A stretch of DNA of 64,000 nucleotides from a virus (lineage: Duplodnaviria; Heunggongvirae; Uroviricota; Caudoviricetes). Position numbers and translations under genes: made by a program. Numbering within the stretch: the stretch's first letter is position 1; each line of letters opens with the position of its first letter. The notes under the pieces were generated by a model. That model worked only from the letters and a program-made list of their open reading frames with translations. It searched no databases and was not told the DNA's origin. The stretch lies in IMG/VR virus record IMGVR_UViG_2937414065_000001. One strand, given 5' to 3'. Of this stretch, positions 1 through 64,000 are shown piece after piece.

Positions 1-422
1 GCCGGTTTGCCTATAACGATTTTCCGTTTATCGGCGTCGATGGGAATGAATACCTCGGTAAGCAAATCAAAGGCGCTTATCTCGAACCGCCTTTTGACTC
101 AGCCCGCATAGGCTCTACAGCATATCGCTTCATACTGGACAAATACCGCCACCTCGTTTGCGACAATTTGCAAACCATTCTGGGTGCGTCCATGTGGTCA
201 GGTACTATGCGGAGATATGGCGAGGTTATGATCTACGATACCGTGAAAAAATGTTGTCTTGACCAGCTCGGCGACAAGGCAAAGGGTTCTGCCACCGGTT
301 TCCTGCCGTGGGATATTGGCAGTTTGCCTTTAAGTCGCGTAACAGACGAGTGGGGAGACCGCGAGCTGCGACTTGATAAAGGCTCTTGTACGCACATAGT
401 CAACATCATCTCTCTCCCATAA
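1..422 (+). CDS. 3' end of a gene that starts upstream of the window; product unknown
   Basis: Reading frame is open from position 3 to the TAA at 420-422; the listed ORF 168-422 is only its last in-frame Met onward. An intrinsic terminator follows. Confidence 0.4.
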   Translation, partial: RFAYNDFPFIGVDGNEYLGKQIKGAYLEPPFDSARIGSTAYRFILDKYRHLVCDNLQTILGASMWSGTMRRYGEVMIYDTVKKCCLDQLGDKAKGSATGFLPWDIGSLPLSRVTDEWGDRELRLDKGSCTHIVNIISLP

Positions 423-445
423 ACCCGCTACGGCGGGTTTTTTTG
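423..445 (+). terminator. rho-independent terminator
   Basis: Hairpin ACCCGC-TACG-GCGGGT followed by TTTTTTT. Confidence 0.7.
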
Positions 446-529
446 ATCCCACGCTCCACATTCTCCAAGTACCTATCATTTAACCTTTACACCGCAGCCG
501 TAGGCATTTAGGCTATATCACATATAAGA

Positions 530-542
530 AAACAAGTTGTTT
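530..542 (+). promoter_or_regulatory. AACAA-N-TTGTT palindromic motif (motif A), 36 nt upstream of parA start
   Basis: Sequence gAAAACAAgTTGTTTc; one of 7 near-identical copies in the window. Confidence 0.5.
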
Positions 543-577
543 CATACGACAATAATTCACGCAAAGGGAACTCACCA

Positions 578-1243
578 ATGACCAAGATCATTGTGGTTGG
601 CGGCACAAAAGGCGGCCCAGGCAAATCTACCGTTGCCCAGCAAATTGCGGTATGCCTCAAAGTTAAAAAGAAAAAGAAGGTTCACGTCACCGATATCGAT
701 ATCCAGCGCACCACGACGAGCTGGTGTGAAGACCGTCGCCAGAATGATGATCTTGAGCTGATTCCCTTCGCATATGTTCAGGATGACATCGTCAAACATC
801 TTAAATCGCTTCAGGGGCGCACCGATTATGTAGTGGTAGATGCTGGTGGCTTTGACTCCGAAATTCAGCGTCTGGCGATGCTTATGGCTGATGTGATTAT
901 CATCCCGCTGCGTCCTAAACGTCGTGATTTGAAATCTCTGCGTGATATCGACCCGATCATCGACAACGTTCGCAATGTGAACGAGACAGTGAAGATCCGC
1001 GCGGTAGTGAATCAGTGTCCGTCACTGCCTTCCCAGGCATCACGTATTCTGGCGGCGAAAGAAATTGTCGAGACATTCGGCATCGAGGCTGCGCCGGTTA
1101 ACCTGTACAACCGTAACGTTTATGACGATGCGGAAGAGGCAGGTCGTTCTATCTTTGAAATGACTGGCGCTGAACGCGATAAGAAGGCAGAAGCCGAGTT
1201 CGAAGAGTTTGTAGATTACATCATGAGTCTGGAGGAAGAATAA
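578..1243 (+). CDS. parA: ParA/ParF-like partition ATPase (small deviant Walker-type)
   Basis: Starts MTKIIVVGGTKGGPGKSTVA with a KGGxGKS deviant Walker A box. About 220 aa, followed by a small ribbon-helix-helix-like gene. Confidence 0.8.
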   Translation: MTKIIVVGGTKGGPGKSTVAQQIAVCLKVKKKKKVHVTDIDIQRTTTSWCEDRRQNDDLELIPFAYVQDDIVKHLKSLQGRTDYVVVDAGGFDSEIQRLAMLMADVIIIPLRPKRRDLKSLRDIDPIIDNVRNVNETVKIRAVVNQCPSLPSQASRILAAKEIVETFGIEAAPVNLYNRNVYDDAEEAGRSIFEMTGAERDKKAEAEFEEFVDYIMSLEEE

Positions 1244-1602
1244 TGTCCATGAGAATGGGAGACCTTGCAAAGCGCAAAGAGCCGGAAGAGCAGCCAAAAA
1301 GCAGCACCCCAATGCGCCAGCCAGTCAGACCGCAGGGGCGTCCGACTCGTGGGAAAGAGAAGATTAAGAGCCGCACAATGTCGCTGGAAGACGAGTACTT
1401 CGATCTGCTGGAGATGATGAAGTTCATCCCTCGTTTCGAGAAGTTCACCCGTTCTGACGTGATTCGTGCAGCCATTTTCCATCTGGCAGAGAAGTCGCCG
1501 CAGGAAATCGAGGACATCGTGAAGCTGAACGAGGCGATCACCGCTGCCGACGTCACGATGCGCACCGATGAAATCAAGCGTGAGCTGATGAAGAAAGGTT
1601 AA
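1243..1602 (+). CDS. ParG-like partition / centromere-binding protein (ribbon-helix-helix-like C-terminus)
   Basis: 119 aa with a basic N-terminal tail and a C-terminus (TRSDVIRAAIFHLAEK) that resembles an RHH fold. Its start overlaps the parA stop (ATGA). Confidence 0.5.
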   Translation: MSMRMGDLAKRKEPEEQPKSSTPMRQPVRPQGRPTRGKEKIKSRTMSLEDEYFDLLEMMKFIPRFEKFTRSDVIRAAIFHLAEKSPQEIEDIVKLNEAITAADVTMRTDEIKRELMKKG

Positions 1603-1641
1603 ATAAGAGGCGTCGAAAGACGCCTTTAACTCAAAAGGACT

Positions 1642-2406
1642 TTGTTTGTGCTGTACAAATACGTAGGGCATGAAGACCCAAACGAATTAATCAAAATTCT
1701 TAAATTCTTCATCGAAGATGGAACCATCCGAGCCACCCGGCCACACGACTTCAATGACCCTGCCGAGTTCAAAGCCAAATTTAGTTTTGACGCCACGATC
1801 CCGGAGAAGCGTTTCCGATATCATGAGATGTGGCCTGGCAAAAGCGACGAGGACGGTGAGAACTGGTTAAGAGGGCGAACCAAAAACGCCGAAGAGTTTG
1901 ACGCCTATATGCTGCGCGGAAATCTGCTTTTGAATACCGGTGTGATATGCCTCACCAGAACTGACACTAATTACCTGATGTGGTCGCATTACGCCAGCTC
2001 CCACTCTGGATTTTGCATAGGGTTTGATGACGCTATTGTGGAAGCGCTGGATGACCGACACACAGCGTTAAACGGTGATGTGGAGTACGTGGAATCCCCG
2101 CCTGAAGTGAACTTCTATACCGCTGATGTGTACGACATTGTCAGAGCCATCTTTCTGCACAAGGGTGAGAGCTGGAAGTACGAAGAAGAGTTCCGGATTA
2201 TCTCTGAGCTGCCAGGGATTAAGAAGTTCGACACCTCGCTCATCAAAGAGATTTCTATCGGATGCAAACCCTATCCAGAGCTGGAAAGTTTTGCTCGTGA
2301 ACTGCTGGACAGCAATCTGGCCGTGTACAAAATGCTTTGCCCTACTGACTCGTACCAACTGAAACGTGTGGCGCTGGACAAGAACCTTACTTTTCAAGGT
2401 TACTAG
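1642..2406 (+). CDS. hypothetical protein (254 aa)
   Basis: Long ORF with typical codon usage and no domain I recognise. Start codon is uncertain; a GTG is likely. Confidence 0.5.
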   Translation: MFVLYKYVGHEDPNELIKILKFFIEDGTIRATRPHDFNDPAEFKAKFSFDATIPEKRFRYHEMWPGKSDEDGENWLRGRTKNAEEFDAYMLRGNLLLNTGVICLTRTDTNYLMWSHYASSHSGFCIGFDDAIVEALDDRHTALNGDVEYVESPPEVNFYTADVYDIVRAIFLHKGESWKYEEEFRIISELPGIKKFDTSLIKEISIGCKPYPELESFARELLDSNLAVYKMLCPTDSYQLKRVALDKNLTFQGY

Positions 2407-2425
2407 TTCTGGCAGCTTCAATTAA

Positions 2426-2492
2426 GAACCTGCTTCTGTATGTATAAATACTAAGTTACTTATTATTATTTATACGGAAGCAGGTCTTTTTC
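2426..2492 (+). repeat. conserved intergenic hairpin module, copy A: 13-bp stem, ~32-nt AT-rich loop containing TATAAATA, T-run
   Basis: GAACCTGCTTCTGTA...TATAAATA...TACGGAAGCAGGTC-TTTTTC. The same module recurs at 52698-52766. Confidence 0.6.
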
Positions 2493-2570
2493 TATGCCAA
2501 CTTCCCAGACACATTCCCTTCCGTTTCCACTTCCAAAAAACATCTCCAGTCGCTATGATTCGCCCATTAT

Positions 2571-2592
2571 GATAAGTAAGTAACTACCTATC
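2571..2592 (+). promoter_or_regulatory. 22-bp palindromic motif B (GATAAGTAAGTAACTACCTATC), 11 nt before the ATG at 2603
   Basis: One of at least 17 copies of the consensus GATAGGTAAGTA-n-TTACCTATC in intergenic positions. Confidence 0.55.
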
Positions 2593-2602
2593 GGCGGAGC
2601 AC

Positions 2603-3328
2603 ATGAGCCAGATCTTCTTTAACACTATTAACAACGACCAGTACGACTTCATGACCGAGTGGGACACCACAGTCATGGACAAGTGGGTGGCCGAGAATAT
2701 TGGGCTGTCACGCTGCAAGGATGAGGCTGAGTTGTTCGAGACAAAGTGGTTTGATTACCGCGACATGCACCCGCTTATGGCCACATGCCTCTTCACTGAG
2801 ACGTACAAGCGCCAGTACTCATACATCATGCTGTCGCATGGCCGTGAACACTATGAGACGGCCCAATTTACTACCGGTTTGAAACGTGTGCCGTATCAGG
2901 AGCTGTCGACGGCCAACAAAACGTCTCTCTGGAAAGCACGCCAGTTTGCCGACCAGTACTGCTGCTCTTATGACTACTTCATTTCTACCGTTCTTTCCGC
3001 AGCTGCACGCCGTCTGTGGGACAAATTGCCGCGCCCCCAGCATCTCTGGCAGCCCGAGCTGATCGAGATATTCGAAGAGAAGTTAGCCAAACGCGCTGTA
3101 ACCCGTCTGGATGACTCTCTGGTGAGTTTTAAGCATCTGGGAGACATGCAACACGACCCGATTCAAGAACGCTATTTTGAGTGGGTTCTGGAGCGTCTGC
3201 GTGGCATTACCCGAGACAAACGCGTCCGCATCATCTTCTCCGCTGTCTGGTTGATGGAAATCGTGCCTGAGCGTGTGATTTACGCGCACTTCCCGGAAGA
3301 ACTGGAAGAAGCACGGCGATTCTGTTGA
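2603..3328 (+). CDS. hypothetical protein (241 aa)
   Basis: ORF sits directly downstream of motif B. No family I recognise. Confidence 0.5.
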   Translation: MSQIFFNTINNDQYDFMTEWDTTVMDKWVAENIGLSRCKDEAELFETKWFDYRDMHPLMATCLFTETYKRQYSYIMLSHGREHYETAQFTTGLKRVPYQELSTANKTSLWKARQFADQYCCSYDYFISTVLSAAARRLWDKLPRPQHLWQPELIEIFEEKLAKRAVTRLDDSLVSFKHLGDMQHDPIQERYFEWVLERLRGITRDKRVRIIFSAVWLMEIVPERVIYAHFPEELEEARRFC

Positions 3329-3354
3329 TCCCCTATCTGGCTTTTTTAGTATTA

Positions 3355-3370
3355 GAAAACAAATTGTTTA
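3355..3370 (+). promoter_or_regulatory. motif A (GAAAACAAATTGTTTA), 20 nt upstream of the helicase start
   Basis: Palindrome AACAA-A-TTGTT. Confidence 0.5.
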
Positions 3371-3388
3371 AGCACCAAAGGAAAGCAC

Positions 3389-4729
3389 ATGACCGAACTT
3401 TGCCACACAGGACGAGGGTTGTCTGAAGAGTTCGACGACGACTTCCAGAATCGACTCGCAGCCTACTTCTGTCGCGACCATGAATTTCTGACTCGCGCGG
3501 GTGATCTGGTTGCGCCAAACCAGTTCTCCAATGCGGCCAACGCCATTCTGGTGAACATGGTGTCGGGCTACTACAGAATGTATAAGAGCGCACCATCATC
3601 GTCGGCCATCCTCGACATGCTCAAACGCGCCAAACGCGATAAGACGATCCGCGAAGAGCTTTTCCCCGACGTTGTTGAGGCGTTTAAGAGGATTCTCGCT
3701 GAGAAGCTGTCAGATACGGCGTACATGGTCGACCAGGTCGCGACGTTTGCCAAAAGCGTAGCGTTCGACGACGCGCTGATTAAAGCGGCTGAGATGAAAG
3801 AGAAGGGCGATTTCCAGGGCGCGATGGCAATCATGGCTAAAGTCCAGCAAATCGGCTCTAACGAAGCGACCGGCATTTACGATTACTTCTCTGAATCAGC
3901 AGAGCGTTACAAGGCGCGTGAGTACGAAGCGTCCGACGATTACGTGCCAAACAGCATCACAACGGGTCTACCGCTGCTCGACAAGCTGCTTTACCAGAAA
4001 GGCTGGGCTAAGCGTGAGATGGTGCTGTTCATGGGCTTCGCGAAGTCTGGTAAGTCGACGGCGATGGGTGAGTTCTCCATCAACGCTACGCTTGCCGGTT
4101 ACAACGTCCTGTATCTGTCGCTGGAAGTTCACACCTCCATTCTGTCAGATCGCTTTGACGCCCGTTTGTCTGAGACCGAAATGTCCAAGCTGGTGGAGCG
4201 CCGCGACGACGTCCATCGCAAACTGGCAGAACTGGGCGCGACGAAAGGCGTGGGGAGCTTGTGGATTGTTGAGCGACCGTCCGGAAGCATGTCGCCTGCA
4301 GATCTGGATCGCATGTTGGGCAGCATGAAAGCCAATGGCATGATCCCCGACATGGTCGTGGTCGACTACGCCGACCTGATGCGTGCCAGCTACGACCTCC
4401 GCGACGACCGCGCCAACATTCGCAGCATCTACACTGACCTGCGTGCGCTGTACGACAAACACAACGTTGCCGGTATCACAGCATCGCAGACTAACAGGGA
4501 AGGTGGCGCTTCTGAGGTGGCCACAATGATGCACGCAGCGGACAACATCGAGAAGGTGCGTATCGCTGACCTCGTTATCACGATCAACAAAACGGAAGAG
4601 GAAGAAGCGAAAGGCGAAGCGCGTCTGTACTTCGCTGGTTCACGTAACCAGAAAGGTGGCGTAAGCATCCGCGTTAAGCAGAACCTCGAACAAATGCGAT
4701 TCATCGAACGAATTATGGACGTCCTCTAA
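3389..4729 (+). CDS. DnaB-like replicative DNA helicase (RecA-fold)
   Basis: Walker A GFAKSGKST; Walker B-like VVVDYADLM; SQTNREG motif. RBS AAAGGAAAG lies upstream. Confidence 0.8.
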   Translation: MTELCHTGRGLSEEFDDDFQNRLAAYFCRDHEFLTRAGDLVAPNQFSNAANAILVNMVSGYYRMYKSAPSSSAILDMLKRAKRDKTIREELFPDVVEAFKRILAEKLSDTAYMVDQVATFAKSVAFDDALIKAAEMKEKGDFQGAMAIMAKVQQIGSNEATGIYDYFSESAERYKAREYEASDDYVPNSITTGLPLLDKLLYQKGWAKREMVLFMGFAKSGKSTAMGEFSINATLAGYNVLYLSLEVHTSILSDRFDARLSETEMSKLVERRDDVHRKLAELGATKGVGSLWIVERPSGSMSPADLDRMLGSMKANGMIPDMVVVDYADLMRASYDLRDDRANIRSIYTDLRALYDKHNVAGITASQTNREGGASEVATMMHAADNIEKVRIADLVITINKTEEEEAKGEARLYFAGSRNQKGGVSIRVKQNLEQMRFIERIMDVL

Positions 4730-4818
4730 AAAAAGAAGGCGTGGGGAAACGCTCTCCACGCCGGTCTCCATAAGAGAACAAATTTTCTCTTTTGCCAAAG
4801 CCACAAAAGAAAAAACAC

Positions 4819-6003
4819 ATGAGCCTTTATGGTATTCAAATACCGAGGCTTATCAAGATATTACCTGCAAAAAGTAGGGTTAAGAACGTGAGCGACTTGA
4901 AAGAATTACTGACCGAGCTGGATTTTGAGCAATGGCTCGATATGGAAGGAATCATCTACCGTCGTGGTGGCGTCAGTACTCGTGGACGTGAGGTGAATAT
5001 CAAGGAGTGCCCGGTATGTGGCAGCTCAAACTGGAAGGTTTATTTCAATCTGACCAATGGCGTCGGCAAATGCTTTGCTGGTGATCATCCCGAAGAGATT
5101 CAGTTCAACAAGCTGGTCTTCCTCAAGCACTACAGCGGCAAATCCCGTCGCGATTTTGAAGAGTACGTCCAGAACGCGCTGATCTCACAAGGATGGGCGC
5201 CGAAGAAGGAAGAGATCGTGCTGGCCAGCAAGGTTGAACTCGAAGGGCCAGTAGCTCTCCCGCGACATTATGAACTCCCCATTGACGGTCGTCTTCCTGA
5301 TTATCTGGTGGAGCGCCAGATTTCACCTGAGCTGGCCAAATACTTTGATCTGCGTTACTGCGTTGAAGGCAAGCACGCATACGTCGACCCGTACACAGAC
5401 CAGGTCAAAGGACAAGTGTTCGACATGCGCATCCTGATACCAGTTTACGATCTGGATGGCGTGATGAAGACCTTCCAGGGGCGTGACATTACCGGGGCTG
5501 CAGAACGCCGTTATCTCTTCCCCATGCAGCTGCCGGCGTCGGGTAAGTTTCTCTACAACGGCCACAACGCAGTCGGAAAACAAACGGTCGTTGTGTGTGA
5601 AGGGGCATTTGACGTAATGGGCGTGAAGCGTGCCATCTTCGACGAAGAGACGCTGCGGGATTACGTGGAGCCAATTGGCACGTTCGGGATGCACTTGTCC
5701 GGAAATATGAATGAGGACGCTGAAGATCAGTTGGGCGCGTTCCTGACGCTCAAGGCGCGTGGATTACGCAACATCATCATGATGTGGGATAGCGAGAAAC
5801 AAGCGATCCGCAACACTATGTCGGCGGCCAAACGTCTCACCAGCATCGGACTGAATGTCAAAGTGGCCTGTCTGGGCGAAGAAGGTCTCGACCCCGGCGA
5901 CGCGACGCCAGAGCAGATCCTAAAAGCCTATTATCGTGCCAAGCCGTACTCCAGACAGTTGGAGCTACAAAGCAAGGTTCTAGGGATAAAGGCATTGTTA
6001 TAA
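4819..6003 (+). CDS. DnaG/T7-like DNA primase (zinc finger + TOPRIM)
   Basis: Zinc finger CPVCGSSNWKVYFN...C..H. TOPRIM motif VVVCEGAFDVMG. A TTG at 4792 is an alternative start; ATG 4819 fits the usual spacing from motif A at 4776-4789. Confidence 0.75.
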   Translation: MSLYGIQIPRLIKILPAKSRVKNVSDLKELLTELDFEQWLDMEGIIYRRGGVSTRGREVNIKECPVCGSSNWKVYFNLTNGVGKCFAGDHPEEIQFNKLVFLKHYSGKSRRDFEEYVQNALISQGWAPKKEEIVLASKVELEGPVALPRHYELPIDGRLPDYLVERQISPELAKYFDLRYCVEGKHAYVDPYTDQVKGQVFDMRILIPVYDLDGVMKTFQGRDITGAAERRYLFPMQLPASGKFLYNGHNAVGKQTVVVCEGAFDVMGVKRAIFDEETLRDYVEPIGTFGMHLSGNMNEDAEDQLGAFLTLKARGLRNIIMMWDSEKQAIRNTMSAAKRLTSIGLNVKVACLGEEGLDPGDATPEQILKAYYRAKPYSRQLELQSKVLGIKALL

Positions 6004-6047
6004 GTACTCTGATTTGATTAACTAATTACCTCCATGAGAGAACACAA

Positions 6048-6479
6048 ATGGACTTAAAAATGTATAAAAAGACTATGATTTCGGTTGCCACCATAGCGGC
6101 GACATTGTTGCTTTCTGGGTGCAAGCCGAGTGACGAAAAAGCCATTGAGCTTGGGCAAAGAGAAATTGCCGACGCAATGAAAGATCCCACATCGGTAATG
6201 TTCCGTAACGACAAGTTTGTTGGTCGCAAAGACCTGGATGACGGCAAAGTTGTTGGATATGTATGCGGCGAAGTTAATGCCAAAAATGCTTACGGTGCGT
6301 ATGTTGGCTTTGCTTCCTATGTGGTGGAGCTTGAGATGACCCCGAAAGGCACATTCTCCAAAGGCGTTGAGTACAAGGTTCCGTGGATGGAGATCGCCCC
6401 TAACGGTGGCCATGAATTGCATAATTTCAAACAGATTTATCGCCAGTTCTGTAAATCAGAAGCCACCTCTGCAAGTTAA
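6048..6479 (+). CDS. lipoprotein (signal peptide + lipobox LLSGC)
   Basis: N-terminus MISVATIAATLLLSGC; the start could also be an internal Met. Confidence 0.55.
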   Translation: MDLKMYKKTMISVATIAATLLLSGCKPSDEKAIELGQREIADAMKDPTSVMFRNDKFVGRKDLDDGKVVGYVCGEVNAKNAYGAYVGFASYVVELEMTPKGTFSKGVEYKVPWMEIAPNGGHELHNFKQIYRQFCKSEATSAS

Positions 6480-6600
6480 TCCTTTGGCCCGGCAGTCTGC
6501 CGGGCCATCTCTATGAATGTTTTGCTCGCCCTTAATGATAAGTAGATGCATACTTATTTTTCTGTAAGAATATGCTCGACGAAGGAATTGAGGAACCTTT

Positions 6601-7395
6601 ATGAAAGCAGATATTCAGAAGTCCGTTACCGAAATCATCGACAAATCAGGCGTAGAAATTGATACAGAAGAGCGCCAGAAGATTATCGATGAGGCGATCC
6701 AGACTGCGCTGGAACACATCGCCACGTCTGTGAGCACCGCACCTCTTGGGGAAGGCTCGAAATACATGCGGGTCTGGGTTCGTTTTGGGGAGTCCCCGGA
6801 GCTGCCTGGTGTTAAGCAGAAACGCGCGGCACTCGTGGCGTTCACTCGCAAGATGAAGGACGCAACGGTCGAAGTACGCGCCGGTGCGTGGTACGACGGC
6901 CGCGTTGTCTACACCAATCAGGCGGTGTGCGATGAAGGTGAACGATTTGAGGAAATTGTCGACGCAACTCTTCGCGCGATCAAAGCCAGGGCTGGTGTAG
7001 AGGATGATCCTTCTATCGCGGCGTTCCTGAGCATTGTCGAACTGCCTGAAGTTACCGAACGCGTTACAGATCTGACAACACCACCTGGTTTGCTGGAGTT
7101 GGTGGTCAGTGGCGATACCAAAAAAGCCGTTGAGCGCATTCGTGAGGTGGAATACGGCATCATCTGCGATATGTGCCGCAGCGACTTAGACCTGGTGCGC
7201 ATCATTGTCGACGCGGGTCAGGCATGTGACGGTGTGCTCGCCAGTTTTGCAGGGCAGGTGGCACGCCTGGCCAACGAGCTGCCGATGATTAAACAGGAGG
7301 CAAAATCTTACGCCGTCCACCATGCCAACGATTTACTGGAGCCATACCGGTTCGAAGCCGCTCAGGACAAAATGACTGGCTGGGCGACCTGGTAA
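6601..7395 (+). CDS. hypothetical protein (264 aa)
   Basis: ORF with RBS GAGGAAcc and an upstream motif B-like element at 6537-6557. Confidence 0.5.
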   Translation: MKADIQKSVTEIIDKSGVEIDTEERQKIIDEAIQTALEHIATSVSTAPLGEGSKYMRVWVRFGESPELPGVKQKRAALVAFTRKMKDATVEVRAGAWYDGRVVYTNQAVCDEGERFEEIVDATLRAIKARAGVEDDPSIAAFLSIVELPEVTERVTDLTTPPGLLELVVSGDTKKAVERIREVEYGIICDMCRSDLDLVRIIVDAGQACDGVLASFAGQVARLANELPMIKQEAKSYAVHHANDLLEPYRFEAAQDKMTGWATW

Positions 7396-7476
7396 GCCTC
7401 GAAAAACCATTTAGCCCCCTGGTGGGGCTTTTTTAAACTGCGCTCAATAAGTAAGTACACGACTACGGTTAGAAGC

Positions 7477-7953
7477 ATGTCCACAAGAACAGATTTGTCG
7501 AAAATCCCGTCTATCTCCGGAAACAACGGTTATTCGCTGCGCTGCCCGGAAGTGAAGATCAACGGCCATGAGGCCCATTGCAGCTATACAGTCTGCCAGC
7601 ACACCATCCTCGCCTACAAAGAGAAGCGTCTCCCGGCTACATCTTTCCAGTCCTGCGCTGCGGCCATTGCTGCTGGCAAATGCCAGGCGCTGAAGATGAT
7701 GGTCGAAGAGATCCGCAAAGGTGAACAGCTCTACTTCATCGATATGACAGCGCTTATCAAAGAAGTGGAAGAGCAAAACGACCACGCCAGAACGCTTACC
7801 CGGAAGCGCAACACCATGACGATTAACAGTCTGGTTAAACGCACGAAGAAAACAGAACCAGCCAAACCCGAAACCACGTCCACCGATTCACTGGCGCCCG
7901 TCACTGATGTGTACGCGGCACTCATTGAAGAAGCAACCAAAGAAAACACATGA
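7477..7953 (+). CDS. hypothetical protein (158 aa), Cys/His-rich N-terminal half
   Basis: ORF preceded by a partial motif B (AATAAGTAAGTAC, 7447-7461). Confidence 0.45.
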   Translation: MSTRTDLSKIPSISGNNGYSLRCPEVKINGHEAHCSYTVCQHTILAYKEKRLPATSFQSCAAAIAAGKCQALKMMVEEIRKGEQLYFIDMTALIKEVEEQNDHARTLTRKRNTMTINSLVKRTKKTEPAKPETTSTDSLAPVTDVYAALIEEATKENT

Positions 7954-7987
7954 AAACTCCCGAGCGACCGATGGAGGTTAAACACTA

Positions 7988-9310
7988 ATGGAAAAACTGA
8001 TCGCCCTAAAGCACAAGCTGGATGCCATAAAAACGATGGGAACCAACGCCAAGAAAGAGGCACTGGCCAACCTTGATGAATTTGAGCAGAGCATGGTCTC
8101 GCTAATGCTCAACCCATTCATTCGATTCGGTGTGAAGAAGTACAAAGTGGCCGAGCCACTCGATACTTCCGTACCCAGCGACCAGAAGGTAGTCGAGCTG
8201 CTGGAGAAGCTGGCGGCGCGCGAACTGGCCGGGAACGCGGCCATTACTGCTGTCGAATCACTCGTTGCCTCAATGTGCGCTGACGGGCAGGACGTGTTTC
8301 GTCGCTTCCTGCTGAAAGATCCGAAAGCCGGCGTCGGTATCAGCCTGTGCAACAAGGTGTTCGAAAACCCAATTCCGAAGTTTGAGGTACAGCTGGCGTC
8401 TCCGTACAAGGAGAAAGGCGACAAATACCCATTTAAACCAAATCCAAAGGCCAAGTGGCCAATGATCGGCAACCTCAAACTCGATGGTCTCCGGGTTATC
8501 TGCGAAGTCATCGTTGACGAGGAAGAGGTGAACTTCCTGACGCGTACCGGCAATCCGATTACGTCACTCGATCACCTTAAACCAGCCATGCTTGAGCGAG
8601 GCAGACTCTCCGGTTTCAAGCACATCTTTTTCGATGGTGAGGGTACTGCAGGTACGTTCAACCAGTCCGTGTCGGCACTTCGCAAGAAGAACGTGAAAGC
8701 CATTGGTGCCGTTTACCACATCTTCGATTTCTTCTTACCGGAGTGGCGTGCTCAGGCAAAAAGCAAAGAGTACCTGAAGACCGGCATGAAGCTGAAAGAG
8801 CGCCTGGCTATGCTGGTGGCGTTGTTCCGCAACACTTGCGGGGAAGATTACGCGCAAGATGTCCACCTGCATCCGTTCTACATCATCCATAGTCATGAAG
8901 ACTTCATCGAACGCTTTATGAAGCGCCTGGACGAGAACGAAGAGGGGGAGATGGGCAAAGATCCGGATTCTGTTTACGAGTTCAAACGCACCCGCAGCTG
9001 GTGGAAGCTGAAAGACGAGGATTCCGAAGACGGTGAAATCATCGACTTCGAGCCAGGCGATCCGGACTCTGGCTTTGCGCATACGCTGGGCAAGATAGTG
9101 ATTCGTCTGGAGAACGGCGTCATCGTTCGTGCCAGCGGTATCAAGCATAAGTACCTGGACGAGATCTGGAACAATCAGGAGAAGTATCGTGGACGCATCG
9201 TTGAGGTTCACTGCCATGAGAAAACGCCAGACGGTAGCTTACGCCACCCACGTCTGAAGTGGCCGAAATGTCTGCGAGATACCGAAGACCGTATTGGAGA
9301 TAAAGACTGA
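7988..9310 (+). CDS. ATP-dependent DNA ligase
   Basis: Motif I KLDG (NLKLDGLRV). Motif V-like WWKLK. Close in size and layout to T7-type ligases. Confidence 0.7.
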   Translation: MEKLIALKHKLDAIKTMGTNAKKEALANLDEFEQSMVSLMLNPFIRFGVKKYKVAEPLDTSVPSDQKVVELLEKLAARELAGNAAITAVESLVASMCADGQDVFRRFLLKDPKAGVGISLCNKVFENPIPKFEVQLASPYKEKGDKYPFKPNPKAKWPMIGNLKLDGLRVICEVIVDEEEVNFLTRTGNPITSLDHLKPAMLERGRLSGFKHIFFDGEGTAGTFNQSVSALRKKNVKAIGAVYHIFDFFLPEWRAQAKSKEYLKTGMKLKERLAMLVALFRNTCGEDYAQDVHLHPFYIIHSHEDFIERFMKRLDENEEGEMGKDPDSVYEFKRTRSWWKLKDEDSEDGEIIDFEPGDPDSGFAHTLGKIVIRLENGVIVRASGIKHKYLDEIWNNQEKYRGRIVEVHCHEKTPDGSLRHPRLKWPKCLRDTEDRIGDKD

Positions 9311-9486
9311 TGCTCGGCTGGATGATTGTATTTTTGGTCGTCGGCATTGTTATTGGCAGTCTGATTACGTCCAGCTGCATCAACGATTACGTAAAAGCCG
9401 GTGTCATGCAGAGACGTGGCCGCATTTACCGCATTGTAGATATCACGTACACACTGAAGGAGATTAAGGATGATCATGTTAAGTAA
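9310..9486 (+). CDS. small membrane protein (58 aa)
   Basis: Hydrophobic MLGWMIVFLVVGIVIGSLI; start overlaps the ligase stop (TGATG). Confidence 0.3.
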   Translation: MLGWMIVFLVVGIVIGSLITSSCINDYVKAGVMQRRGRIYRIVDITYTLKEIKDDHVK

Positions 9487-9682
9487 ACGGGAGAAAGAAA
9501 CTCTGCGTGAAATCAGCCAGTGGAAACAGTTCTATGCCAACTGGAAGCCAAAGACCCGCGCCAAACTTGAACGCATGAATCTTGTCGCTAACGTTTCGCC
9601 AAAGGGATGTGTGGAGAACTATCAACTCACTGAAAAAGGACACTCACTGTTGCAGCAATTGACTGAGGCGGGGGCGTTCTGA
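9470..9682 (+). CDS. hypothetical protein (70 aa)
   Basis: Short ORF in the listed six-frame track; part of a run of abutting small genes that share a strand. Confidence 0.35.
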   Translation: MIMLSKREKETLREISQWKQFYANWKPKTRAKLERMNLVANVSPKGCVENYQLTEKGHSLLQQLTEAGAF

Positions 9683-9834
9683 TGATTCCATACATCCTAT
9701 TATCTTTTGCTGGGGGCGTGGCCCTCGGCTTTAGTATCTGTCGCGACCTGGTCAGGCAGGAACTGAAAACCAAAACGCTTCGCATCGGTAAGCGGCTGTA
9801 TCGGGTTGTTCACGAGACGGGAGTGCGGAAATGA
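9682..9834 (+). CDS. small membrane protein (~50 aa, MIPYILLSFAGGVALGF...)
   Basis: ATG overlaps the previous stop (TGATG). One transmembrane segment. Its first 16 nt are repeated at 10706 and inside the 15449 palindrome. Confidence 0.3.
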   Translation: MIPYILLSFAGGVALGFSICRDLVRQELKTKTLRIGKRLYRVVHETGVRK

Positions 9835-10136
9835 GCAATTTGACCTCTTTCGACTGGTGGCTGGCAACCTACCTTGTGGCGGCTGGCTTCGGATATGCCT
9901 TTTACATTGGTCAGTTAATCGTAAAGCTACTGCTGATCAGATTTGCCAGCCATAAACGCATAGACGACGGTCTGTGGCGCCTGGGTTCTCTGCTGGAGAC
10001 TCACTACGGCGAACTCAAGGAGAACGAAACTATCACTATCCAAGCGAAGCGTTTTACGGCCATCATCACGAGAACGCCGGAACAGAAGGTGAGTTTGATC
10101 AAAAAGATAGCAACTGAACGAGTAACAGAAAAATAA
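9831..10136 (+). CDS. membrane protein (101 aa)
   Basis: ORF with an N-terminal transmembrane helix; start overlaps the upstream stop (ATGA). Confidence 0.4.
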   Translation: MSNLTSFDWWLATYLVAAGFGYAFYIGQLIVKLLLIRFASHKRIDDGLWRLGSLLETHYGELKENETITIQAKRFTAIITRTPEQKVSLIKKIATERVTEK

Positions 10137-10885
10137 GTATTTACTTACTTATCTATTATGTATAAGATTCATTTGTTTTCGTTGAGACGCGACTGTTTGA
10201 ACGTTAAATATAACTGCAAACGAAGATACGTACCTGGCAGTAGCCTAAGAAGCCAAACACCAGCGAGGTCAGTTTCCAGCCTCGTCACCGAAATGGGACA
10301 CACTGAGCGAGTGTGATTGCAGAACGCAGGATAGGGCATGTTGCACCACCCATGCCCTATTCGATGAAGTAACAGGATGGGCGGTTGGTTTCCTCATTCC
10401 ATTCCATCATCCCGGTTTCAGCCAGCTGACCGTCCATCCTGTTACGTCATTTCCATTACTTATGTCGTTTAATCTTGGGTTAAAAGCGGCGACGTAACCC
10501 GGCTGGCTTGGTTAGCCAGCGCACAACGTTGAGGTCACTGTTTTTTCTTTTAATCATACAGGTGATTCCACAGAGCTGTAGTGACTGATCAATATGTTGG
10601 GTCGAACATAAATCGGTTCAGTGGCCTCAACGTTGTGAAAGCAGGATTCTTTAACCCTCTGGTGAAATCATTGTTGCCTATGTAGCCCCTGGTTTCACAA
10701 CATGGATGATTCCATACATCCAATAAGATCGAAGAGTCTGGCGGCCATCAACCGCCGAGAAGGATTCCAGATCTTCGCTCTATGTGAGCGAGCCACAAGC
10801 CTCGTCTAGCACTAACGTAAAGTGCAAGTTGCGGGAAAGTTCTTGGTTGCCTGGTTGTCCATGAACAAGTACCGCCGCGAAAAAT

Positions 10886-10960
10886 GATGGTGTAGCTCAG
10901 TGGTAGAGCGGTTGACTGTTAATCAACTGGTCGGTGGTTCGAGTCCACCCACCATCGCCA
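10886..10960 (+). tRNA. tRNA-Asn (anticodon GTT), CCA encoded
   Basis: Acceptor stem GATGGTG/CACCATC. D-arm GCTCAGTGGTAGAGC. Anticodon loop CTGTTAA. T-arm GGTGGTTCGAGTCCACC. 3' end GCCA. Confidence 0.8.
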
Positions 10961-11112
10961 ACATAGCGCTGAACGGTTTGGAGTTCGCCACCACCGTCCG
11001 AACGGAAAGACTCCGCAAATGTCGCCAGACCGTTCAGCGCTGTGATAGACACGGCAGACGTTCTTAACCATTGCTTCTTAGCATTGTACCAACACTTTTT
11101 AGCGCAAAAATC

Positions 11113-11135
11113 AAAGGGGCTTCGGCCCCTTTTTT
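11113..11135 (+). terminator. rho-independent terminator
   Basis: AAAGGGGCTTCGGCCCCTTTTTT. Confidence 0.65.
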
Positions 11136-11262
11136 GCTGGGTTGACTCCAGAATATTTCCACGTATGGTTTTACCACCTTTGGGCCTTCATTTAGCAACG
11201 GCAGCATTAGACTGCCTGCATGTGGGTGATAGGATGTGGCAGTAAAACATGGAGATAAGCCA

Positions 11263-11817
11263 ATGAAAAAGCGCAACCTCAATATTCTTGCATCTCTGGT
11301 GATCGCGCTCGCTCTGACGGGATGTAACGAGTCTGAAGTAGATAAAATCACGCTGATAGGCCAAGACAAAAAGGCTCTTGAGAGCCAGTACAAAACCCTC
11401 TTTGAAAAACGAACACCAAACATCGAAGCCTTCGCTCTGTTCGATAAAACTGCGGCTGAAGGCAAGGAACCGCATACCACTGGTGGATTAATTGACGGCA
11501 AAGTTGAGTCGAGCATGACTACTAACGTCGGCAAATATACCTTCATGCAGCTCGACGAAATGCTTACTAAAGAATACGGTAAGCCGGTTGCCACCAAAGA
11601 CCAGGTATTTGATGAGACAGCCTTGAATGGACTGGAATGCGCCAAGACAATGTCATGTGCAGCGGGAAAGTATTATGAGGTATTCCGCGGCAAAGAGCGC
11701 CTGATCATGATGATCAACGGTGCCGGTTTCATGAATAAAGATGAGGGCGTAACGTTACTTACCTTTACCGACAAACACTTAAAAACGGCGCGTCTGGAAG
11801 AAGACAAACGCCACTAA
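11263..11817 (+). CDS. lipoprotein
   Basis: MKKRNLNILASLVIALALTGC lipobox; RBS GGAGATAAG. Confidence 0.6.
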   Translation: MKKRNLNILASLVIALALTGCNESEVDKITLIGQDKKALESQYKTLFEKRTPNIEAFALFDKTAAEGKEPHTTGGLIDGKVESSMTTNVGKYTFMQLDEMLTKEYGKPVATKDQVFDETALNGLECAKTMSCAAGKYYEVFRGKERLIMMINGAGFMNKDEGVTLLTFTDKHLKTARLEEDKRH

Positions 11818-11854
11818 CAAATAACTCTAAGACTATTTATACAGCGAGGCAGTT

Positions 11855-12643
11855 TTGGGAAATCGAGACAATTTCAGTGCCAATGTAAAAAGAACGCTGG
11901 CAAACAGAGTTGGTCATAGATGCTCATTTTTTGGTTGCAACCAAGTTACTACTGGGCCTGATATCTCCAACCCTATGGGTGCAATTAATAGTGGCATTGC
12001 GGCGCACATCACGGCAGCTGCGGAGGGTGGCCCTCGTTATGACAAGTCACTCACACCGCAGCAACGAAGTGATATATCAAATGGTATTTGGATGTGCGAG
12101 TATCACGCAGGGTTAATTGATTCGCATGACCCAGCTTATTCTGCCCCTCTTCTTCATTCATGGAAGGTTCAGGCAGAGGCTCGCCAAGCTGCCGCACAAG
12201 AACTTTCACAGCAAGGTGTCGCCACAACCTATAGTGATAGAGATATCCGCGTTCTAAAAGAACTTACCGATAAGTTCAACTATCGCTACCTCCAGATGCT
12301 AGAGCAAGAGCCATTCGGAGCCAAAGTACGTGATGTGATTACGACACCACTTTATGAATTTTTTGTTCAGTCTGATGACCCATTTTGTTCATTCAACAGC
12401 CGAGAGCTTGAATCGATGCGAGTTGAATTAATAGGTAAGGTCAAAAATTTCTGGCGTCATTTCGGCCAACATTCTGCTGGTTGTGTAGGGTACTATGACT
12501 ACATTGATATTTCGGCAATAAGAATGAGAAATCCTGACTCGGTTAATCGTTTTATTGAGCTAATTTATCAGACGCAGGAACTCGCCCAAGACATTTGCCG
12601 TACAGCACGGAAGTTGTTGGAAATACGAGCAAGACTGGAATAA
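11855..12643 (+). CDS. HNH-family (HNH_2-like) nuclease domain protein with an unknown ~150-aa C-terminal domain
   Basis: HRCSFFGC...AAHITAAAEGG...NGIWMCEYHAGLID matches the CxxC...AHI...GG...N..lC..H..D HNH pattern. Start is a TTG with GAGG 5 nt upstream. Confidence 0.5.
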   Translation: MGNRDNFSANVKRTLANRVGHRCSFFGCNQVTTGPDISNPMGAINSGIAAHITAAAEGGPRYDKSLTPQQRSDISNGIWMCEYHAGLIDSHDPAYSAPLLHSWKVQAEARQAAAQELSQQGVATTYSDRDIRVLKELTDKFNYRYLQMLEQEPFGAKVRDVITTPLYEFFVQSDDPFCSFNSRELESMRVELIGKVKNFWRHFGQHSAGCVGYYDYIDISAIRMRNPDSVNRFIELIYQTQELAQDICRTARKLLEIRARLE

Positions 12644-12698
12644 AAAGGCTCATTCAAAGATTCTCACTCACGGTATTGAGAGTCTTTTGAAACACAAA

Positions 12699-12718
12699 AT
12701 AGGTAATGACTTACCTAT
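12699..12718 (+). promoter_or_regulatory. motif B palindrome (ATAGGTAATGACTTACCTAT) upstream of phoH
   Basis: Near-perfect inverted repeat, followed by TACTTATCGG. Confidence 0.5.
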
Positions 12719-12765
12719 TACTTATCGGTATAGTTCTTTCAGTTACTCACTTGAAAGGACTCAAT

Positions 12766-13539
12766 ATGGGAAACAAACGTAAACAGGCGCGTCGCGCAGC
12801 TCGTCAGGCACTGAAGTCAAAACCACGCATCCACGGCTACGAAATTGACACAATCATCGTTGACGAGCTGGCTGCCGCCCCTGCTCTGCCACCAAAACCT
12901 AAACGCGACAACTCCCCCATCGAAGCGCGTAACGAGGCCCAGGCCCACTATCTTATCTCCCTCGATACCAAACCTCTGACGTTCGCCGCTGGTGAAGCCG
13001 GTTGCGGTAAGACCTACCTGGCTGCTGCCGTCGCAGCGCAGCGTCTGCTGGATAAGGAGGTCGGGAAGATCATCGTGACGCGTCCGGTATTGCAAGCAGA
13101 AGAAGATCTGGGCTTCCTTCCGGGCGACATGAGCGAGAAGTTCGCTCCGTTCTTCCGGCCCGTCTATGACGTGCTACAGAAGCGTTTGGGTGGCTCGTTC
13201 CTTGAATATTGCTTAAAACCAGAGGTGGCCAAAGTAGAGATTGCCCCCTTCGCTTACATGCGTGGGCGCACGTTCGAGAATGCTGTAGTCATTCTGGATG
13301 AGGCGCAAAACGTTACAGCGTCACAAATGAAAATGTTCCTGACCCGTATGGGCGAGAACGTAACCGTCATTGTGAACGGAGATGTGACGCAATGCGACCT
13401 GCCAGGCAATGTTAAGTCTGGTCTGGAAGATGCACTGGAACGTTTTAAACCTTCCTCCCATGTTGGCCTTATTGAGTTTGCGACCGAAGACTGCGTGCGT
13501 TCTGAGCTATGCAAAATCGCACTGGAAGCCTATCAGTAA
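12766..13539 (+). CDS. phoH: PhoH-like ATPase
   Basis: GEAGCGKTYLA Walker A and VILDEAQN Walker B; typical phage PhoH size. Confidence 0.8.
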   Translation: MGNKRKQARRAARQALKSKPRIHGYEIDTIIVDELAAAPALPPKPKRDNSPIEARNEAQAHYLISLDTKPLTFAAGEAGCGKTYLAAAVAAQRLLDKEVGKIIVTRPVLQAEEDLGFLPGDMSEKFAPFFRPVYDVLQKRLGGSFLEYCLKPEVAKVEIAPFAYMRGRTFENAVVILDEAQNVTASQMKMFLTRMGENVTVIVNGDVTQCDLPGNVKSGLEDALERFKPSSHVGLIEFATEDCVRSELCKIALEAYQ

Positions 13540-13549
13540 GGGAAAGCCA

Positions 13550-13753
13550 ATGACCAAAGAGTACCTGCCACACCAGAAACGTGTCATGGATGAACACGAA
13601 GAACTGTGTGGCCGCATCAAAGAACTGGAGGCGTACATTGCCGGCGACGAGTTCGCTCGCCTGCTGTATGTCGACCGCATCATCCTCATTAAGCAGCTGG
13701 ACACGATGAAGGCGTATGACTTGATTCTTCGTGCCCGGATCGCTCGTTTTTAA
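13550..13753 (+). CDS. hypothetical protein (67 aa)
   Basis: ATG follows RBS AAGGGAAAG; lies between phoH and the next gene. Confidence 0.45.
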   Translation: MTKEYLPHQKRVMDEHEELCGRIKELEAYIAGDEFARLLYVDRIILIKQLDTMKAYDLILRARIARF

Positions 13754-13768
13754 CGTAAGGAAACCAAA

Positions 13769-14134
13769 ATGACCGATATGGATATCGAAAAAGAGATTGT
13801 GGTCAAAGGCAAAACGGCCGCGCGTGTTACCCCGGAACGCATTGAAGCTGTTATCTCAGGCGAATTTTACTTTACCGGCGCGGACGGATATCGCAGCTCA
13901 CCGTTGTGGCTGAAGCAGGAAGAGCCTGAACCGGCCCCGCAATCACTCGAACTGCTGACATTCTGCGTTCTTGTGCTGGAGAACGGCTACACCGTAACCG
14001 GCGAGTCTGCGTGCGCCAGCCCGGAGAACTTTGATCCGGAGATCGGACGTAAAATTGCACGCCAGAACGCGATTGCCAAAATCTGGCCCCTGGAAGGCTA
14101 TCTTCTCAAGCAGCAGCTGCACGAGGTGAAGTGA
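13769..14134 (+). CDS. phage Gp49/Sf6-gp66-like hypothetical protein
   Basis: 121 aa; the FTGADGY...ENGYTVTGES segment looks like that phage family, but I am unsure of the assignment. Confidence 0.4.
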   Translation: MTDMDIEKEIVVKGKTAARVTPERIEAVISGEFYFTGADGYRSSPLWLKQEEPEPAPQSLELLTFCVLVLENGYTVTGESACASPENFDPEIGRKIARQNAIAKIWPLEGYLLKQQLHEVK

Positions 14135-14379
14135 TGAAGGTCGTTATCTACGGACGGGATAATTGCTCATACTGCAAACGTGCGGTCGAGCTGGCGAAGC
14201 AGCTGCACGGCCACGGCTTTGGCGATTATGAATACATCGATATTGTGTCTGCCGGGATCGACAAAGAGAAGTTGAGCGACCTGGTTGGCAAGCCGGTGGA
14301 GACCATACCGCAGGTGTTCGTAAATGGCGAAACTATCGGGGGTTATACGGAATTTGCTGCTTTTGCGAGCACCCTGTAA
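14131..14379 (+). CDS. glutaredoxin/NrdH-like redoxin
   Basis: 82 aa; VVIYGRDNCSYCKRA has a CxxC active site at the N-terminus of a thioredoxin fold. Confidence 0.65.
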   Translation: MMKVVIYGRDNCSYCKRAVELAKQLHGHGFGDYEYIDIVSAGIDKEKLSDLVGKPVETIPQVFVNGETIGGYTEFAAFASTL

Positions 14380-14384
14380 TACAA

Positions 14385-14413
14385 TACGGCTCCTTTTGGG
14401 GCCGTTTCTGTTT
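14385..14413 (+). terminator. rho-independent terminator
   Basis: ACGGCTCC-TTTT-GGGGCCGT followed by TTCTGTTT. Confidence 0.5.
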
Positions 14414-14475
14414 GTCGCAGTTTCAGGGAACGCGTACACTTAGTTACGAGCCAGCAAAAAGCAGGCAGATAAATC

Positions 14476-15000
14476 ATGAAAGACTCAATCACCAAAATCG
14501 CAATGGTTGTGGCACTGGCACTAAGCAGCCTGTCACACGGTTCTTATGCCAAAGATCACACCCATGAACGCAGCGCTATTACTTCAGGGGCGAGCGCACC
14601 ATCCCTCGCAGAACTGCGCGAAAGTGTGGGTAAAATCCAGGAAGTTACCGCTGATGGCCGTGAAATTTACGCCAGACTGGATGCGCTGGCAGAACATGAT
14701 TTTGAGCAGGCAAAGTTTGCCGCAGAAGGCTTACGTGCTGATGTAATTGGCTCCCTGGCAATTGCCGAGTTCTTATTCCAGGCATTACCAGAGATGTCGA
14801 TCATCCGGTCTTACGACAAAAACTCCACTGAATACAAGCTATGCAGGGCTGTCGCTGAGATGCGTCACGGGGCCAAAAATCTCGATAATCTGGTTAATCA
14901 GATCCTGACAGTTAGCCCTCTTCGCGAATCAGAAATTAGCCATGCGGCTCTTGCTGTTCTGGCAGCCAGTGGCACAGAGGCTTCGACCAAATGGCTCTGA
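14476..15000 (+). CDS. secreted hypothetical protein (signal peptide)
   Basis: N-terminus MKDSITKIAMVVALALSSLSHGSYA. Confidence 0.5.
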   Translation: MKDSITKIAMVVALALSSLSHGSYAKDHTHERSAITSGASAPSLAELRESVGKIQEVTADGREIYARLDALAEHDFEQAKFAAEGLRADVIGSLAIAEFLFQALPEMSIIRSYDKNSTEYKLCRAVAEMRHGAKNLDNLVNQILTVSPLRESEISHAALAVLAASGTEASTKWL

Positions 15001-15407
15001 TTGTCGAGATCAACCCCGATACACGCGCCGCATTTTTAGACCCCACTTTCAAAAAGTTCCCTGGATTGGAACAGCAGCTCATAGAGGAATTTATTTACTG
15101 CAAGGAGCACAACGCCACAACGGATACCTTCGGCAGTGACGCCGTCTTCACTTTTCCACCTTATGCCGTAGACGCTCAACTCGCTCGCATCCACATCAAG
15201 CTACCCGACGAACAGCCCTGGCCACCTCGCACTCCAGATCGGCAGAAGAAGAGTAATACTTATTTAGTTTATGCACAGCATTTGTGGAATCCGGACAGAT
15301 ACTCCATTCTTGCACTTGTTACCCCAGCACACGATCTCATGAGCGCCGCCAACACACAGTTAATCTCCCACTTTTCAGCCTGTGCTGAAGATTTTCACAA
15401 CCGCTAA
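14991..15407 (+). CDS. hypothetical protein (138 aa)
   Basis: ORF overlaps the previous stop. Confidence 0.4.
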   Translation: MALIVEINPDTRAAFLDPTFKKFPGLEQQLIEEFIYCKEHNATTDTFGSDAVFTFPPYAVDAQLARIHIKLPDEQPWPPRTPDRQKKSNTYLVYAQHLWNPDRYSILALVTPAHDLMSAANTQLISHFSACAEDFHNR

Positions 15408-15448
15408 AATCATCTTGCTTGTTTCTCAGATTTAAAAAAATCGACTCT

Positions 15449-15483
15449 CAATGATTCCATACCTATTAAGTATGGAATCATTG
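15449..15483. promoter_or_regulatory. 35-bp perfect palindrome (14-bp arms, 7-bp spacer): candidate tyrosine-recombinase core site
   Basis: CAATGATTCCATAC-CTATTAA-GTATGGAATCATTG, 94 bp upstream of the recombinase gene. The arm sequence recurs at 9682 and 10706. Confidence 0.45.
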
Positions 15484-15576
15484 TACAAAACAGGCTATTT
15501 TATGGTTGATCATACAAAAACTTATGCCTAATATACTGTTTATACATACAGTAAAAAGGCTTCACTCAGTGAGTGG

Positions 15577-16686
15577 ATGATGAAAAACACCTTTGATAAA
15601 GCACGCGCAGCAGAAAACACCTCTCGGGAAGCCATCGAGTACCTCGAACGCGCTTCCGGTTTGTCGGCAGTGTCGACCGCCAAATTCGACGGAGACATGT
15701 CGTTTTCTTCCGCCTTCATGTTATTCACTCGCTTATCTTTACTGATAACGAGACGTCGACCTGAAATAGCCGTTCATTGTGTTTTGATACATGTAATGCC
15801 GCATATCTCTGAAGTAAAGGTAAGTGATATAAGTAGGGTCTTGGTCAACCAACTGGTGAACCCACTGATACTGGAAGGCAAGATCGTCCAGGGCAGACGC
15901 GTATTCTCCCTAATGAAACAGTTCCTGAGCTGGTGCGCTTTTCAGGGGCTGATTGATACATCGCCGTTGAATGATATGTCGCTCAATAAAGTTGCTGGTG
16001 GCGCGAAGCCAGTACCGCGCGAACGTAAGCTGACCGACGCCGAGGTCTGGGTATTCTGGAACGTCTGGGATTACTTCAATGTGTGTGAAGGCACAAAGTG
16101 GGCGGCCAGGCTCTGTCTTGTTGCTGCCAGACGACCCGATGAAGTGCTCCGGGCCAGAAAGGATGAGTTCAACCTTCAACGTGATGTATGGAATCAAGGT
16201 ACGCGAAACAAATCGGCCAGACAGCACGCGCTGCCGTTAAGCCCATTGATGCGTCAATGCGTGGAAGAGTTGTTCGAGTACGGGAAAGGCAGCCAGTGGC
16301 TCGTTCCTTCGAATAAGAAGAAGGGCGTAGATACGCCAATGTCTAAGGTGGCCATTGCCCAGGCACTGAGAAGGATACTGGAACGACCTGAGTTGATGGA
16401 GGTTGAGTCATTCACCCCACGCGATCTGAGACGTACAGCTCGTAGCTATTTCCCCGCTCTGGGGATTAGTCAGGAGGTGGCTCGTAAGATTATGAACCAC
16501 AGTCTTGAAGGGATAGATCGCGTCTATGACCGCCACGATTATATGGATGAGATGCGAGACGCCTTGAATAACTTCTCAACGTACATCGCATCCATCGTTA
16601 ATCAAACAGACTTAGACGAGATAGACCACAAATTCAAGGGAGATCGTCTAGCCACCGAGCTTATTCGTGTAAATTTCTCACAGTGA
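15577..16686 (+). CDS. tyrosine recombinase / phage integrase family
   Basis: C-terminal catalytic motifs: R in TPRDLRRTA, H..R in NHSLEGIDRVYDRH, and a Tyr at VYDRHDY. Confidence 0.8.
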   Translation: MMKNTFDKARAAENTSREAIEYLERASGLSAVSTAKFDGDMSFSSAFMLFTRLSLLITRRRPEIAVHCVLIHVMPHISEVKVSDISRVLVNQLVNPLILEGKIVQGRRVFSLMKQFLSWCAFQGLIDTSPLNDMSLNKVAGGAKPVPRERKLTDAEVWVFWNVWDYFNVCEGTKWAARLCLVAARRPDEVLRARKDEFNLQRDVWNQGTRNKSARQHALPLSPLMRQCVEELFEYGKGSQWLVPSNKKKGVDTPMSKVAIAQALRRILERPELMEVESFTPRDLRRTARSYFPALGISQEVARKIMNHSLEGIDRVYDRHDYMDEMRDALNNFSTYIASIVNQTDLDEIDHKFKGDRLATELIRVNFSQ

Positions 16687-17064
16687 CTTGATGGCCTCAA
16701 CCACCTTTTCTGACGCACCTTGTTGACCGTCAAAACGGTTACGGAACGCTTCTAGAACGAGTTTTTCATCAGCGGAGAGAGGTGCAGTGCCCTCTTCGCG
16801 AAAAAACTCAAGCAGCTCAGGATGACGTTCTTCCAGAACCATCAGCATCAGTCGAACCGGATCTGCATCCAGCGCTTCGGCTAATGCTCGAACCTTATCT
16901 ACTGGAAGTGGGATTTTGCCGCTTTTGATGAGAGAGAGATTGTTGGCGTTCTTGTACCCAACCTCTTTGGCAATGGTAGCCTGACTTTTAGGCGAGATTG
17001 TGATTAACGAGTCAATGTAAGCTGCGTAGCGACCTTGTTTGATCTCTGTTTCGTTGGTAGCCAT
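16678..17064 (-). CDS. helix-turn-helix (XRE/Cro-like) transcriptional regulator
   Basis: N-terminal ...SQATIAKEVGYKNANNLSLIKSG helix-turn-helix. Convergent with the recombinase gene and overlaps its stop. Confidence 0.6.
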   Translation of the reverse strand: MATNETEIKQGRYAAYIDSLITISPKSQATIAKEVGYKNANNLSLIKSGKIPLPVDKVRALAEALDADPVRLMLMVLEERHPELLEFFREEGTAPLSADEKLVLEAFRNRFDGQQGASEKVVEAIKSL

Positions 17065-17615
17065 GTAGTGAACCTTGCGTGTTTTGTTTATCTCTGGTAA
17101 GTGCTTACTGATATTACAGCAAAGGCCAGGGTTGTAAAGACTTATCTATTTAATTTCGGTAGGCACAAAATCCCGGCATACCGCCATTATACTATGGTTT
17201 TTAGGCGATTTGTCACTATTCGCTTACAGAAATAAGTAAGACGTATCTGATATAGTTGCATTCCATATTGATACAATAGGTAGTAGTATTGCCGAACTTT
17301 CAAATGTGTTCAGTTGGATGATATGAAATGAAAAATATAACTTCTAAATTGACCGCCCTTGAGGTTGGACACGCATATGCGATTGGACTGGATGGCGTCG
17401 CGACGATCCTGACAGAACTAGAATCTGAAGAGCTTCCCGTGGAAATGGTTGATACGACGGTTTTCACTTTTGAGCTAAAAAATAAACATTTCACTCTCAT
17501 CAATACCGGTTGCGGCTCCCTTGCCGTGAGAACCATTTAACACACATTCCTGCCGATAGATGCCTGTACGAACAGCTTAGTCGCCTGTTCGTACAGTGAT
17601 AAATTACGCACATCA

Positions 17616-17631
17616 GAAAACAAATTGTTTT
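17616..17631 (+). promoter_or_regulatory. motif A (GAAAACAAATTGTTTT), 19 nt upstream of the cobT-like start
   Basis: Palindrome AACAA-A-TTGTT. Confidence 0.5.
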
Positions 17632-17649
17632 AATAACAAGGAAATTCTC

Positions 17650-20022
17650 ATGTCCAAAGCCATGACCAGATCTGTGCTGAAAGAGGTACAGGACTTCCGC
17701 GACTGCGTAAAACGAGTTGTAGCGATGCTATCAGGTAAACAGATACCTGTTGCAGAGCGAGGCAATGAAGCATATGTCCGCTACAACCGGCGCGGCGAAC
17801 CAGTGCTGGTAAACATCCCATCTATACCGGACGACGCGTCACCAACCCTCATGAACGCAGTGCGTGGTTTTCTCGACCATGAGGTAGCCCATATCCTCTT
17901 TACTGATCCGAAAGTCGCAATGAAGATGCGCGAGAAAGGAAAGGCTCCGTCTACCGGGCTTTGGAACGCGCTGGAAGACGTTTTTATTGAACGCAGAATG
18001 GGACAGGTATTCAACGGAACCCGTCGCAATTTGCTTGCCACACAGAACCTGGTGATCAACAAATACTTCAAGGGCAAAGTGTCAGAGGCGGTTTCAATCT
18101 GCCACGGCAACCAGCGTGAATTGTTCCTGAAATTCTTCCTTTGCCCGGTCGTTCGCGCCTGGGATGGCCAAAGCCCTTTCATCGACTTTATGGAAGAACA
18201 CTGGCACCTCATCGATAAGCCTGTAGCCTTGCTCAAAGAGCATGGTATCGACGTGGCCGTTCGCAATATGTCGAACACAGAAGACTGCGTGAAGGTAGCA
18301 GCTGCTATCGCCCAAATCATGCAGGATATGAAAGACAAGCCAGAGGGCAATTTACCAGAGCTTAAATCGTCTGCTAGGAAGCCGTCGAAGAGTGAGGATG
18401 AGTCAGAGGAAACCCCAGAAGCCGATGACGAACCGACTCATAGTGAATCAGCACCAAAGCGTACTAAAGGCGAAGACGACGACAAGGAAGAGCAAGAAGA
18501 TGATACCTCAGAAGAGGAAGAGTCTGGGGATTCTGATTTGCCTGAATCAGTAGATAAGGACTTACCTACAGAAGATAAAAAAATTAGTGATACAGAAAGT
18601 AAATATACAGAAGCAGGCGAAGAGGAATCAGGAGCCCCCCCAGAATCCGATGATGCCGGCATGGAATCAGGTGATTCTGATGACGAAGGTGGTAGTGATG
18701 ACACTGGCTCTCCAACGCCTGGTGATGGCATTCGCGAAGACGCCGATGACTCCGATGGTTATGGCTCTGGCGCCGCTGGCGATGGGGATAGTGATAGTAA
18801 TGACGGCGAAGACTCCGATGCCGGTCACGGGGAGTCGGAAGGAGAAGGCGAAGAGGAAGATGATGCCGCCGATCACACAGACGGCGAAGGTAAAGAAAAT
18901 GAGGATGCCGCGGAAGCGCCTGAAGACAGTGAGTCAGGCTTTGTTCCTGCTCCGGATGAAATGACTTTGGAGGACGCACTCAAGGCGCTCGACGAGATGG
19001 AAGACGGAACAGGCGAAATGACCGAAGACGCACTGTCGGCCACCATCAGCAAAGAGCTTATGAGCACCTCACTTTCTGAGTATCGCCCATACGATCGTTC
19101 ATACGACTTTATCGGGTTGATTGATGAGGCTGAAGAGCATGTAAAGCGCACCAGAAAGACGTTCGGCGCAATCCCAATGCACTCACCGGTCGATCGCTAC
19201 CGCATGGTTCCGGAAGGCAGAAAGCTCTTTGAACTGAAAATCGAAAAACATCTGTCAGCAGGCGTTTCTTCGACTCTGGCCAAAGACCTGGAGCGAGCTA
19301 TCGCCAGCCGCAACCGAGTTCAGTTTATCCCAGGCCAGAGACGTGGGCGGATACATGGCGCGAACCTGTATCGTCTGGCAATGAACGACGACCGCGTGTT
19401 CCGCAAGAAAGAAGACCACAGAGCGGTGAACGCGTGCGTCCAGCAGGTGATCGACTTGTCCGGCTCAATGGGCGGCAGGAAGATTCAACTGGCACTCGCC
19501 AGCGCCTACACCATTGCGGATGCTCTGGATCGTATCAATGTGCCTAACATCATCACCGGCTTTACCACGTTTGGTAGCCCAGATTATGAAACCATGTCGA
19601 AGCGCGGGTTTACTCGTTTCGAGGCGCTAATGCTGCCCATTATCAAAAACTGGAATGAGAAAGCCAACTCTCCAGAGATCCGCGCCCGCATGGGCTGCGT
19701 GTGTGAGACGTTCCCCCTGCTCAATAACGTCGATGGTGAGAGCGTCGCGCAGCTGGCGACTCTGTTTGCAGGGCGAATGGAGGACAAGAAGATCATGCTG
19801 GTTATGAGCGACGGGGCGCCATGTGCTGCAGGCGATGGGTTCCATCAGCATTTGCGAACCGTCACCAAAGAAATTGAGACGTTGAGTGACATCGATTTGA
19901 TGGCTATCGGCGTTCTGACCGACGCACCACGGCGTTACTACAAAAATTACGCACTGGTAAACAGCGTAGAAGAGTTAGGGCCGTCAGTCGTCACAGAGCT
20001 ATCTCGTATCATTCTTGGGTAA
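17650..20022 (+). CDS. CobT-like vWA-domain protein with a ~200-aa hyper-acidic (D/E/S/G) low-complexity region
   Basis: C-terminal vWA region (VIDLSGSMGG...MSDGAP). Acidic run at about 18340-18960. Paired with a downstream MoxR/CobS-type AAA ATPase. The ORF extends to a GTG at 17596, but motif A lies inside that extension, so ATG 17650 is preferred. Confidence 0.6.
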   Translation: MSKAMTRSVLKEVQDFRDCVKRVVAMLSGKQIPVAERGNEAYVRYNRRGEPVLVNIPSIPDDASPTLMNAVRGFLDHEVAHILFTDPKVAMKMREKGKAPSTGLWNALEDVFIERRMGQVFNGTRRNLLATQNLVINKYFKGKVSEAVSICHGNQRELFLKFFLCPVVRAWDGQSPFIDFMEEHWHLIDKPVALLKEHGIDVAVRNMSNTEDCVKVAAAIAQIMQDMKDKPEGNLPELKSSARKPSKSEDESEETPEADDEPTHSESAPKRTKGEDDDKEEQEDDTSEEEESGDSDLPESVDKDLPTEDKKISDTESKYTEAGEEESGAPPESDDAGMESGDSDDEGGSDDTGSPTPGDGIREDADDSDGYGSGAAGDGDSDSNDGEDSDAGHGESEGEGEEEDDAADHTDGEGKENEDAAEAPEDSESGFVPAPDEMTLEDALKALDEMEDGTGEMTEDALSATISKELMSTSLSEYRPYDRSYDFIGLIDEAEEHVKRTRKTFGAIPMHSPVDRYRMVPEGRKLFELKIEKHLSAGVSSTLAKDLERAIASRNRVQFIPGQRRGRIHGANLYRLAMNDDRVFRKKEDHRAVNACVQQVIDLSGSMGGRKIQLALASAYTIADALDRINVPNIITGFTTFGSPDYETMSKRGFTRFEALMLPIIKNWNEKANSPEIRARMGCVCETFPLLNNVDGESVAQLATLFAGRMEDKKIMLVMSDGAPCAAGDGFHQHLRTVTKEIETLSDIDLMAIGVLTDAPRRYYKNYALVNSVEELGPSVVTELSRIILG

Positions 20023-20118
20023 TTGGTTTACCCGTAAAAATAAGTAATCACTTACTATACAGCCTAATATATTTATATAAGATATACCCCACGAACGACA
20101 AACAGTAAGGAAAAACAC

Positions 20119-21354
20119 ATGACCGCTACTGCACTACAGCAAGAAGAACATTTGCCGGAAGCCATCGTCTGCAAGTGGTGTGGCAAATCCTTTCATTACC
20201 TGAAATCCCATATCTCTATGGGCCGCTGCGAGAACATTCCTGAGTCCGCGAAAGGTCTGGACGTGGACGAGGTGGTGAAAATGTACACTACTGCGTTTCC
20301 GGATGAACCAACGATCTCTCGCACGGCACTGGCCAAACTCAATGAGAAGCGTGCCGAAAAGCATTCAGGTGAAGGAAAAGTGGCGGACATTAGCGCACAT
20401 CCGGGCTACGCAGGAACGGTCGAATACAAGACCGAACTGGTGGCCGCGCACGAGCTGCTTGGCGTAACGATCAAAGAGCTGGGAACGCCACGCGGAAAAC
20501 CACTACAGGTGACAGTAAACGTCAACACGCCATATCCGGAGTTCGTACCGGAAGCGAAGAAGAACTATGTGTATGGCGACTTCGACCTGATTAAAGACAT
20601 CTTCATGATGCTGGAAATCGGAATCCCAGGCTATCTCTGGGGTCATGCAGGAACCGGTAAATCTTCTCTTCCTACGCAGCTATGCGCCCTGCTGAATCGA
20701 CCACTGATCCGCGCCCAGCATACGGCGTCTATGGAAGAAGCACACGTTACAGGCCAGATCCTCGCTCGCGATGGCTCCACCTACTTCGAGCCTGGTTTGC
20801 TGGCGCTGGCGATGAAAAATGGCTGGGTGTACCTCGCTGATGAATATGACTTCGCGTTCCCGCAGATTCTGGGTGTGTACCAGCCAGTTCTTGAAGGAGA
20901 ACCGCTGATCATCAAAGAGGCAACTCCGGACTGGCGCCGTATCACTCCGCATAAACGCTTTGCCTTCATTGGCACTGGCAACACTAACGGCTCTGGCGAC
21001 GAAACGGGTCTCTATCAAGGAACGAACATCCAGAACGCGGCGAACTTCTCGCGCTTCGGCATTGTTTCGAACGTGAAGTACATGAGCACTAAGGCTGAAG
21101 TCAACATGCTGGCTGAGGCTGGCGTCATCCGCGAATACGCCGAGAAGATGGTGAAATTCGCGAATCTTGTCCGTGAAGGTTATGAACAGCATCTGATCTG
21201 CCAGCCAATCGGCCCTCGCGAGCTGCTGCTGTCCGCAAAAATCGGAATGATGCGCGGTGATTTCTCTGCCGGCATCGAAAAGTCGTTTATCAATAAACTT
21301 CCATCCACGTCTGCACAGGCAGCGCGTGAAGTGGTTCAGAAGATCTTCGGTTAA
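20119..21354 (+). CDS. CobS/MoxR-like AAA+ ATPase
   Basis: Walker A GHAGTGKSS. Walker B VYLADEYD. N-terminal CxxC...C zinc-ribbon-like segment. Confidence 0.65.
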   Translation: MTATALQQEEHLPEAIVCKWCGKSFHYLKSHISMGRCENIPESAKGLDVDEVVKMYTTAFPDEPTISRTALAKLNEKRAEKHSGEGKVADISAHPGYAGTVEYKTELVAAHELLGVTIKELGTPRGKPLQVTVNVNTPYPEFVPEAKKNYVYGDFDLIKDIFMMLEIGIPGYLWGHAGTGKSSLPTQLCALLNRPLIRAQHTASMEEAHVTGQILARDGSTYFEPGLLALAMKNGWVYLADEYDFAFPQILGVYQPVLEGEPLIIKEATPDWRRITPHKRFAFIGTGNTNGSGDETGLYQGTNIQNAANFSRFGIVSNVKYMSTKAEVNMLAEAGVIREYAEKMVKFANLVREGYEQHLICQPIGPRELLLSAKIGMMRGDFSAGIEKSFINKLPSTSAQAAREVVQKIFG

Positions 21355-21534
21355 TCGTGCGTAAAGGATGTTTCGGCTCTCTTATCGCAGCGTCTGAAAC
21401 TGGCCGGGCTTGTCTGGCGTGTCCGGATAGGCCCGAGTGCCACCAGTCAGCCAAAGAGGTTGCGATTTCGATGTATGGGAAGTTCGTTGGCTTCCCCAAT
21501 GACAAAATCAAGAAAACCAGAAAGGTAAAAACAC

Positions 21535-23898
21535 ATGAAGGCTCTGATGGTCAGAACTGACTTCTCCCTGGGAGAGTCGGCTCTAAAAGCAGAAAACGCG
21601 GTGAGAATCGCGAGAGACGCTGGCTACACCGCTGTCATTTCCGCTGACAGCATGAACATTGCCAGTGTGATCCCCTTGCAACGTGCCGCTGGCGACGACA
21701 TGGCGGTTATTTGTGGTGTTAAGCTGAATGTTGTCGACGATCCGACATACGAGCACCGCTCCCGCCTTGCGAAAGAGTCAGGGGGATGTATGGAATCATT
21801 GATACGTGATCGCAGCTACTGCTTCACGGCACTGATAAAGAATGAGCAAGGTTATCGCGACGTGTGCGAACTGATGACCTTAGCCAACAAGCGCGAGCAA
21901 TTCTACTTTGTCCCGCGTCTGGCGCTTGACCAGCTGGCGGCCGCATATGCCAAAGGCAACATCATCCTGCTGACGTCTGACATTGGCAGTGTATTCCAGC
22001 GCCGGGACTTCGCAAAGATTATCGGGACGCTGGTGACAGCTGGAGGACGCGATAACTTCTACAGCGTGGTTTATCCGCACCCTACCCCATTCTACGACCA
22101 GATTAACGTCCGGGCGATGAAAGTGGCGAGCGCACTGAAAATAGAGCCAGTGGCGTTCTATCCCGCTTATTACGAAGCGGTCGACGACGCTGACATTAAA
22201 GACATTGCGCACATGGTTACGAACAACATCAAAATCGACCAGCCGCATCGTCTGCGTATTCCCCACCAGCGAGATAACGCCGTTAATGGTCGCCGCCATC
22301 TCCTTGAAGCGCTGAAAGCCTTCTCCGTTCGAATGGATGTGCCGGTAACAGCTGCAATGGCCTCAACAACGCAGGACACCATTATTGAAGCCTGCACATG
22401 GCGCTGGCATGAATTGCCACCAGCACTGCCCAAGATGGCAGACGACGAGCCTGCAACGCTGATGAAGCTGGCTGTCGCGGGGCTGCGCAAGCGTCTTACT
22501 ACCAAAGAGTTTGGCTACACACCACCGGCTTCTGAGCACCGTGTGTATGTTGATCGCCTGAAGTACGAAATGGACACGCTGACCCGCCTGGGCTTCTGTG
22601 GCTACTTCCTAATGGTGCGCGACCTGATGAATCACAGTCGTGAAACTGGCATTCCTGTCGGGCCAGGTCGTGGTTCCTCTGCCGGGTCTCTGGTGGCGTG
22701 GTGCATAGGCATAACCAACGTTGATCCTATCCGTCACGGTCTTCTGTTTGAGCGTTTCATTAACCCTGAACGTCTCGACTTGCCGGATGCGGATCTGGAC
22801 TTCAGCCAGGCACGTCGTCATGAGGTGATCGAGTATCTGAATGAACGCTATGGCGAAGATTACGTTGCCGGTATTCCGAACTTCACCTATCTGGGCGCTG
22901 CTTCGGCGCTGCGTGACACTGCGCGTATTTACGGTGTCGACACTGCGGATATGGCGGTATCCAAAGAGTTCAAGAATCTGGAAGACGATAGCCTGTCGCT
23001 GGAAGAGCTGCGCGAGCAACTGGCCAGCCTGGACAAATACGCCACGAAAAACCCGGAAGCGTTCAAAGCGGCGTGTAAGCTGCAAAGCCTGATGCGTGGT
23101 TTTGGTCGTCACGCTGCGGGGATGATCGTCGCTGGTGTTCCATTGGTAGAGCGCACGCCCGTCGAGCTGCGTGGCAATGCTCGCTGTATTGCGTTCGATA
23201 AACGTTACTGCGAGGCGATGGGGCTGATTAAGCTGGACGTTCTCGGTCTGGCAACGCTCGATCTGCTGGATAGCGCGAAACGCTACATCAAAGAGAGTAC
23301 CGGGGAAGACATCAACCTCGACGCCATTCCACTCGACGACCGCAAAGTTCTGGATGGTTTCGCAGCTGGCTACACACAGGGCGTCTTCCAGCTGGAATCT
23401 GGCCCAATGCGCAAGCTGCTTAAAGATCTGGGTAGCGGTATCGAGCCAATGAGCTTTAAAACGGTTGTCGCGACCACCGCGCTCTTCCGCCCCGGCCCCA
23501 TCCAGTCAGGCATGTTGGATGACTACGTTTCTGTGGCCAAAGGCTTCATGCCACCACATTCCATTCACCCACGTCTTGAGGAAACAACCAAAGAAACTAA
23601 CGGCGTTTTGCTCTACCAAGAGCAAATTATGAAAAGCTCTCGTGTACTCGCTGGATTCTCTATGGCAGAGGCTGATGCTCTGCGTTCCGCTATCGGTAAA
23701 AAGAATATGGAAAAAATGAAAACGATCGGCGGAGATTTTGTAGAACGCGCTCAAGCAGGCTGGGTGACACTGTCACTTGAAAATGGAAGCACAGTAGAAG
23801 TTCATAAAAAAGCCAAGCTGATGTGCTCTGACGGCAAGCGCAGAACCTATGACGAAGCGATACGAGACAACGCTGATATTGTTGATTTTGGAGTTTGA
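21535..23898 (+). CDS. dnaE: DNA polymerase III alpha subunit (DnaE), N-terminal fragment: PHP, palm and fingers, then a ~45-aa non-homologous tail
   Basis: Pol III alpha palm signature GYFLMVRDLMNHSRETGIPVGPGRGSSAGSLVAWCIGITNVDP. Homology ends near ...AQAG at about 23760. The ORF stops at 23898, where the HNH gene begins. Confidence 0.85.
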   Translation: MKALMVRTDFSLGESALKAENAVRIARDAGYTAVISADSMNIASVIPLQRAAGDDMAVICGVKLNVVDDPTYEHRSRLAKESGGCMESLIRDRSYCFTALIKNEQGYRDVCELMTLANKREQFYFVPRLALDQLAAAYAKGNIILLTSDIGSVFQRRDFAKIIGTLVTAGGRDNFYSVVYPHPTPFYDQINVRAMKVASALKIEPVAFYPAYYEAVDDADIKDIAHMVTNNIKIDQPHRLRIPHQRDNAVNGRRHLLEALKAFSVRMDVPVTAAMASTTQDTIIEACTWRWHELPPALPKMADDEPATLMKLAVAGLRKRLTTKEFGYTPPASEHRVYVDRLKYEMDTLTRLGFCGYFLMVRDLMNHSRETGIPVGPGRGSSAGSLVAWCIGITNVDPIRHGLLFERFINPERLDLPDADLDFSQARRHEVIEYLNERYGEDYVAGIPNFTYLGAASALRDTARIYGVDTADMAVSKEFKNLEDDSLSLEELREQLASLDKYATKNPEAFKAACKLQSLMRGFGRHAAGMIVAGVPLVERTPVELRGNARCIAFDKRYCEAMGLIKLDVLGLATLDLLDSAKRYIKESTGEDINLDAIPLDDRKVLDGFAAGYTQGVFQLESGPMRKLLKDLGSGIEPMSFKTVVATTALFRPGPIQSGMLDDYVSVAKGFMPPHSIHPRLEETTKETNGVLLYQEQIMKSSRVLAGFSMAEADALRSAIGKKNMEKMKTIGGDFVERAQAGWVTLSLENGSTVEVHKKAKLMCSDGKRRTYDEAIRDNADIVDFGV

Positions 23899-24596
23899 CG
23901 GTGGAAGAAGTTTGGAAATCTATTCCTGAATTTGAAGGTTATTATGAAGCATCCAGTTTGGGGCGCATTCGTTCGTTGGATGTTATCCAAACAAGCCCCA
24001 AAGGTGTCAAATGGGTAAAAAAAGGTCAAATACTTAAACCTCGTGTAATCAATGCCTTTGGACATCTGGGGGTGAAACTAAGCGTTAAGGGAATCAAATG
24101 CGACCGAACAGTTCATTATCTTGTTGCGACAGCGTTCCACGGAGAACGGCCAGAAGGCTTGCTTATTCGTCATCTTGACGGAGACCCAACAAACAATGCG
24201 CCCTGCAATCTCGCATATGGCACTCAAGTCGACAACATGGCTGACGCCATTGCACACGATACCGTAGAGTTTGGCGAGAGGCGCTATAACGCCAAGCTGA
24301 CCAACGAAGTAGTCATTGCTATTCGCATTAAAAAGTCCAAAGGCGCGCTGAACAAAGAGTTGGCGGCCGAATATGGCTTAACTGAGCTTTACATTCACCA
24401 TATCGTCACCGGAAAGAAATGGGCACGAGTTGGCGGGCCGATCGCTCTTTCAAGAGCATCCAAAAAGCTGGATGCCGAAACGAGAGCTGAGGTGGTTGCA
24501 TTGCGCAAGGCTGGCGCAACCTATGAAAAGCTGCGAGAAAAATTCGGCATATCTAACACACAAATCGCAAATATCTTAAAAAAAGCAAGCATTTGA
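23895..24596 (+). CDS. HNH homing endonuclease (NUMOD4 + HNH + NUMOD1-like)
   Basis: NUMOD4-like SIPEFEGYYEASSLGRIRS. HNH core HLDGDPTNNAPCNLAYGT. C-terminal helix-turn-helix-like segments. Confidence 0.8.
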   Translation: MTVEEVWKSIPEFEGYYEASSLGRIRSLDVIQTSPKGVKWVKKGQILKPRVINAFGHLGVKLSVKGIKCDRTVHYLVATAFHGERPEGLLIRHLDGDPTNNAPCNLAYGTQVDNMADAIAHDTVEFGERRYNAKLTNEVVIAIRIKKSKGALNKELAAEYGLTELYIHHIVTGKKWARVGGPIALSRASKKLDAETRAEVVALRKAGATYEKLREKFGISNTQIANILKKASI

Positions 24597-24615
24597 AGTT
24601 AACGACGGGGAAAAA

Positions 24616-25785
24616 ATGAAAATTGCCAAAGTTATTTCCGAGCAGGAGGGTCTTAGCGCTGAGAAGGCCCAGGAAATATGGGACGCCTTTGAAAAGTTCG
24701 GTGGCTATGCCTTTAACAAATCGCACTCTGTTGCTTATTCTTTAATCAGCTATCAGTCTATGTGGTTAAAGACACACTACCCTGCTGAGTTCTTCGCTGC
24801 TGCGCTCACCATTCTGGGCGAGGATAAGCACCAAGGGCTGGTTAAGGATGCGCTGACCTATGGCATTCGCGTATTGCCACCAGACGTTAACGTGTCATCT
24901 AACCGAATTGAGATCCGCACGCTGGAAGACGGCAGCCAGGTTCTGTATGCGCCCTTCTCTGCTGTGAAAGGCTGCTCTGAGAATGGTTGCCAGGCCATCA
25001 TGAGAGCGCGTGAGAAAGTTGGCGGCAAATTCGAGTCACTTGAGCAATTTGAGGAAGCGGTCGAGAAGCGTGCGTGCAACAGCCGGGTACGCGAGTCACT
25101 GCAAAAAGTAGGTGCGTTCGCATCGATTGAGCCTGGCAGTCTGCCAGCGACAGATCCGGAACGACTGCGCGACCAGGCAGAGTTGATGGGCAATCTGGTG
25201 ATCGACGCTGTAAAAGCCTCTCGACCGTTCGAGATGAACCCTAAGCGCTCTGCTGAAGTGAATGTACTGATGACTCGCATGGCGGCTGAAATGGGTCTGG
25301 GAGACGACCTGATCCGCCCAAGCATTGGCATTAAGCCGAAAATCATGGTCATTCTGGACAACGCGAACGGCAATGATGGGCGTACCGGTTACTTCATGGA
25401 GAACGGCTACGACGACTTTAAAGCGAAGTTGCTTACTGCAGGCGATCTGCGCATGGGCGATCTCTACGTCACCGGCGTGTGCAAAAAGGTGAAGGACAAA
25501 GAGAAGGACTACACCAAAGACGAGATCGGCCAGTTCACCGACTTTATGCGTGAAGAGATCAATCTGGTGCGTCCGACCTATGTGCTGACGTGTGGCAGTC
25601 GGGCGACGTCACTCTTCAACAACAAGAACAAACCATCCGACCTGGTTGGACGCAAAGAGTATCTGCCGGAGCTGGATGTGACCGTTTTCTACGGATTTAA
25701 CCCAAACATTTTGTACTTTCGCCCAGAAGAAGGCGAAAAGCTGGAAGCAATTCTGGCAGAGGTAGCGGAGACTATTAGCAAATGA
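24616..25785 (+). CDS. dnaE: DNA polymerase III alpha subunit (DnaE), C-terminal fragment
   Basis: Starts at the position that continues DnaE homology (FEKFGGYAFNKSHSVAYSLISYQSMWLKTHYPAEF). Has its own RBS GGGGAAAAA. Confidence 0.8.
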   Translation: MKIAKVISEQEGLSAEKAQEIWDAFEKFGGYAFNKSHSVAYSLISYQSMWLKTHYPAEFFAAALTILGEDKHQGLVKDALTYGIRVLPPDVNVSSNRIEIRTLEDGSQVLYAPFSAVKGCSENGCQAIMRAREKVGGKFESLEQFEEAVEKRACNSRVRESLQKVGAFASIEPGSLPATDPERLRDQAELMGNLVIDAVKASRPFEMNPKRSAEVNVLMTRMAAEMGLGDDLIRPSIGIKPKIMVILDNANGNDGRTGYFMENGYDDFKAKLLTAGDLRMGDLYVTGVCKKVKDKEKDYTKDEIGQFTDFMREEINLVRPTYVLTCGSRATSLFNNKNKPSDLVGRKEYLPELDVTVFYGFNPNILYFRPEEGEKLEAILAEVAETISK

Positions 25786-26225
25786 ATAAAGAGAACACCA
25801 TGAACGAGGCACAGAAGATTGCACAAGCGCTGGCGGCTATCCCAGCGGATTTTCAGGATAAAGCTGTTGCGGCCACCATGCGGTCGCAGTTCTGGGAAAT
25901 CATCGACTGCCCGGTCACGTTAGATCTGGCGCTGGCGTTCGCCGGGCTGGATGGTGCCGATAAAGTCAGTCGTCTGCGTAAATGTGCCAGAGCGCTGGCG
26001 CTTAAAACGCAAGATCCGAAGGCGTGCCAGTATCTGCTGGAGATTTACGAATCGGATAACCCAGAGGAACAGCTGGAGGCGTTCAAAGTGTTCCGCAATC
26101 GGCTGGTGCTGAAGGTGGCCAAAGAGTTTATGGAAGTGAACAAGATTGGTGATGTGAGACAGTACAGGTTGAAACGCCAGACCAGAGTCACACTATCCAA
26201 CATTTTTGGTAAGAAAGTCGCATAA
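25782..26225 (+). CDS. hypothetical protein (147 aa)
   Basis: ORF overlaps the dnaE-C stop; a terminator follows. Confidence 0.45.
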   Translation: MNKENTMNEAQKIAQALAAIPADFQDKAVAATMRSQFWEIIDCPVTLDLALAFAGLDGADKVSRLRKCARALALKTQDPKACQYLLEIYESDNPEEQLEAFKVFRNRLVLKVAKEFMEVNKIGDVRQYRLKRQTRVTLSNIFGKKVA

Positions 26226-26228
26226 AGC

Positions 26229-26256
26229 AAAAACCCGCCGATTGGCGGGTTTTTTC
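26229..26256. terminator. bidirectional rho-independent terminator
   Basis: AAAAACCCGCCGATTGGCGGGTTTTTT, between convergent genes. Confidence 0.7.
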
Positions 26257-26818
26257 ATGCGCATTCGGCGTGATGACGTCGACGTGCGATAAGTGAAGAA
26301 GCGATATGTTCAATCTCAACAAAGTCTTTTGAGACGCTATTGCGAAGGGCCAAATTCCACTTACTTAATACGCGAGCATTGTGTGCCAGCTCTGCGTTTT
26401 CTTTAAGGCGTCCATTGGCTTCAAGCCAGTTCGCCACATCAGCCCAATCCCACAGCGGGGACTGTCCCTGGATTCTCTGGATAGGGCAAGGGAAGTCGCC
26501 ACCACCACGAAGCCCATCTTTAAGCATGGTAATTGCTTGTCGAGACATGCCCGTCATTTCAGCTACATCGCTCAGGCCAACTAAGGCCGAGTCGACTGAT
26601 TCTACAATCGCGCCGATACCGGCAGATTCGATATTGTCGACCGCTGATGCAATGGCTGCATCCAGCGATTCGGCTTCGCGGTCGAACTCAACATAGACGG
26701 AGTTTCCATATGCGCAAACAATCGCATCGCCACAGCCGCTTTCGTACAGCGCATCTTCCAATCCTTCGGTCTCATAGGTTACGCCTGAGAGAGTCAGAGT
26801 GAAGTTATAAAGCGCCAT
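26255..26818 (-). CDS. hicB: HicB-like antitoxin fused to a C-terminal helix-turn-helix domain
   Basis: N-terminal ~100 aa resemble the HicB/RNase H-like fold. C-terminus MTGMSRQAITMLKDG is a helix-turn-helix. Lies immediately downstream of a HicA-like gene on the same strand. Confidence 0.5.
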   Translation of the reverse strand: MALYNFTLTLSGVTYETEGLEDALYESGCGDAIVCAYGNSVYVEFDREAESLDAAIASAVDNIESAGIGAIVESVDSALVGLSDVAEMTGMSRQAITMLKDGLRGGGDFPCPIQRIQGQSPLWDWADVANWLEANGRLKENAELAHNARVLSKWNLALRNSVSKDFVEIEHIASSLIARRRHHAECA

Positions 26819-26890
26819 AAAACCTCTTTATCTAAAGTGAAGTATTAATGTACCTTTGGAACAAATGGCGGCCAAAACCGCCACTAACTA

Positions 26891-27142
26891 CTATTTTTTG
26901 CTCATCTGGCTTTTGATACGGCCACACTGGTCGACCGCTTGCCTGATTTGCGTGGCATGGTGCTCCGGTACATCTGGAGTCGACCATACACTTCTGTGGT
27001 GACTTGTATGTTCACCTGATTTATCGCCGCAGCGCAGCTTGCAGAAGCAATGTGCTGACTTACCTGCTGGAACCCAAACCCAGCCTTTACTCAACGCGTA
27101 TTCAATGGCCTCTTGAATATGCTTATTCGGATGTGATTTCAT
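26891..27142 (-). CDS. hicA: HicA-like mRNA interferase toxin
   Basis: 83 aa; ...LSKGWVWVPAGKSAHCFCKLRCG matches the HicA GWV...GSH core. Confidence 0.55.
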   Translation of the reverse strand: MKSHPNKHIQEAIEYALSKGWVWVPAGKSAHCFCKLRCGDKSGEHTSHHRSVWSTPDVPEHHATQIRQAVDQCGRIKSQMSKK

Positions 27143-27362
27143 TTTCCTCCGATGTCATTATGATAGGTATAGTGTGAGCGCGTGTCAACACTGTCTATTT
27201 TCTGACGTCTACGGCCGCAGAAAACGGCTATAGATTATCAGAACACTCCCTGTTTTCATCAACTTACCTACCCTACACCCTAACTTCTTCCTTCTATAAG
27301 CTCCATCCTTCATTTCTTTCATGATAAAATTGATATAAAGAAATAAGCCGGAACCTATCAAA

Positions 27363-27794
27363 ATGAGTGCAGATATCTACGAAAAAATCATGTCCGATCT
27401 GGAGTTCGACCGCGACAATCTTGAGGACGTCTGGCGTCAGCAACCGCGCCTGTTGATGGAATACGGCTCTAAGCTGGCGCGGGCAGAACGCGAGGTCGCA
27501 GATGCAAAACTCTCCCTCGATGCGATTGAGGCGAAAATCTACGACAATGAGCGTAAGAACCTGAGTATGAACGGCATTAAGTTCAATGAATCCGTACTGG
27601 AGGCGAAGGTAAGAACCAACCCGCAATACCTCGCAAAACGCCAGAAACTCGACGATGCCCGGCACATTGCAGATCTGTACAAGCACGCTGTAGCCGCCTT
27701 CTCTCACCGCCGCGACATGATTGTCCAGGCGTCCAAAATGGCTATCGTGGAGATTGAACGTTTGGGCGCCGAACATTTCCACTCTCCCCGTTAA
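27363..27794 (+). CDS. hypothetical protein (143 aa), predicted coiled coil
   Basis: ORF follows the AT-rich divergent promoter region at 27143-27362. Confidence 0.45.
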   Translation: MSADIYEKIMSDLEFDRDNLEDVWRQQPRLLMEYGSKLARAEREVADAKLSLDAIEAKIYDNERKNLSMNGIKFNESVLEAKVRTNPQYLAKRQKLDDARHIADLYKHAVAAFSHRRDMIVQASKMAIVEIERLGAEHFHSPR

Positions 27795-27913
27795 TTTATA
27801 CTAGATCGTAAGTAAGTACTGATCTATTATTCTTCTCGCTCGAAAGAGCCACGAATAAACGAACGCCCAACGCGCATAGCGCCAATGGCCACAATCACAA
27901 CAAGGAGAAATAC

Positions 27914-28942
27914 ATGTCTAAGTCATTACTTGATCTGCTTAACAAGACCCGTGGCGATATTGCTTCTAAACGTGGCAATAACGTTGATTTGACCCGTCTG
28001 AAAGACGGCAATAACTATCTGCGCATTTTTCCGAACAAGGACGACCCGAATGGCGTGTTCTTCCAGACTTTCGGTATGCACTACGTTAAGCATCAGAATG
28101 AGGAAGGCAAAGATGTAACCACCGCCTACATCTGCGAACAGCACACCCACGGCCACGCTTGCCAGCTGTGTGAGATGGTTATGGAAGGTCGTGCTCGCTT
28201 TAAGGGCAACAAAGCGATGGAAGAGCGCATTAACAGTATGCGTGCTACACCGCGTTATCTGGTCAACGGTGTTCTGTCTGCGCGTGAAGACTTTGCGGAC
28301 GCAGAGAAATGCCAGCTGATTGAGCTGCCGTCTACGGTCTTCGACGATATCTGCAAAGTGATGTCCGAAGATATTGCGGATGATATCGGCAACCCACTGA
28401 GCAAAGAAGAAGGCTATGCGTTCCTGATTAAGCGTACCGGTTCCGGTCGTGACACCAAGTACGACGTATCCCCGAAACGTAAAGTCTACAAAGGCGACAT
28501 TCCTGAGAAGCTCTGGACTACCCAACACGATCTGATCGCATACGCGAACCAGGCTGACGAAACCCGTCTGCTGTCTACGGCTCGCACTATGGGTCGTCTG
28601 ATTGGTATCGCGGCTCCGGCAGCAACAATGTCCTCTCCGGCCATTTCTTCCGCTGCAAAATCAGCTGCTGCTGAACTGCCAGGCTTTGGCTCTATCACTG
28701 GTCATACGGAAGGTGCAGCTGCTGTCGCTACAGCACACACTCCGGCTCCAGAGTCCACCAGCCTGGTTGATGAAGAGATCCTGCGTGCCGCTGAAGCTGA
28801 GTTCAAGCCGGAAACTAAACCGGAAGAAGTTAAAGCTCCGGAAGCCGCCGCATCTGCAAGTGCTTCAGCATCTGCTGCCGCTGCATCTGCACCAGCTGAC
28901 GAAGGTCTCGACGACCTGCTGGCTGAACTGGACGCTCTGTAA
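27914..28942 (+). CDS. gp32-like single-stranded DNA-binding protein
   Basis: N-terminal RIFPNKDDPNGVFF resembles T4 gp32 RFLPSKNDE..PF. Zn-binding H...C...C..C cluster (HTHGHACQLC). Acidic C-terminus DDLLAELDAL. Confidence 0.65.
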   Translation: MSKSLLDLLNKTRGDIASKRGNNVDLTRLKDGNNYLRIFPNKDDPNGVFFQTFGMHYVKHQNEEGKDVTTAYICEQHTHGHACQLCEMVMEGRARFKGNKAMEERINSMRATPRYLVNGVLSAREDFADAEKCQLIELPSTVFDDICKVMSEDIADDIGNPLSKEEGYAFLIKRTGSGRDTKYDVSPKRKVYKGDIPEKLWTTQHDLIAYANQADETRLLSTARTMGRLIGIAAPAATMSSPAISSAAKSAAAELPGFGSITGHTEGAAAVATAHTPAPESTSLVDEEILRAAEAEFKPETKPEEVKAPEAAASASASASAAAASAPADEGLDDLLAELDAL

Positions 28943-28960
28943 TCCCATAACGTGACCAGT

Positions 28961-28987
28961 AAGGCGTCTACGGACGCCTTACTTTTT
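28961..28987 (+). terminator. rho-independent terminator after the SSB gene
   Basis: AAGGCGTC-TACG-GACGCCTT followed by ACTTTTT. Confidence 0.6.
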
Positions 28988-29002
28988 GGAAGGAGTGTAC
29001 CG

Positions 29003-29947
29003 GTGAATTATCTCTTTGTGGACGGTAACAGCCTGGGCTATTACCACCAGCAATCCGACAAATTACACAACGGCGAGATGGAAGTTCAGGCGGCTTTTGG
29101 CTTCGTGAAGAACGTTCGTCGTTACGCCTCAATTCTCCATGCCCGCCCAATGATCTTGTGGGATGGATTCAGCGACAAACGTCGCGACTTCTACCCGGAG
29201 TACAAAGCGAATCGCGATGACGACCCGGATATGAAGAAGATGAAAGAAGGCTTTGCCATCCAGAAGCCGTACATCTTGAAAATGATGACCGCGCTGGGCG
29301 TTAACCAACTCATTGCAAAGGACGCAGAAGCGGACGACCTGGCTGGAATGCTGGTCTCTCGCCTGGCTCCGCAGCCGACCGTCGATCACATCTACCTGCT
29401 GACGGGCGATGGCGACTGGCTCCAGCTGGTTCGCGAGAATGTGAGCTGGGTAAGCCTGCGTGAAGATGCCAAGCACAAGCAGGTAAACTTCGAACAGTTC
29501 GCAGAGCTGACCGGTCTGCCAACGCCACGAGCGTTTCTGGAAGCGAAAGCATTGCAGGGCGATAACTCGGACAACATCAAAGGCGTCGGTGGCATTGGTG
29601 ATGGTGGCGCGAAAGAGCTGCTTCATGAATGGGGAAGCGTGGCCGCAATGGTACGCGGCATTAACGACGGCTCCATTGTCATCAACAAAGGTCGCTATAA
29701 GACGGCATTCAACAAGCTGGCAAAGAATGCCTTCAACGAGAAGACGGGCTGCCGGATGCTCGAAGCCTTTAAGCGCAACATGATGCTGATGAACCTTATC
29801 GACACAAAATTCCCACCCAGCGAAATCGAGTCGATTAAAGGCGCACGCGACATGAATGCCTTCGAACAGATGTGTTACGAGCTGAACTTCCGGTCGTTTC
29901 TGGAAGATCTGGAAGTGTTTGTTCTGCCATTTGAGAGGTACTGCTGA
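29003..29947 (+). CDS. 5'-3' exonuclease / flap endonuclease (T4 RNase H / T5 D15 family)
   Basis: VDGNSLGYY N-terminus, GDGDWLQL, and a helix-3-turn-helix segment. GTG start with RBS GGAAGGAG. The listed ORF start at 28952 lies inside the upstream terminator. Confidence 0.75.
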   Translation: MNYLFVDGNSLGYYHQQSDKLHNGEMEVQAAFGFVKNVRRYASILHARPMILWDGFSDKRRDFYPEYKANRDDDPDMKKMKEGFAIQKPYILKMMTALGVNQLIAKDAEADDLAGMLVSRLAPQPTVDHIYLLTGDGDWLQLVRENVSWVSLREDAKHKQVNFEQFAELTGLPTPRAFLEAKALQGDNSDNIKGVGGIGDGGAKELLHEWGSVAAMVRGINDGSIVINKGRYKTAFNKLAKNAFNEKTGCRMLEAFKRNMMLMNLIDTKFPPSEIESIKGARDMNAFEQMCYELNFRSFLEDLEVFVLPFERYC

Positions 29948-30213
29948 TGCTGAAATCCATCATTAATGGCGGGGCAACTACGCCAACCATGCTGGCTAAA
30001 GAGATTGTCTTCTGCCACGGCGAGCACGCTGTGGTGGCGCTGCCGAACATTCTGGGCGCTGCTGGCATTTCTGCTACTGAGCGTGAGTTCGCGCTGGTCA
30101 GCGAGCAGGTCGTGAAGATCATCGCTCGCGTCGCCAAACACCTGAACCACGACGCAATCAAGTTTGACGAAGCCGCTGCTTCGAAGCGAATCAACGAATC
30201 AAAAGGAGCCTAA
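29947..30213 (+). CDS. hypothetical protein (88 aa)
   Basis: ORF is translationally coupled (TGATG) to the FEN gene. Confidence 0.4.
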   Translation: MLKSIINGGATTPTMLAKEIVFCHGEHAVVALPNILGAAGISATEREFALVSEQVVKIIARVAKHLNHDAIKFDEAAASKRINESKGA

Positions 30214-30215
30214 TC

Positions 30216-31292
30216 ATGGCAAAAGGCAAATCCGCACTGGCACTGGCGCTGAAAAAGAAAATCGGCAGCAATGACGAGATCCAGAAGGTCTCCCACTGGA
30301 TTGACTCCGGTTTCCCTCCACTGAACAAAGCCATTTCCGGACGTTACGACGGTGGTTTTCCGTGTGGGCGTATCGTTGAAGTCTTCGGGCCACCAAGCGC
30401 CGGTAAAACCTTTTTGGCGACGGCTGCAATGGTGTCAGCACAGAAACAGGATGGTCTGGCCGTATTCCTTGACCACGAAAACAGTTTCGACGTTGGTCTG
30501 GCGGTAGCGAACGGACTGAACGCCGACGAAGACGACGGTCAGTGGGTCTACAAACAGCCGGATACCTTCGAAGATTCCGTCGAGCTGATCGGCACAATCC
30601 TCAAGCTGGTGCGCGACGAAGAGCTTATCCCGGAAACAGCCCCTATCTGCATCGTTGCCGACTCTCTGGCGTCGATGGTTCCGAACTCGAAGGCTGAGAA
30701 GTTCGACAAGATGGCAGAAGGCACTGCGAAGGACAAAGATCAGCTGAACATGAACGACAACACGGCGCTGGCGCGCGCGACGAGTGCGAACTTCCCTACT
30801 CTGGCGCTTTGGGCGCGTAAGTACAACGCGTGCATCATCTTCTTGAACCAGGTGCGTACCAAAATTGGCGTGATGTTTGGCGATCCGACGACGTCTCCAG
30901 GTGGCGACTCTCCGAAGTTCTACGCGTCGGTGCGCATCCGTCTGGGCGCATCCGTTATGAAGGATGGCAAAGAGAAGATCGGACAGGACGTTGGCGCCGA
31001 GTGCATTAAAAACAAAGTCGCGCCTCCGTTTGGCAAATGCTCATGGAAATTCTACTTCGACCCGACTCGCGGGCTGGACGTCATCGAATCGCTGGTTGAG
31101 TACATGCTGGAGGAAGGATACCTGCCCAAGAACGCCAGCGGGCGTGTGGAAATTGGCGATAAGAAATACACCAAATCGCAGATCGTCGAGATGTACCGCG
31201 AGAAGCCACTCCCGGAAATCATCGCAGCACTCCAGGCGATAGACGAACGGCGAGCGAAAGAGTCGTCCCCAGCAGAGACAGAAGAAGCGTAA
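30216..31292 (+). CDS. RecA/UvsX-like recombinase
   Basis: Walker A GPPSAGKTFLA, RecA-fold core, and an acidic C-terminus. Confidence 0.7.
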   Translation: MAKGKSALALALKKKIGSNDEIQKVSHWIDSGFPPLNKAISGRYDGGFPCGRIVEVFGPPSAGKTFLATAAMVSAQKQDGLAVFLDHENSFDVGLAVANGLNADEDDGQWVYKQPDTFEDSVELIGTILKLVRDEELIPETAPICIVADSLASMVPNSKAEKFDKMAEGTAKDKDQLNMNDNTALARATSANFPTLALWARKYNACIIFLNQVRTKIGVMFGDPTTSPGGDSPKFYASVRIRLGASVMKDGKEKIGQDVGAECIKNKVAPPFGKCSWKFYFDPTRGLDVIESLVEYMLEEGYLPKNASGRVEIGDKKYTKSQIVEMYREKPLPEIIAALQAIDERRAKESSPAETEEA

Positions 31293-31296
31293 TCAC

Positions 31297-31323
31297 AAGG
31301 CGTCCGTTGGACGCCTTTTTTTA
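31297..31323 (+). terminator. rho-independent terminator
   Basis: AAGGCGTCCGTTGGACGCCTT followed by TTTTTT. Confidence 0.7.
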
Positions 31324-31384
31324 TACTTGAAAATATATAGGCACTTACTTATCATTTCTACACCAAAACGACAAAAGGAAACAC

Positions 31385-31585
31385 ATGATCAAGGGTTATC
31401 TCATGGCTGTTTCAGCGGTGATATCAGTCTGCTTTATCTACGGTTTACTGGTTCCATCGCTTATCTCAGCTAAAAGCGATCTGGCCTTATTTATCGGACT
31501 TGCCATCGCTGTAGTCTTCCCGGTTGCCTTGTTAAAAGCTGGCCGCAGGTATATCAACTCACTCAATAAAACTAAGGAGAAGTAA
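31385..31585 (+). CDS. small membrane protein (66 aa, 2 TM)
   Basis: Hydrophobic ORF preceded by a motif B-like element at 31337-31353. Confidence 0.45.
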   Translation: MIKGYLMAVSAVISVCFIYGLLVPSLISAKSDLALFIGLAIAVVFPVALLKAGRRYINSLNKTKEK

Positions 31586-31588
31586 GTA

Positions 31589-32419
31589 ATGAAGAAAGGT
31601 TTACTGGCGGTGGCTTTGGCTGCTATTTGCACAATGGGTCTGACCGGCTGCGATCGCGTGGAACCGGGATACGTTGGCATTAAGGTAAACAAATTGGGTG
31701 AAGACAAAGGTATCGGTGAAGTTGTCGGCGTTGGCCGTCAGTGGACTGGTCTGAATACCGAGCTGTACACCTTCCCCACTTTCAAACAGATGAAAACCTA
31801 CGATGAGCCGTTCACATTCCAGATGAGCGACGGTACAGCCATCGGCCACAAAATTGGTGTGGCATATCTGGTTAATCGCGACAAAGTAACTACCGTATTC
31901 CAGACCTATCGCAAAGGTGTTGATGACATTACCGACACTGATCTGCGCCAGAAGATTGCGGATTCACTGAACCGTCTGGCCAGCCGCATGACTACCGACA
32001 CGTTCATCGACGGTGGCAAGGCGTCTCTGCTCGACAATGCGCTGAAAGACATTCAGGCAGAAATGTCACCGGTAGGTATTGAGGTTATTAGCCTGTCATG
32101 GGTGGGCAAACCAGACTACCCCGACACTGTCATCGAATCTATCAATGCCAAAGTGACCGCGAACCAGAAAACGCTCCAGCGCCAGCAGGAAGTTGAGCAG
32201 CGCAAGGCAGAAGCGAACATGCTGCGTGAACAAGCCGAAGGTGAAGCCGACGCTATCCGCAAGCGTGCTCAAGCAGAAGCTGATGCCATCAAGTTGCGCG
32301 GTGAAGCATTACGTCAGAACCCGAACGTCATGGAGCTGGAAGCCATCAACAAATGGAATGGCCAGTTGCCTCAGTACATGACTGAAGGGGCTAATACTCC
32401 GTTTATCGCGTTGAAGTAA
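31589..32419 (+). CDS. SPFH/band-7 (prohibitin-like) lipoprotein
   Basis: Lipobox LTGC, SPFH core, and a C-terminal coiled coil (EQRKAEANMLREQAEGEADAIRKRAQAEADAIK). Confidence 0.7.
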   Translation: MKKGLLAVALAAICTMGLTGCDRVEPGYVGIKVNKLGEDKGIGEVVGVGRQWTGLNTELYTFPTFKQMKTYDEPFTFQMSDGTAIGHKIGVAYLVNRDKVTTVFQTYRKGVDDITDTDLRQKIADSLNRLASRMTTDTFIDGGKASLLDNALKDIQAEMSPVGIEVISLSWVGKPDYPDTVIESINAKVTANQKTLQRQQEVEQRKAEANMLREQAEGEADAIRKRAQAEADAIKLRGEALRQNPNVMELEAINKWNGQLPQYMTEGANTPFIALK

Positions 32420-32437
32420 CAGCCTTTTCAAAGATAC

Positions 32438-32462
32438 GGCGTCCACTTGGACGCCTTTTTTA
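32438..32462 (+). terminator. rho-independent terminator
   Basis: GGCGTCCACTTGGACGCC followed by TTTTTTAT. Confidence 0.7.
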
Positions 32463-32581
32463 TTTCCGTATTATCACCAACAAGAAAACAAATTGGTTAC
32501 TAATACGGAATTAGCATCCGTAGAAGTACAAAGTGACAACGCCACATAGTTGTTCGGCAACGGATGAGAAGGAGATCGGGA

Positions 32582-32953
32582 ATGAAAAATTACAGCGAGA
32601 TGACGGACTTTGAGATTAACTGCCTGGTCGCGGAAGCCACCGGCCATCGACCGCTTATCTCACAATATGGCTGGAAAGGCTCACAGGAAGGCGATTACAC
32701 CGCAGTGGTCGCCATCGGCCCGAACGGAGCCGGAACCTTCGACTGGTGTAACGATCCGGAAGATGCGTGGGACATTATTTACCGACACAGAATCGGCGTA
32801 ATCCCTGCCAGACAGCCTGGCGAGTGGAGAGCGGCCCACAGAAAGGTGGATAGCTCAACGCCACAACATCTGATCCAGAACCCTAACCCTTTCAGAGCGG
32901 CAATGACCGTGTTCCTTTTAATGCAGGAGAAAAAGCGTGAAGAAACTGTATGA
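32582..32953 (+). CDS. hypothetical protein
   Basis: ORF with RBS GAGAAGGAG. Motif A-like GAAAACAAATTGGTTA lies at 32484-32499. Confidence 0.45.
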   Translation: MKNYSEMTDFEINCLVAEATGHRPLISQYGWKGSQEGDYTAVVAIGPNGAGTFDWCNDPEDAWDIIYRHRIGVIPARQPGEWRAAHRKVDSSTPQHLIQNPNPFRAAMTVFLLMQEKKREETV

Positions 32954-33347
32954 CGCGGCCAACGCTGCGCTGGATGTAGTGGATACCGAAATTGCCCAGG
33001 GCTTCCCGGAGCCAGAATGGGCGACGCAGCTGCGTGAGGCGATTGCAGAGATGAACGCACCGGAACCTTCAGAAGATGAAGCCGACTGGCAGCGTTTCAT
33101 CAGAATGTACGCGGAAGAGATTGGCCCGACGCCAACCGCTGAACAGGCCATGTTGCTCAAGTACTTCAAGGAAGCTGGAGAGAACCTGCCGGTTGATGAT
33201 ACACCGCACTGGTTTCACGCCGCCTGGCGTAAGTTCGACGTGATCTACACCCGCGGTCTGGGAAACAAAGATATGGTCGTCTGGCATCTGATGCACATTG
33301 ATAAGGCTGTCGACCGCACGCTGGAGAAGTTCTTTCCTCCAGCCTGA
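32937..33347 (+). CDS. hypothetical protein (136 aa)
   Basis: ORF overlaps the previous gene. Confidence 0.45.
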   Translation: MKKLYDAANAALDVVDTEIAQGFPEPEWATQLREAIAEMNAPEPSEDEADWQRFIRMYAEEIGPTPTAEQAMLLKYFKEAGENLPVDDTPHWFHAAWRKFDVIYTRGLGNKDMVVWHLMHIDKAVDRTLEKFFPPA

Positions 33348-33416
33348 ACACAATGATTGTGCGCCGCATGGCGCACATTAATATAAATAAGTACTTACCA
33401 ACAAGGAGAAGACACA

Positions 33417-33691
33417 TGAAGATTTTGGTTCGAATTTCAGCCAGCACCGACTATGACGTTTACCCGCTATTCATGGTCAAGTGCGATGGGCTGAACGATG
33501 AAGAAATTCAAGCGGCAATTGAGCGCAATCTCGTTGAGTACACTGGCATGGATGCAGATTCTGTGTATGTCGATGATGACGGTGTTTGTTGGCACAACGG
33601 TAGTTGCTGGTACGTCGACGACACGATGCCGGTAAGCGATGAAGACGCGGCTCATCTTGAGCGTATCTTAGGCATCAGCACTTTTGAGTGA
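33417..33691 (+). CDS. hypothetical protein (91 aa)
   Basis: RBS AAGGAGAAG. Upstream sit TATAAATA (33383-33390) and a motif B half-site. Confidence 0.45.
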
Positions 33692-33731
33692 TATTTACAG
33701 CAAAAAATATATAAGTTAGTATCTACCTATC

Positions 33732-33896
33732 ATGAAAACTGTATTAGACACTTTATTACTTATTGTCTCGATAGCTTTTGTGCTCGATTGCATCTTCGCC
33801 GGAGCAATCCGTAAAGCGCTGGCGCCTGTTAATGGCGCGATGGTTAATGCGCTGGCCGCAGTGCTGGTATTCGACTCAGCATTTGGCGTTATCTAA
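33732..33896 (+). CDS. small membrane protein (54 aa)
   Basis: MKTVLDTLLLIVSIAFVLD...; begins right after motif B at 33709-33731. Confidence 0.3.
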   Translation: MKTVLDTLLLIVSIAFVLDCIFAGAIRKALAPVNGAMVNALAAVLVFDSAFGVI

Positions 33897-33907
33897 GGAG
33901 TCGTGGC

Positions 33908-34243
33908 ATGAAGAAAATAGTCCTGGCTCTGGCGCTGCTCTCCCTCCCAGTCTACGCGGACACATACGTCTATGAGTGTGAGATGTCAGTGGCCGAAGTG
34001 AAAAACAACGTGATCCGCAATGTCGTCAAAGCCAGCTACGGCGCGATGGTTGTGGACAGCGGCGAACAGTTTTATGTTGTGCGCGATGATCGCGTCCTGT
34101 CTTCCCCCTATCTCACCGAACGTAACGGAAAACTGACTGGCGTGGGTGAAGATAAGTTCGTTTACAACAAATCAGGTGATGTCTACGGCGTTCACGCGAA
34201 GAACGCCAGCTATCTTTTCGATGACTGCAAGGAGGTTGGTTGA
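33908..34243 (+). CDS. secreted hypothetical protein (signal peptide)
   Basis: N-terminus MKKIVLALALLSLPVYA. Confidence 0.5.
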   Translation: MKKIVLALALLSLPVYADTYVYECEMSVAEVKNNVIRNVVKASYGAMVVDSGEQFYVVRDDRVLSSPYLTERNGKLTGVGEDKFVYNKSGDVYGVHAKNASYLFDDCKEVG

Positions 34244-34455
34244 TGGCGGTTACACTGGCAGGTCTGGAAATCGAAAAAACAAGCGGCTACTGGCGTGCCA
34301 AAGGGTTTAAGCAACCTGGCGTGCTGGAACGTCTGGAACGTGAGGACGGTGTCATTGTCCACCAGCGTCGCGAATGGCGCATGTACGATCCGGAAACAGG
34401 TAAGCTCACGACGAAGGCCGGGACACTCTGGGGGCTGCTGAAGAAAATCATCTGA
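34240..34455 (+). CDS. hypothetical protein (71 aa)
   Basis: ORF coupled to the previous gene by ATGA. Confidence 0.4.
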   Translation: MMAVTLAGLEIEKTSGYWRAKGFKQPGVLERLEREDGVIVHQRREWRMYDPETGKLTTKAGTLWGLLKKII

Positions 34456-34526
34456 TCCATTATCCACTATGGGAAGAACCACTTCCCATAGTGGTTATCT
34501 TGCCCGTAGAAGCAACATCATAGTGC

Positions 34527-35007
34527 CTACCGCTGACAGCATACGTTTGTCTAAATTCTCCTCTTTTTTACCGCTGACAGCATATCTTTTAGTCGCTCAA
34601 TTTACCGCTGACAGCATACGTTATGACCACAAGACAAGGTTTACCGCTCACAGCATATCCAAACATCACCTCATACCGCTGGCAGCATATCGGCGTTTTT
34701 CGCCTCTGTGGGCGCTCTGTCAGGACGAGAAAAACAATCAAGTTAGTGAGTGCAAACCCTTATTTCATGCGGCTTGCGGGGTTAGTGACCACTGGGGAAG
34801 TTGTCGCGGGAAATGGGATCGAAGAGGCGCGCAGACCAGATAACGGCGGGCTAATGAGCAAAATCGCCCGCTGATATCATACATTTTCTAAAAATTACCG
34901 CTCACAGCATATCTTTTTGCCGCTGACAGCATACTTTATGTGAAAAATACCGCTGACAGCATATCTTGTGCCGCTGGTAGCATACGTTTTACCGCTGACA
35001 GCATATC
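34527..35007. repeat. downstream iteron array (~10 copies of TACCGCTGACAGCATA(C/T), mixed orientation), incA-like
   Basis: Copies near 34527, 34568, 34603, 34642, 34675, 34896, 34918, 34948, 34969 and 34990. The last overlaps the repA stop. Confidence 0.75.
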
Positions 35008-36106
35008 AAAGGAGTTTCAGGCTGTTGGAGAGAATCTCGATCAGCTTGATGTTTTCGGGCGTCAGGTTCTGCGATAACTCGGTGATTTTGTTCACGAGGT
35101 TTTGTTTTGCATCGACACCAGAAGACGTGTTCTCGACCGGCTTATCCGGAAGCGCGGGCATTTCCTCTTTGACCGAAGAGGCTTTGAGCTTGGGATTGCG
35201 GCTGTGGATCTGAATGTAAATCGAGCGGCCACGCTTAATCTCGCTGTATTCGAGATAGCCCAATTCCTCCAGCGTTTTTAAGCCGTTGCGGATGGTCTGG
35301 TTCTGCGAGCTGACGTTACGACTACTCAAATTGAGTCTGGCTCGAAGCCTTGCCAGCGATACTGGTGCCGGTTTGGCTGGAAGACTTTCGATGAACGTAT
35401 ACAGCGCCTGGGCGGTCTCTTTGCGCGGCAGCTTGTTAATGACTTTTAGCTGGAGCAGCACTTTGTGGTCGAAGCGATAGAGTTCGGCCAGCTTCGGCTC
35501 TGCGTGAAAGATGATGGAGTCTTTTTGCTCGTTGTAATCGACGCTGTTCACCAGGTGAACCATCAGGAGCGAGATTTTGTTCGAGCCGTCGACGTTCTTT
35601 TCTTCATACGTGCGCTGGAAAGAGAGCGTGGTGCGCATGATCTTCAGGAGGCTGTTGGTGAGCCTGTCACGCAGCGTCTTGCGGATCTGCGACGACGGAT
35701 AGCCGCAGAATTTGGCGAACTTGGTAATGCTCAACTCGACGCGGCCACTCGGCTCCCCGTACTCGGCCAGAGAGCGCACGACGCCGACCCACGTTTTAAA
35801 ATCGTGATCCATATCCAGGCGTGGACCTGTTATCTTGATGTCGGAATACCCTTCTGAACGAGCAACCTCCAGCTGAACCAGTTCTTTTGAGGCGTCGATC
35901 TCATTAGGTCTGTTCCGCTTGCTGTTCTTTGTTCCCTTTAGCGTGGGCACGAACAAACCAAGCCTCATCAACGCTATAGGCTGAACAGTATTGTTGCTGT
36001 TTGGAACAAGATCGCCTGTGTATAGTTCGAGGGATTCTTCTTCAAAATTATCTATACTGTCGTCTAACACATTGTTTTTGGTTTCTTTTTTCTTTCGAGT
36101 GGGCAT
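35006..36106 (-). CDS. repA: iteron-binding plasmid replication initiator (RepA-like)
   Basis: Flanked by iteron arrays on both sides and followed by an oriR-like GATC/DnaA-box block. I assigned the start from RBS AAGGTG; the six-frame ORF reads further, to 36169, but that stretch covers an iteron. Confidence 0.6.
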   Translation of the reverse strand: MPTRKKKETKNNVLDDSIDNFEEESLELYTGDLVPNSNNTVQPIALMRLGLFVPTLKGTKNSKRNRPNEIDASKELVQLEVARSEGYSDIKITGPRLDMDHDFKTWVGVVRSLAEYGEPSGRVELSITKFAKFCGYPSSQIRKTLRDRLTNSLLKIMRTTLSFQRTYEEKNVDGSNKISLLMVHLVNSVDYNEQKDSIIFHAEPKLAELYRFDHKVLLQLKVINKLPRKETAQALYTFIESLPAKPAPVSLARLRARLNLSSRNVSSQNQTIRNGLKTLEELGYLEYSEIKRGRSIYIQIHSRNPKLKASSVKEEMPALPDKPVENTSSGVDAKQNLVNKITELSQNLTPENIKLIEILSNSLKLL

Positions 36107-36126
36107 GTTGACACCTTTCCGCTTCC

Positions 36127-36230
36127 AACCGCTGACAGCATACGTTATTTGCCGTTGGCAGCATACCAAAAACAGATGGCAGCATATCGCTTACCGCTGA
36201 CAGCATATCTTTTACCGCTGACAGCATACG
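36127..36230. repeat. upstream iteron array (5 copies), incC/oriR-like
   Basis: AACCGCTGACAGCATACG, TGCCGTTGGCAGCATACC, CAGATGGCAGCATATC, TACCGCTGACAGCATATC, TACCGCTGACAGCATACG. Confidence 0.75.
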
Positions 36231-36269
36231 CGAATACCCCGTGAGGCCAGACGTGGCGCGGCCTGCGAG

Positions 36270-36341
36270 GATCGGGGATCTCTTTTGATCTATATAGGGA
36301 TCTATACGGGATCTAATTAATAGGATCTACCCTGTGGATAA
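36270..36341. promoter_or_regulatory. origin-like block: six GATC sites in short (G)GATCT repeats plus a DnaA box TGTGGATAA (36333-36341)
   Basis: GATC at 36270, 36277, 36287, 36299, 36310 and 36324. P1 oriR has a cluster of GATC sites and DnaA boxes beside five iterons. Confidence 0.6.
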
Positions 36342-36428
36342 TGTGAATAACTAAAACAGGCGTTTGCGAACATTGCCGCACCTCATGCGCTATGTTTGCG
36401 GCGAGCAACAATAACGTGAATTAAGAAC

Positions 36429-37073
36429 ATGGATCTAAAACGCACACGCTGGGTACGCCGTCTTGAGGATGGCTCCTACACCATTGAGTCAAACACCAAC
36501 CTGAACAAGCAGAAGCTCCTCTGTGAACTGTGTGGCATTGCTTCCAAATGTCCGATTAACGAAGCGCGCATAAAACTACATGAGGCAGGCGCCCACTTTC
36601 ACCTGAATAGCTGCATCAGATACGTGCCTCTGCTGGCATTTCGCAAACCGATCATCGGATTAGACGCGCCCTACTTCAACACGCTGCGCTCTGGCGTGAC
36701 ATGGCGAGACCGCGTCGAACCTGGAAAGCTTGTTTGTCTGGTTGAGGCTGATACTGGAAAGATCATCCGGTTTGGCAAAGTGGACAAGGTCTATTCCGGG
36801 CCGGTGGATGAGATGCTGCGTAAACACAGCCGGTTCAACCATCTGTGTATGGGCGGAGAGAAGATCGAGAAGGTGAGCGAAGTTATCCGCAAATCTTACG
36901 GACACTTTCTCAAAGACGACAGCCTGCTGACGGCCATTTACGTCAAGCACCTCGACCGGGAGTTCGACACCGAATATCACAGCGAGGAAGAGCTACATCT
37001 CGTTGACCCACGTCCAAAAGCAGGGGTGATCGACATCAACATAGCGCGTCAGAAGCCCTCAGAGACGATTTAA
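36429..37073 (+). CDS. hypothetical protein (214 aa)
   Basis: ORF downstream of the origin. Confidence 0.45.
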   Translation: MDLKRTRWVRRLEDGSYTIESNTNLNKQKLLCELCGIASKCPINEARIKLHEAGAHFHLNSCIRYVPLLAFRKPIIGLDAPYFNTLRSGVTWRDRVEPGKLVCLVEADTGKIIRFGKVDKVYSGPVDEMLRKHSRFNHLCMGGEKIEKVSEVIRKSYGHFLKDDSLLTAIYVKHLDREFDTEYHSEEELHLVDPRPKAGVIDINIARQKPSETI

Positions 37074-37180
37074 TTACAAAGCCATGTCTTTGGATGGCAA
37101 GAAAACATTGCGTCTCACAGAAGCGTTTAGCGCTACGGGAATTTGAAATGGGAGCAACCCATACGGGTTGCCCTGAAACT

Positions 37181-37705
37181 TTAATCGCAGGTGGTTTTGC
37201 CAGTTCCATCGGGATAGGTGATGGCTTCACAAGATTTGCCATTAAAAAAGCTGTAGCTCCGAATCGTTCCGTCAGGGTCTCTTTCCGTATAGGACTCCAG
37301 TTTTTTCGGATCAGCGTTCCTGCGGCGCGCTTCTTTCAGTCTGTATTGTGCCTTGTACATCTCCTTGTAGGCTTGTTCTGTGCGCTTCATCTTGATCTCA
37401 TATGCCTCTTTACTGCCGAGATAAGCGGCCATTTCGAGGTCACAGTTGAAGCTAATTTTTGGATCTGGTGGGGCATATTTGCCCAGCACTTCCTTTAAGT
37501 CATTGTCGTTAGAGACAAAGTAGGCATGGCTTCCACACAATTTGTCGGCTCTGTCCTGGGCAATGGCGACGCTTGAAGTGGAATAAATATCGACAGTGCC
37601 ACCAATGTACTTCTGATCTTTCGGTGGTGTGGACGCACACCCAGCCAACCCGATTGCCAGTGTCGCCAAAATCACGCGTTTCATTGTTCTTCTCCTTGTT
37701 TCCAT
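37181..37705 (-). CDS. lipoprotein
   Basis: MKRVILATLAIGLAGCAS lipobox. Confidence 0.6.
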   Translation of the reverse strand: METRRRTMKRVILATLAIGLAGCASTPPKDQKYIGGTVDIYSTSSVAIAQDRADKLCGSHAYFVSNDNDLKEVLGKYAPPDPKISFNCDLEMAAYLGSKEAYEIKMKRTEQAYKEMYKAQYRLKEARRRNADPKKLESYTERDPDGTIRSYSFFNGKSCEAITYPDGTGKTTCD

Positions 37706-37909
37706 CAGCTTTGCTGAATGGCTGCGATTATAGAGTGCGCTTTAACGGATATGAATGTTTGATACCATGTAAAAATAGGTATGTAATTACTTATATCTTT
37801 TGCGATAATCATGAACCTATACATTTCCTTATGTGCCGTGCTGACCAGATTGTTCGCCTCTCAAGCACGCTTAGAATTTGTATCAAAACAACCACAAAGG
37901 AAAAGACAC

Positions 37910-38995
37910 ATGACTGTTCCATACGGGGTGATTTCAGATCCCCATTATCATCGTTGGGATGCTTTTGCGACAACTAACTCTGACGGTCTGAACTCCAGAC
38001 TGGAGATTCAACTCGACGCAACCAAAGAAGCGGCGAGAGCCATGAAAGCGGCAGGATGCCAGTACATGCTGGTGGCTGGCGACACGTTCCATGTACGAGG
38101 CGCAGTATCACCTTCCGTTCTGCACTTTGTCACAGAAACCTACGAGTGGATCATCAAAGAGCTTGGCCTTGAAGTGGCTATGCTGGCCGGGAACCACGAC
38201 CTCGAAACTAACGACTCTGTCTACAGCGCCAACGCTGCGGCGTCGTTGCGCTCGATTGGCGTGGAGATCGTCTGCGGCAAACGCGCCCACTCCATCAAAA
38301 TGGGTGACGTTACCGTTCATATGATGAGCTGGCGCAACAACCACGCGGAGCTTATCAGCGACCTCAAGACACTGCGTTCCGGGCTGTCTGGCGACAAGCA
38401 TGACGTTGTAGTGCATACCTCGATCAACAAAGCGATCCCAACGATGCCAGATGTGGGCATCGATGCGCAGGAGCTGAAAGACATTGGCTTCCGCCTGCTC
38501 TTGTCTGGCCATTACCACAATCATAAAGAAGTGCTGCCGGGAGTGGTGAGCATCGGCGCTCTGACACATCAGAATTGGGGCGATGTGGGGTCGCTGGCCG
38601 GTTTCATGATCGTGAACCCAGACGGCACTTTCACCCACCAAGAAACCTCGGCGCCCAAGTTCGTGAACCTGGAAGACGACGTCGACGATTCGCTGATCCG
38701 CGGCAACTACGTGCGCTTCCGCGCCATCGTCGAAAGTGATGAAGAAGGCATCAAAATCCAGAACGTCCTTAAAACGATGGGAGCCAAAGGCGTCGTCTGC
38801 AACTTCATCCGCAAGGCCTCAATGATGGAAGGCACTGCCAGCACCGCAGAGACCAGCAAGATTGACAGCCTGGGTGAGTCCGTTGCGGCCTACTGCAAGA
38901 TCGTCCATGACACAGACGGCGGCTTCGACCTGAGCAAACTGGACATGTTGTGTCAGGAAATCCTGACCGAAGCAGAGAGTGCGGAGGCAGTGTGA
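37910..38995 (+). CDS. sbcD: SbcD/Mre11-like nuclease (calcineurin-like metallophosphoesterase)
   Basis: DPHYHRW, GDTFH and GNHD phosphoesterase motifs. RBS AAGGAAAAG. The ORF extends to 37811, but the N-terminal homology begins at this Met. Confidence 0.75.
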   Translation: MTVPYGVISDPHYHRWDAFATTNSDGLNSRLEIQLDATKEAARAMKAAGCQYMLVAGDTFHVRGAVSPSVLHFVTETYEWIIKELGLEVAMLAGNHDLETNDSVYSANAAASLRSIGVEIVCGKRAHSIKMGDVTVHMMSWRNNHAELISDLKTLRSGLSGDKHDVVVHTSINKAIPTMPDVGIDAQELKDIGFRLLLSGHYHNHKEVLPGVVSIGALTHQNWGDVGSLAGFMIVNPDGTFTHQETSAPKFVNLEDDVDDSLIRGNYVRFRAIVESDEEGIKIQNVLKTMGAKGVVCNFIRKASMMEGTASTAETSKIDSLGESVAAYCKIVHDTDGGFDLSKLDMLCQEILTEAESAEAV

Positions 38996-39224
38996 TGGCG
39001 GGCGGTTCTGCGAGCTTTTACGACTATGCGAGCGCAATGAAGAGGCTTGCTCGTGGGCAGACCGTGATGGTTCACAAGCCCTACCCGTCTGGTGGGAACC
39101 CCCTGGCGTTTTATCTGGGAAGACTGACAGAACAAGGTGTGTTGAAGCGCCAGTCTTTTCCGGCTCACACAGAGTTCAGATTACAAAAAGGTCAAAAACT
39201 GACGCGTAAGATCAGAGGCGTTAA

Positions 39225-41141
39225 ATGAAATTTTTAAAGCTCACCGTTGAGAATTTTATGGCGCTGGCCAGCGCCGAAGTCGAACTGGATCAGCGCGGGC
39301 TGGTGCTCATCCAGGGCGTTAACAGCGGCGACTCTTCCGCAGCCAGCAATGGCGCGGGCAAATCGACCCTGATGAACAGTTTAATGTGGTGTCTTTATGG
39401 CGAAACAGCGCATGGCGTAAAGGGTGACGATGTGCTGTCGACGGGGCATGAGAAAAACTGTCGAGTCATGGTCACAATCGAAGACGAGGGTAAGCGCTAC
39501 GCCATCATTCGCCATCGCAAACACAAAGAGTTCAAAAACCGGCTGATCGTGCGTGGCGAAGACGGCGACATGACCAAAGGCAAGGATACGCTGACGCAGG
39601 AGTTTGTAGAGCGTCTGATTGGTGCGTCAAAAGAGGTCTTCATGGCTTCCATATACGCCAGTCAGGAAGCCATGCCAGATCTGCCAGGCATGTCCGATAA
39701 AAACCTCAAAACCATCGTGGAGGAAGCCGCTGGTGTCGACCGCCTGACTCGGGCCTATGCCATCGCTCGCGAACGTGCCAACGCGGCCGCAGCGCGCATG
39801 GACGTCACCAAATCCAAAATGGATGCCTGTCTCACGCTTATTGAGACGGCGCAGGCGGAAATTGAATCTGCCAAAACCTCATCTGAAAGCTGGGAGTGTG
39901 AGCGTGGCGAACGTCTGGATAAGGCTCGCGTCGACTTGGCCGGTGCGGAAGTCACGCTGGCCGAGGTCATAATGGAAATGCGCACGCTGCCAGAGCAAAT
40001 TCGCGATACAGAAAACGCTATCGCCACCGAACGAGAGAAGCTGGCCTCTAAAGAAGAGCATGATGCGAAGCTACTTAAGGTGCGTGGCGCTGTCACTGAG
40101 ATCCGCGCCAATATCCGCACAGCAGAGGCCGCACAAAATGACGCCATGAGTCGTGCTCGTGCATTCAAAACCAAAGCGGAGGAGGTTAACACCAAAGTTG
40201 GAGCACCCTGCTCTACGTGTGGCAAACCTTACTGCGAAGAAGATTTATCAACCGTGAAGGAGGGGTTAATTGAACAGGCTCGCAATGAGATCAGCCAGGC
40301 GCAGGCATTTGCAACGGCAGTGGCTCAACACAAAACGCGTCTTGAAAAGGCGCTCGGAATCGAATCCGCTCTTGTCGCAGCAACCCCCAACGTGTCTGCC
40401 ATCATTGCCAAAATCGAACGCCTGACAAATGAGCTGAGTGCATTACGCCATCGCGAACGCGAACTGTCGGCTGTTGAAGCGCTGGCCGCGAGAGCGCGCA
40501 ATGAGGTCAATCGCATTATCGCTGAAGCCAACCCATTCATTGCGGTCATTAAACGCCATGAAGAGAACCTGGCTGCCAATAAATCTAATTATGCAGTACT
40601 TAAAACTGAGTTAAATAATATTCAGGAGCAGGCTTTGCTGTTAGAGAAAGCTCGCCAGGTTTACTCACCAGCTGGCGTTCGCTCTCACATCCTGACCTCT
40701 GTCACGCCTTTCCTGAACGTCAGGACAGCGGAATACCTCAACACGCTTTCAGACGGCAATATCGTGGCGGAATGGTCAACGATGGAGACAACCAAGAAAG
40801 GTGAATATCGCGACAAGTTCAATATCAGCGTGACGAAAACAGGTTCCAGCAAATCCTTCCAGACACTATCAGGTGGCGAAAAACGTAAGGTGCGCATTGC
40901 GTGCTCGCTGGCTCTGCAAGATCTGGTTGCCAGTCGCGCGAGCAAGAGCATAGAGCTGTTTATCGGCGACGAGATCGACGACGCGCTCGATACAGCGGGG
41001 CTGGAGCGTCTCATGGGGATTCTGGAGTCCAAAGCGCGCGAGCGCGGCACAGTCATGATTATCTCGCACAAAGAGATGAAGTCCTGGTTCCGGGAAACCA
41101 TTACTGTCGAAGTGAAAGAGGGGCGCAGCTATGTCGTTTAA
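39225..41141 (+). CDS. sbcC: SbcC/Rad50-like ATPase
   Basis: N-terminal Walker A NGAGKST. Long coiled coil with a CxxC zinc hook (CSTCGKPYC). C-terminal signature LSGGEKRK and Walker B LFIGDEIDD. Confidence 0.75.
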   Translation: MKFLKLTVENFMALASAEVELDQRGLVLIQGVNSGDSSAASNGAGKSTLMNSLMWCLYGETAHGVKGDDVLSTGHEKNCRVMVTIEDEGKRYAIIRHRKHKEFKNRLIVRGEDGDMTKGKDTLTQEFVERLIGASKEVFMASIYASQEAMPDLPGMSDKNLKTIVEEAAGVDRLTRAYAIARERANAAAARMDVTKSKMDACLTLIETAQAEIESAKTSSESWECERGERLDKARVDLAGAEVTLAEVIMEMRTLPEQIRDTENAIATEREKLASKEEHDAKLLKVRGAVTEIRANIRTAEAAQNDAMSRARAFKTKAEEVNTKVGAPCSTCGKPYCEEDLSTVKEGLIEQARNEISQAQAFATAVAQHKTRLEKALGIESALVAATPNVSAIIAKIERLTNELSALRHRERELSAVEALAARARNEVNRIIAEANPFIAVIKRHEENLAANKSNYAVLKTELNNIQEQALLLEKARQVYSPAGVRSHILTSVTPFLNVRTAEYLNTLSDGNIVAEWSTMETTKKGEYRDKFNISVTKTGSSKSFQTLSGGEKRKVRIACSLALQDLVASRASKSIELFIGDEIDDALDTAGLERLMGILESKARERGTVMIISHKEMKSWFRETITVEVKEGRSYVV

Positions 41142-41877
41142 TCTGAGCCGCTCGCAGTTCCTGCAAATGTTCGCTGTGATGCAGTCGATTAAGCTGATAA
41201 ACAGCCACACCGCGATAAACAGGCCGCTGGGGCTTTGCTGGCAAAACAGCAATATCAGTGAAGAGCAGTTCTCGGCACTGGTAGATCTGCTGTCGAGAAC
41301 GCCGGTGATGCCAAATCTTGATGAGCTGCCGTCAGGAAGCACAGCCCCAATCCTCATCAACCCATTCGCGGAAGGTGGATACCTTCCGCACACAGGGCCA
41401 AGTTTTGTGGTTATACCTGAAACTGATGGTCTGAACATCACAGAGAATGCGCTCTTCGGGGCGATAGCGGCGCACATTAGCACTGCCTTCGCCAACATGA
41501 CACGTTACGTCAATATGCGCGCAACGCACATCACCATGCCTGGTGAGGCGTTTTCCAGCTTCGATATTGAGCTGGACACCTCTCGCCCTGTAGTGGGGAG
41601 CGCCAGGCTGTGTTTTGGCTGTGAGGATGGCAGCGTCGCGGCGGTGGAAGTTGTGCTGCCCTATGTGTTTCAAGCGAACAAAGAGGATGCGCGCCAGCTC
41701 ATCGATATCATGCGCCATTTTATCGGGCAGAGCATGATCGACTCTGATATTGCTGCCGGTGCGCTGACCAGTGACAGCGTTAGTGTGATGGGTGGTGTTT
41801 CTGAGCCTGTTCGTCGTGAACCGGTAAAGACTCTTGAGCAGAAGTTAATGGAATGCCCTATGTGGGCAACATGGTAA
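41131..41877 (+). CDS. hypothetical protein (248 aa)
   Basis: ORF overlaps the sbcC stop. Confidence 0.45.
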   Translation: MSFNLSRSQFLQMFAVMQSIKLINSHTAINRPLGLCWQNSNISEEQFSALVDLLSRTPVMPNLDELPSGSTAPILINPFAEGGYLPHTGPSFVVIPETDGLNITENALFGAIAAHISTAFANMTRYVNMRATHITMPGEAFSSFDIELDTSRPVVGSARLCFGCEDGSVAAVEVVLPYVFQANKEDARQLIDIMRHFIGQSMIDSDIAAGALTSDSVSVMGGVSEPVRREPVKTLEQKLMECPMWATW

Positions 41878-41886
41878 GGAGACTAA

Positions 41887-42456
41887 ATGAGTAAATTGAT
41901 TCGCGTGGTCGGTGTCGACCCGTCAATGAGCAACTTCGGCCTGGCGGTTGGTACGCTGGATCTGGAAACAGACAAGCTCAACATTCACGGCCTGACGCTG
42001 GTGGAAACCAAAGCTGGCGGCAACAAAAAGACCGTTCGCGTTAACAGTGACGATCTGCGCCGCGCCAATGAAATCTGGCGTACAGCCAAGCCCATCATTG
42101 AGCAGGCGCACATGGTGTTCTGTGAGCTGCCGGTTGGCAGTCAATCCTCGCGCGCCCAGACCTCATACGGTGTGTGTATTGGCGTGCTGGCGTGCGTGGA
42201 TAAGCCGCTGATTCAGGTTACGCCAAACGAGATCAAACACTACGTGGGCAACAAGCTGACCACGTCTAAAGATGAAATCATTCAGTGGGCGGTTCAGCAG
42301 CAGCCAGACGCCCCGTGGCTCCGCCGAAAGCAATCTGGTAAGGAAGTGCTGGTGAATAAAAACGAGCACCTTGCGGACGCTGTCGCGTCGATTTACACCG
42401 GTATGCAAACTGATCAATTCCGTCAGGTTCGCGATGTTCTTGCGGGAATTTTATAA
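41887..42456 (+). CDS. RuvC-fold Holliday junction resolvase-like protein
   Basis: VVGVDPS (first Asp), CELP (Glu), and a C-terminal EHLADAVA (Asp/His) arranged as in RuvC/YqgF-fold nucleases. Confidence 0.5.
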   Translation: MSKLIRVVGVDPSMSNFGLAVGTLDLETDKLNIHGLTLVETKAGGNKKTVRVNSDDLRRANEIWRTAKPIIEQAHMVFCELPVGSQSSRAQTSYGVCIGVLACVDKPLIQVTPNEIKHYVGNKLTTSKDEIIQWAVQQQPDAPWLRRKQSGKEVLVNKNEHLADAVASIYTGMQTDQFRQVRDVLAGIL

Positions 42457-42467
42457 GTCGGTAATTG

Positions 42468-42488
42468 ATAGGTAAGTGCTTATCTATT
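42468..42488 (+). promoter_or_regulatory. motif B palindrome (GATAGGTAAGTGCTTATCTAT)
   Basis: Near-perfect inverted repeat between the ruvC-like stop and the terminator. Confidence 0.5.
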
Positions 42489-42495
42489 AACATGA

Positions 42496-42522
42496 GGCCA
42501 CTATATTTAGTGGCCTTTTTTA
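42496..42522 (+). terminator. rho-independent terminator
   Basis: AGGCCACTATATTTAGTGGCCT followed by TTTTTT. Confidence 0.7.
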
Positions 42523-42533
42523 TTGGGTGATAC

Positions 42534-44849
42534 ATGATAAGCATCGTAAAACGTAACGGTTCCACAGAGCCGTTGTCAGAGGAAAAATACAACCGCGTTG
42601 TGATGTGGGGAGTCGAAAACATTCGCAACGTTAGCGCGTCTGCTGTCGCTATGGGCGCCTCTGCCAGCATTTTCGACGGAATGACCACCTGCCAGCTGCA
42701 TGAAGCGCTGGTGAAGTCCGCTGCCGATCTGATCTCTCCGGAAACCCCGAACTACTCGCAGGTTGCCGCGCGACTGAGCCTGTTCAAGATCCGCAAGGAC
42801 GCCTTCGGGCAGTATGACTACCCGAATTTCTACAATCACATCGTCAGCAACGTCAGCCGTGGCGTTTACGATGAAGACCTTCTCAAATACTACTCTCAGG
42901 AAGAAATTGCCGAGCTGGGCGTGTACATCAAGCCTAAGCGCGACGAATACTTCGGCTATGCCGCAACCGTGCAGCTGGCGAGCAAGTATCTCGTTCAAAA
43001 CCGTGTAACTGGCGCTATCTACGAAGGGCCACAGCAACTCTACATGCTGGTAGGCATGTGCCTGTTCCAGAATTGGGAAGATGGCTGCGCCGGTAAGACG
43101 CGTCTGGAGATGGTTAAAGGCTTCTACGATGTGACCAGTACATTCAAGCTGTCTCTGCCAACGCCAATTATGGCCGGCGTGCGCACCCCTACTCGCCAGT
43201 TCTCCAGCTGCGTGCTGATTGAAGCTGCTGATAGTCTGAAAGGGATTAGCGCTGCGTCTTCCGCAATCATCGACTACGTGTCACGTCGCGCGGGCATTGG
43301 TATTGGCTTTGGGCGTCTGCGTGCGCTGGGAAGTGAGATCCGCAATGGCGAGGCCACCCACACTGGCGTTATTCCATTCCTGAAACACTTCCAGACGGCG
43401 GTGAAATCCTGCTCTCAGGGCGGTGTTCGCGGCGGCGCTGCTACAGCGTTCTATCCGATCTGGCATCTGGAAGTTGAAAGTCTGCTGGTGCTGAAAAACA
43501 ACCGTGGCATTGAAGAGAACCGCGTTCGTCATCTCGACTATGGCGTGATGATTAACCGTCTGATGTATCGCCGCCTGGTGCGCAACGAAAACATTACGCT
43601 GTTCAGCCCACACGATGTGCCGGGCCTGTACGACGCGTTCTTTGTTGATCAGGACAAGTTCGAAGAGCTGTACCTGAAGTACGAAGCCGACGAGAGCATC
43701 CGTAAGAAATCTATCCCGGCCGTCGACCTGTTCTCTACGCTGATGCAGGAGCGTGCCTCTACTGGTCGTGTTTACATTGCCAACGTCGACCACATGAACG
43801 ATCACGGCGCATTCGTTCCGGAAATTGCACCGGTACACCAGTCCAATCTCTGCATGGAGATCACGCTACCGACCAAGCCACTGGCGTTCACTGACGATCC
43901 GAACGGGGAAATCGCGCTTTGCACTCTGTCTGCGTTTAACCTGGGCGCGATCCGCACGTTGGACTCACTGAAAGACGTGGCGTTCTACGCTGTGGCGGCA
44001 CTGGACTCTCTGCTCGACTATCAGGACTACCCGATGGCTGCTGCAGAAATCCCGGCTAAAGTACGTCGTAGCCTGGGCATTGGCGTAACCAACTTTGCCT
44101 ACTATCTGGCGAAGAACGGCTTTAACTACTCTGACACTGCGGGCAACCAGCTGGTGCATGAGACCTTCGAAGCCATTCAGTACTACCTGCTCGATGCGAG
44201 CTGCCGACTGGCCGAAGCGAAAGGTGCATGTGACTGGTTCTCCCACACCAAATATGCACAGGGCCAGCTGCCAGTCGACCACTATCGCAAAACGCTGGAT
44301 ACCAACCCGGAGACCTCTTTCGAGCTGAAAATGCCGTGGGAAGAGCTGCGTGGCCGTATCCGTGAGCATGGTCTGCGTAACTCCACTCTGACCGCCCAAA
44401 TGCCGTGCGAGACGTCCAGTCAGATCACCAACTCCACCAATGGTATTGAGCCGCCCCGCGGCCCGGTGTCCGTGAAGTCTTCCAAAGACGGCATCGTGAA
44501 GATGGTCGTTCCGGACTTCGCGCAACTGAAAGACCAGTACGAGTACCTGTGGGATATGCCGGACAACCGCGGCTATCTGACTAAGGTGGCCATCATTCAG
44601 AAGTTCTTCGATCAGGCCATCTCTGCGAACACCAACTACGACCCGACTCGCTTCCCTGGCGACAAGGTTCCAATGATGAAGCTGCTGGAAGACCTGCTGT
44701 TTGCGTATCAGCAAGGTGTGAAGACGCTTTATTACCACAACACGCGTGATGGCGCTGGTAAGCGTGATGACGACGATCAGGTGTCCGAACCTTCCGCTGC
44801 GGAGGTTGTTGAGCCAGAAGATGAGTGCGATGGCGCGTGCAAAATCTGA
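42534..44849 (+). CDS. nrdA: ribonucleoside-diphosphate reductase alpha subunit (class Ia NrdA) with N-terminal ATP-cone
   Basis: ATP cone IVKRNGSTEPLSEEK. Catalytic-site NxCxE motif in SNLCMEIT. C-terminal CxxxxC tail (ECDGACKI). Confidence 0.9.
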   Translation: MISIVKRNGSTEPLSEEKYNRVVMWGVENIRNVSASAVAMGASASIFDGMTTCQLHEALVKSAADLISPETPNYSQVAARLSLFKIRKDAFGQYDYPNFYNHIVSNVSRGVYDEDLLKYYSQEEIAELGVYIKPKRDEYFGYAATVQLASKYLVQNRVTGAIYEGPQQLYMLVGMCLFQNWEDGCAGKTRLEMVKGFYDVTSTFKLSLPTPIMAGVRTPTRQFSSCVLIEAADSLKGISAASSAIIDYVSRRAGIGIGFGRLRALGSEIRNGEATHTGVIPFLKHFQTAVKSCSQGGVRGGAATAFYPIWHLEVESLLVLKNNRGIEENRVRHLDYGVMINRLMYRRLVRNENITLFSPHDVPGLYDAFFVDQDKFEELYLKYEADESIRKKSIPAVDLFSTLMQERASTGRVYIANVDHMNDHGAFVPEIAPVHQSNLCMEITLPTKPLAFTDDPNGEIALCTLSAFNLGAIRTLDSLKDVAFYAVAALDSLLDYQDYPMAAAEIPAKVRRSLGIGVTNFAYYLAKNGFNYSDTAGNQLVHETFEAIQYYLLDASCRLAEAKGACDWFSHTKYAQGQLPVDHYRKTLDTNPETSFELKMPWEELRGRIREHGLRNSTLTAQMPCETSSQITNSTNGIEPPRGPVSVKSSKDGIVKMVVPDFAQLKDQYEYLWDMPDNRGYLTKVAIIQKFFDQAISANTNYDPTRFPGDKVPMMKLLEDLLFAYQQGVKTLYYHNTRDGAGKRDDDDQVSEPSAAEVVEPEDECDGACKI

Positions 44850-44854
44850 TGAGC

Positions 44855-44880
44855 GTGGGGAGAAATCCCCACCTTTTCAT
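44855..44880 (+). terminator. hairpin/terminator between nrdA and nrdB
   Basis: GTGGGGAGAAATCCCCAC followed by CTTTTCATT. Confidence 0.5.
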
Positions 44881-44909
44881 TGATTTGAGTACCTTGTTTA
44901 AACCAATAA

Positions 44910-44925
44910 GATAACAATTTGTTTA
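44910..44925 (+). promoter_or_regulatory. motif A (GATAACAATTTGTTTA), 32 nt upstream of nrdB
   Basis: Palindrome AACAA-T-TTGTT. Confidence 0.5.
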
Positions 44926-44956
44926 AAGCCACTCGATAACATTCAGAGGGAAATAC

Positions 44957-46099
44957 ATGACTTATTCTACTTTCCGTTTGGGCGCTAACGACGCAACGAA
45001 GGAACCTATGTTCCTCGGCCAGTCTGTCAACGTAGCACGCTACGATCAGCAAAAGTACCGTGACTTCGAAAAGCTGATTGAGAAACAACTCTCGTTCTTC
45101 TGGCGCCCTGAAGAAGTCGACATTACCACTGACCGCATCGACTTCAATACCAAGCTGCAAGAGCACGAACGCCATATTTTTCTGAGCAACCTGCGTTACC
45201 AGACGCTGTTGGATTCCGTTCAGGGTCGCAGTCCAAACGCAACACTGCTGCCGCTGATCTCCATTCCTGAGCTGGAGACATGGGTTGAGACCTGGTCGTT
45301 CTCTGAGACGATTCACAGCCGCAGCTATACCCACATTATCCGCGGTATGGTGGATGACCCGAGCATCGTTTTCGACGGCATCGTCACGGACGAAGAGATC
45401 ATCAGCCGGGCTGTAAGCATCTCAAGCGAATATGACAGGCTGTACGAAATGACCTGCGCTCGCCAGCATCTTGGCGAAGACGAATTTGAACGGCTGTATG
45501 TCAGCGAGTTTGATGGCAAGCCCTACCCTCTCCAGCGCCAGCTGTTCCGAACACTGGTGTCGGTGAATGCACTGGAGGCGATTCGCTTCTACGTGAGCTT
45601 TGCGTGTACGTTCGCCTTTGGTGAGCGGAAGCTGCTGGAGGGCAACACGAAGATCATGCGCTTTATCGCGCGTGACGAGGCTTTGCATTGCGAAGGTACT
45701 GAACGCATGATCCGCTTTATGCGTACCGGTCGTGAAGGTCTGATGTGGAAGATGATTGCCGCAGAAGAAGAGAGCTTCATCTATCAGACCATGATGGACG
45801 TGGCCGGGCAGGAAATGCGCTGGGCTGACTATCTGTTTAAAGACGGCTCAATGATTGGCTTGAATGCCGACATCCTCAAAAGCTATGTGAAATACCGCAC
45901 CAACCTGGCAATACGTCGTCTTGGGCTGCGACCGCTGTTCCCGGAAATCAAAGACGATCCACTGGTATGGATGAACAAATGGCTGCTGTCAGACACCCTG
46001 CAGATCGCTCCGCAGGAAGCTGAACAAAGCAACTACCTCGTTGGCCAGATTGACTCCGCTGTCGATCGCTCCGGCCTGAGCCAGTTCGCAGACCTTTAA
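44957..46099 (+). CDS. nrdB: ribonucleoside-diphosphate reductase beta subunit (NrdB)
   Basis: Di-iron/tyrosyl-radical ferritin-like fold, about 380 aa, immediately downstream of nrdA. Confidence 0.85.
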
Positions 46100-46181
46100 G
46101 CCGAGTTTAACCACTTTGTGGCCTGGCGCTGCTGGGTCACAATTGACGTATCAAATGAAGTCCAAAGGAAAGAAAGAAGAC

Positions 46182-47060
46182 ATGAAATTTACGAAACTGA
46201 CCGATCATCTGAAACTTGCCGCAGACAAACTCGTGGGATTTAAGCCAGAGCCTTACGAGTTGAATCCCGGTTTTGGCAAGGCAACGGAAAGCATCTACCT
46301 GATGGTTGACCAGTTCCACACACTGTTTCAGCACCCACGCCGTGCCATTCCAGATCCGGCACTACTGCGTCTGCGTGCCAAGCTGATCCACGAAGAAGCT
46401 GTTACCGAGGGCATCACGGCAGCTAAAAACGGGGACATGACGGCGCTGCTGGATGCGATGGCTGACTTCCTTTACGTGGGCGTCGGCACAATGGTGGCCA
46501 TCAAAGGCGGTATCTCTACAGGCATGAGCTACTACACCCAAGAGCAGAGTGTTGATCGCTTCATCCACACCATCATGGTTCCAGGCAACACGGTCTTTGA
46601 CGACATGGCCATCCCGTTTGAAGAAGCAAAAGAAGCTGCATTAATGCTGAATGCGCTGGCTGACAAACTCGAAGCGAAGCCGATTAGCGATTCCGAATTG
46701 GTGCAGGAGCTGCGCCGCGTGATGAATAAAATCTACGTTGCCTGCATGATGACCTACCGCCTGGCTGATTTTCTCGGTATCGATATTGTTGAGCTGGTGG
46801 CAGAAATCCATCGTTCCAACATGACCAAGCTGTGGCCGGCTGACGCCGAAGAGCGTCGTGTGGCGGTAGAGAATTGCAAATACGACAAGGAAGATCTGGG
46901 CTTCCGCCACGCTGAAGGGACTGACATGATGATTGGCTTCAGAGTTTCTGATGGCAAGATCCTCAAATCCCCAACCTACAGCGATGTGGATCTGACTCGC
47001 TTTGTTGAGAAGGCGAAGTCCTCATCTCTTTACGAGATGCTAAAAAATAATTGTAAGTGA
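46182..47060 (+). CDS. MazG-like nucleotide pyrophosphohydrolase-like protein (putative)
   Basis: All-alpha protein with an EExxE-like motif (IHEEAVTEGI) and a downstream acidic pair (LLDAMADF). I rate this assignment weak. RBS AAAGGAAAGAAAG. The six-frame ORF starts at 46116; I took the first ATG, 46182, as the start. Confidence 0.35.
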   Translation: MKFTKLTDHLKLAADKLVGFKPEPYELNPGFGKATESIYLMVDQFHTLFQHPRRAIPDPALLRLRAKLIHEEAVTEGITAAKNGDMTALLDAMADFLYVGVGTMVAIKGGISTGMSYYTQEQSVDRFIHTIMVPGNTVFDDMAIPFEEAKEAALMLNALADKLEAKPISDSELVQELRRVMNKIYVACMMTYRLADFLGIDIVELVAEIHRSNMTKLWPADAEERRVAVENCKYDKEDLGFRHAEGTDMMIGFRVSDGKILKSPTYSDVDLTRFVEKAKSSSLYEMLKNNCK

Positions 47061-47112
47061 GCACCTATCATTATATATTGCCTGAGCGTGTTTTATTGTC
47101 CAAGTTCTTAAT

Positions 47113-47145
47113 TGCTCATTGCAATGGTGGCCTAAGAGCCACCAT
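47113..47145 (+). terminator. rho-independent terminator
   Basis: AATGGTGGCCTAAGAGCCACCATT followed by TTTTTTT. Confidence 0.7.
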
Positions 47146-47202
47146 TTTTTTTACTCCCCTCCTAGCCTTACACACTTCTGACAGATAAACTTGTATAAAA
47201 TA

Positions 47203-47222
47203 ATAGGTATATACTTACTTAT
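47203..47222 (+). promoter_or_regulatory. motif B palindrome (ATAGGTATATACTTACTTAT), 6 nt before the thyA start
   Basis: Inverted repeat abutting the start codon. Confidence 0.5.
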
Positions 47223-47227
47223 CTTGT

Positions 47228-48343
47228 GTGAGGTTGATTTTGTCTATCCTACTGAATCGAGACTTTACGAACGGTCAGTTTGCCAGTGGTTCGTATGCCA
47301 AAGTGGTTGAAACAGTGCTCAACACTGGCGTTCACGCGGGTGATCGCACCGGAACCGGCACAAAAAGCGTTTCATATGTCCCTTCCTACTACATGCTGAC
47401 GGGCGGCTCTGTTCCACTTATCTCCGGAAAAGCCGTCAACCTGAAGCCGTTACTGGTTGAGCTGGAGTGGTATCTCAAAGGAACGGGCAACATCCAGTTC
47501 CTGAAAGACAATGGCGTCAAAATCTGGGATGCCTGGGCTGATGAAAATGGCGATTTAGGCCCGGTCTATGGCAAACAATGGCGTCGGTGGGAAGATACCC
47601 GCATCGTGAGCCATAGCGAGTATTTGAGCAAAATCGACACGTTCCGTGAGCGCGGGTACAAGGTCGAGGGGTATCTGGGCGTAAGTGAAGATCGCGTTGT
47701 GTTGTCCCGTGAAATCGACCAGCTACAGCGTATCGTTCACACGCTTCGCACCAACCCGACAGATCGTCGCATCCTGCTGAATGCCTGGAATGTTGGCGAA
47801 CTGGAAGATATGAAGCTGCCGCCATGCCATTTCGTGTTTTCACTGTGGAGTCGCGAGCTGGACTTTGAGACTCGACTGACGATGGCCACCGACATTGGCA
47901 TCCAGCACAACCGCCACGGCCACGAATCCATTTACACCCAGATGCTGTGTCTTCTGGAAAGAGATGGCGGCATTACTGAGAACATGCTGGACGAGCTGGG
48001 CATCCCGAAACGCATTCTGAACTCATGTCTGGTGCAGCGCAGCGTCGATACCTTTGTTGGTATGCCGTTCAACATCGCCGGTTACGGCATTCTCACCCAC
48101 TTCCTCGCGAAGATCACCGGCCACATGGCTGGCGCATTCGTGCATTTTGGCTTTGACGTTCATCTCTACGACAACCACATGGAAGGCGTTGAGGAGCTGA
48201 TGAAGCGCGAGCCGCCCAAAGAGTCCGATCCGGTTGTCATTTTTCCGCATGAATGGGCCGAACTGGACGACTTCAAATGGGAAGGTGTGCAGGTGTGCGG
48301 CTACAGCCCTCTTCCGTGGATCAAGGTTCCAGTGGCGGTGTGA
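47228..48343 (+). CDS. thyA: thymidylate synthase (ThyA) with a ~50-aa insertion after the catalytic Cys
   Basis: DRTGTGT, IWDAWADENGDLGPVYGKQWR, the LPPCH catalytic Cys and MPFNIAGY all align with E. coli ThyA. GTG start. Confidence 0.85.
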   Translation: MRLILSILLNRDFTNGQFASGSYAKVVETVLNTGVHAGDRTGTGTKSVSYVPSYYMLTGGSVPLISGKAVNLKPLLVELEWYLKGTGNIQFLKDNGVKIWDAWADENGDLGPVYGKQWRRWEDTRIVSHSEYLSKIDTFRERGYKVEGYLGVSEDRVVLSREIDQLQRIVHTLRTNPTDRRILLNAWNVGELEDMKLPPCHFVFSLWSRELDFETRLTMATDIGIQHNRHGHESIYTQMLCLLERDGGITENMLDELGIPKRILNSCLVQRSVDTFVGMPFNIAGYGILTHFLAKITGHMAGAFVHFGFDVHLYDNHMEGVEELMKREPPKESDPVVIFPHEWAELDDFKWEGVQVCGYSPLPWIKVPVAV

Positions 48344-48345
48344 TA

Positions 48346-48758
48346 TGGCCAGAGGGATGTATGTGTTGTGTGAAATTGAAGGTGTGCTGGCGAGAGCCAG
48401 CCATCGCAAAGCAGTGTCTGATGCGGATGCAGGCGCTCTCATTGCCGGTGATGAACTCATCTTTCCCACCAGCCGCATGTTGCGTGGTTTTGCTCGCTCC
48501 GGTGCTGAAGTGGTGCTTATCAGTAGTCGTCCGGAAGCGCTCGAAGGCCCAACCAAACGCTGGCTGAAGGACTTCGGCATTGATTATGACTGGCTCCACC
48601 TTGTTCCGCGCGGTGTCAGTTTTGAAACCCATATCAAGCGCACGCTGGCAGAGCACAAAGGCGACTTACTTATCGCCGCACTGGTTCATGATCCGCGTCT
48701 GCGTTCTGCGCTGGCAGATTCTCACCAGCGACCAACCATCTATGAGGTAAGCCAATGA
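48346..48758 (+). CDS. hypothetical protein (137 aa)
   Basis: ORF between thyA and the DHFR gene. I took the first ATG as the start; the six-frame ORF reads from 48234 and overlaps thyA. Confidence 0.4.
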
Positions 48759-49231
48759 AGATGATTGCAGCTGTCGGCCGCAACTATGAAATCGGCATTG
48801 GCAACGAACTTCCCTGGCGTTGCCCGACCGATCTGAAACTGTTCAAACAACTCACCAAAAACGCCACTGTCGTGATGGGACGCAAGACGATGGAAAGTCT
48901 CAAGCGCCCGCTGCCAGAGCGCCATAACCTCGTTTTGACGCGCTCTCGTGGGTATATCCCCAATGGGTTCTACCCCGCTGGCATCGATGATGTTTTGAGA
49001 CTGCCAGATCCGGTCTGGGTGATTGGTGGCGGGCAGATTTACTCGCTCTTTATGCCACACGTAGAAGAGATCTGGCTGTCGCATATTGGCGTGGATGTGC
49101 CTGGCGCGGATGCGTTCTTCCCGGCGCCAATGATGCGTTCTTTAGGGTTCGTACCAGTCGAAACGGCTTATACCCAACGTGCAAATGAGGATGAGCCTGG
49201 CTTTTTGCAGATCGTATACAGAAGGTCGTAA
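48755..49231 (+). CDS. folA: dihydrofolate reductase
   Basis: N-terminus MIAAVGRNYEIGIGNELPW, conserved VVMGRKT, and about 158 aa. Coupled by ATGA to the upstream gene. Confidence 0.8.
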   Translation: MKMIAAVGRNYEIGIGNELPWRCPTDLKLFKQLTKNATVVMGRKTMESLKRPLPERHNLVLTRSRGYIPNGFYPAGIDDVLRLPDPVWVIGGGQIYSLFMPHVEEIWLSHIGVDVPGADAFFPAPMMRSLGFVPVETAYTQRANEDEPGFLQIVYRRS

Positions 49232-49875
49232 TGGATTACCGGATTGGAATCACTGGCGCACAGGGCAGTGGAAAAACAACCCTGGCAAGGTACATCGATG
49301 CGCATTATGGCATTCCGTATGTGGATGCCGGCGTTGGCAAGCTGATGAGCAGTCTGGGGGTGAAGGTTGGCGAGCGTTTGCCCCTTTACGAACGTCTTCA
49401 GGTTCAGATGGAGATTGCCAGACACATCGAGATGATCACCCGCGGCGTTGAAGGTTTTGTTATCGACCGCACGCCAGCCGATGTCATGGCTTATACGCTT
49501 GACCTGGTCGGCCAGACCAACGAAGACCGCTGCATCGAGCTGGCTCTCGACATTGAGCAGTTTTGCCACAAAGCGGCCATTTCCAACTTCAATGCTATCG
49601 CGGGTCTTCGCCCGGGCGTTGAGCTTTCCAGCAAAGATCTCGCGCGTCCCCAGCGAGGATCGCTTGACCGTCTCTATGTTGCTCGCATCGATGCACTTAT
49701 GTGCGGTGAGCTGACGAAAATCAACACGCTTCCCCAAACCGGCGATCTGCAGGTGTTCGTTATTTCTGAAAAGTGCCGCACGGTTGAAGCGCGAGCCAGA
49801 TCGGTATTGCGAGTGCTGGACAGAGCCGCTGAAAACATCGAGCGCCGTATAACAGGACGAGTGACCTTCCACTGA
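49231..49875 (+). CDS. P-loop nucleotide kinase-like protein (possible dNMP kinase)
   Basis: GITGAQGSGKTTLA Walker A, about 214 aa, sitting within the nucleotide-metabolism cluster. Confidence 0.5.
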   Translation: MDYRIGITGAQGSGKTTLARYIDAHYGIPYVDAGVGKLMSSLGVKVGERLPLYERLQVQMEIARHIEMITRGVEGFVIDRTPADVMAYTLDLVGQTNEDRCIELALDIEQFCHKAAISNFNAIAGLRPGVELSSKDLARPQRGSLDRLYVARIDALMCGELTKINTLPQTGDLQVFVISEKCRTVEARARSVLRVLDRAAENIERRITGRVTFH

Positions 49876-49938
49876 ATGTTGCTCCCCTGTTGGGCAGTGT
49901 GACAATAAGACACGCGAAATGAATCGAGGAAAAACAGA

Positions 49939-50358
49939 ATGATAGACGAACTTCCCCTCTCGGATGAATTAGATCGTAAAGCGATTGAAGCACTGATCCG
50001 CATTGCCGACGAACAATCCCGCTCTTTGATGAGTGAACGTGAAGCACGTCTGGCTATCCGCGCAGTGTTTGAGTCCGTTCAAGGGCTTGTTGGGGAAGAG
50101 GTTGGCGAAGCCATCAATGTGGCGATGTCGCAGTTCAATGGCGGCACCAAGCGCCCTCTGTTTCCTATGCACCTCGAACTCTCAGGCGGTACGGTTCTGT
50201 ACGTGTCCGTTTGCCTGGAGACCAACCAAATCCAGATCCTCAACACATCAACGGGCGAATGGCGCGAGCCGGTCGTCTGCGAAAGTGGCGAGGACGCACT
50301 GAAAAAGGCTGCTCAGTTTGTGCGTGGCGCACTGCTGAAAGGCGCGAAGAAGCTGTAA
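49939..50358 (+). CDS. hypothetical protein (139 aa)
   Basis: ORF with RBS GAGGAAAAA. Confidence 0.45.
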   Translation: MIDELPLSDELDRKAIEALIRIADEQSRSLMSEREARLAIRAVFESVQGLVGEEVGEAINVAMSQFNGGTKRPLFPMHLELSGGTVLYVSVCLETNQIQILNTSTGEWREPVVCESGEDALKKAAQFVRGALLKGAKKL

Positions 50359-50367
50359 GGAGTACGA

Positions 50368-50925
50368 ATGACCACGATTGTCGGTGGCGTCGATATTGAG
50401 TCCACAGGGCTGGACTTCACATCCGGCCACAAAATTATCGAAATCGCGATAACTCGTTATGAACTGGAAACCCAGAAGCACATCGACAGCCTTGAGATGC
50501 GCTTCAACCCGCGTCGCAGTATCGATCCGAAGGCGCAGGCAGTGCATGGCATTTCACTGGAAGATCTGGCGACGGAACCGCTACTGGCTGACCACGCAGG
50601 CAAGATTGCTGCGTACATGGGCGCATGTAGCGCGTTAGTCGCCCATAACGGAGAGGCTTTTGACCTTCCGTTCATTCGCCACGAGTTCGGTAGCTATGGG
50701 GTGAAATTGCCAGATATCCCTCTGGTTGACTCCATGCTGGATGGCTTGTGGGCTACCGAGGATGGGAAGCGCCCACGCCTGGAAGAGCTGGCGTTCTCAC
50801 TTGGGTTCACTTACGACCGTGAGAAGGCCCACAGCGCTCTCTACGATACTGACCTGATGATGCAGTGTTTCTTCAAAGCCCGAGAGAAATACGGCTTCTT
50901 CAAACTCCCATTCGAAAGCGCCTGA
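50368..50925 (+). CDS. DnaQ-like 3'-5' exonuclease (DEDDh family)
   Basis: Exo I VDIESTGLD, Exo II HNGEAFDLPF, and Exo III HSALYDTD. Confidence 0.7.
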   Translation: MTTIVGGVDIESTGLDFTSGHKIIEIAITRYELETQKHIDSLEMRFNPRRSIDPKAQAVHGISLEDLATEPLLADHAGKIAAYMGACSALVAHNGEAFDLPFIRHEFGSYGVKLPDIPLVDSMLDGLWATEDGKRPRLEELAFSLGFTYDREKAHSALYDTDLMMQCFFKAREKYGFFKLPFESA

Positions 50926-51053
50926 TGGCGCTTTTTCTTTGCCTTCAGTTCTTCTAACTGCCTGTAATTATGACTTTTCCGCCTGATAGGTTTTGCCAGA
51001 ATACGCTCAACCAAAACGCGGAAACGCACCAACGAAAACATAAGGAGTTAAAA

Positions 51054-51896
51054 ATGAGCGCAGTTACAAACACTGTTAAAAACGATGACCTGGACGAACT
51101 GACTGCAATGTTGCAATCTCTCGACGAACCAGTGCAGAAAGCTGCGAAAATGAGCGGTGTCGACGAGATCGACGATCTTCTCTCTGGTCTGGATGATGCA
51201 ATCGCAAAACCAGTCGAGGCGGTGGCGGATGAAGTCATGAATGCCAGCTCTACCGGCGATCTGAGTAGCGTTCTGGAAGAGCTTGAGATTGAGCACGAAT
51301 CGGTGAAGGTCGAGGAACCAGAGCGTGACCTTGTTGCGGAGATAGTGAACGAGCCAGCGCCTGAACTTGACGCTCGAAGTACTGAGACTACCGGTACAGA
51401 TCCAACCCCTTTACCTTCAGTGGCGTCAGAGCCTAAACCTGAAGAAGAGCAGCCAAAACGCCAGAAGGCAAAATCAGAGCGTACCCCGGCCAAACCTCGC
51501 TTCACGCTGGAAGGTAAGGACGAATCGTTCTATGCGACAGCCGGTCTGGAAAGTGAGAGCTTTACTGCCGCATTCGAAGGGGCGCCAGTCAAAGCGAAAG
51601 ACAAGATCTTAAACCTTTTGAACTGGTTTAGTGGTGGGCCGGAAATCAGCGTCTACACGGTAATCGCAATGCGCCATATCCTTGACGCGAACACGGCGAC
51701 CAGCAATAGCATTAAACTGGCGCTAATGAGCAACCCGGAGAAACCATATCCGCTCAACACCGCTTCGACTCAGGCTGGCCAGATGATGGCTGTGTTTCCA
51801 GCTACTGGCATTGCCACCAGGGAAGGTGGAAATCTAACCCTTAATAAAGAGTCGCCGATCGTCAAAAAATTCATAGCGGAGTATTCCATTGGATGA
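51054..51896 (+). CDS. acidic hypothetical protein
   Basis: RBS AAGGAG. Highly acidic N-terminal half with an unknown C-terminal domain. Confidence 0.5.
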   Translation: MSAVTNTVKNDDLDELTAMLQSLDEPVQKAAKMSGVDEIDDLLSGLDDAIAKPVEAVADEVMNASSTGDLSSVLEELEIEHESVKVEEPERDLVAEIVNEPAPELDARSTETTGTDPTPLPSVASEPKPEEEQPKRQKAKSERTPAKPRFTLEGKDESFYATAGLESESFTAAFEGAPVKAKDKILNLLNWFSGGPEISVYTVIAMRHILDANTATSNSIKLALMSNPEKPYPLNTASTQAGQMMAVFPATGIATREGGNLTLNKESPIVKKFIAEYSIG

Positions 51897-52049
51897 TGTT
51901 CCCCTACCCGATCTAAAGCCCCCTGACAGCTTTAGGACGCTGGGTAAGCTAATTGCATACCCAGCATCGATAAAACGCGCCAGAGAGCTTCCCGTTTGCG
52001 AATCTGGCGCGTTCTTCTTTGTTTGCTATCCGTTTGATTAAATGAAAAA

Positions 52050-52070
52050 ATAGGTAAGTATTTACCTATC
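52050..52070 (+). promoter_or_regulatory. motif B perfect palindrome (ATAGGTAAGTATTTACCTATC), 11 nt before the dam start
   Basis: Closest match to the motif B consensus. Confidence 0.55.
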
Positions 52071-52081
52071 GGAGCAAGATA

Positions 52082-52675
52082 ATGATCGCAGCCGAAAAAA
52101 TCAAAAAGCGAGAGCGTGATGCCTCTCTTCGCGACCTTTGGCGCACACCGCAGTGGTTGTTTGTCGCCATCCAACGTTACATAGGCGTAAAGTTCGATGT
52201 GGACGTCGCCTGCAACAAAGATAACGCTCTCCTGCCGAACTTTATCGGTGTTGAGCGTGATGCGCTCAAGTGCAGCTGGGGAGAACCTGGCACTGTGGCG
52301 TTCCTTAACCCGCCCTACTCCAAAATCACCCCCTGGATAGACGCAGCCATCCGCGAGCAGGCGCGTGGAGTGACGACGGTCATGTTGATACCACAATCCC
52401 TCGATACGCAGTGGTACGAGCGTGCGGCTGAATGCGCCAACGAAACCGTCATCTTGTCTGGCGGCCGCGTGGCGTTCGTTGAGCCAGATGTTGAACTTGG
52501 GCTGGTGGAGGTGAACATCAACCCTGGTGGCAGCATGTTGCTTATCTTCCGTGGCTACTGTCAGGAAGCTGGGCACACCATCAGCAAGATACCGCTGGCG
52601 GTGATGAAAAAGCTGGGTGGTTATGATCCTGCCAATGTTGTCAGGAAGAAGAGACCACGTAAAAAGGCAGCGTAA
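52082..52675 (+). CDS. phage-type DNA N6-adenine methyltransferase (Dam-like)
   Basis: DVACNKDNALLPNF and FLNPPYS (motif IV), about 197 aa, typical of the phage Dam family. Confidence 0.7.
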   Translation: MIAAEKIKKRERDASLRDLWRTPQWLFVAIQRYIGVKFDVDVACNKDNALLPNFIGVERDALKCSWGEPGTVAFLNPPYSKITPWIDAAIREQARGVTTVMLIPQSLDTQWYERAAECANETVILSGGRVAFVEPDVELGLVEVNINPGGSMLLIFRGYCQEAGHTISKIPLAVMKKLGGYDPANVVRKKRPRKKAA

Positions 52676-52697
52676 ACACCAGTCTGGGAGTTAGTTT

Positions 52698-52766
52698 GAG
52701 AACCTGCTTCCGTATATATAAATAACTAAGTACTAATTATTAATATATACAGACGCAGGCTTTTTA
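52698..52766 (+). repeat. conserved intergenic hairpin module, copy B (TATAAATA in loop, T-run)
   Basis: ACCTGCTTCCGTATATATAAATAACTAAGTACT...ATATACAGACGCAGGC-TTTTT; about 75% identical to 2426-2492. Confidence 0.6.
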
Positions 52767-52877
52767 AGACGTGATTTCCAAACAACTCCCAGACCGTTTT
52801 ACACCTCCAGAACCCACTGGAACCCCTCTTCAGACGCTCTAGAATCGATTTTATGAACCACAGTAAGGAAAACTATC

Positions 52878-53108
52878 ATGGTATACCCGACGAACGTCGT
52901 AGCGCTCGTTGAGAGCGATTTTCTGGCCAAAGTGCGCGACATGATGAAAGATCGCGATAAGGCTTTCAGTCTCTACGAATGGTCGCTCAAATGTCTTCAT
53001 TCAGGCGAGCACAAAGAGCTGGTGGAGCAGCTGTTAGGGGAACTCATCAATGAGGTGTTTGCCCTGAACGTCCAGCTTCATGGTCGAGAAAATAATCAAT
53101 CGAAATAA
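52878..53108 (+). CDS. hypothetical protein (76 aa)
   Basis: ORF with RBS AAGGAAAAC. Confidence 0.4.
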   Translation: MVYPTNVVALVESDFLAKVRDMMKDRDKAFSLYEWSLKCLHSGEHKELVEQLLGELINEVFALNVQLHGRENNQSK

Positions 53109-53110
53109 TC

Positions 53111-53124
53111 GGTAAGTACTTACC
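53111..53124 (+). promoter_or_regulatory. motif B core, perfect palindrome GGTAAGTACTTACC
   Basis: Lies immediately after the stop of the preceding ORF. Confidence 0.45.
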
Positions 53125-53701
53125 ATTTAAAACGCAGATCGCCAGTGATAAAATCTACCCGCTTTCCGGATTGATTCCGGCAGCTCGACCTGATGGGTGG
53201 GGGATAGCGTCACTGGCGTCAGGTTTAAAAAAGCTCACTACCAGCGTAGAACCGGCACCGTTTAGGGGTTGGGGAAGGGGGAACCAAAGTGAGCAGAGAG
53301 AAGGGTCACTTTATGATTGTCGAGTCTGGAGTGTTTCGAGAGGTTGAATCCAGTACTCCCCTTCATAAAGTGTGGGAAGATCTCGGTTCTGGGGTGCTGT
53401 CATCCATAACTTCCCAAGCCTAAGCTGGCAGTAGACTTAGGTCATAACTTTTCAGGTTATGTAACGACCAGGTTGGTGAGGAAATTTTGTACTCACCTCC
53501 CTGGGAAAGTATTACCTGAAAAGACAACCTCTCACTTCGTTCGAGGTGAACTTCACTCACTTCGTTCGTTCAGTTCAGGTTTTATTAAAACCTGTTCTGG
53601 GAAGTAAGTTTTTCTTTTCTAAAAATTTTTAATATTTACACGCACGCGTGCGCACACGCGCGAGGAAAAAAATCGTCGCGGCGCGCGATTCTGGAGCCAA
53701 A

Positions 53702-54310
53702 ATGACGACCAAGACCCCAGCCCGGCAACATACTGGCTGCCGCACGAAGTCCAAAGCCAGATACCAAACCCACCAGCAATCCCGTACCAACTTCAAAACC
53801 CCCGTAGTCGAGTTCAATCCCCAGCTCAAAACCGTAAAAGTATTCAGTGATGGCTCTTGCCTCAAAAATCCGGGCGGGCCGGGCGGTTACGGCATCGTTC
53901 TCCAGTATCGAGGCGAAGAGCGCGAGCTTTCTGAGGGCTTCCACAGCACGACCAACAATCGGGTGGAGATGATGGGCGCCCTGATTGCGCTGGAGCGTCT
54001 GAAGTACCCCTGCAACGTGATCCTGCATTCCGACAGCCAGTATTTAAAAAACGGCATGACGCTCTGGATGAAAGGCTGGAAGCGTAACGGATGGATCACG
54101 TCTGAGAAGAAGCCAGTCAAAAACGTCGATCTCTGGAAACGTCTCGATTCGGCCGCCAGCCGTCACAATGTCCGCTGGAAGTGGGTTAAAGGTCATGCCG
54201 GTCATCGCGAGAACGAAATGTGTGACCGCCTGGCGAAGATCGCCGCCTACTCCGCAGCTGATATGCCTCACAAGCGTGACATTGGATTTTTGTCACAAAA
54301 TGATAAGTAA
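53702..54310 (+). CDS. rnhA: ribonuclease HI with a ~45-aa basic N-terminal extension
   Basis: [29 protein letters not shown]...[18 protein letters not shown] aligns with E. coli RNase HI from residue 1. The true start is uncertain; the ORF extends to 53648 through a GC-rich palindrome. Confidence 0.75.
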
Positions 54311-54323
54311 GTATTTACCTATC
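54302..54323 (+). promoter_or_regulatory. motif B palindrome (GATAAGTAAGTATTTACCTATC) overlapping the rnhA stop
   Basis: Matches the 2571-2592 copy. Confidence 0.5.
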
Positions 54324-54707
54324 ATTTTAAATCAGGTATCTTACCGTTCGTCAGGATGACGAAGTACCGGTAGGTACTGTTCCAGGATGGAACGCCAAAA
54401 GGCGGCTGGCTTGGCCAGCCGCAACTCTTTCTGACACTGAATGGAATCCAAATGGCACGTCAAACGCCTTTCACTTCTTTCAATAAACGTCCCCGTTCAA
54501 TTCGCCTGGTTCTGGCTGAGCTGTTTAGCGGTCGTGTTTCTGCACGCCTTGCGGAACTGGAAGAACGAGTGTTTGAGCTGGAGAAGCGCATTGATGCGCA
54601 AGCTACCGCCATAGCAAATCTGGGTGCGACAGTAGGCATGGGGAAGGTGCGTGATTCCGTCGCCTCTCGTGTGTTGCGTGAATCCCAAGCACACAAGGAC
54701 AGTTCTC

Positions 54708-54959
54708 ATGGAAAATTTTCAACGAAATCGACTGAAGCCAATGGCCTACGGAGTAATTTTAGCAACCCTGGCAGCGGTAGCCGTGCCAGCCGGTCAGAGT
54801 CTGTTGATACCGGACACAACTACTTCCACCACAACCTTGCAGACGACACCCCTGCCAGAACGACCTCCTGTCTCTCTGGATGGGATGCTGCTGGACACGA
54901 TTCTAGCTCGACCTGCAACTCCGGATCTTCCTTCTGCTGTGACTGAGGCTATTGCATGA
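54708..54959 (+). CDS. small hypothetical membrane/secreted protein
   Basis: RBS AAGGACAG and a hydrophobic N-terminus (MAYGVILATLAAVAVPA). Overlaps an alternative-frame ORF at 54452-54946, so which frame is real is uncertain. Confidence 0.3.
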   Translation: MENFQRNRLKPMAYGVILATLAAVAVPAGQSLLIPDTTTSTTTLQTTPLPERPPVSLDGMLLDTILARPATPDLPSAVTEAIA

Positions 54960-55074
54960 AATGGAGCTTCCTCAATACCCTAATAATATGGATTGAATAT
55001 TGTATTTTACTTATGACGGCTGGACTTTGTAATTTGTTTTTTATTGAGTTTTCATCTTCGTAAAACTTTCGATA

Positions 55075-55110
55075 AAAACGCAGGCTAATAAGATATTATA
55101 GCCTGCGTTG
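55075..55110. terminator. hairpin terminator downstream of the minus-strand ATPase gene
   Basis: AAAACGCAGGCTAATAAGATATTATAGCCTGCGTT. Confidence 0.5.
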
Positions 55111-55114
55111 TGAT

Positions 55115-57184
55115 TTACTTGCACTTGTTATTTAAATAGCTTCTAATATATAGATCAAGCAACTTGCTTAGCTGTTTGTTAACTTCATCATGTTTTTGAG
55201 GGCTACGCATTTTAGAAAGATGTCGCTCAAGAAATTTTGAAGGCAACTTTATAACCAATTTGTTATGGTTGTCATAAAGTTCTTTTACCCAGATTAGCTC
55301 TTTATGTTTTTCTAAGTTTTCAGAGTGATCCCTATTTATAATGAAAGCTAGCCTACCATAATCTTTAAATAAATATGAATTTACTTGTCTATATTCATCA
55401 GCACCTAACGTTTTGTAGTTTTTGATTTCGAATACAACTTGTCGAGATTGGTAATCAGTCAATATCCTTTTCCAGACAGGTGTGTCGGCAAGGTTTGTTG
55501 CAATAATGTCTCGCTGCTGTAGACCATTTTTGTTTGAATGGAGTTCAATATTGGTCAAATTCGTCGCAAACAATATTTTAATAGCTTTCAAAGCCCATGC
55601 TTCAAAATCAACAGCCCCTTCCTTACCTTCTGGGATATTATTTAATTCTTGAAGAAGAGCACCGATCCGTTGTTTTCGTTGTACTTCTGATACGGAGCTA
55701 ACTTCGATATCGTATTCATCGTGGATATCGTCAGCTGTTTCAGGAGTAATGTCTGACTCATGAACACTTAATGCAAGCCAATAGCAAGGATGTAGCAGAA
55801 GCTTGGAGCCTGGTGTAAACTCTTTTTCTGGTTCTTTTCCATCATGACAAAACACATATGATGAGGACTGCTGATTGTATAATCCAAAAAAACCAACACT
55901 ATACAAACGTTGGATCACCTGAACAGGACCTTCAAACAAAAGGATGTCCTGTAATTTCATTTTGTCATTAACTTCTTTTATATCAAATGCTTGGCTTATT
56001 ATTTCAGAGGCTTCCGCGATGGTAAAATCTGGTCTTTTATTGCCAAAAAGCGATGTAAATATATCTAGTGCAGGGAATACATTTTCATATTCTTTTAGTA
56101 AGTCGTTAAGCCTGTTTTGAGATATTGTGTTTGCAGTGGCTTTTATGTCATCAATTATTATTTTTGTGCGATCGTGAGTTGCGGCCCTCAGGAAAGCATC
56201 ATTTAATAATACCAAGATATCTCTCGGTCTATATAATGTAAGCTTAAGTGCTTCTTTAAAACCCGTATTTGACTGTAATTCATTAGCGGTGTACGCATTC
56301 CAAACTCGCGTGTTATTTTCTATGGTTGAGTTAAATGCAACTCTCATTCTGTTACAAACCAAATTGAAGAGATTGTATTCGTCCCAATGTAATCTTAATA
56401 CCTGTCCTTCAATGTTTCTGGTAAAATCAGGGTCCATTTTAGATATGGCTCTATGGATATTGTCTCTAACGAAAGCAAATGCGATAACTTTTTCTTGCAA
56501 ATTTTGTTTTATATCAATAACAGACTGAATGAAACCGTCAACGATAGCAACCCCTAAATCATCTGGAGTGTATCCTTCATCTAGCCTGTCAGCAAAAATA
56601 ACGAATTGATGGTTTGATTTTGAAATAGCTTCGAATAAAACCTCTTCTAGTAAATCTAATTCAAAATTATCTGATAAATCTGATATTCTTGTAGCCGGTT
56701 TAACATCTTTTCCAGTATCAAGGATAGATATTAATTTTTTCCTTATTTTACCACTTATGTTTTGTCTTTTAGCTCCCCAAGATAATAAGTGTTTCTCTAC
56801 ACTTTTATAGTCTAGATCATTTTTCATCCTATAGTGGCTTGCTATTTCGGAAAGTAATTCCATATAAATCGCATAGCGCCAAGCTAGTTTGCTTCCGGCT
56901 TTAATATGCAAATAATTTTCACCGAAAAGTGAGACAACATCTCTTAGACCAATAATTTGTTCTTCAATAGGGCTAATGGTCATCACATGCGTTTTAGGTT
57001 TTGCGTGCCAATGTTTTGACAGCATATGCACTAATGCACTTTTGCCAGTGCCTCTGCGACCTACAACTATGCATCGATCATACGACTCTAAAAGAGCTTT
57101 ATAATCAGTTGTTTGCCAGAATGAGGCTTCAAGCATTTTGGCATCGTGTTCTGCTCTGATATCCCCTAGAACGTTACCTTTCAT
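55115..57184 (-). CDS. orphan 689-aa P-loop NTPase with possible C-terminal PD-(D/E)xK-like motif; candidate defence protein
   Basis: N-terminal Walker A VVGRRGTGKSALV and a Walker B-like VIFADRLDEG. C-terminal D...FEIK segment. Markedly AT-rich compared with its neighbours. Sits next to a type I RM operon on the same strand. Confidence 0.6.
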   Translation of the reverse strand: MKGNVLGDIRAEHDAKMLEASFWQTTDYKALLESYDRCIVVGRRGTGKSALVHMLSKHWHAKPKTHVMTISPIEEQIIGLRDVVSLFGENYLHIKAGSKLAWRYAIYMELLSEIASHYRMKNDLDYKSVEKHLLSWGAKRQNISGKIRKKLISILDTGKDVKPATRISDLSDNFELDLLEEVLFEAISKSNHQFVIFADRLDEGYTPDDLGVAIVDGFIQSVIDIKQNLQEKVIAFAFVRDNIHRAISKMDPDFTRNIEGQVLRLHWDEYNLFNLVCNRMRVAFNSTIENNTRVWNAYTANELQSNTGFKEALKLTLYRPRDILVLLNDAFLRAATHDRTKIIIDDIKATANTISQNRLNDLLKEYENVFPALDIFTSLFGNKRPDFTIAEASEIISQAFDIKEVNDKMKLQDILLFEGPVQVIQRLYSVGFFGLYNQQSSSYVFCHDGKEPEKEFTPGSKLLLHPCYWLALSVHESDITPETADDIHDEYDIEVSSVSEVQRKQRIGALLQELNNIPEGKEGAVDFEAWALKAIKILFATNLTNIELHSNKNGLQQRDIIATNLADTPVWKRILTDYQSRQVVFEIKNYKTLGADEYRQVNSYLFKDYGRLAFIINRDHSENLEKHKELIWVKELYDNHNKLVIKLPSKFLERHLSKMRSPQKHDEVNKQLSKLLDLYIRSYLNNKCK

Positions 57185-57546
57185 GTATTACCCTTTTAGC
57201 GTTAAAAGGAGGGGGCAATGGCCTTTGTAGACTTGAGTTCCATTTGCCTGATGCCATCCTCATCAAACTTCTTCCGTTTTCCCGAAGAGGGGGGAGATTA
57301 ATGTATCATTTTTAACGGGTTACACAAGAATATGACTTCTTAATCTAGGAGCTGAGCGTTCTTCAGGAAAAAAATAAGCATGAATGACAGCGGTTGTAGC
57401 CTTAGATTTTAAGGTGGTTACGTTCTTAATTTATTGAATTACCAATTAACTTTGAACACTATCAATTTAGCGTCTCTAAGCGTCTCTACAACCCCTGTGA
57501 ATACTGCTTTTACGCCTTTTCAACTTTGGGAAAATAACACCAATAA

Positions 57547-57563
57547 GAAAACAATTTGTTTAA
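57547..57563 (+). promoter_or_regulatory. motif A (GAAAACAATTTGTTTAA), 11 nt upstream of a small plus-strand gene inside the defence island
   Basis: Same palindrome as found upstream of parA, the helicase gene, cobT and nrdB. Confidence 0.5.
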
Positions 57564-57573
57564 TGGTGTGATC

Positions 57574-57789
57574 ATGAATACAGCCCTTTCCATCATTGAC
57601 GCTATCACCCCAAACACTGATATCGACTACCGGCAGGAAATGAACGTCATCCACGAAATTGTGGCCGAGTGCGAGAAAGAGATCGCATTCATGCATCAGG
57701 TTCACGACTTCGTTTATGGCGACGAACGTCACTGGAATAAGTGTTTAAGATTTGTACTATGTACATTGGAAGTGGAAATTATTTGGTAG
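57574..57789 (+). CDS. small hypothetical protein (71 aa)
   Basis: ATG follows motif A directly. Lies between the minus-strand ATPase and hsdR. Confidence 0.4.
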   Translation: MNTALSIIDAITPNTDIDYRQEMNVIHEIVAECEKEIAFMHQVHDFVYGDERHWNKCLRFVLCTLEVEIIW

Positions 57790-57850
57790 GGATATAAGAT
57801 CATATCCCTAAGCTCTTTTAAGAAAAAACTGCTTAATAACCTAATGTAAT

Positions 57851-60800
57851 TTAAATCCTTCCTCCAACCCCTTTAAATTTTTCGATAAACGCCCCAATTT
57901 TTTGGAATACGGTCTGCTTTTTCGTTTTGTACTGAGGATTCAGTGGACTGAGTTTTGGTAGCGTCTCATTTAACTCCGTCCCATTTTCGGTAGCATATTC
58001 CCGTTTGAGTGATGTACGGATATAGCGCCTTGCCGCCTCTTCATTGAGGTTTTCTTCCTTAATCAACGCTTCCGCTTCCCGTTGCTGTTCACGCTGAGCA
58101 TAGGTAAAGAATGCATCAATGATACTGGCCTTATCCGGCATGTCATCAAGGTTAGTTTGCTGAATAAAGTCAACAATCAGACCTTCTTTGGCACGGTTGC
58201 CCAGACTTGAGCGGATTAAGCGTCTGACCTCTTCAGTCAGGGCTTCTTTACCTTTTTTCTGACGATTTTGGTCGAAAATCAGACCAAGGATGTAGTCCAG
58301 GTTAATCTCCTGCGACTTAAGCAAGTCAATTTCAAACACCACGTCATCCCAGTCTGTGGTTGATTTATCCCTGTCGTTTGCTGCTTTTTCGCGTCGCTGC
58401 CAGTCCCGGATATCATTGTATGCTGAGCGATAGTCCTGAACTTTACGTTCTGCCGGGAGACGAATGGTTTGTAATTCAGCAAATTTTTCATCATCCACAT
58501 AGTGCTCTGCTTTAAAGGTTTCTACCGCTTCCGGGTCACTAATATCAACCTTCTGCAGGGCTTTCAGCGTGGCAAATTCATCGTAGTTTTGCAGGATGTT
58601 TTCTGCCCGCAGATAGTCACCAAACAGTTTGACGAAGGCTTTTTTCTCTTTTTCACTGTCAATACTGGCCGGGTCAGGGAAGCGCTGCTCCAGATCCGAA
58701 ACAACGGCCATAAAACCTCGTTTAGCTTCGCCGGTTGCCGCATCGGTAAAGCCCTGCATGTACTCTTCGTAGCTTTTTTCCAGTACCACATTCTTGGTGT
58801 TTTTGTCGCCAAAAAGTGTGATGGCATCAATGGTCGGACGCTCCAGGTCCCTGAAGGTCACGATATTGCCGAAGGTCTTGGTGGCATCATAGATACGGTT
58901 GGTGCGTGAGAATGCCTGCATCAGACCGTGATAACGCAGGTTTTTGTCAACGAACAGAGTATTCAGCGTCGGAGCATCAAAGCCGGTTAAGAACATTCCC
59001 ACCACGATGAGAAGATCAATATCCTGATTTTTCACTCGTTGAGCTAAATCGCGGTAGTAGTTCTGGAAACCGTTACTGTCGGTACTGAAATTGGTTTTAA
59101 AGTGGTTGTTGTAGTCATCAATAGCTGAATCCAGGAATTCCTTCGCGCTGCTGTTCATCGCGCTGGTATCAAAGCTTTCGTCAGTAATATCACCAATGGC
59201 GCTTTGCTCTTCATTTGCAGCAAAGGAGAAGATGGTTGCAACCCGAAGGCGTTTATAGCTGCCAGATTTCTTCTCCGCTTCTTCCTGTAGCATTTTAAAC
59301 GTCGTGTAATAAGCTTTTGCCGCATCCACGCTGCTAACTGCTAACATGGCGTTAAAGCCCTTAGCTCCCGGGAAGATTCGGTGCGTTTTCCGACGGAAGT
59401 TATTGAGAATGTATTGCGTTATTTCCTGGATACGCAGGGGGTGCAAAAATGCCTGTTGGTTTTCAGCAGCGCTGAGTTTTTTTTCGTCAGTTTCCGTTTC
59501 AAGGGACTTAAACTGTGGGCGGACATCGTTATAGTCCACCTTAAACTTCAGTACTTTTTCATCACGAATCGCATCAGTAATTACGTAAGAATGTAACTCG
59601 CGCCCGAATACGCTGGCGGTGGTATCTGCTCCCAGTGCGTTTTCCGGGAAAATAGGAGTACCGGTAAAACCAAACTGATAAAAGCGTCTGAATTTCTTTT
59701 TGAGGTTTTTCTGGGCCTCACCAAACTGGCTGCGGTGACACTCATCAAAGATAAACACAACCTGCTGCTGATAGACGGGTAGGTCAGCTTCGGCTTTCAT
59801 CAGGTTATTGAGTTTCTGAATGGTTGTGACGATGATTTTGTTATCGTCCTTATCCAGGTTTCTTCTGAGGCCTGCTGTATTATCCGAACCATTGACACTG
59901 TCCGGAGAGAAGCGCTGGTACTCCTTCATGGTCTGGTAATCGAGGTCTTTCCTGTCGACCACGAAGAAGACTTTATCAATAAAGTCCAGTTCCGTAGCCA
60001 GACGTGCGGCCTTAAAGCTGGTCAGGGTTTTTCCTGACCCTGTGGTATGCCAGATAAACCCGCCGCTTTCGGGTTTTGACCAGTTCTTCGCTTTAAATGA
60101 GCTGTTAATTTTCCAGAGGATTCGCTCAGTGGCGGCAATCTGATAGGGGCGCATGACGAGCAGAGTCTGGCTGCTGTCAAACACGCTGTAATTAAACAGA
60201 ACATTCAGCAGGGTATGCTTCTGGAAGAAAGTGGCGGTAAAGTCCTTCAGGTCCTTAATCAAAGTGTTATCCGATTTCGCCCAGTTCATGGTGAAATCAA
60301 AGCTATTTTTATCCCGTTTAGTGGTACTGGCAAAGTACCGGGTATCAGTCCCGTTGGAAATCACGAAGAGTTGCAGGTATTTAAACAGGGAGTTATCGCT
60401 GTTAAAGCTTTCCTTACTGTAACGGTGTATCTGGTTAAAGGCTTCACGAATCGCCACGCCGCGCTTTTTGAGTTCGATTTGCACCAGCGGCAGGCCGTTG
60501 ACCAGAATCGTAACATCATAACGGTTAGCGTGTGAGCCGGTCTGTTCAAACTGCTGAATGACCTGCACCTTATTGCGCAGCAGGTTCTTTTTATCTATCA
60601 AATAGATGTTTTCCAGACGACCATCATCAAACGTAAAATCACAGATATAGTCGATATGGATTTTACGGGTTTTGTCCAGGCTGCTGTCACTGGGGCTGTC
60701 CAGATATTGCTCTGCGAAGCGCCGCCATTCACTTTCGTTAAACACCACACCATTAAGACGCTGAAGCTGGTCCCGCACATTCGCCAGCATCGCTGTCGGT

Positions 60801-60967
60801 GACTTAACGGAGATAAACTCATAACCCTGATTAAGAAGATCCTGAATCAGCGCCCGCTCAAGGTCCGATTCGCTCTGGTAGCTGTCACCGGTCTCCAGAA
60901 CTTTGGTGAATTTATCAAGAACGATAAAGTTATTGGATTCAGCAATGGTGTGTGTCTGTTGTGTCAT
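57851..60967 (-). CDS. hsdR: type I restriction enzyme R subunit (HsdR)
   Basis: 1038 aa with helicase motifs (TGSGKT, DECH box in [10 protein letters not shown], motif [10 protein letters not shown]) and an N-terminal nuclease region. Confidence 0.85.
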
Positions 60968-61083
60968 GGTGCATCCTGTGCGTCATCTGGTAAAGCCCGG
61001 AAGGGTATCAGAAGCATCTTCCGGTATTCCTAAAGCCTGATACCGGGCGGGTGAAAACATACCCTACTGGTATCAATGGCCTG

Positions 61084-62331
61084 TCAGTTGCTGGCGGCTT
61101 CTGGTTTCGGGAAGCTGAACAGCAAGTCACGATAGTACTCGTACTGCTTTTGACGTAGCTCGATTTCACGAGGTAAGCCTTCAGTCAATGAGAATGTTAT
61201 AGCCTCTAATTTGTCCAGAATTCCGACTATTCGCTGTTGTTCGAGCATTGATTTCTCTGGTGATGCCGGGAAGGGTATAGGCACAGTAATTTTCTCGACC
61301 TGATGGCTCATTAGCTTAGGATTACCCATACCTGAATAGACATGCTTTTGGGCTTCTATTGAAAGCCAATAGTAAAGATACTTATAGCTAATTGGATAAT
61401 TTTCATGAATTTTGATTAGTCCACAAACATTCGTGATGGAGAATTTCCCTGTACGGTAGAAAACCGTTCCAGCATTTGCACCATCTGTTGTCCAACTAAT
61501 AAATTCACCATCAAAGTCGTAAGTATCTATTGAGCCAATCATCCCATTTCTTGCGGTTTGGGAACTATAAACGGGGTAGTCTCCTGCATTCTGTTCGAGA
61601 TACCCTTTGGACATGACTCTTCCGCGTCTTAATATTGCTACATCAGCTAGCGTTTTCCACTCAACTTCGGCCTCATCAAAACTCAGCAACTGGTCGCGAT
61701 AGTAGTTGTACTGTTTTTTTCGCATGTTAAGCTCAGCTGTAAGCTCAGCTGTAAGCTCAGCTGTAAGTGCAGTAAACTTATCCAGAATCCGGACAATTTC
61801 TGACTGGATAGCAAGAGACTTTTCTGGATTGTTGGGGCAAGGTATGGGGATGATTATTTTTGCCATATCTGATGCGGAAACATCAATTACTTTTGTCCCT
61901 TTTGAGTACTTTCTTTTTTCATTGTAAAATGAATTTGTCTGGGTGAAATAAGCAAAGTATTTTCCAATAATACCTTCCCTGGGCTTAAATATTGTCGCAT
62001 GGCCGCCGGTGACAGCTTGCTCTTTACCAAGATAAACCAGGGCTTTACCGACATCATCAAGATTTTCACTTGTATTAGTGATCACTACATCGCCAGTATT
62101 TACTTTTTTCAGCTTTTTAGCTGTATCTTGTGAAACAAAGGACTTTGTGGTTTCTGTTGAAAGGCCATAAAAGGTATAAATCTGACCATAGTGAATAGCA
62201 GGAATACCTGCCTCAGTAAAATCAGTTTTTGGTAAGCCATTTCCACGAACAAGCTCACCTAAAACACCGAGTGGCAGCCACTCAACCTCAGCGCCATCCA
62301 GCAGTTTTTCCAGATAACTTAACTCGCTCAT
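61084..62331 (-). CDS. hsdS: type I restriction-modification specificity subunit (HsdS), type IC-like with TAEL repeats
   Basis: Two target-recognition domains separated by a central conserved region containing [12 protein letters not shown]. Overlaps the hsdM stop. Confidence 0.8.
61729..61764. repeat. 3 x 12-bp perfect tandem repeat (AAGCTCAGCTGT) encoding (TAEL)3 in the hsdS central spacer
   Basis: Three exact tandem copies readable in the sequence; on the minus strand they code [12 protein letters not shown]. Confidence 0.85.
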
Positions 62332-63884
62332 GCCCGTGCCTCATTGTCTTCAATTTGGGCCACAATCGTATCAATGTCTTTGCGCAACTGATCGATTTTG
62401 CTGACGGTAGTTTTTAGCTCGGCATTCAGCACTGCAATATCTACAATTTCGCGGGTATCCATGGCTTCGACGTAGCTGCTGACTGACAGGTTATAGTCAT
62501 TGGCGGATACTGTTTCATAAGGGATTGTTTTCGCGAGGTGGTCAATATCTGCTTTGCTGGCAAAGACCTGCATAATCTTTTCGATATGACCATCAGTCAG
62601 GATATTGTTATTGGTTTCTTTCTTAAACAACCCGCTGGCATCAATAAACTGAACGCGGGTATCTGTTTTGTGCTTTGACATCACCAGAATGTTAACGGCA
62701 ATGGTGGTGCCGAAGAACAGATTCGGTGCCAGAGAAATCACCGTTTCAACATAGTTATTGTCGACCAGGTACTGGCGGATTTTCTGCTCTGCACCGCCAC
62801 GGTAGAAAATACCGGGGAAGCAAACTATTGCTGCACGCCCTTTAGCAGACAGGTAGTTCAGCGCATGTAGGACAAATGCAAAGTCCGCTTTTGATTTCGG
62901 GGCCAGTACGCCAGCCGGAGCAAAGCGCTCATCGTTAATCAGGGTCGGGTCGTCACTGCCAATCCACTTAACCGAGTACGGCGGGTTAGAGACAATCGCA
63001 TCGAACGGTTTTTCATCGCCAAAGTGAGGCTCTGTCAGGGTATTCCCCAGTCTGATATCAAATTTGTCGTAGTTGATGTTGTGCAGGAACATGTTCATAC
63101 GCGCCAGGTTAAAGGTTGTATGATTTATCTCCTGACCATAAAAACCTTCTTCAATGATATGGTTATCAAAGTGCTTCTTCGCCTGAAGCAGCAGTGAGCC
63201 AGAGCCTGCTGCAGGGTCATAGATTTTGTTGACGTGAGTCTGACCGTGCATCGCAAGCTGAGCAATCAGCTTAGAGACGTGCTGAGGAGTGAAGAACTCC
63301 CCGCCAGATTTACCGGCATTCGCCGCATAATTAGAAATCAGGAACTCGTAGGCATCACCAAACAGGTCAATCTGGTGCTCGTTAAAATTCCCGAGTTTTA
63401 GCCCCTCAACGCCTTTCAGAACGGCGGCAAGACGGCTGTTTTTGTCTTTAACTGTGTTACCCAGTCGATTGCTGGTCGTATCGAAATCGGCGAACAGGCC
63501 TTTGATGTCGGCCTCGGACGGATAGCCGTAGGCAGAGCTTTCTATAGCGACGAAGATACTGTTTAAATCAGCATTCAGCCTGTCGTTGGTGTTCGCTTTA
63601 GCGGCAACGTTGCAGAACAGCTGGCTCGGGTAGATGAAATAGCCTTTAGTCCTGATGGCATCGTCTTTGATGTCATCGGTAATGATGCTGTCATCAAGTG
63701 CTGCATAATGTATGCTCTCATCCCCTGCTTCCATGTAGCTGGAAAAATTCTCACTGATGAAGCGATAGAAAAGTGCACCGAGTACATACTGTTTAAAATC
63801 CCATCCATCCACTGAGCCTCTGACATCATTGGCAATGGCCCAGATTTGACGGTGTAACTCTGCACGTTGCTGAAGGCTTGTCAT
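62328..63884 (-). CDS. hsdM: type I restriction-modification N6-adenine DNA methyltransferase (HsdM)
   Basis: 518 aa with motif I ([10 protein letters not shown]) and motif IV NPPYS. An N-terminal HsdM_N-like region. C-terminal coiled coil. Confidence 0.85.
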
Positions 63885-64000
63885 CTTGTATCCTGTTGTA
63901 TGATTCTTAAGTACTGTTATTGGCCCGATTTTATCGCAATTTCATATTGATGACAGGTTTTGTATGTCATGCGTTGCACTGAGAGTTCGTTTGCCCGGTT

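Follow-up and report, generated by a model that had tools for sequence, protein, structure and literature searches.

The question raised by this locus is what a short palindrome, here called motif B, does in front of several genes of a phage-plasmid, and what reads it. The window (the whole stretch of 64,000 nucleotides that was analysed) represents an SSU5/pHCM2-type phage-plasmid. On the grounds of sequence comparison, we consider motif B to be, with a probability of roughly 0.55, a double-stranded-DNA operator at which a symmetric, element-encoded repressor would block RNA polymerase. The operator family has not been described previously. In the literature we found no binding, footprint or transcription-start data for any SSU5-like element, and we infer where transcription starts, that the genes are repressed, and which protein is the binder.

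Motif B sites in the window

The consensus of motif B is GAAAACAA-n-TTGTTTA, the full dyad being GAAAACAA-n-TTGTTTTC, and it forms a 16-base palindrome. The pattern GAAAACAAnTTGTTTA has six sites in the window, at 528, 3355, 17616, 32484, 44910 and 57547, all on the plus strand and with PWM scores of 23-26. With up to three mismatches allowed, the 16-mer has 16 matches in the window against 2.78 expected, and the core AACAAnTTGTT, with at most one mismatch, has 10 against 2.83; these counts were reached in none of 100 shuffles. The sequence-only reading had listed seven copies, and six of them are confirmed. The copy at 4776 (GAGAACAAATTTTCTC at 4774..4789, plus strand, before the primase gene) was rejected as degenerate (PWM score 12.7, one half-site matching) and unconserved, as relatives read differently at position 4774. 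One more PWM match, at 55252 (minus strand, score 18.2), falls within coding sequence and is probably due to chance. The distance to the ATG is not the fixed 20-35 nt that had been described: the actual gap from motif end to ATG varies from 11 to 64 nt.

The first site (528-543, GAAAACAAGTTGTTTC) ends 34 nt before the ATG (578) of parA (578..1243, plus strand), the first gene behind it, which encodes a small ParA/ParF-type partition ATPase (PHROG 164, ParA-like, E = 3e-52, in agreement with the annotation of relatives). TTTACA (486) and, after a 17-nt spacer, TAGGCT (509) are located upstream, and TATAAG (523) abuts the site; either TAGGCT or TATAAG may be the true -10 hexamer. The site is kept in SSU5, Cyrano and Klebsiella (Kp) pMB7868_2. 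The site of the DnaB-like helicase gene (3355-3370, GAAAACAAATTGTTTA) is a perfect match to the consensus, 18 nt from the ATG (3389). TTGATC (3325) and, after a 16-nt spacer, TAGTAT (3347), which ends 2 nt before the site, may constitute the helicase promoter; in the helicase upstream region of four genomes, the invariant part consists only of motif B and the block of Shine-Dalgarno sequence (SD) and start. Eighteen nucleotides also separate the site 17616-17631 (GAAAACAAATTGTTTT) from the ATG (17650) of the cobT-like gene; an extended -10-like TGATAAATT is found here at 17597, and orthologous sites are present in SSU5 (42727), Cyrano (43104, flipped), pCP102 (84245) and pMT1 (66416).

The site of the NinX/DUF2591 gene (32484-32499, GAAAACAAATTGGTTA; 64 nt to the ATG at 32564) had been called weaker, but with a single mismatch it is not weak. 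It is preceded by a terminator hairpin (32438) and then by a TATTAT hexamer (32469), and its orthologues are located at 56846 in SSU5, 58593 in Cyrano, 4289 in Kp, 99566 in pCP102 and 50323 in pMT1. Between nrdA and nrdB, the site 44910-44925 (GATAACAATTTGTTTA; 31 nt to the nrdB ATG at 44957), of the GATAAC variant, lies downstream of a terminator-like hairpin at 44857; it is kept in SSU5 (70217) and Cyrano (70324) and is absent from that position in Kp pMB7868_2. The last site (57547-57562, GAAAACAATTTGTTTA), again a perfect match, belongs to the promoter of a DUF4942 gene, 11 nt from the ATG (57574). A small gene inside a defence island had been assumed behind it; the site is real, whereas at 57574-57789 only the 5' part of the DUF4942 gene (SSU5_095) is left, cut off by an inserted type I R-M island. 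Positions 57486-57732 of the window are 95.5% identical to SSU5 82405-82651, and the orthologous promoters in Kp (86852/86903) and pCP102 (17697/17747) carry an operator pair.

Placement in relatives, promoter architecture and expression

In every Enterobacteriaceae SSU5/pHCM2-type phage-plasmid, motif B recurs close to promoters at about 17-20 positions. The complete relatives have 17-20 copies each, nearly all of them intergenic: 18 of 20 in SSU5, whose genome is 9.5% non-coding (P = 7e-17), 15 of 18 in Cyrano and 15 of 20 in Kp (P about 1e-12). The majority of the sites are located 3-70 nt 5' of a start codon. The genome-wide scan of complete relatives is in line with the proposed non-random placement, mostly intergenic and near start codons, and motif B is indeed dyad-symmetric, promoter-proximal and common to several operons. 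Orthologous sites are retained at genome identities of about 80% and about 65%, while the flanks diverge. As to the range of genes, the small-terminase/late operon of the complete relatives has two tandem copies in front, and further copies precede the DUF4942 gene, an Ant-like gene and about ten small ORFs of unknown function. The supposed replication and partition regulon is therefore right in that several operons share the motif, but too narrow, since the terminase operon and many small genes are also included. Dispersed motif B is missing from the Morganellaceae (Moellerella) and Acinetobacter relatives, being confined to Enterobacteriaceae-host elements.

What is constant in motif B sites is that a -10-like hexamer lies on one side and the SD on the other: in the extended alignment, GATAAT, often TGnGATAAT, ends 11 nt 5' of motif B, and the SD follows immediately 3' of it. 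Other sites are mirrored, about 38 bp 5' of the start, and pairs are often 50-51 bp apart (SSU5 88318/88368 and 93660/93711, Cyrano 93113/93163, and the Kp and pCP102 pairs given above). Owing to the poor -35 elements, a simple sigma-70 scan found no canonical promoter at motif B sites, and we therefore infer the positions of the motif relative to +1. Among 48 distinct core sequences there are 27 one-sided changes, one G.U pair and no compensated pairs; in other words, the half-sites decay independently, without compensatory changes. The leaders have neither a stable nor a shared RNA fold, and no Rfam family was found for motif B.

According to the RNA-seq data on the Cyrano lysogen (S1 table, normalized reads, background 9.8; PMC9928086), the genes behind motif B are silent (terS 7.1, helicase 21, cobT 7.8, CYRAN_58 5.7, nrdB 12.9, CYRAN_85 7.0, CYRAN_87 7.1, CYRAN_101 7.5, CYRAN_105 12.8, CYRAN_106 12.2, CYRAN_108 5.7), except for the parA operon, where parA has 50 and the ParG-like gene following it 89, about 9-fold over background (PMC9928086). 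Such silence is equally expected of an activator-dependent promoter.

Taken together, the placement, the independent half-sites and the lysogen silence are in keeping with an operator on DNA that a symmetric repressor would occupy. In the majority of cases the operator, standing directly after the -10-like hexamer, would cover approximately +1 to +20, like lacO1; at the other sites it would precede the -10 by about 17 nt, with its centre near -38, and so cover the -35 region. Several promoters carry both positions, separated by 50-51 bp, or about five helical turns, which might allow cooperative binding or a small loop. The helicase, cobT-cobS-dnaE, nrdB, the terminase operon and many small genes should then be silenced in plasmid-prophage life, while the parA operon would be merely damped by the same repressor (autoregulation).

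The putative binder and alternative readings

An element-encoded dimeric regulator is the best reading, as had been suggested from the sequence. Our best guess at its identity, a tentative one, is the leading candidate, a ParG-like small basic protein of 119 aa (1243..1602, plus strand) whose gene follows parA directly, its start codon overlapping the parA stop codon; like KorB or omega, it would serve both in partition and as a global repressor. Its family is restricted to SSU5-like elements, and in 736 of 797 plasmid records the identity of the protein is 90% or more. The most perfect 17-bp motif B dyads are those at parA promoters, and in the relatives without dispersed motif B the best intergenic match is located upstream of parA (Moellerella 15447, Acinetobacter 37433), both with scores in the range that random maxima reach across the genome. 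The AF2 model has a disordered N-terminal tail followed by helices, at low confidence (pLDDT 64), and the fold search with it gave no informative match; no similarity to ParG, to a solved RHH protein or to any solved structure was detectable. Of the earlier proposal of an RHH ParG-like regulator, the part that stands is its plausibility, given the palindromes of the parA promoter; the RHH fold of the protein is putative. Conservation of the protein in deep comparisons is average (31st-53rd percentile), and its putative DNA-reading strand is conserved also in Moellerella, which lacks dispersed sites.

The XRE-like HTH protein (16678..17064, minus strand; Pfam HTH_31 at 18.2 bits, below cut-off; PHROG 8, E = 1e-11), an orthologue of the Cyrano "putative repressor" CYRAN_45, had also been named as a possible regulator; we rate it below the ParG-like protein and find it quite improbable that motif B is its operator, with the protein acting as the lysogeny repressor of the element. 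Its orthologue is expressed about 10-fold above background in the Cyrano lysogen and is found in about 850 enterobacterial SSU5-like plasmids, the helix-turn-helix segment is nearly invariant between the lineages sharing motif B, and SSU5, isolated as a lytic phage, has kept the operators without the int-XRE module and so resembles a repressor-deletion mutant. However, the XRE promoter region contains no copy of motif B; its conserved element is a core of motif A (GGTAAGTGCTTAC at 17096, conserved in Cyrano). Motif A, TAAGTA-N6-TACTTA, is a palindrome more numerous than motif B, and the two form interleaved operator families in SSU5-type elements. The XRE recognition helix is conserved wherever motif A is conserved: Moellerella pW18-2-b, though devoid of B sites, retains motif A together with the key helix residues (NN-S-IKSGK), and in the Acinetobacter relative helix and motif A have changed together. 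This pattern links the XRE protein with motif A, which, judging from these covariations, it probably binds rather than motif B. It is clearly unlikely, too, that the operator is bound by an SSU5_130/CYRAN_123-like protein or by an Enterobacteriaceae-confined host transcription factor. The former, a conserved winged-helix-like protein of 88 aa whose gene lies immediately upstream of that for the terminase, ranks with the best conserved small proteins (70th-90th percentile in every comparison), and the tandem B sites before terS directly follow its gene; yet this gene is silent in the lysogen (7.8 versus the background of 9.8), and Moellerella, despite its lack of B sites, retains the protein at 61% identity. 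The observed limitation of motif B to Enterobacteriaceae-host elements is what one would expect of a host factor, but we know of no enterobacterial factor with this consensus, which counts against such a reading.

Motif B might also be read on RNA, in the 5' leader by the SD, with a FljA-like protein repressing the translation of about 15 mRNAs, which we regard as rather unlikely. FljA represses translation of fliC mRNA, and the FljA-like gene (PF03614), located outside the window, is present in all four motif B-positive lineages and in neither of the two motif B-negative ones, thus tracking the motif better than the ParG-like gene. Its product matches Pfam Flag1_repress (E = 3e-81), is 34% identical to genuine FljA and has, in the AF2 model (pLDDT 82), two Hfq/Sm-like domains (Foldseek probability 1.0, TM 0.7-0.84 versus Hfq). 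The FljA-sensitive fliC leader, CCCAATAACATCAAGTTGTAATTGATAAGGA, has CCAATAA and CAAGTTGT in common with class I modules, neither being present in the FljA-insensitive fljB leader, and class I motif B sites adjoin the SD. Nevertheless, the fliC leader agrees with motif B at only 9 of 15 positions, while perfect dyad symmetry and independent, never compensated half-site changes have no rationale on RNA; the possible hairpin consists of 4-5 A-U-rich pairs and folds no better than shuffles, and many sites are located 5' of a -10-like hexamer or by terminators with no gene behind. Besides, the FljA-like protein shows poor conservation (36% between lineages with an identical motif, 7th percentile), and its gene is barely expressed in the Cyrano lysogen. 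Very improbable is a reading of motif B as an activator site, or as part of a specialised promoter, that serves a temporal class of genes and binds no repressor. Poor -35 elements, sites centred near -38, where activators work, and the lysogen silence, compatible with an absent activator, would agree with it, and the T4-like replication genes and the sigma factor encoded by the Acinetobacter relative indicate that phage-specific transcription exists in the group. But the majority of sites have the -10-like hexamer before them and the SD behind, at only 11-34 nt from the ATG, where an activator cannot work, the parA operon carries motif B and is expressed in the lysogen, and the annotation of SSU5 and of Cyrano, including the regions matching the window, contains neither a sigma factor gene nor one for RNA polymerase.

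Comparison with known systems

The operator reading has its closest parallels in plasmids and phage-plasmids. The IncP plasmid RK2 has the KorB/KorA global regulon with the operators OB and OA. OB (13 bp, 6-1-6) is, like motif B, a short palindrome of the same geometry (cf. AAACAA-n-TTGTTT) scattered at about a dozen promoters of one replicon, and the RK2 operators likewise stand at variable promoter distances and control replication, partition and other operons. KorB is a ParB-family HTH protein, both repressor and partition protein, whereas no ParB-family HTH is implicated here and the sequences are unrelated; moreover, the element in our case is a tailed phage-plasmid and its sites are tight against the -10 and the SD. 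In the phage-plasmid P1, the C1 repressor acts at many operators round the genome, including those of ban (a DnaB-type helicase gene) and of lytic replication genes. A phage living as a plasmid, dispersed operators and a DnaB-type helicase gene as target are common to both systems, but the P1 operators are asymmetric 17-mers (ATTGCTCTAATAAATTT) rather than dyads, no C1 homologue was seen in SSU5-type elements, and the latter have two operator families.

Like omega (pSM19035) and ParG (TP228), the ParG-like protein is a small protein encoded right after a small Walker ParA and has a disordered basic N-terminal tail; an autoregulated par promoter and closely spaced half-sites (7-9 bp) would be further common features, and omega, as proposed for our regulator, has further repression targets on its plasmid, namely copy-number and stability promoters. 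In contrast, no sequence or fold match to omega or ParG is detectable, DNA binding by the ParG-like protein is putative, and the DNA targets of omega and ParG are arrays of 7-8-bp repeats instead of single dyads. The phage-plasmid N15, with a type Ia Sop system, has four inverted-repeat SopB sites scattered near phage promoters, which resemble motif B in this placement; there are four such partition-protein sites versus about 20 motif B sites, for which a role in partition would be conjectural. As for lac O1 and its auxiliary operators, the protein and the sequence are unrelated, but the mechanism would be analogous, with a dyad just past the start point and a helically phased second operator that permits cooperative binding, a design repeated here at many promoters.

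Motif B in the window and in related phage-plasmids

Bases 1-6000 of the window are 96.9% identical to Salmonella phage SSU5 and 98% identical to about 130 Enterobacter and Citrobacter plasmids, so that the window belongs to an SSU5/pHCM2-type phage-plasmid; from parA onwards it spans replication and nucleotide-metabolism genes and reaches into a type I restriction-modification (R-M) island. The motif under study, motif B, is a dyad (core AAACAA-n-TTGTTT) whose information content is symmetric over both halves. Seven copies of it had been claimed by the sequence-only reading, six of which stand as strong sites, at 528 (parA), 3355 (helicase), 17616 (cobT-like), 32484 (NinX/DUF2591), 44910 (nrdB) and 57547 (DUF4942 gene), all on the plus strand and all in between-gene gaps, whereas only one half of the copy at 4776 fits the motif, and relatives do not conserve it. 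From the end of motif B to the next ATG there are, in the same order, 34, 18, 18, 64, 31 and 11 nt. The 16-mer GAAAACAAnTTGTTTA has 16 matches in the window with up to three mismatches (2.78 expected), and the core AACAAnTTGTT has 10 with up to one mismatch (2.83 expected), counts that no shuffle reached. A terminator-like hairpin precedes motif B at three of the six sites (32484, 44910 and perhaps 3355). The site at 57547 is the promoter of the DUF4942 gene, of which the insertion of the R-M island leaves 53 codons.

Complete relatives were scanned with a weight matrix built from the six window sites, which yielded 20 strong sites in SSU5, 18 in the E. coli phage Cyrano, 20 in Klebsiella pMB7868_2 and 17 in Enterobacter pCP102. 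Of these sites, 75-90% fall between genes, against a non-coding share of about 10% in these genomes (P = 1e-12 to 7e-17), and after most of them a start codon follows within 3-70 nt; the genome-wide scan proposed in the sequence-only reading thus finds a non-random placement relative to gene starts. The targets include parA, the helicase gene, cobT, the NinX/DUF2591 operon and nrdB, as well as the DUF4942 gene, an Ant-like gene, about ten small ORFs and the small-terminase/late operon, which is preceded by two copies 25 bp apart. Given the breadth of this list, the regulon is not specific to replication and partition, as had been suggested from the window.

Orthologous sites are retained where genome identity is down to about 80% and to about 65%, with their flanks diverged, and alignments of the regions upstream of the helicase gene and parA in four genomes likewise show a conserved motif B between diverging flanks. 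An exact-motif scan of a viral contig collection returned only SSU5-like multi-copy loci and no second, non-SSU5-like family with multiple copies. Four apparent non-SSU5 carriers were discarded: the matches in L087 belong to a repeat region of a eukaryotic virus, and those in L030, L048 and L060 fall by chance inside coding sequences. Motif B is genuine and conserved, and probably constitutes an operator family, apparently undescribed so far, of a phage-plasmid group that is very common.

Promoter anatomy and candidate binders of motif B

The sites fall into two classes. In class I, as an alignment of 35 sites shows, a conserved -10-like hexamer, GATAAT and often extended TGnGATAAT, ends 11 nt upstream of motif B, and a Shine-Dalgarno (SD) sequence follows directly 3' of it. 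In class II, which is mirrored, motif B precedes a hexamer of this kind by about 17 nt and has its centre at an inferred position near -38. Both classes occur on several promoters, 50-51 bp apart, in four lineages. No canonical promoter turned up at motif B sites in a simple sigma-70 consensus scan, so that all positions relative to +1 are inferred ones.

The variation of motif B points to recognition on DNA. Among 48 distinct cores, the six symmetric position pairs are changed on one side only in 27 cases, form a G.U pair in one and show compensation in none; this is what half-sites decaying independently round a protein-bound DNA dyad leave, and not what a hairpin leaves. The leader RNA folds are weak and differ from site to site: for five of the six window sites they amount to -1.2 to -7 kcal/mol, none clearly better than shuffles, and the stretch at 32484 folds at -18.5 kcal/mol mainly through hairpins outside motif B. 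No Rfam family matches at motif B, the sole Rfam find in the window being a tRNA gene (10886-10957; 76 bits; tRNA-Asn according to the SSU5 annotation), which is located in the gap that follows a motif A site.

A translational mode of action would involve a relative of FljA, the Salmonella flagellar phase-variation repressor. The gene of this FljA-like protein lies outside the window (SSU5 96897-97343, L002 46897-47343; CYRAN_114 in Cyrano); the protein matches Pfam PF03614 ('repressor of phase-1 flagellin') with E = 3e-81, is 34% identical to true FljA, and its AF2 model (pLDDT 82) consists of two tandem Hfq/Sm-like domains, assigned to Hfq by Foldseek with a probability of 1.0. FljA-family homologues were seen on SSU5-type phage-plasmids, including ones recovered from Klebsiella. 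As a predicted tandem Hfq/Sm-like RNA binder, it would read motif B on the mRNA leader, instead of or in addition to any role of the motif as a DNA operator, and silence about 15 genes translationally, and Salmonella FljA would be a domesticated copy recognizing the related CCAAUAA...CAAGUUGU beside the fliC ribosome-binding site. The gene is present in every motif-positive lineage and in neither of the motif-negative ones, so its distribution matches that of motif B, and CCAATAA together with CAAGTTGT is common to the fliC leader and the class I modules, beside the ribosome-binding site, and missing from the fljB leader. However, the dyad symmetry without compensated changes and the existence of class II sites speak against recognition on RNA, as does the poor conservation of the FljA-like protein (36% identity between lineages with an identical motif), and we regard this explanation as improbable.

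For recognition on DNA, the leading candidate is the ParG-like protein (1243-1602, plus strand), although we would put the probability that it binds motif B at only about 0.3. Its gene starts at 1243, the start codon overlapping the stop codon of parA (578-1243), which encodes a small Walker-type ParA, and the promoter of this operon bears the most perfect motif B dyads, including perfect 17-bp ones. Both motif-poor relatives, too, have their best intergenic match to motif B upstream of parA, the expected chance of which is roughly 0.02 per genome in intergenic DNA. The ParG-like protein is found at an identity of at least 90% in 736 of 797 plasmid records, but is only averagely conserved in deep comparisons, a point against it. 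The sequence-only reading had named an RHH ParG-like protein as a possible regulator; the gene is placed as expected for a type Ib partition centromere-binding protein, but no similarity to ParG or other RHH proteins was found. There was no PDB profile match and no Pfam hit, hhalign against an approximate ParG sequence gave a probability of 0.2, and Foldseek found nothing with the AF2 monomer (pLDDT 64), in which a disordered tail (residues 1-47) is followed by helices. An RHH fold, the strand of which would form only in the dimer, was not confirmed, and this too counts against the protein. As to plasmid pMT1 of Yersinia pestis, which keeps four motif B sites and has no ParG-like gene, it is too recent a derivative to inform on this protein as the binder.

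Two other proteins were rejected as binders, the 70-aa protein at 9470-9682 (CYRAN_37), absent from the motif-positive pCP102, and the HicB-like protein at 26255-26818, absent from the motif-positive pMB7868_2 and pCP102.

Motif A, the XRE protein and the lysogenic state

The XRE protein (16678-17064, minus strand), the other regulator suggested from the window, seems to belong to a different motif. Motif A, probably the 'first' motif of that reading, is the palindrome TAAGTA-N6-TACTTA (in full about GATAAGTAA-N4-TTACTTATC) and precedes many other genes of the window, for example at 2572, 6538, 10133, 12699, 20040, 31333, 33711, 37775, 42468, 47203, 52050 and 54303. It is commoner than motif B, sits between the -10-like hexamer and the SD, and alternates with motif B along the same gene clusters (nrdA with A, nrdB with B; cobT with B, cobS with A). 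Its core GGTAAGTGCTTAC occurs at 17096, just after the XRE promoter TTTACA-16-TAATAT, and is conserved in Cyrano; motif B is lacking between 17064 and 17328, where the XRE gene has its promoter. The recognition helix NANNLSLIKSGK is kept in every motif-A lineage, including Moellerella pW18-2-b, which has no motif B, and differs in the Acinetobacter relative, in which motif A is changed to AGTAAGCGCTTACT and motif B is absent. The XRE protein thus tracks motif A and not motif B, which argues against it as the motif B binder, and motif A is probably its operator. The protein itself scores 18.2 bits with Pfam HTH_31 (cut-off 27) and matches PHROG 8 (transcriptional regulator) with E = 1e-11. Neither motif is described in the literature searched.

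Gene expression in a Cyrano lysogen is given in the S1 table of the LF82 study, with a background of 9.8 (PMC9928086). The genes behind motif B read at about background (terS 7.1, cobT 7.8, nrdB 12.9, helicase 21, small ORFs 5.7-12.8), with the exception of the parA operon (50, 89 and 55), so that the lysogen produces the ParG-like protein; the value for the XRE gene is 96 (PMC9928086). These values, as a correlation only, are compatible with repression in the lysogen and autoregulation of the par promoter. By far the highest expression of the element, 723-fold above background, is that of CYRAN_43 (PMC9928086). This gene (Cyrano 40268-40822, minus strand) encodes a 184-aa protein of unknown function and is located next to int and XRE; the window carries other cargo at this position.

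No LexA box was found at motif B. The sole one in the window, TACTGTTTATACATACAGT (15534-15552), is a good box that precedes the integrase gene by 25 nt, and Cyrano retains it with another spacer. Integrase (15577-16686, plus strand) and XRE genes are convergent with a 9-nt overlap, and SOS-induced int transcription would therefore run antisense into XRE, which could be an induction route. SSU5 (41776-42727, compared with 10136-17600 of the window) has no counterpart of the segment of about 6.5 kb that bears PhoH, the integrase and the XRE repressor; this would explain its lytic behavior, although it retains both operator families. The integrase gene is also preceded by a 13-bp inverted repeat, AATGATTCCATAC-N7-GTATGGAATCATT (15450-15482), which does not vary between the window, Cyrano and pCP102 and resembles a core site at which the tyrosine recombinase would act in recombination or resolution. 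Immediately before the cobT promoter there is a perfect 12-bp inverted repeat, CTGTACGAACAG-N9-CTGTTCGTACAG (17564-17596), which could serve as a terminator or be bound by another protein. SSU5 retains its arms around another loop; in Cyrano CTGTTCGCGCAG was seen on one arm, which may be part of a compensatory change.

Elsewhere, dnaE (Pol III alpha, 21535-25785), a single uninterrupted gene in SSU5, is split into three ORFs, the middle of which (23895-24596) encodes an HNH/NUMOD4 homing-endonuclease-like protein. The low-GC island (54972-64000, 37-47% GC) takes the place of SSU5's Ant region and cuts the DUF4942 gene short; it contains a gene for a 689-aa AAA-type protein (55115-57184, minus strand), weakly matching the defence candidate PDC-M36A, together with all three genes of a type I R-M system (hsdR 57851-60967, hsdS 61084-62331, hsdM 62328-63884).

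Significance and relation to known systems

Phage-plasmids of the SSU5/pHCM2 type are very common and bear resistance and defence genes; parts of the window have matches in between several hundred and more than a thousand PLSDB records (Klebsiella, E. coli, Enterobacter, Salmonella, Yersinia pMT1). In the literature searched we found no account of how such plasmids keep their lytic and replication genes quiet. The two interleaved palindromic operator families, one or the other of which putatively stands ahead of almost every operon, offer a testable wiring diagram with candidate proteins named for each.

The design resembles that of several known systems, with none of which motif B has a sequence or family link: omega of pSM19035, the dispersed Sop sites of N15, the C1 operator network of the phage-plasmid P1 and the KorB/KorA regulon of RK2. 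The P1 network includes control of the ban helicase. However, the C1 operator is an asymmetric 17-bp sequence unrelated to the motif B dyad, and the annotations of SSU5 and Cyrano list no C1 gene. As for RK2, its OB operator is a 6-1-6 palindrome found at a dozen promoters, and its repressor doubles as a partition protein. If the partition protein of the SSU5-type elements binds motif B, plasmid segregation would be coupled to phage silencing in them as in RK2, which would be relevant to curing or inducing these elements.

Follow-up and report, generated by a model that had tools for sequence, protein, structure and literature searches.

The window, the whole stretch of 64,000 nt analysed here, is an SSU5-like phage-plasmid that carries a family of short palindromes, mostly in its intergenic gaps, and an integrase gene adjoined by a gene for a helix-turn-helix (HTH) protein (Table 1). 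The consensus is a perfect 20-bp palindrome with the half-sites ATAGGTAAGT and ACTTACCTAT and a weak extension to 26 bp. The repeat family is real and lies far beyond chance expectation: searching for GATAGGTAAGTA with at most 2 mismatches returned 20 strand matches against 2.1 expected, a count reached in 0 of 100 shuffles, and a weight-matrix scan of the window detected 15 non-overlapping sites of at least 19 bits, whereas each shuffle of the window gave on average 0.15 hits at 9 bits or more. The original prediction had counted 17 copies, 14 of which are full sites; the copy at 20038 is degenerate, that at 7447 retains only the left half and that at 17230 is a half-site at most (-0.4 bits). 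Two sites had been overlooked, at 18550 in a cobT-like CDS and at 17093-17112 in the promoter of the HTH gene. The "same orientation" ascribed to all copies has no meaning, because the consensus is a perfect palindrome.

Table 1. Palindrome copies and associated features of the window, with weight-matrix scores and the equivalent positions in related elements
Feature	Position	Strand	Bits	Originally predicted at	Context	Related elements
Palindrome ATAAGTAAGTAACTACCTAT	2572..2591		27.9	2571	ATG 2603 11 nt downstream, Shine-Dalgarno GGAG in between	Orthologues at SSU5 33600, Cyrano 31296, pJN2-26 74983
Palindrome ATAAGTAGATGCATACTTAT	6538..6557		22.7	6537	Extended -10-like TGTAAGAAT 5 nt later; ATG 6601 43 nt downstream	Layout recurs in SSU5, Cyrano, pJN2-26
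Left half-site ATAAGTAAGTACACGACTAC, doubtful member	7447..7466		6.7	7447	18 nt past terminator 7413-7429	
Palindrome ATAAGTATTTACTTACTTAT	10133..10152		27.1	10132	Heads tRNA/accessory region	Identical sequence at SSU5 41773 and Cyrano 38252
tRNA	10886-10957				In region headed by 10133 site	
Palindrome ATAGGTAATGACTTACCTAT	12699..12718		26.4	12699	phoH start 47 nt downstream; overlaps predicted -35; promoter-like match 12706-12734 (ATGACT-17-TATAGT)	Orthologues upstream of phoH in pJN2-26, Serratia (L044), L047
HTH gene (128-aa XRE-type protein, candidate binder)	16678..17064	-			Adjoins integrase gene	
Core variant TCTGGTAAGTGCTTACTGAT	17093..17112				Covers -10 end and predicted +1 of leftward HTH-gene promoter	
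Predicted HTH-gene promoter TTTACA-16-TAATAT	17138 to 17111	-				
Palindrome GTAGATAAGGACTTACCTAC	18550..18569		19.4		Inside cobT-like CDS; the window's only strong non-intergenic site	Kept at SSU5 43661, pJN2-26 91932, L047 8598
Degenerate copy AAAAATAAGTAATCACTTAC	20036..20055		12.3	20038	Right arm out of register; between cobT-like and cobS-like genes	Weak orthologues at SSU5 45120, Cyrano 45280, L047 7199
Palindrome GTAAGTAAGTACTGATCTAT	27808..27827		22.0	27804	gp32-like SSB gene (ATG 27914) 86 nt downstream	Orthologues at SSU5 52175, Cyrano 52659, pJN2-26 99981
Palindrome ATATATAGGCACTTACTTAT	31333..31352		21.0	31337	16 nt past terminator 31297-31317; fills spacer and -10 of TTGAAA-17-TATCAT	
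Palindrome ATAAATAAGTACTTACCAAC	33383..33402		22.8	33387	ATG 13 nt downstream; Shine-Dalgarno AAGGAG directly 3' of palindrome	
Palindrome ATAAGTTAGTATCTACCTAT	33711..33730		23.8	33709	Contains -10 of predicted TTTACA-17-TAGTAT (match 33694-33722); ATG 33732 1 nt later, without Shine-Dalgarno, so mRNA may be leaderless	Layout conserved in three lineages
Palindrome ATAGGTATGTAATTACTTAT	37775..37794		27.6	37775	Extended -10-like TGCGATAAT 6 nt later; true sbcD start ~115 nt downstream	TGTCATAAT or TGCCATAAT, distance unchanged
Palindrome ATAGGTAAGTGCTTATCTAT	42468..42487		27.4	42468	Between predicted -35 (TTGATA) and -10 (TAACAT); terminator hairpin 42494-42517 directly past -10; nrdA start 42534	Layout conserved in SSU5, Cyrano, pJN2-26
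Palindrome ATAGGTATATACTTACTTAT	47203..47222		28.0	47203	57 nt past terminator 47123-47146; ~17 nt before thyX start (taken with SSU5 annotation)	
Palindrome ATAGGTAAGTATTTACCTAT	52050..52069		30.7	52050	Adenine methyltransferase ATG 12 nt downstream	Predicted extended -10 (TGnAAAAAT) overlaps left edge; TTGCCA-17-AAAAAT with upstream TG in Cyrano and pJN2-26
Palindrome ATCGGTAAGTACTTACCATT	53108..53127		20.8	53111	Directly upstream of predicted TTTAAA-17-TAAAAT with upstream TG (match 53126-53154)	
Palindrome ATAAGTAAGTATTTACCTAT	54303..54322		30.2	54302	Terminator-like hairpin 54402-54422 ~80 nt downstream; next gene 54452	

The intergenic placement first described is confirmed: 14 of the 15 strong sites in the window are intergenic, as are 20 of 21 in the related phage Cyrano, even though 87% of that genome is coding (binomial p = 4e-17). 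The defence island was correctly described as free of the motif, the weight-matrix scan giving no strong site in 55-64 kb. Complete relatives carry the palindromes at the same positions (22 sites in SSU5, 21 in Cyrano and 20 in pJN2-26), and sequence identity across three lineages is 93% in the arms, 75% in the centre and 41-48% in the flanks. Among 2.9 million IMG/VR contigs, all exact 18-mer matches fell within DNA that aligns to an SSU5-like element. The information content of the motif is mirror-symmetric, including the weak outer positions -2 to 0 and 21 to 23, and the combinations found at positions 4/17 (A/C 16, A/T 11, G/T 13 and G/C 17) indicate no covariation between the arms.

Most copies had been placed 5-15 nt before an ATG. 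When starts with a ribosome-binding site are used, together with the annotation of relatives, the distances from palindrome to start become 1, 11, 12, 13, 17, 32, 43, 46, 47, 86, 115 and 129 nt, several of the former ATGs being longest-ORF artefacts; the argument that the copies lie too close to genes for a promoter was built on these mis-called starts. The motif lies anywhere from -40 to +12 relative to predicted sigma-70 promoters, a variability in keeping with the operator of a repressor rather than with a site for an activator. The best -10 begins at palindrome positions 18, 21, -3, 12, 35, 7, 29 and others, with no fixed register. Individual layouts are nevertheless conserved across lineages, such as TTGAAA-17-TATCAT with the palindrome as its spacer, TTTACA-17-TAGTAT inside the palindrome, or an extended -10 4-6 nt after it. 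Gaps with the motif have a higher promoter score than gaps of similar length without it (9.35 vs 7.45, p = 0.006). The promoter calls are partly circular: they are matches to a consensus, and some of the hexamers come from the AT-rich palindrome itself. Consensus matching predicted no promoter in the terL/portal gap and similar short gaps, where sites are present.

The protein encoded at 16678-17064 matches PHROG 8 "transcriptional regulator" (E = 1e-11) and, below the cut-off, Pfam HTH_31. Its N-terminal domain is predicted to have an XRE/Cro/cI fold, the AlphaFold model superposing on C.AhdI, 434 Cro and lambda cI at ~1.9 A over 63-65 residues. The layout of promoter plus palindrome upstream of this gene is found in five lineages (the window, Cyrano, pJN2-26, L047 and L130), and in the immunity region of L047 the HTH-promoter stretch is the only part matched by megablast in other E. 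coli elements. Of 85 loci, 81 have the same recognition helix, NNLSLIKSGK, although overall identity among homologues goes down to ~50%; this near-constancy parallels the invariant arms of the motif. Among the lineages, L047 alone has a helix that is clearly altered (KYQNQVSF), and there T occupies position 4 in 6 of 14 half-sites, compared with 8 of 182 elsewhere (Fisher p = 9e-5), also at orthologous sites; this covariation comes from a single lineage, in which 7 sites within 20 kb contribute, and divergence in L047 affects all of its proteins, not the HTH protein alone. Phage SSU5 lacks the HTH gene, a 70-aa ORF and the integrase gene, which fits an immunity-deleted variant. Its retention of 22 good sites without an HTH gene would be expected just as much of sites that serve a factor of the lytic phase.

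In Cyrano lysogens, the HTH homologue CYRAN_45 is expressed and has been called a putative repressor, and most plus-strand genes are at background (PMC9928086). The published RNA-seq data include gene-to-gene step-ups of 2.4-3.7 log2 at four motif sites (between genes 11 and 12, 33 and 34, 55 and 56, and 59 and 60), three of which have high-scoring predicted promoters, and the site between 33 and 34 has an extended -10 just downstream. Expression rises by 2-3.4 log2 units at the gene past the orthologue of the 6538 site and by 3.65 log2 units at genes 60-62, the equivalent of the 33711 site; in macrophage-grown cells, the genes past the orthologue of the 31333 site stand 3.6 log2 units above the upstream gene. 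The sharp drop from gene 30 to 31 is due to an intrinsic terminator, not to a motif site. At gene level, behaviour at the sites is not uniform, and some genes just past a site, namely CYRAN_34 and the tRNA region, are expressed in lysogens; both observations count against a repressor.

We propose, with a probability of roughly 0.55, that the palindromes are operators of a dimeric phage HTH regulator, the likeliest binder being the 128-aa XRE immunity repressor. From the patterns in the sequence we infer protein binding, the HTH protein as the binder and a repressive effect. A dimeric DNA operator was the third of the three roles first suggested and is the only one supported; it has gained as a candidate from the mirror symmetry, the independent half-sites, the variable placement relative to promoters, the copy on the HTH-gene promoter and the single helix/half-site change. 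One ATARGTAA arm would be contacted by each half of the dimer, the centres of the two arms being ~13 bp apart. Most sites overlap the core of a predicted sigma-70 promoter heading a lytic unit, anywhere from the -35 region to +12, so that a repressor bound there in the plasmid-prophage state would prevent initiation at many scattered promoters together. The structural operon also has sites in very short gaps that lack a predicted promoter, and these may be roadblocks to read-through. Through the weaker copy, which covers the -10/+1 of its own promoter, the repressor would be subject to negative autoregulation. Such a dispersed regulon would be analogous to the C1 operators of P1 and the stoperators of L5.

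Alternatively, the palindrome could be the recognition element of phage-specific middle/late promoters, at which host RNA polymerase is brought in by a phage activator other than the XRE repressor, in the manner of Lpa at the late promoters of P1; in lytic growth, the copy on the HTH-gene promoter would then turn off the repressor. Sites do head many lytic transcription units, several just past terminators, and about half have a -10-like TAT(C/T)AT at the right edge. SSU5 retains all sites and grows lytically with its HTH gene absent, and stressed lysogens show a step-up in expression at some sites. However, the distance from palindrome to -10 is not fixed, the best -10 starting from -8 to +50, and the TATCAT-like edge is mirrored at the left at similar frequencies, so that it belongs to the palindrome and is no directional promoter element. 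Several sites also lie between or atop a good -35 and -10, where a bound dimer should occlude polymerase, and early (replication) and late (structural) operons both have sites, so the motif is no marker of temporal class. We consider an activator unlikely.

Another genome-wide factor, whether a ParB/KorB-like global regulator, a nucleoid organiser or a replication/recombination factor, might read the same DNA. The KorA/KorB operators of plasmid RK2 are likewise dispersed, palindromic and variably placed relative to promoters; the element encodes two ParB-like proteins, and in Cyrano and pJN2-26 the late operon opens with a parB-like gene that has a site just upstream. Nevertheless, the ParB-like genes CYRAN_119 and CYRAN_120 do not rise above background in the lysogen, CYRAN_114, the other annotated regulator, has no site associated with it, and a conserved copy on a regulator gene's own promoter was found only for the XRE HTH gene. 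The sites have no link to the replication origin, whose iterons differ in sequence. Such a factor seems improbable.

The original prediction also envisaged a hairpin in polycistronic mRNAs, and an RNA element could act as a processing site (for RNase III or a phage endonuclease), a stability element or a protein-bound translational operator. The sites do lie in intercistronic gaps on the transcribed strand of plus-strand operons, five end at most 17 nt from a start codon, and a 9-bp stem capped by a GUAC loop can form from the consensus. The "perfect ~9-bp hairpin" holds for the consensus but fails for the real copies, with predicted folding energies for 15 of them from 0 to -8.3 kcal/mol and 4 of the 15 unfolded. 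The arms lack compensatory changes, and their mismatches would be G.U on the mRNA in 56 cases compared with 51 A.C, with no excess of the pairing type. What is conserved is sequence rather than pairing, reaching symmetrically past the stem. RNase III requires about two helical turns, more than these AU-rich, often mismatched stems of at most 9-10 bp provide. The Shine-Dalgarno, said to overlap the palindrome, lies downstream of it wherever the start codon is close, and sequestering of the ribosome-binding site is further opposed by most true starts lying 30-130 nt off. One copy is on the promoter of a minus-strand gene, and a search of Rfam with the palindrome gave no match. The motif thus appears, by its pattern of variation, to behave as double-stranded DNA read by a dimer and not as an RNA hairpin, a role we regard as very unlikely. 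In some bacterial genomes, short palindromic repeats do spread through the gaps between genes, and selfish or neutral copies (miniature mobile palindromes) without a regulatory role are conceivable on that precedent, yet we give this almost no credence, as the copies span just 20-26 bp with no flanking repeat unit, hold orthologous positions in lineages ~80% identical, where conservation of the arms far exceeds that of the flanks, and vary in a position-specific manner, like a binding site.

If the operator reading is correct, the repressor would silence the virus genes during the plasmid life of the element. A regulon of this kind would be an ordinary type of switch, one that seems undescribed so far for the clinically common SSU5-like family.

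The window is 95.5% identical to Salmonella phage SSU5 across positions 17000-37000 and 98.5% identical to a Citrobacter amalonaticus plasmid across the same region; by sequence identity, it is an SSU5-like phage-plasmid. One search returned 828 matching plasmid records, from Klebsiella, Escherichia, Enterobacter, Yersinia and Salmonella. The annotated genomes used for comparison were SSU5 (L001-L003 in our set), Escherichia phage Cyrano (L005-L007) and Klebsiella phage pJN2-26 (L008-L010), the last two sharing only about 80% DNA identity with the window. SSU5 lacks the gene for the 128-aa helix-turn-helix (HTH) protein, the divergent 70-aa ORF and the integrase gene, all of which are present in both Cyrano and pJN2-26. 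These genes belong to a block absent from SSU5 (window ~10.3-17.5 kb versus SSU5 41.8-42.7 kb) that also contains phoH, gp49, grxA and a YafO-type toxin gene. The losses fit a plaque-forming variant with a putative deletion of immunity functions and, since SSU5 is without the immunity block, the reference phage of the family may itself be an immunity-deletion variant.

Aligned copies of the dispersed motif yield a symmetric 20-bp palindrome, ATAGGTAAGTACTTACCTAT, with halves ATAGGTAAGT and ACTTACCTAT, which weak symmetric extensions (A-W-R on the left, Y-W-T on the right) bring to 26 bp. A search of the window with the 12-mer of the original prediction, allowing at most 2 mismatches, gave 20 strand matches against 2.1 expected. 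A weight-matrix scan detected 15 non-overlapping sites of at least 19 bits, with only 0.15 matches of at least 9 bits per shuffle in shuffled sequence. Sites of at least 16 bits number 22 in SSU5, 21 in Cyrano and 20 in pJN2-26, and they extend beyond the replication and nucleotide-metabolism region that the window covers into the structural genes (see table). Early and late operons of this temperate element thus both hold many dispersed copies, mostly intergenic, among their lytic genes. The palindromes occupy orthologous positions in all lineages, and among the window, Cyrano and pJN2-26 identity is 93% in the arms, 75% in the four central bases and 41-48% in the flanks. In a set of 2.9 million IMG/VR contigs, every exact match to the central 18-mer lay within DNA aligning to an SSU5-like element. 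Searches of the literature with the motif strings, and with SSU5, pHCM2 or pMT1 combined with operator, palindrome or inverted repeat, returned nothing relevant.

At least 17 palindromes abutting start codons had been proposed. Fourteen of the 17 coordinates correspond to full sites; the copy at 20038 is degenerate, that at 7447 retains one arm and that at 17230 is a half-site at most. Two sites had been missed: a copy at 18550, which lies within the coding sequence of the cobT-like gene, and, at 17093-17112, a core variant. The intergenic location held for 14 of the 15 strong sites in the window and for 20 of the 21 in Cyrano, although 87% of that genome is coding (p = 4e-17), and the weight-matrix scan likewise placed no strong site in the 55-64 kb defence island. 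Proximity to start codons was overstated: measured to starts supported by a ribosome-binding site and by the annotation of relatives, distances range from 1 to 129 nt, with only five of 17 nt or less. That all copies share one orientation carries no meaning, because the site is palindromic.

Most sites overlap a predicted sigma-70-like promoter, the predictions being consensus matches, and the registers differ from site to site (see table), with every promoter/palindrome layout kept in three lineages. Promoter scores are higher in gaps with the motif than in similar-length gaps without it (9.35 versus 7.45, p = 0.006), a comparison that is partly circular because the palindrome contributes AT-rich hexamers. 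In very short gaps, such as that between terL and the portal gene, sites occur without a predicted promoter. Intrinsic terminators at 7413, 31297 and 47123 precede the sites at 7447, 31333 and 47203, respectively. Just past the site at 42468, at 42488-42517, a predicted -10 (TAACAT) runs directly into a strong terminator hairpin ahead of nrdA, a layout kept in SSU5, Cyrano and pJN2-26. The predicted start is therefore near 42500, within the hairpin's 5' arm, an arrangement that could terminate upstream transcripts while sparing those started there. At 33711-33734, a 54-aa membrane-like ORF begins 1 nt past the palindrome and has no Shine-Dalgarno sequence, a layout likewise kept in three lineages; the predicted promoter puts the start at or near its ATG, so the mRNA may be leaderless.

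The main rival to repression is that the palindrome defines a class of activator-dependent promoters. It would find a precedent in the Lpa-dependent late promoters of P1, where a repeat stands at a fixed position beside a canonical -10, and both cases associate a conserved inverted repeat with phage promoters in a plasmid prophage. Unlike the Lpa promoters, the sites studied here have neither a fixed register nor a directional -10. No constant palindrome-to--10 distance was found, the best -10 starting at many palindrome positions; no directional -10 element was detected beyond the symmetric edge of the palindrome itself, and the flank information is mirror-symmetric. A variable register would be tolerated by a repressor and not by an activator. 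Together with the symmetric flanks, it counts against an activator, which we regard as improbable.

RNA-hairpin roles, of which RNase III processing and a translational operator sequestering the ribosome-binding site had been offered beside a DNA operator, are unlikely. RNase III sites of T7 are long interrupted double-stranded stems conserved as structure. They resemble the palindromes as repeated intercistronic inverted repeats of phage polycistronic transcripts; the palindrome stems, unlike those of T7, are weak, with at most 9-10 bp, and it is the sequence rather than the pairing that is conserved. Five lines of evidence point to a symmetric dimer that reads duplex DNA. The information content is mirror-symmetric, including weak positions beyond the pairable part. 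The arms vary independently: among 64 distinct sites, positions 4/17 are A/C in 16, A/T in 11, G/T in 13 and G/C in 17, and covariation sought at 4/17, 5/16, 8/13 and 9/12 was absent. Among mismatches, G.U (on the mRNA) is no commoner than A.C (56 versus 51). Folding energies range from 0 to -8.3 kcal/mol and 4 of the 15 copies do not fold, so that the stable extended stem with compensatory changes expected of an RNase III site was not found. At 2572, 33383 and 52050, where the start codon is close, the palindrome is followed by the Shine-Dalgarno sequence, which is therefore not sequestered; start codons are mostly 30-130 nt away. Finally, a minus-strand gene, that of the HTH protein, also has a conserved copy, at its promoter. 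In Rfam 15, at the gathering threshold, the palindromes had no match, the sole match in the window being a tRNA (10886-10957). The palindrome is thus probably a DNA site for a dimeric protein.

A site for a host transcription factor was rejected, as exact matches in IMG/VR are confined to the SSU5-like family and the motif, to our knowledge, matches none of the Fur, LexA, NrdR, TyrR and IHF consensus sequences; nor is the palindrome itself a sigma-70 -10/-35 element, its internal hexamers TAAGTA and TACTTA lacking the conserved final T and any constant -35 partner.

The candidate binder is the HTH protein, whose gene adjoins the integrase gene. It was assigned to PHROG 8 (transcriptional regulator; E = 1e-11) and only weakly to Pfam HTH_31 (18 bits, cut-off 27), and a PDB sequence search returned nothing. 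In its AlphaFold model (pLDDT 77), Foldseek superimposed an N-terminal domain of five helices on C.AhdI, 434 Cro and lambda cI at ~1.9 Å over 63-65 residues, which points to an XRE (Cro/cI-type) DNA-binding domain. Like the putative operators described here, those of lambda and 434 cI/Cro and of restriction-modification C proteins combine an XRE fold with a palindromic site on the regulator's own promoter; unlike the 20-22 dispersed sites found here, they are few and clustered at 1-2 control regions. The HTH promoter, TTTACA-16-TAATAT, leads straight into the palindrome core, which reads ATCAGTAAGCACTTACCAGA on the coding strand and overlaps the end of the -10 as well as the predicted +1. Cyrano, pJN2-26 and two further relatives (L047 and L130) show the same layout, and in a Serratia relative (L044) a full site lies over the -35 instead.

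Homologues of the HTH protein, with 47-98% identity, are found mainly on contigs as large as SSU5-like elements (~100-116 kb). In 81 of 85 loci the recognition helix reads NNLSLIKSGK, a constancy that parallels the invariant palindrome arms. Arms of the form ATAAGTAA...TTACTTAT, at the same spacing but around a different centre, occur in a Photorhabdus element whose homologue is 52% identical. A clearly altered helix (KYQNQVSFIKSGK) was seen in one lineage only, L047, even though its protein is closer to that of the window (81% identity) than the Cyrano protein is (66%). Half-site position 4 is T in 6 of 14 half-sites of L047 versus 8 of 182 elsewhere (Fisher p = 9e-5), at sites orthologous to A/G sites in other lineages. 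This is the pattern expected if operators track repressor specificity, and it represents one evolutionary event, seen over 20 kb. A scan of genome contigs for further altered-helix lineages gave only 4 close relatives; IMG/VR contained no member of the L047 lineage, and phage, plasmid and complete E. coli collections held no close match to its immunity region. The HTH promoter/palindrome stretch is the only part of that region matched by megablast in other E. coli elements.

Expression was assessed with published per-gene RNA-seq data of a Cyrano lysogen (PMC9928086). Nearly all plus-strand lytic genes are at background in the lysogen, the expressed genes being toxin-antitoxin pairs, the parA operon, repA, a LexA-like gene and CYRAN_45, which the authors regard as a putative repressor; ciprofloxacin induces Cyrano (PMC9928086). 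CYRAN_45 is the homologue of the window HTH protein. No uniform expression step was found at motif sites in these per-gene data, and in lysogens the median change at sites lies slightly below zero (p = 0.006, B6 condition). At four motif sites expression rises by 2.4-3.7 log2 units, between consecutive Cyrano genes 11>12, 33>34, 55>56 and 59>60; three of these step-ups appear in macrophage-grown cells, and 33>34 in every condition. High-scoring promoters are predicted at three of the four sites, and at the fourth an extended -10 lies just downstream. The few larger step-ups lie at 39>40, also a motif site, and at 80>81 and 97>98, gaps without the motif. The step-ups fit, rather than prove, promoters under the palindromes that leak once repression is relaxed. 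The drop at 30>31 was rejected as evidence for a transcriptional roadblock. The parA operon is followed (window 2430-2500; Cyrano 31150-31225) by a long perfect terminator hairpin, GACCTGCTTCTGTAT...ATACAGAAGCAGGTC with a T run after it, and this accounts for the fall of up to ~200-fold from CYRAN_30 to CYRAN_31 in lysogens; its loop holds a degenerate palindrome copy.

Several other features of the window were observed. A second dispersed palindrome, GAAAACAAATTGTTT (core AAACAA-w-TTGTTT), gave 15 strand matches against 3.0 expected. It lies mostly ~20-90 nt upstream of plus-strand genes (parA-like, dnaB, cobT-like and nrdB), in gaps without the main motif, with one copy in the defence island; L047 also has it ahead of cobT, and a second regulator may use it as its operator. 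The repA gene lies between iteron-like direct repeats (TACCGCTGACAGCATA), about 17 in all, which presumably form the plasmid origin and copy-control arrays. Between 54303 and 54422, a strong palindrome is followed ~80 nt on by a GC-rich hairpin (54402-54422), with the next gene at 54452, and the interval could encode a short leader or small RNA. The Pol III alpha gene (dnaE), uninterrupted in SSU5 and Cyrano, is split by an HNH/NUMOD4 endonuclease ORF. Many lytic plus-strand genes share a uniform translation-initiation context, AAAGGAAAAACACATG, also present in L047.

Features of the window and of related elements (coordinates refer to the window unless stated)
Feature	Position	Remarks
Palindromes in structural genes		terL/portal gap; within portal gene 3' end; after major capsid gene; before major tail gene; between tail genes; before holin gene
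Promoter TTGAAA-17-TATCAT	31333	palindrome forms spacer plus -10; also at the site in the portal gene
Promoter TTTACA-17-TAGTAT	33711	-10 inside palindrome, ATG 1 nt beyond
Promoter TTGAAT-18-TATACT		site before major tail gene
Extended -10 (TGTAAGAAT, TGTCATAAT, TGCCATAAT or TGCGATAAT)	6538; 37775; SSU5 84178	4-6 nt after palindrome
Promoter TTGATA-17-TAACAT	42468	straddles palindrome
HTH gene	16678-17064	minus strand
Second palindrome	528-542; 3355-3369; 17616-17630; 32484-32498; 44910-44924; 57547-57561	weak copy at 4774-4788; 57547 copy in defence island
Iteron-like repeats	34516-35010; 36115-36233	
repA	35006-36169	minus strand
dnaE	21535-25785	
HNH/NUMOD4 endonuclease ORF	23895-24596	within dnaE
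AAAGGAAAAACACATG examples	4797-4822; 21513-21540; 31366-31388; 37888-37915	
Defence island	55115-63884	
689-aa protein	55115-57184	minus strand; PDC-M36A-like C-terminal region
hsdR (type I restriction-modification)	57851-60967	minus strand
hsdS (type I restriction-modification)	61084-62331	minus strand
hsdM (type I restriction-modification)	62328-63884	minus strand

Dispersed repressor sites are known from other prophages. The P1 plasmid prophage has one immunity repressor and many dispersed operators, each at a lytic promoter; these operators are asymmetric 17-bp sites, and C1 is not known to be XRE-type. The SSU5-like palindromes resemble the C1 Op sites as putative dispersed repressor operators of a plasmid prophage, and differ in their unrelated sequence and in occurring throughout the structural operon as well. 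Early expression in P1, whose transcription units number at least 45, is governed by C1; the late genes are under indirect control, through Lpa and 11 late promoters (PMC10695390). With the mycobacteriophage L5 stoperators, the palindromes share ~20-30 copies of a short site located in short intergenic gaps of early and late operons. L5 stoperators are 13 bp long, asymmetric and orientation-dependent, whereas the site described here is a 20-bp palindrome, mostly over predicted promoters, in an enterobacterial host. Brown et al. reportedly proposed in 1997 that gp71, bound at stoperators, silences the whole L5 prophage by blocking transcription. In SPbeta, a repeated element (SPBRE) scattered across a large prophage is similarly bound by a master repressor, MrpR/YopR, although its host is Gram-positive, its sequence unrelated and its repressor from a different protein family. 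We found no homology to the 17-bp P1 or 13-bp L5 sites, as we know them, in sequence or architecture, and the palindrome appears to resemble both systems in function, by analogy, and not by descent.

Taken as a whole, a dispersed operator regulon under repression, with the HTH protein as its binder, has in our estimate a probability of about 0.55. A dimeric XRE repressor acting on 20-22 or more palindromes per genome would keep many lytic promoters shut, and the palindrome on the promoter of its own gene would provide autoregulation. In its working, such a regulon would be comparable to the C1 operators of P1 or the stoperators of L5, while belonging to neither by sequence or architecture. A bolder version, which we consider doubtful, is that this one 128-aa repressor silences the whole phage-plasmid of ~100-110 kb through 20-22 or more operators, with roadblocks and heteroimmune lineages. 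Promoter-less copies in the structural operon and in coding sequence would then act as elongation roadblocks, making the system a palindromic, Gram-negative counterpart of the mycobacteriophage stoperators, and the change of the helix from ANNLSL to QNQVSF, together with that at operator position 4, would create heteroimmunity among co-circulating clinical phage-plasmids.

SSU5-like phage-plasmids are very common in Enterobacteriaceae, including pHCM2-type elements, relatives of Y. pestis pMT1 and the Klebsiella pKpn group, and they carry antibiotic-resistance genes (PMC9600943). In the searchable literature, we found no account of how they control lysis and lysogeny. The mechanism itself would be conventional. 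If the interpretation is true, the motif would map the whole repressor regulon together with the lytic transcription units, name a candidate repressor and supply a simple specificity code relating half-site position 4 to the recognition helix, and it would make immunity, heteroimmunity and induction directly testable in the SSU5-like family.
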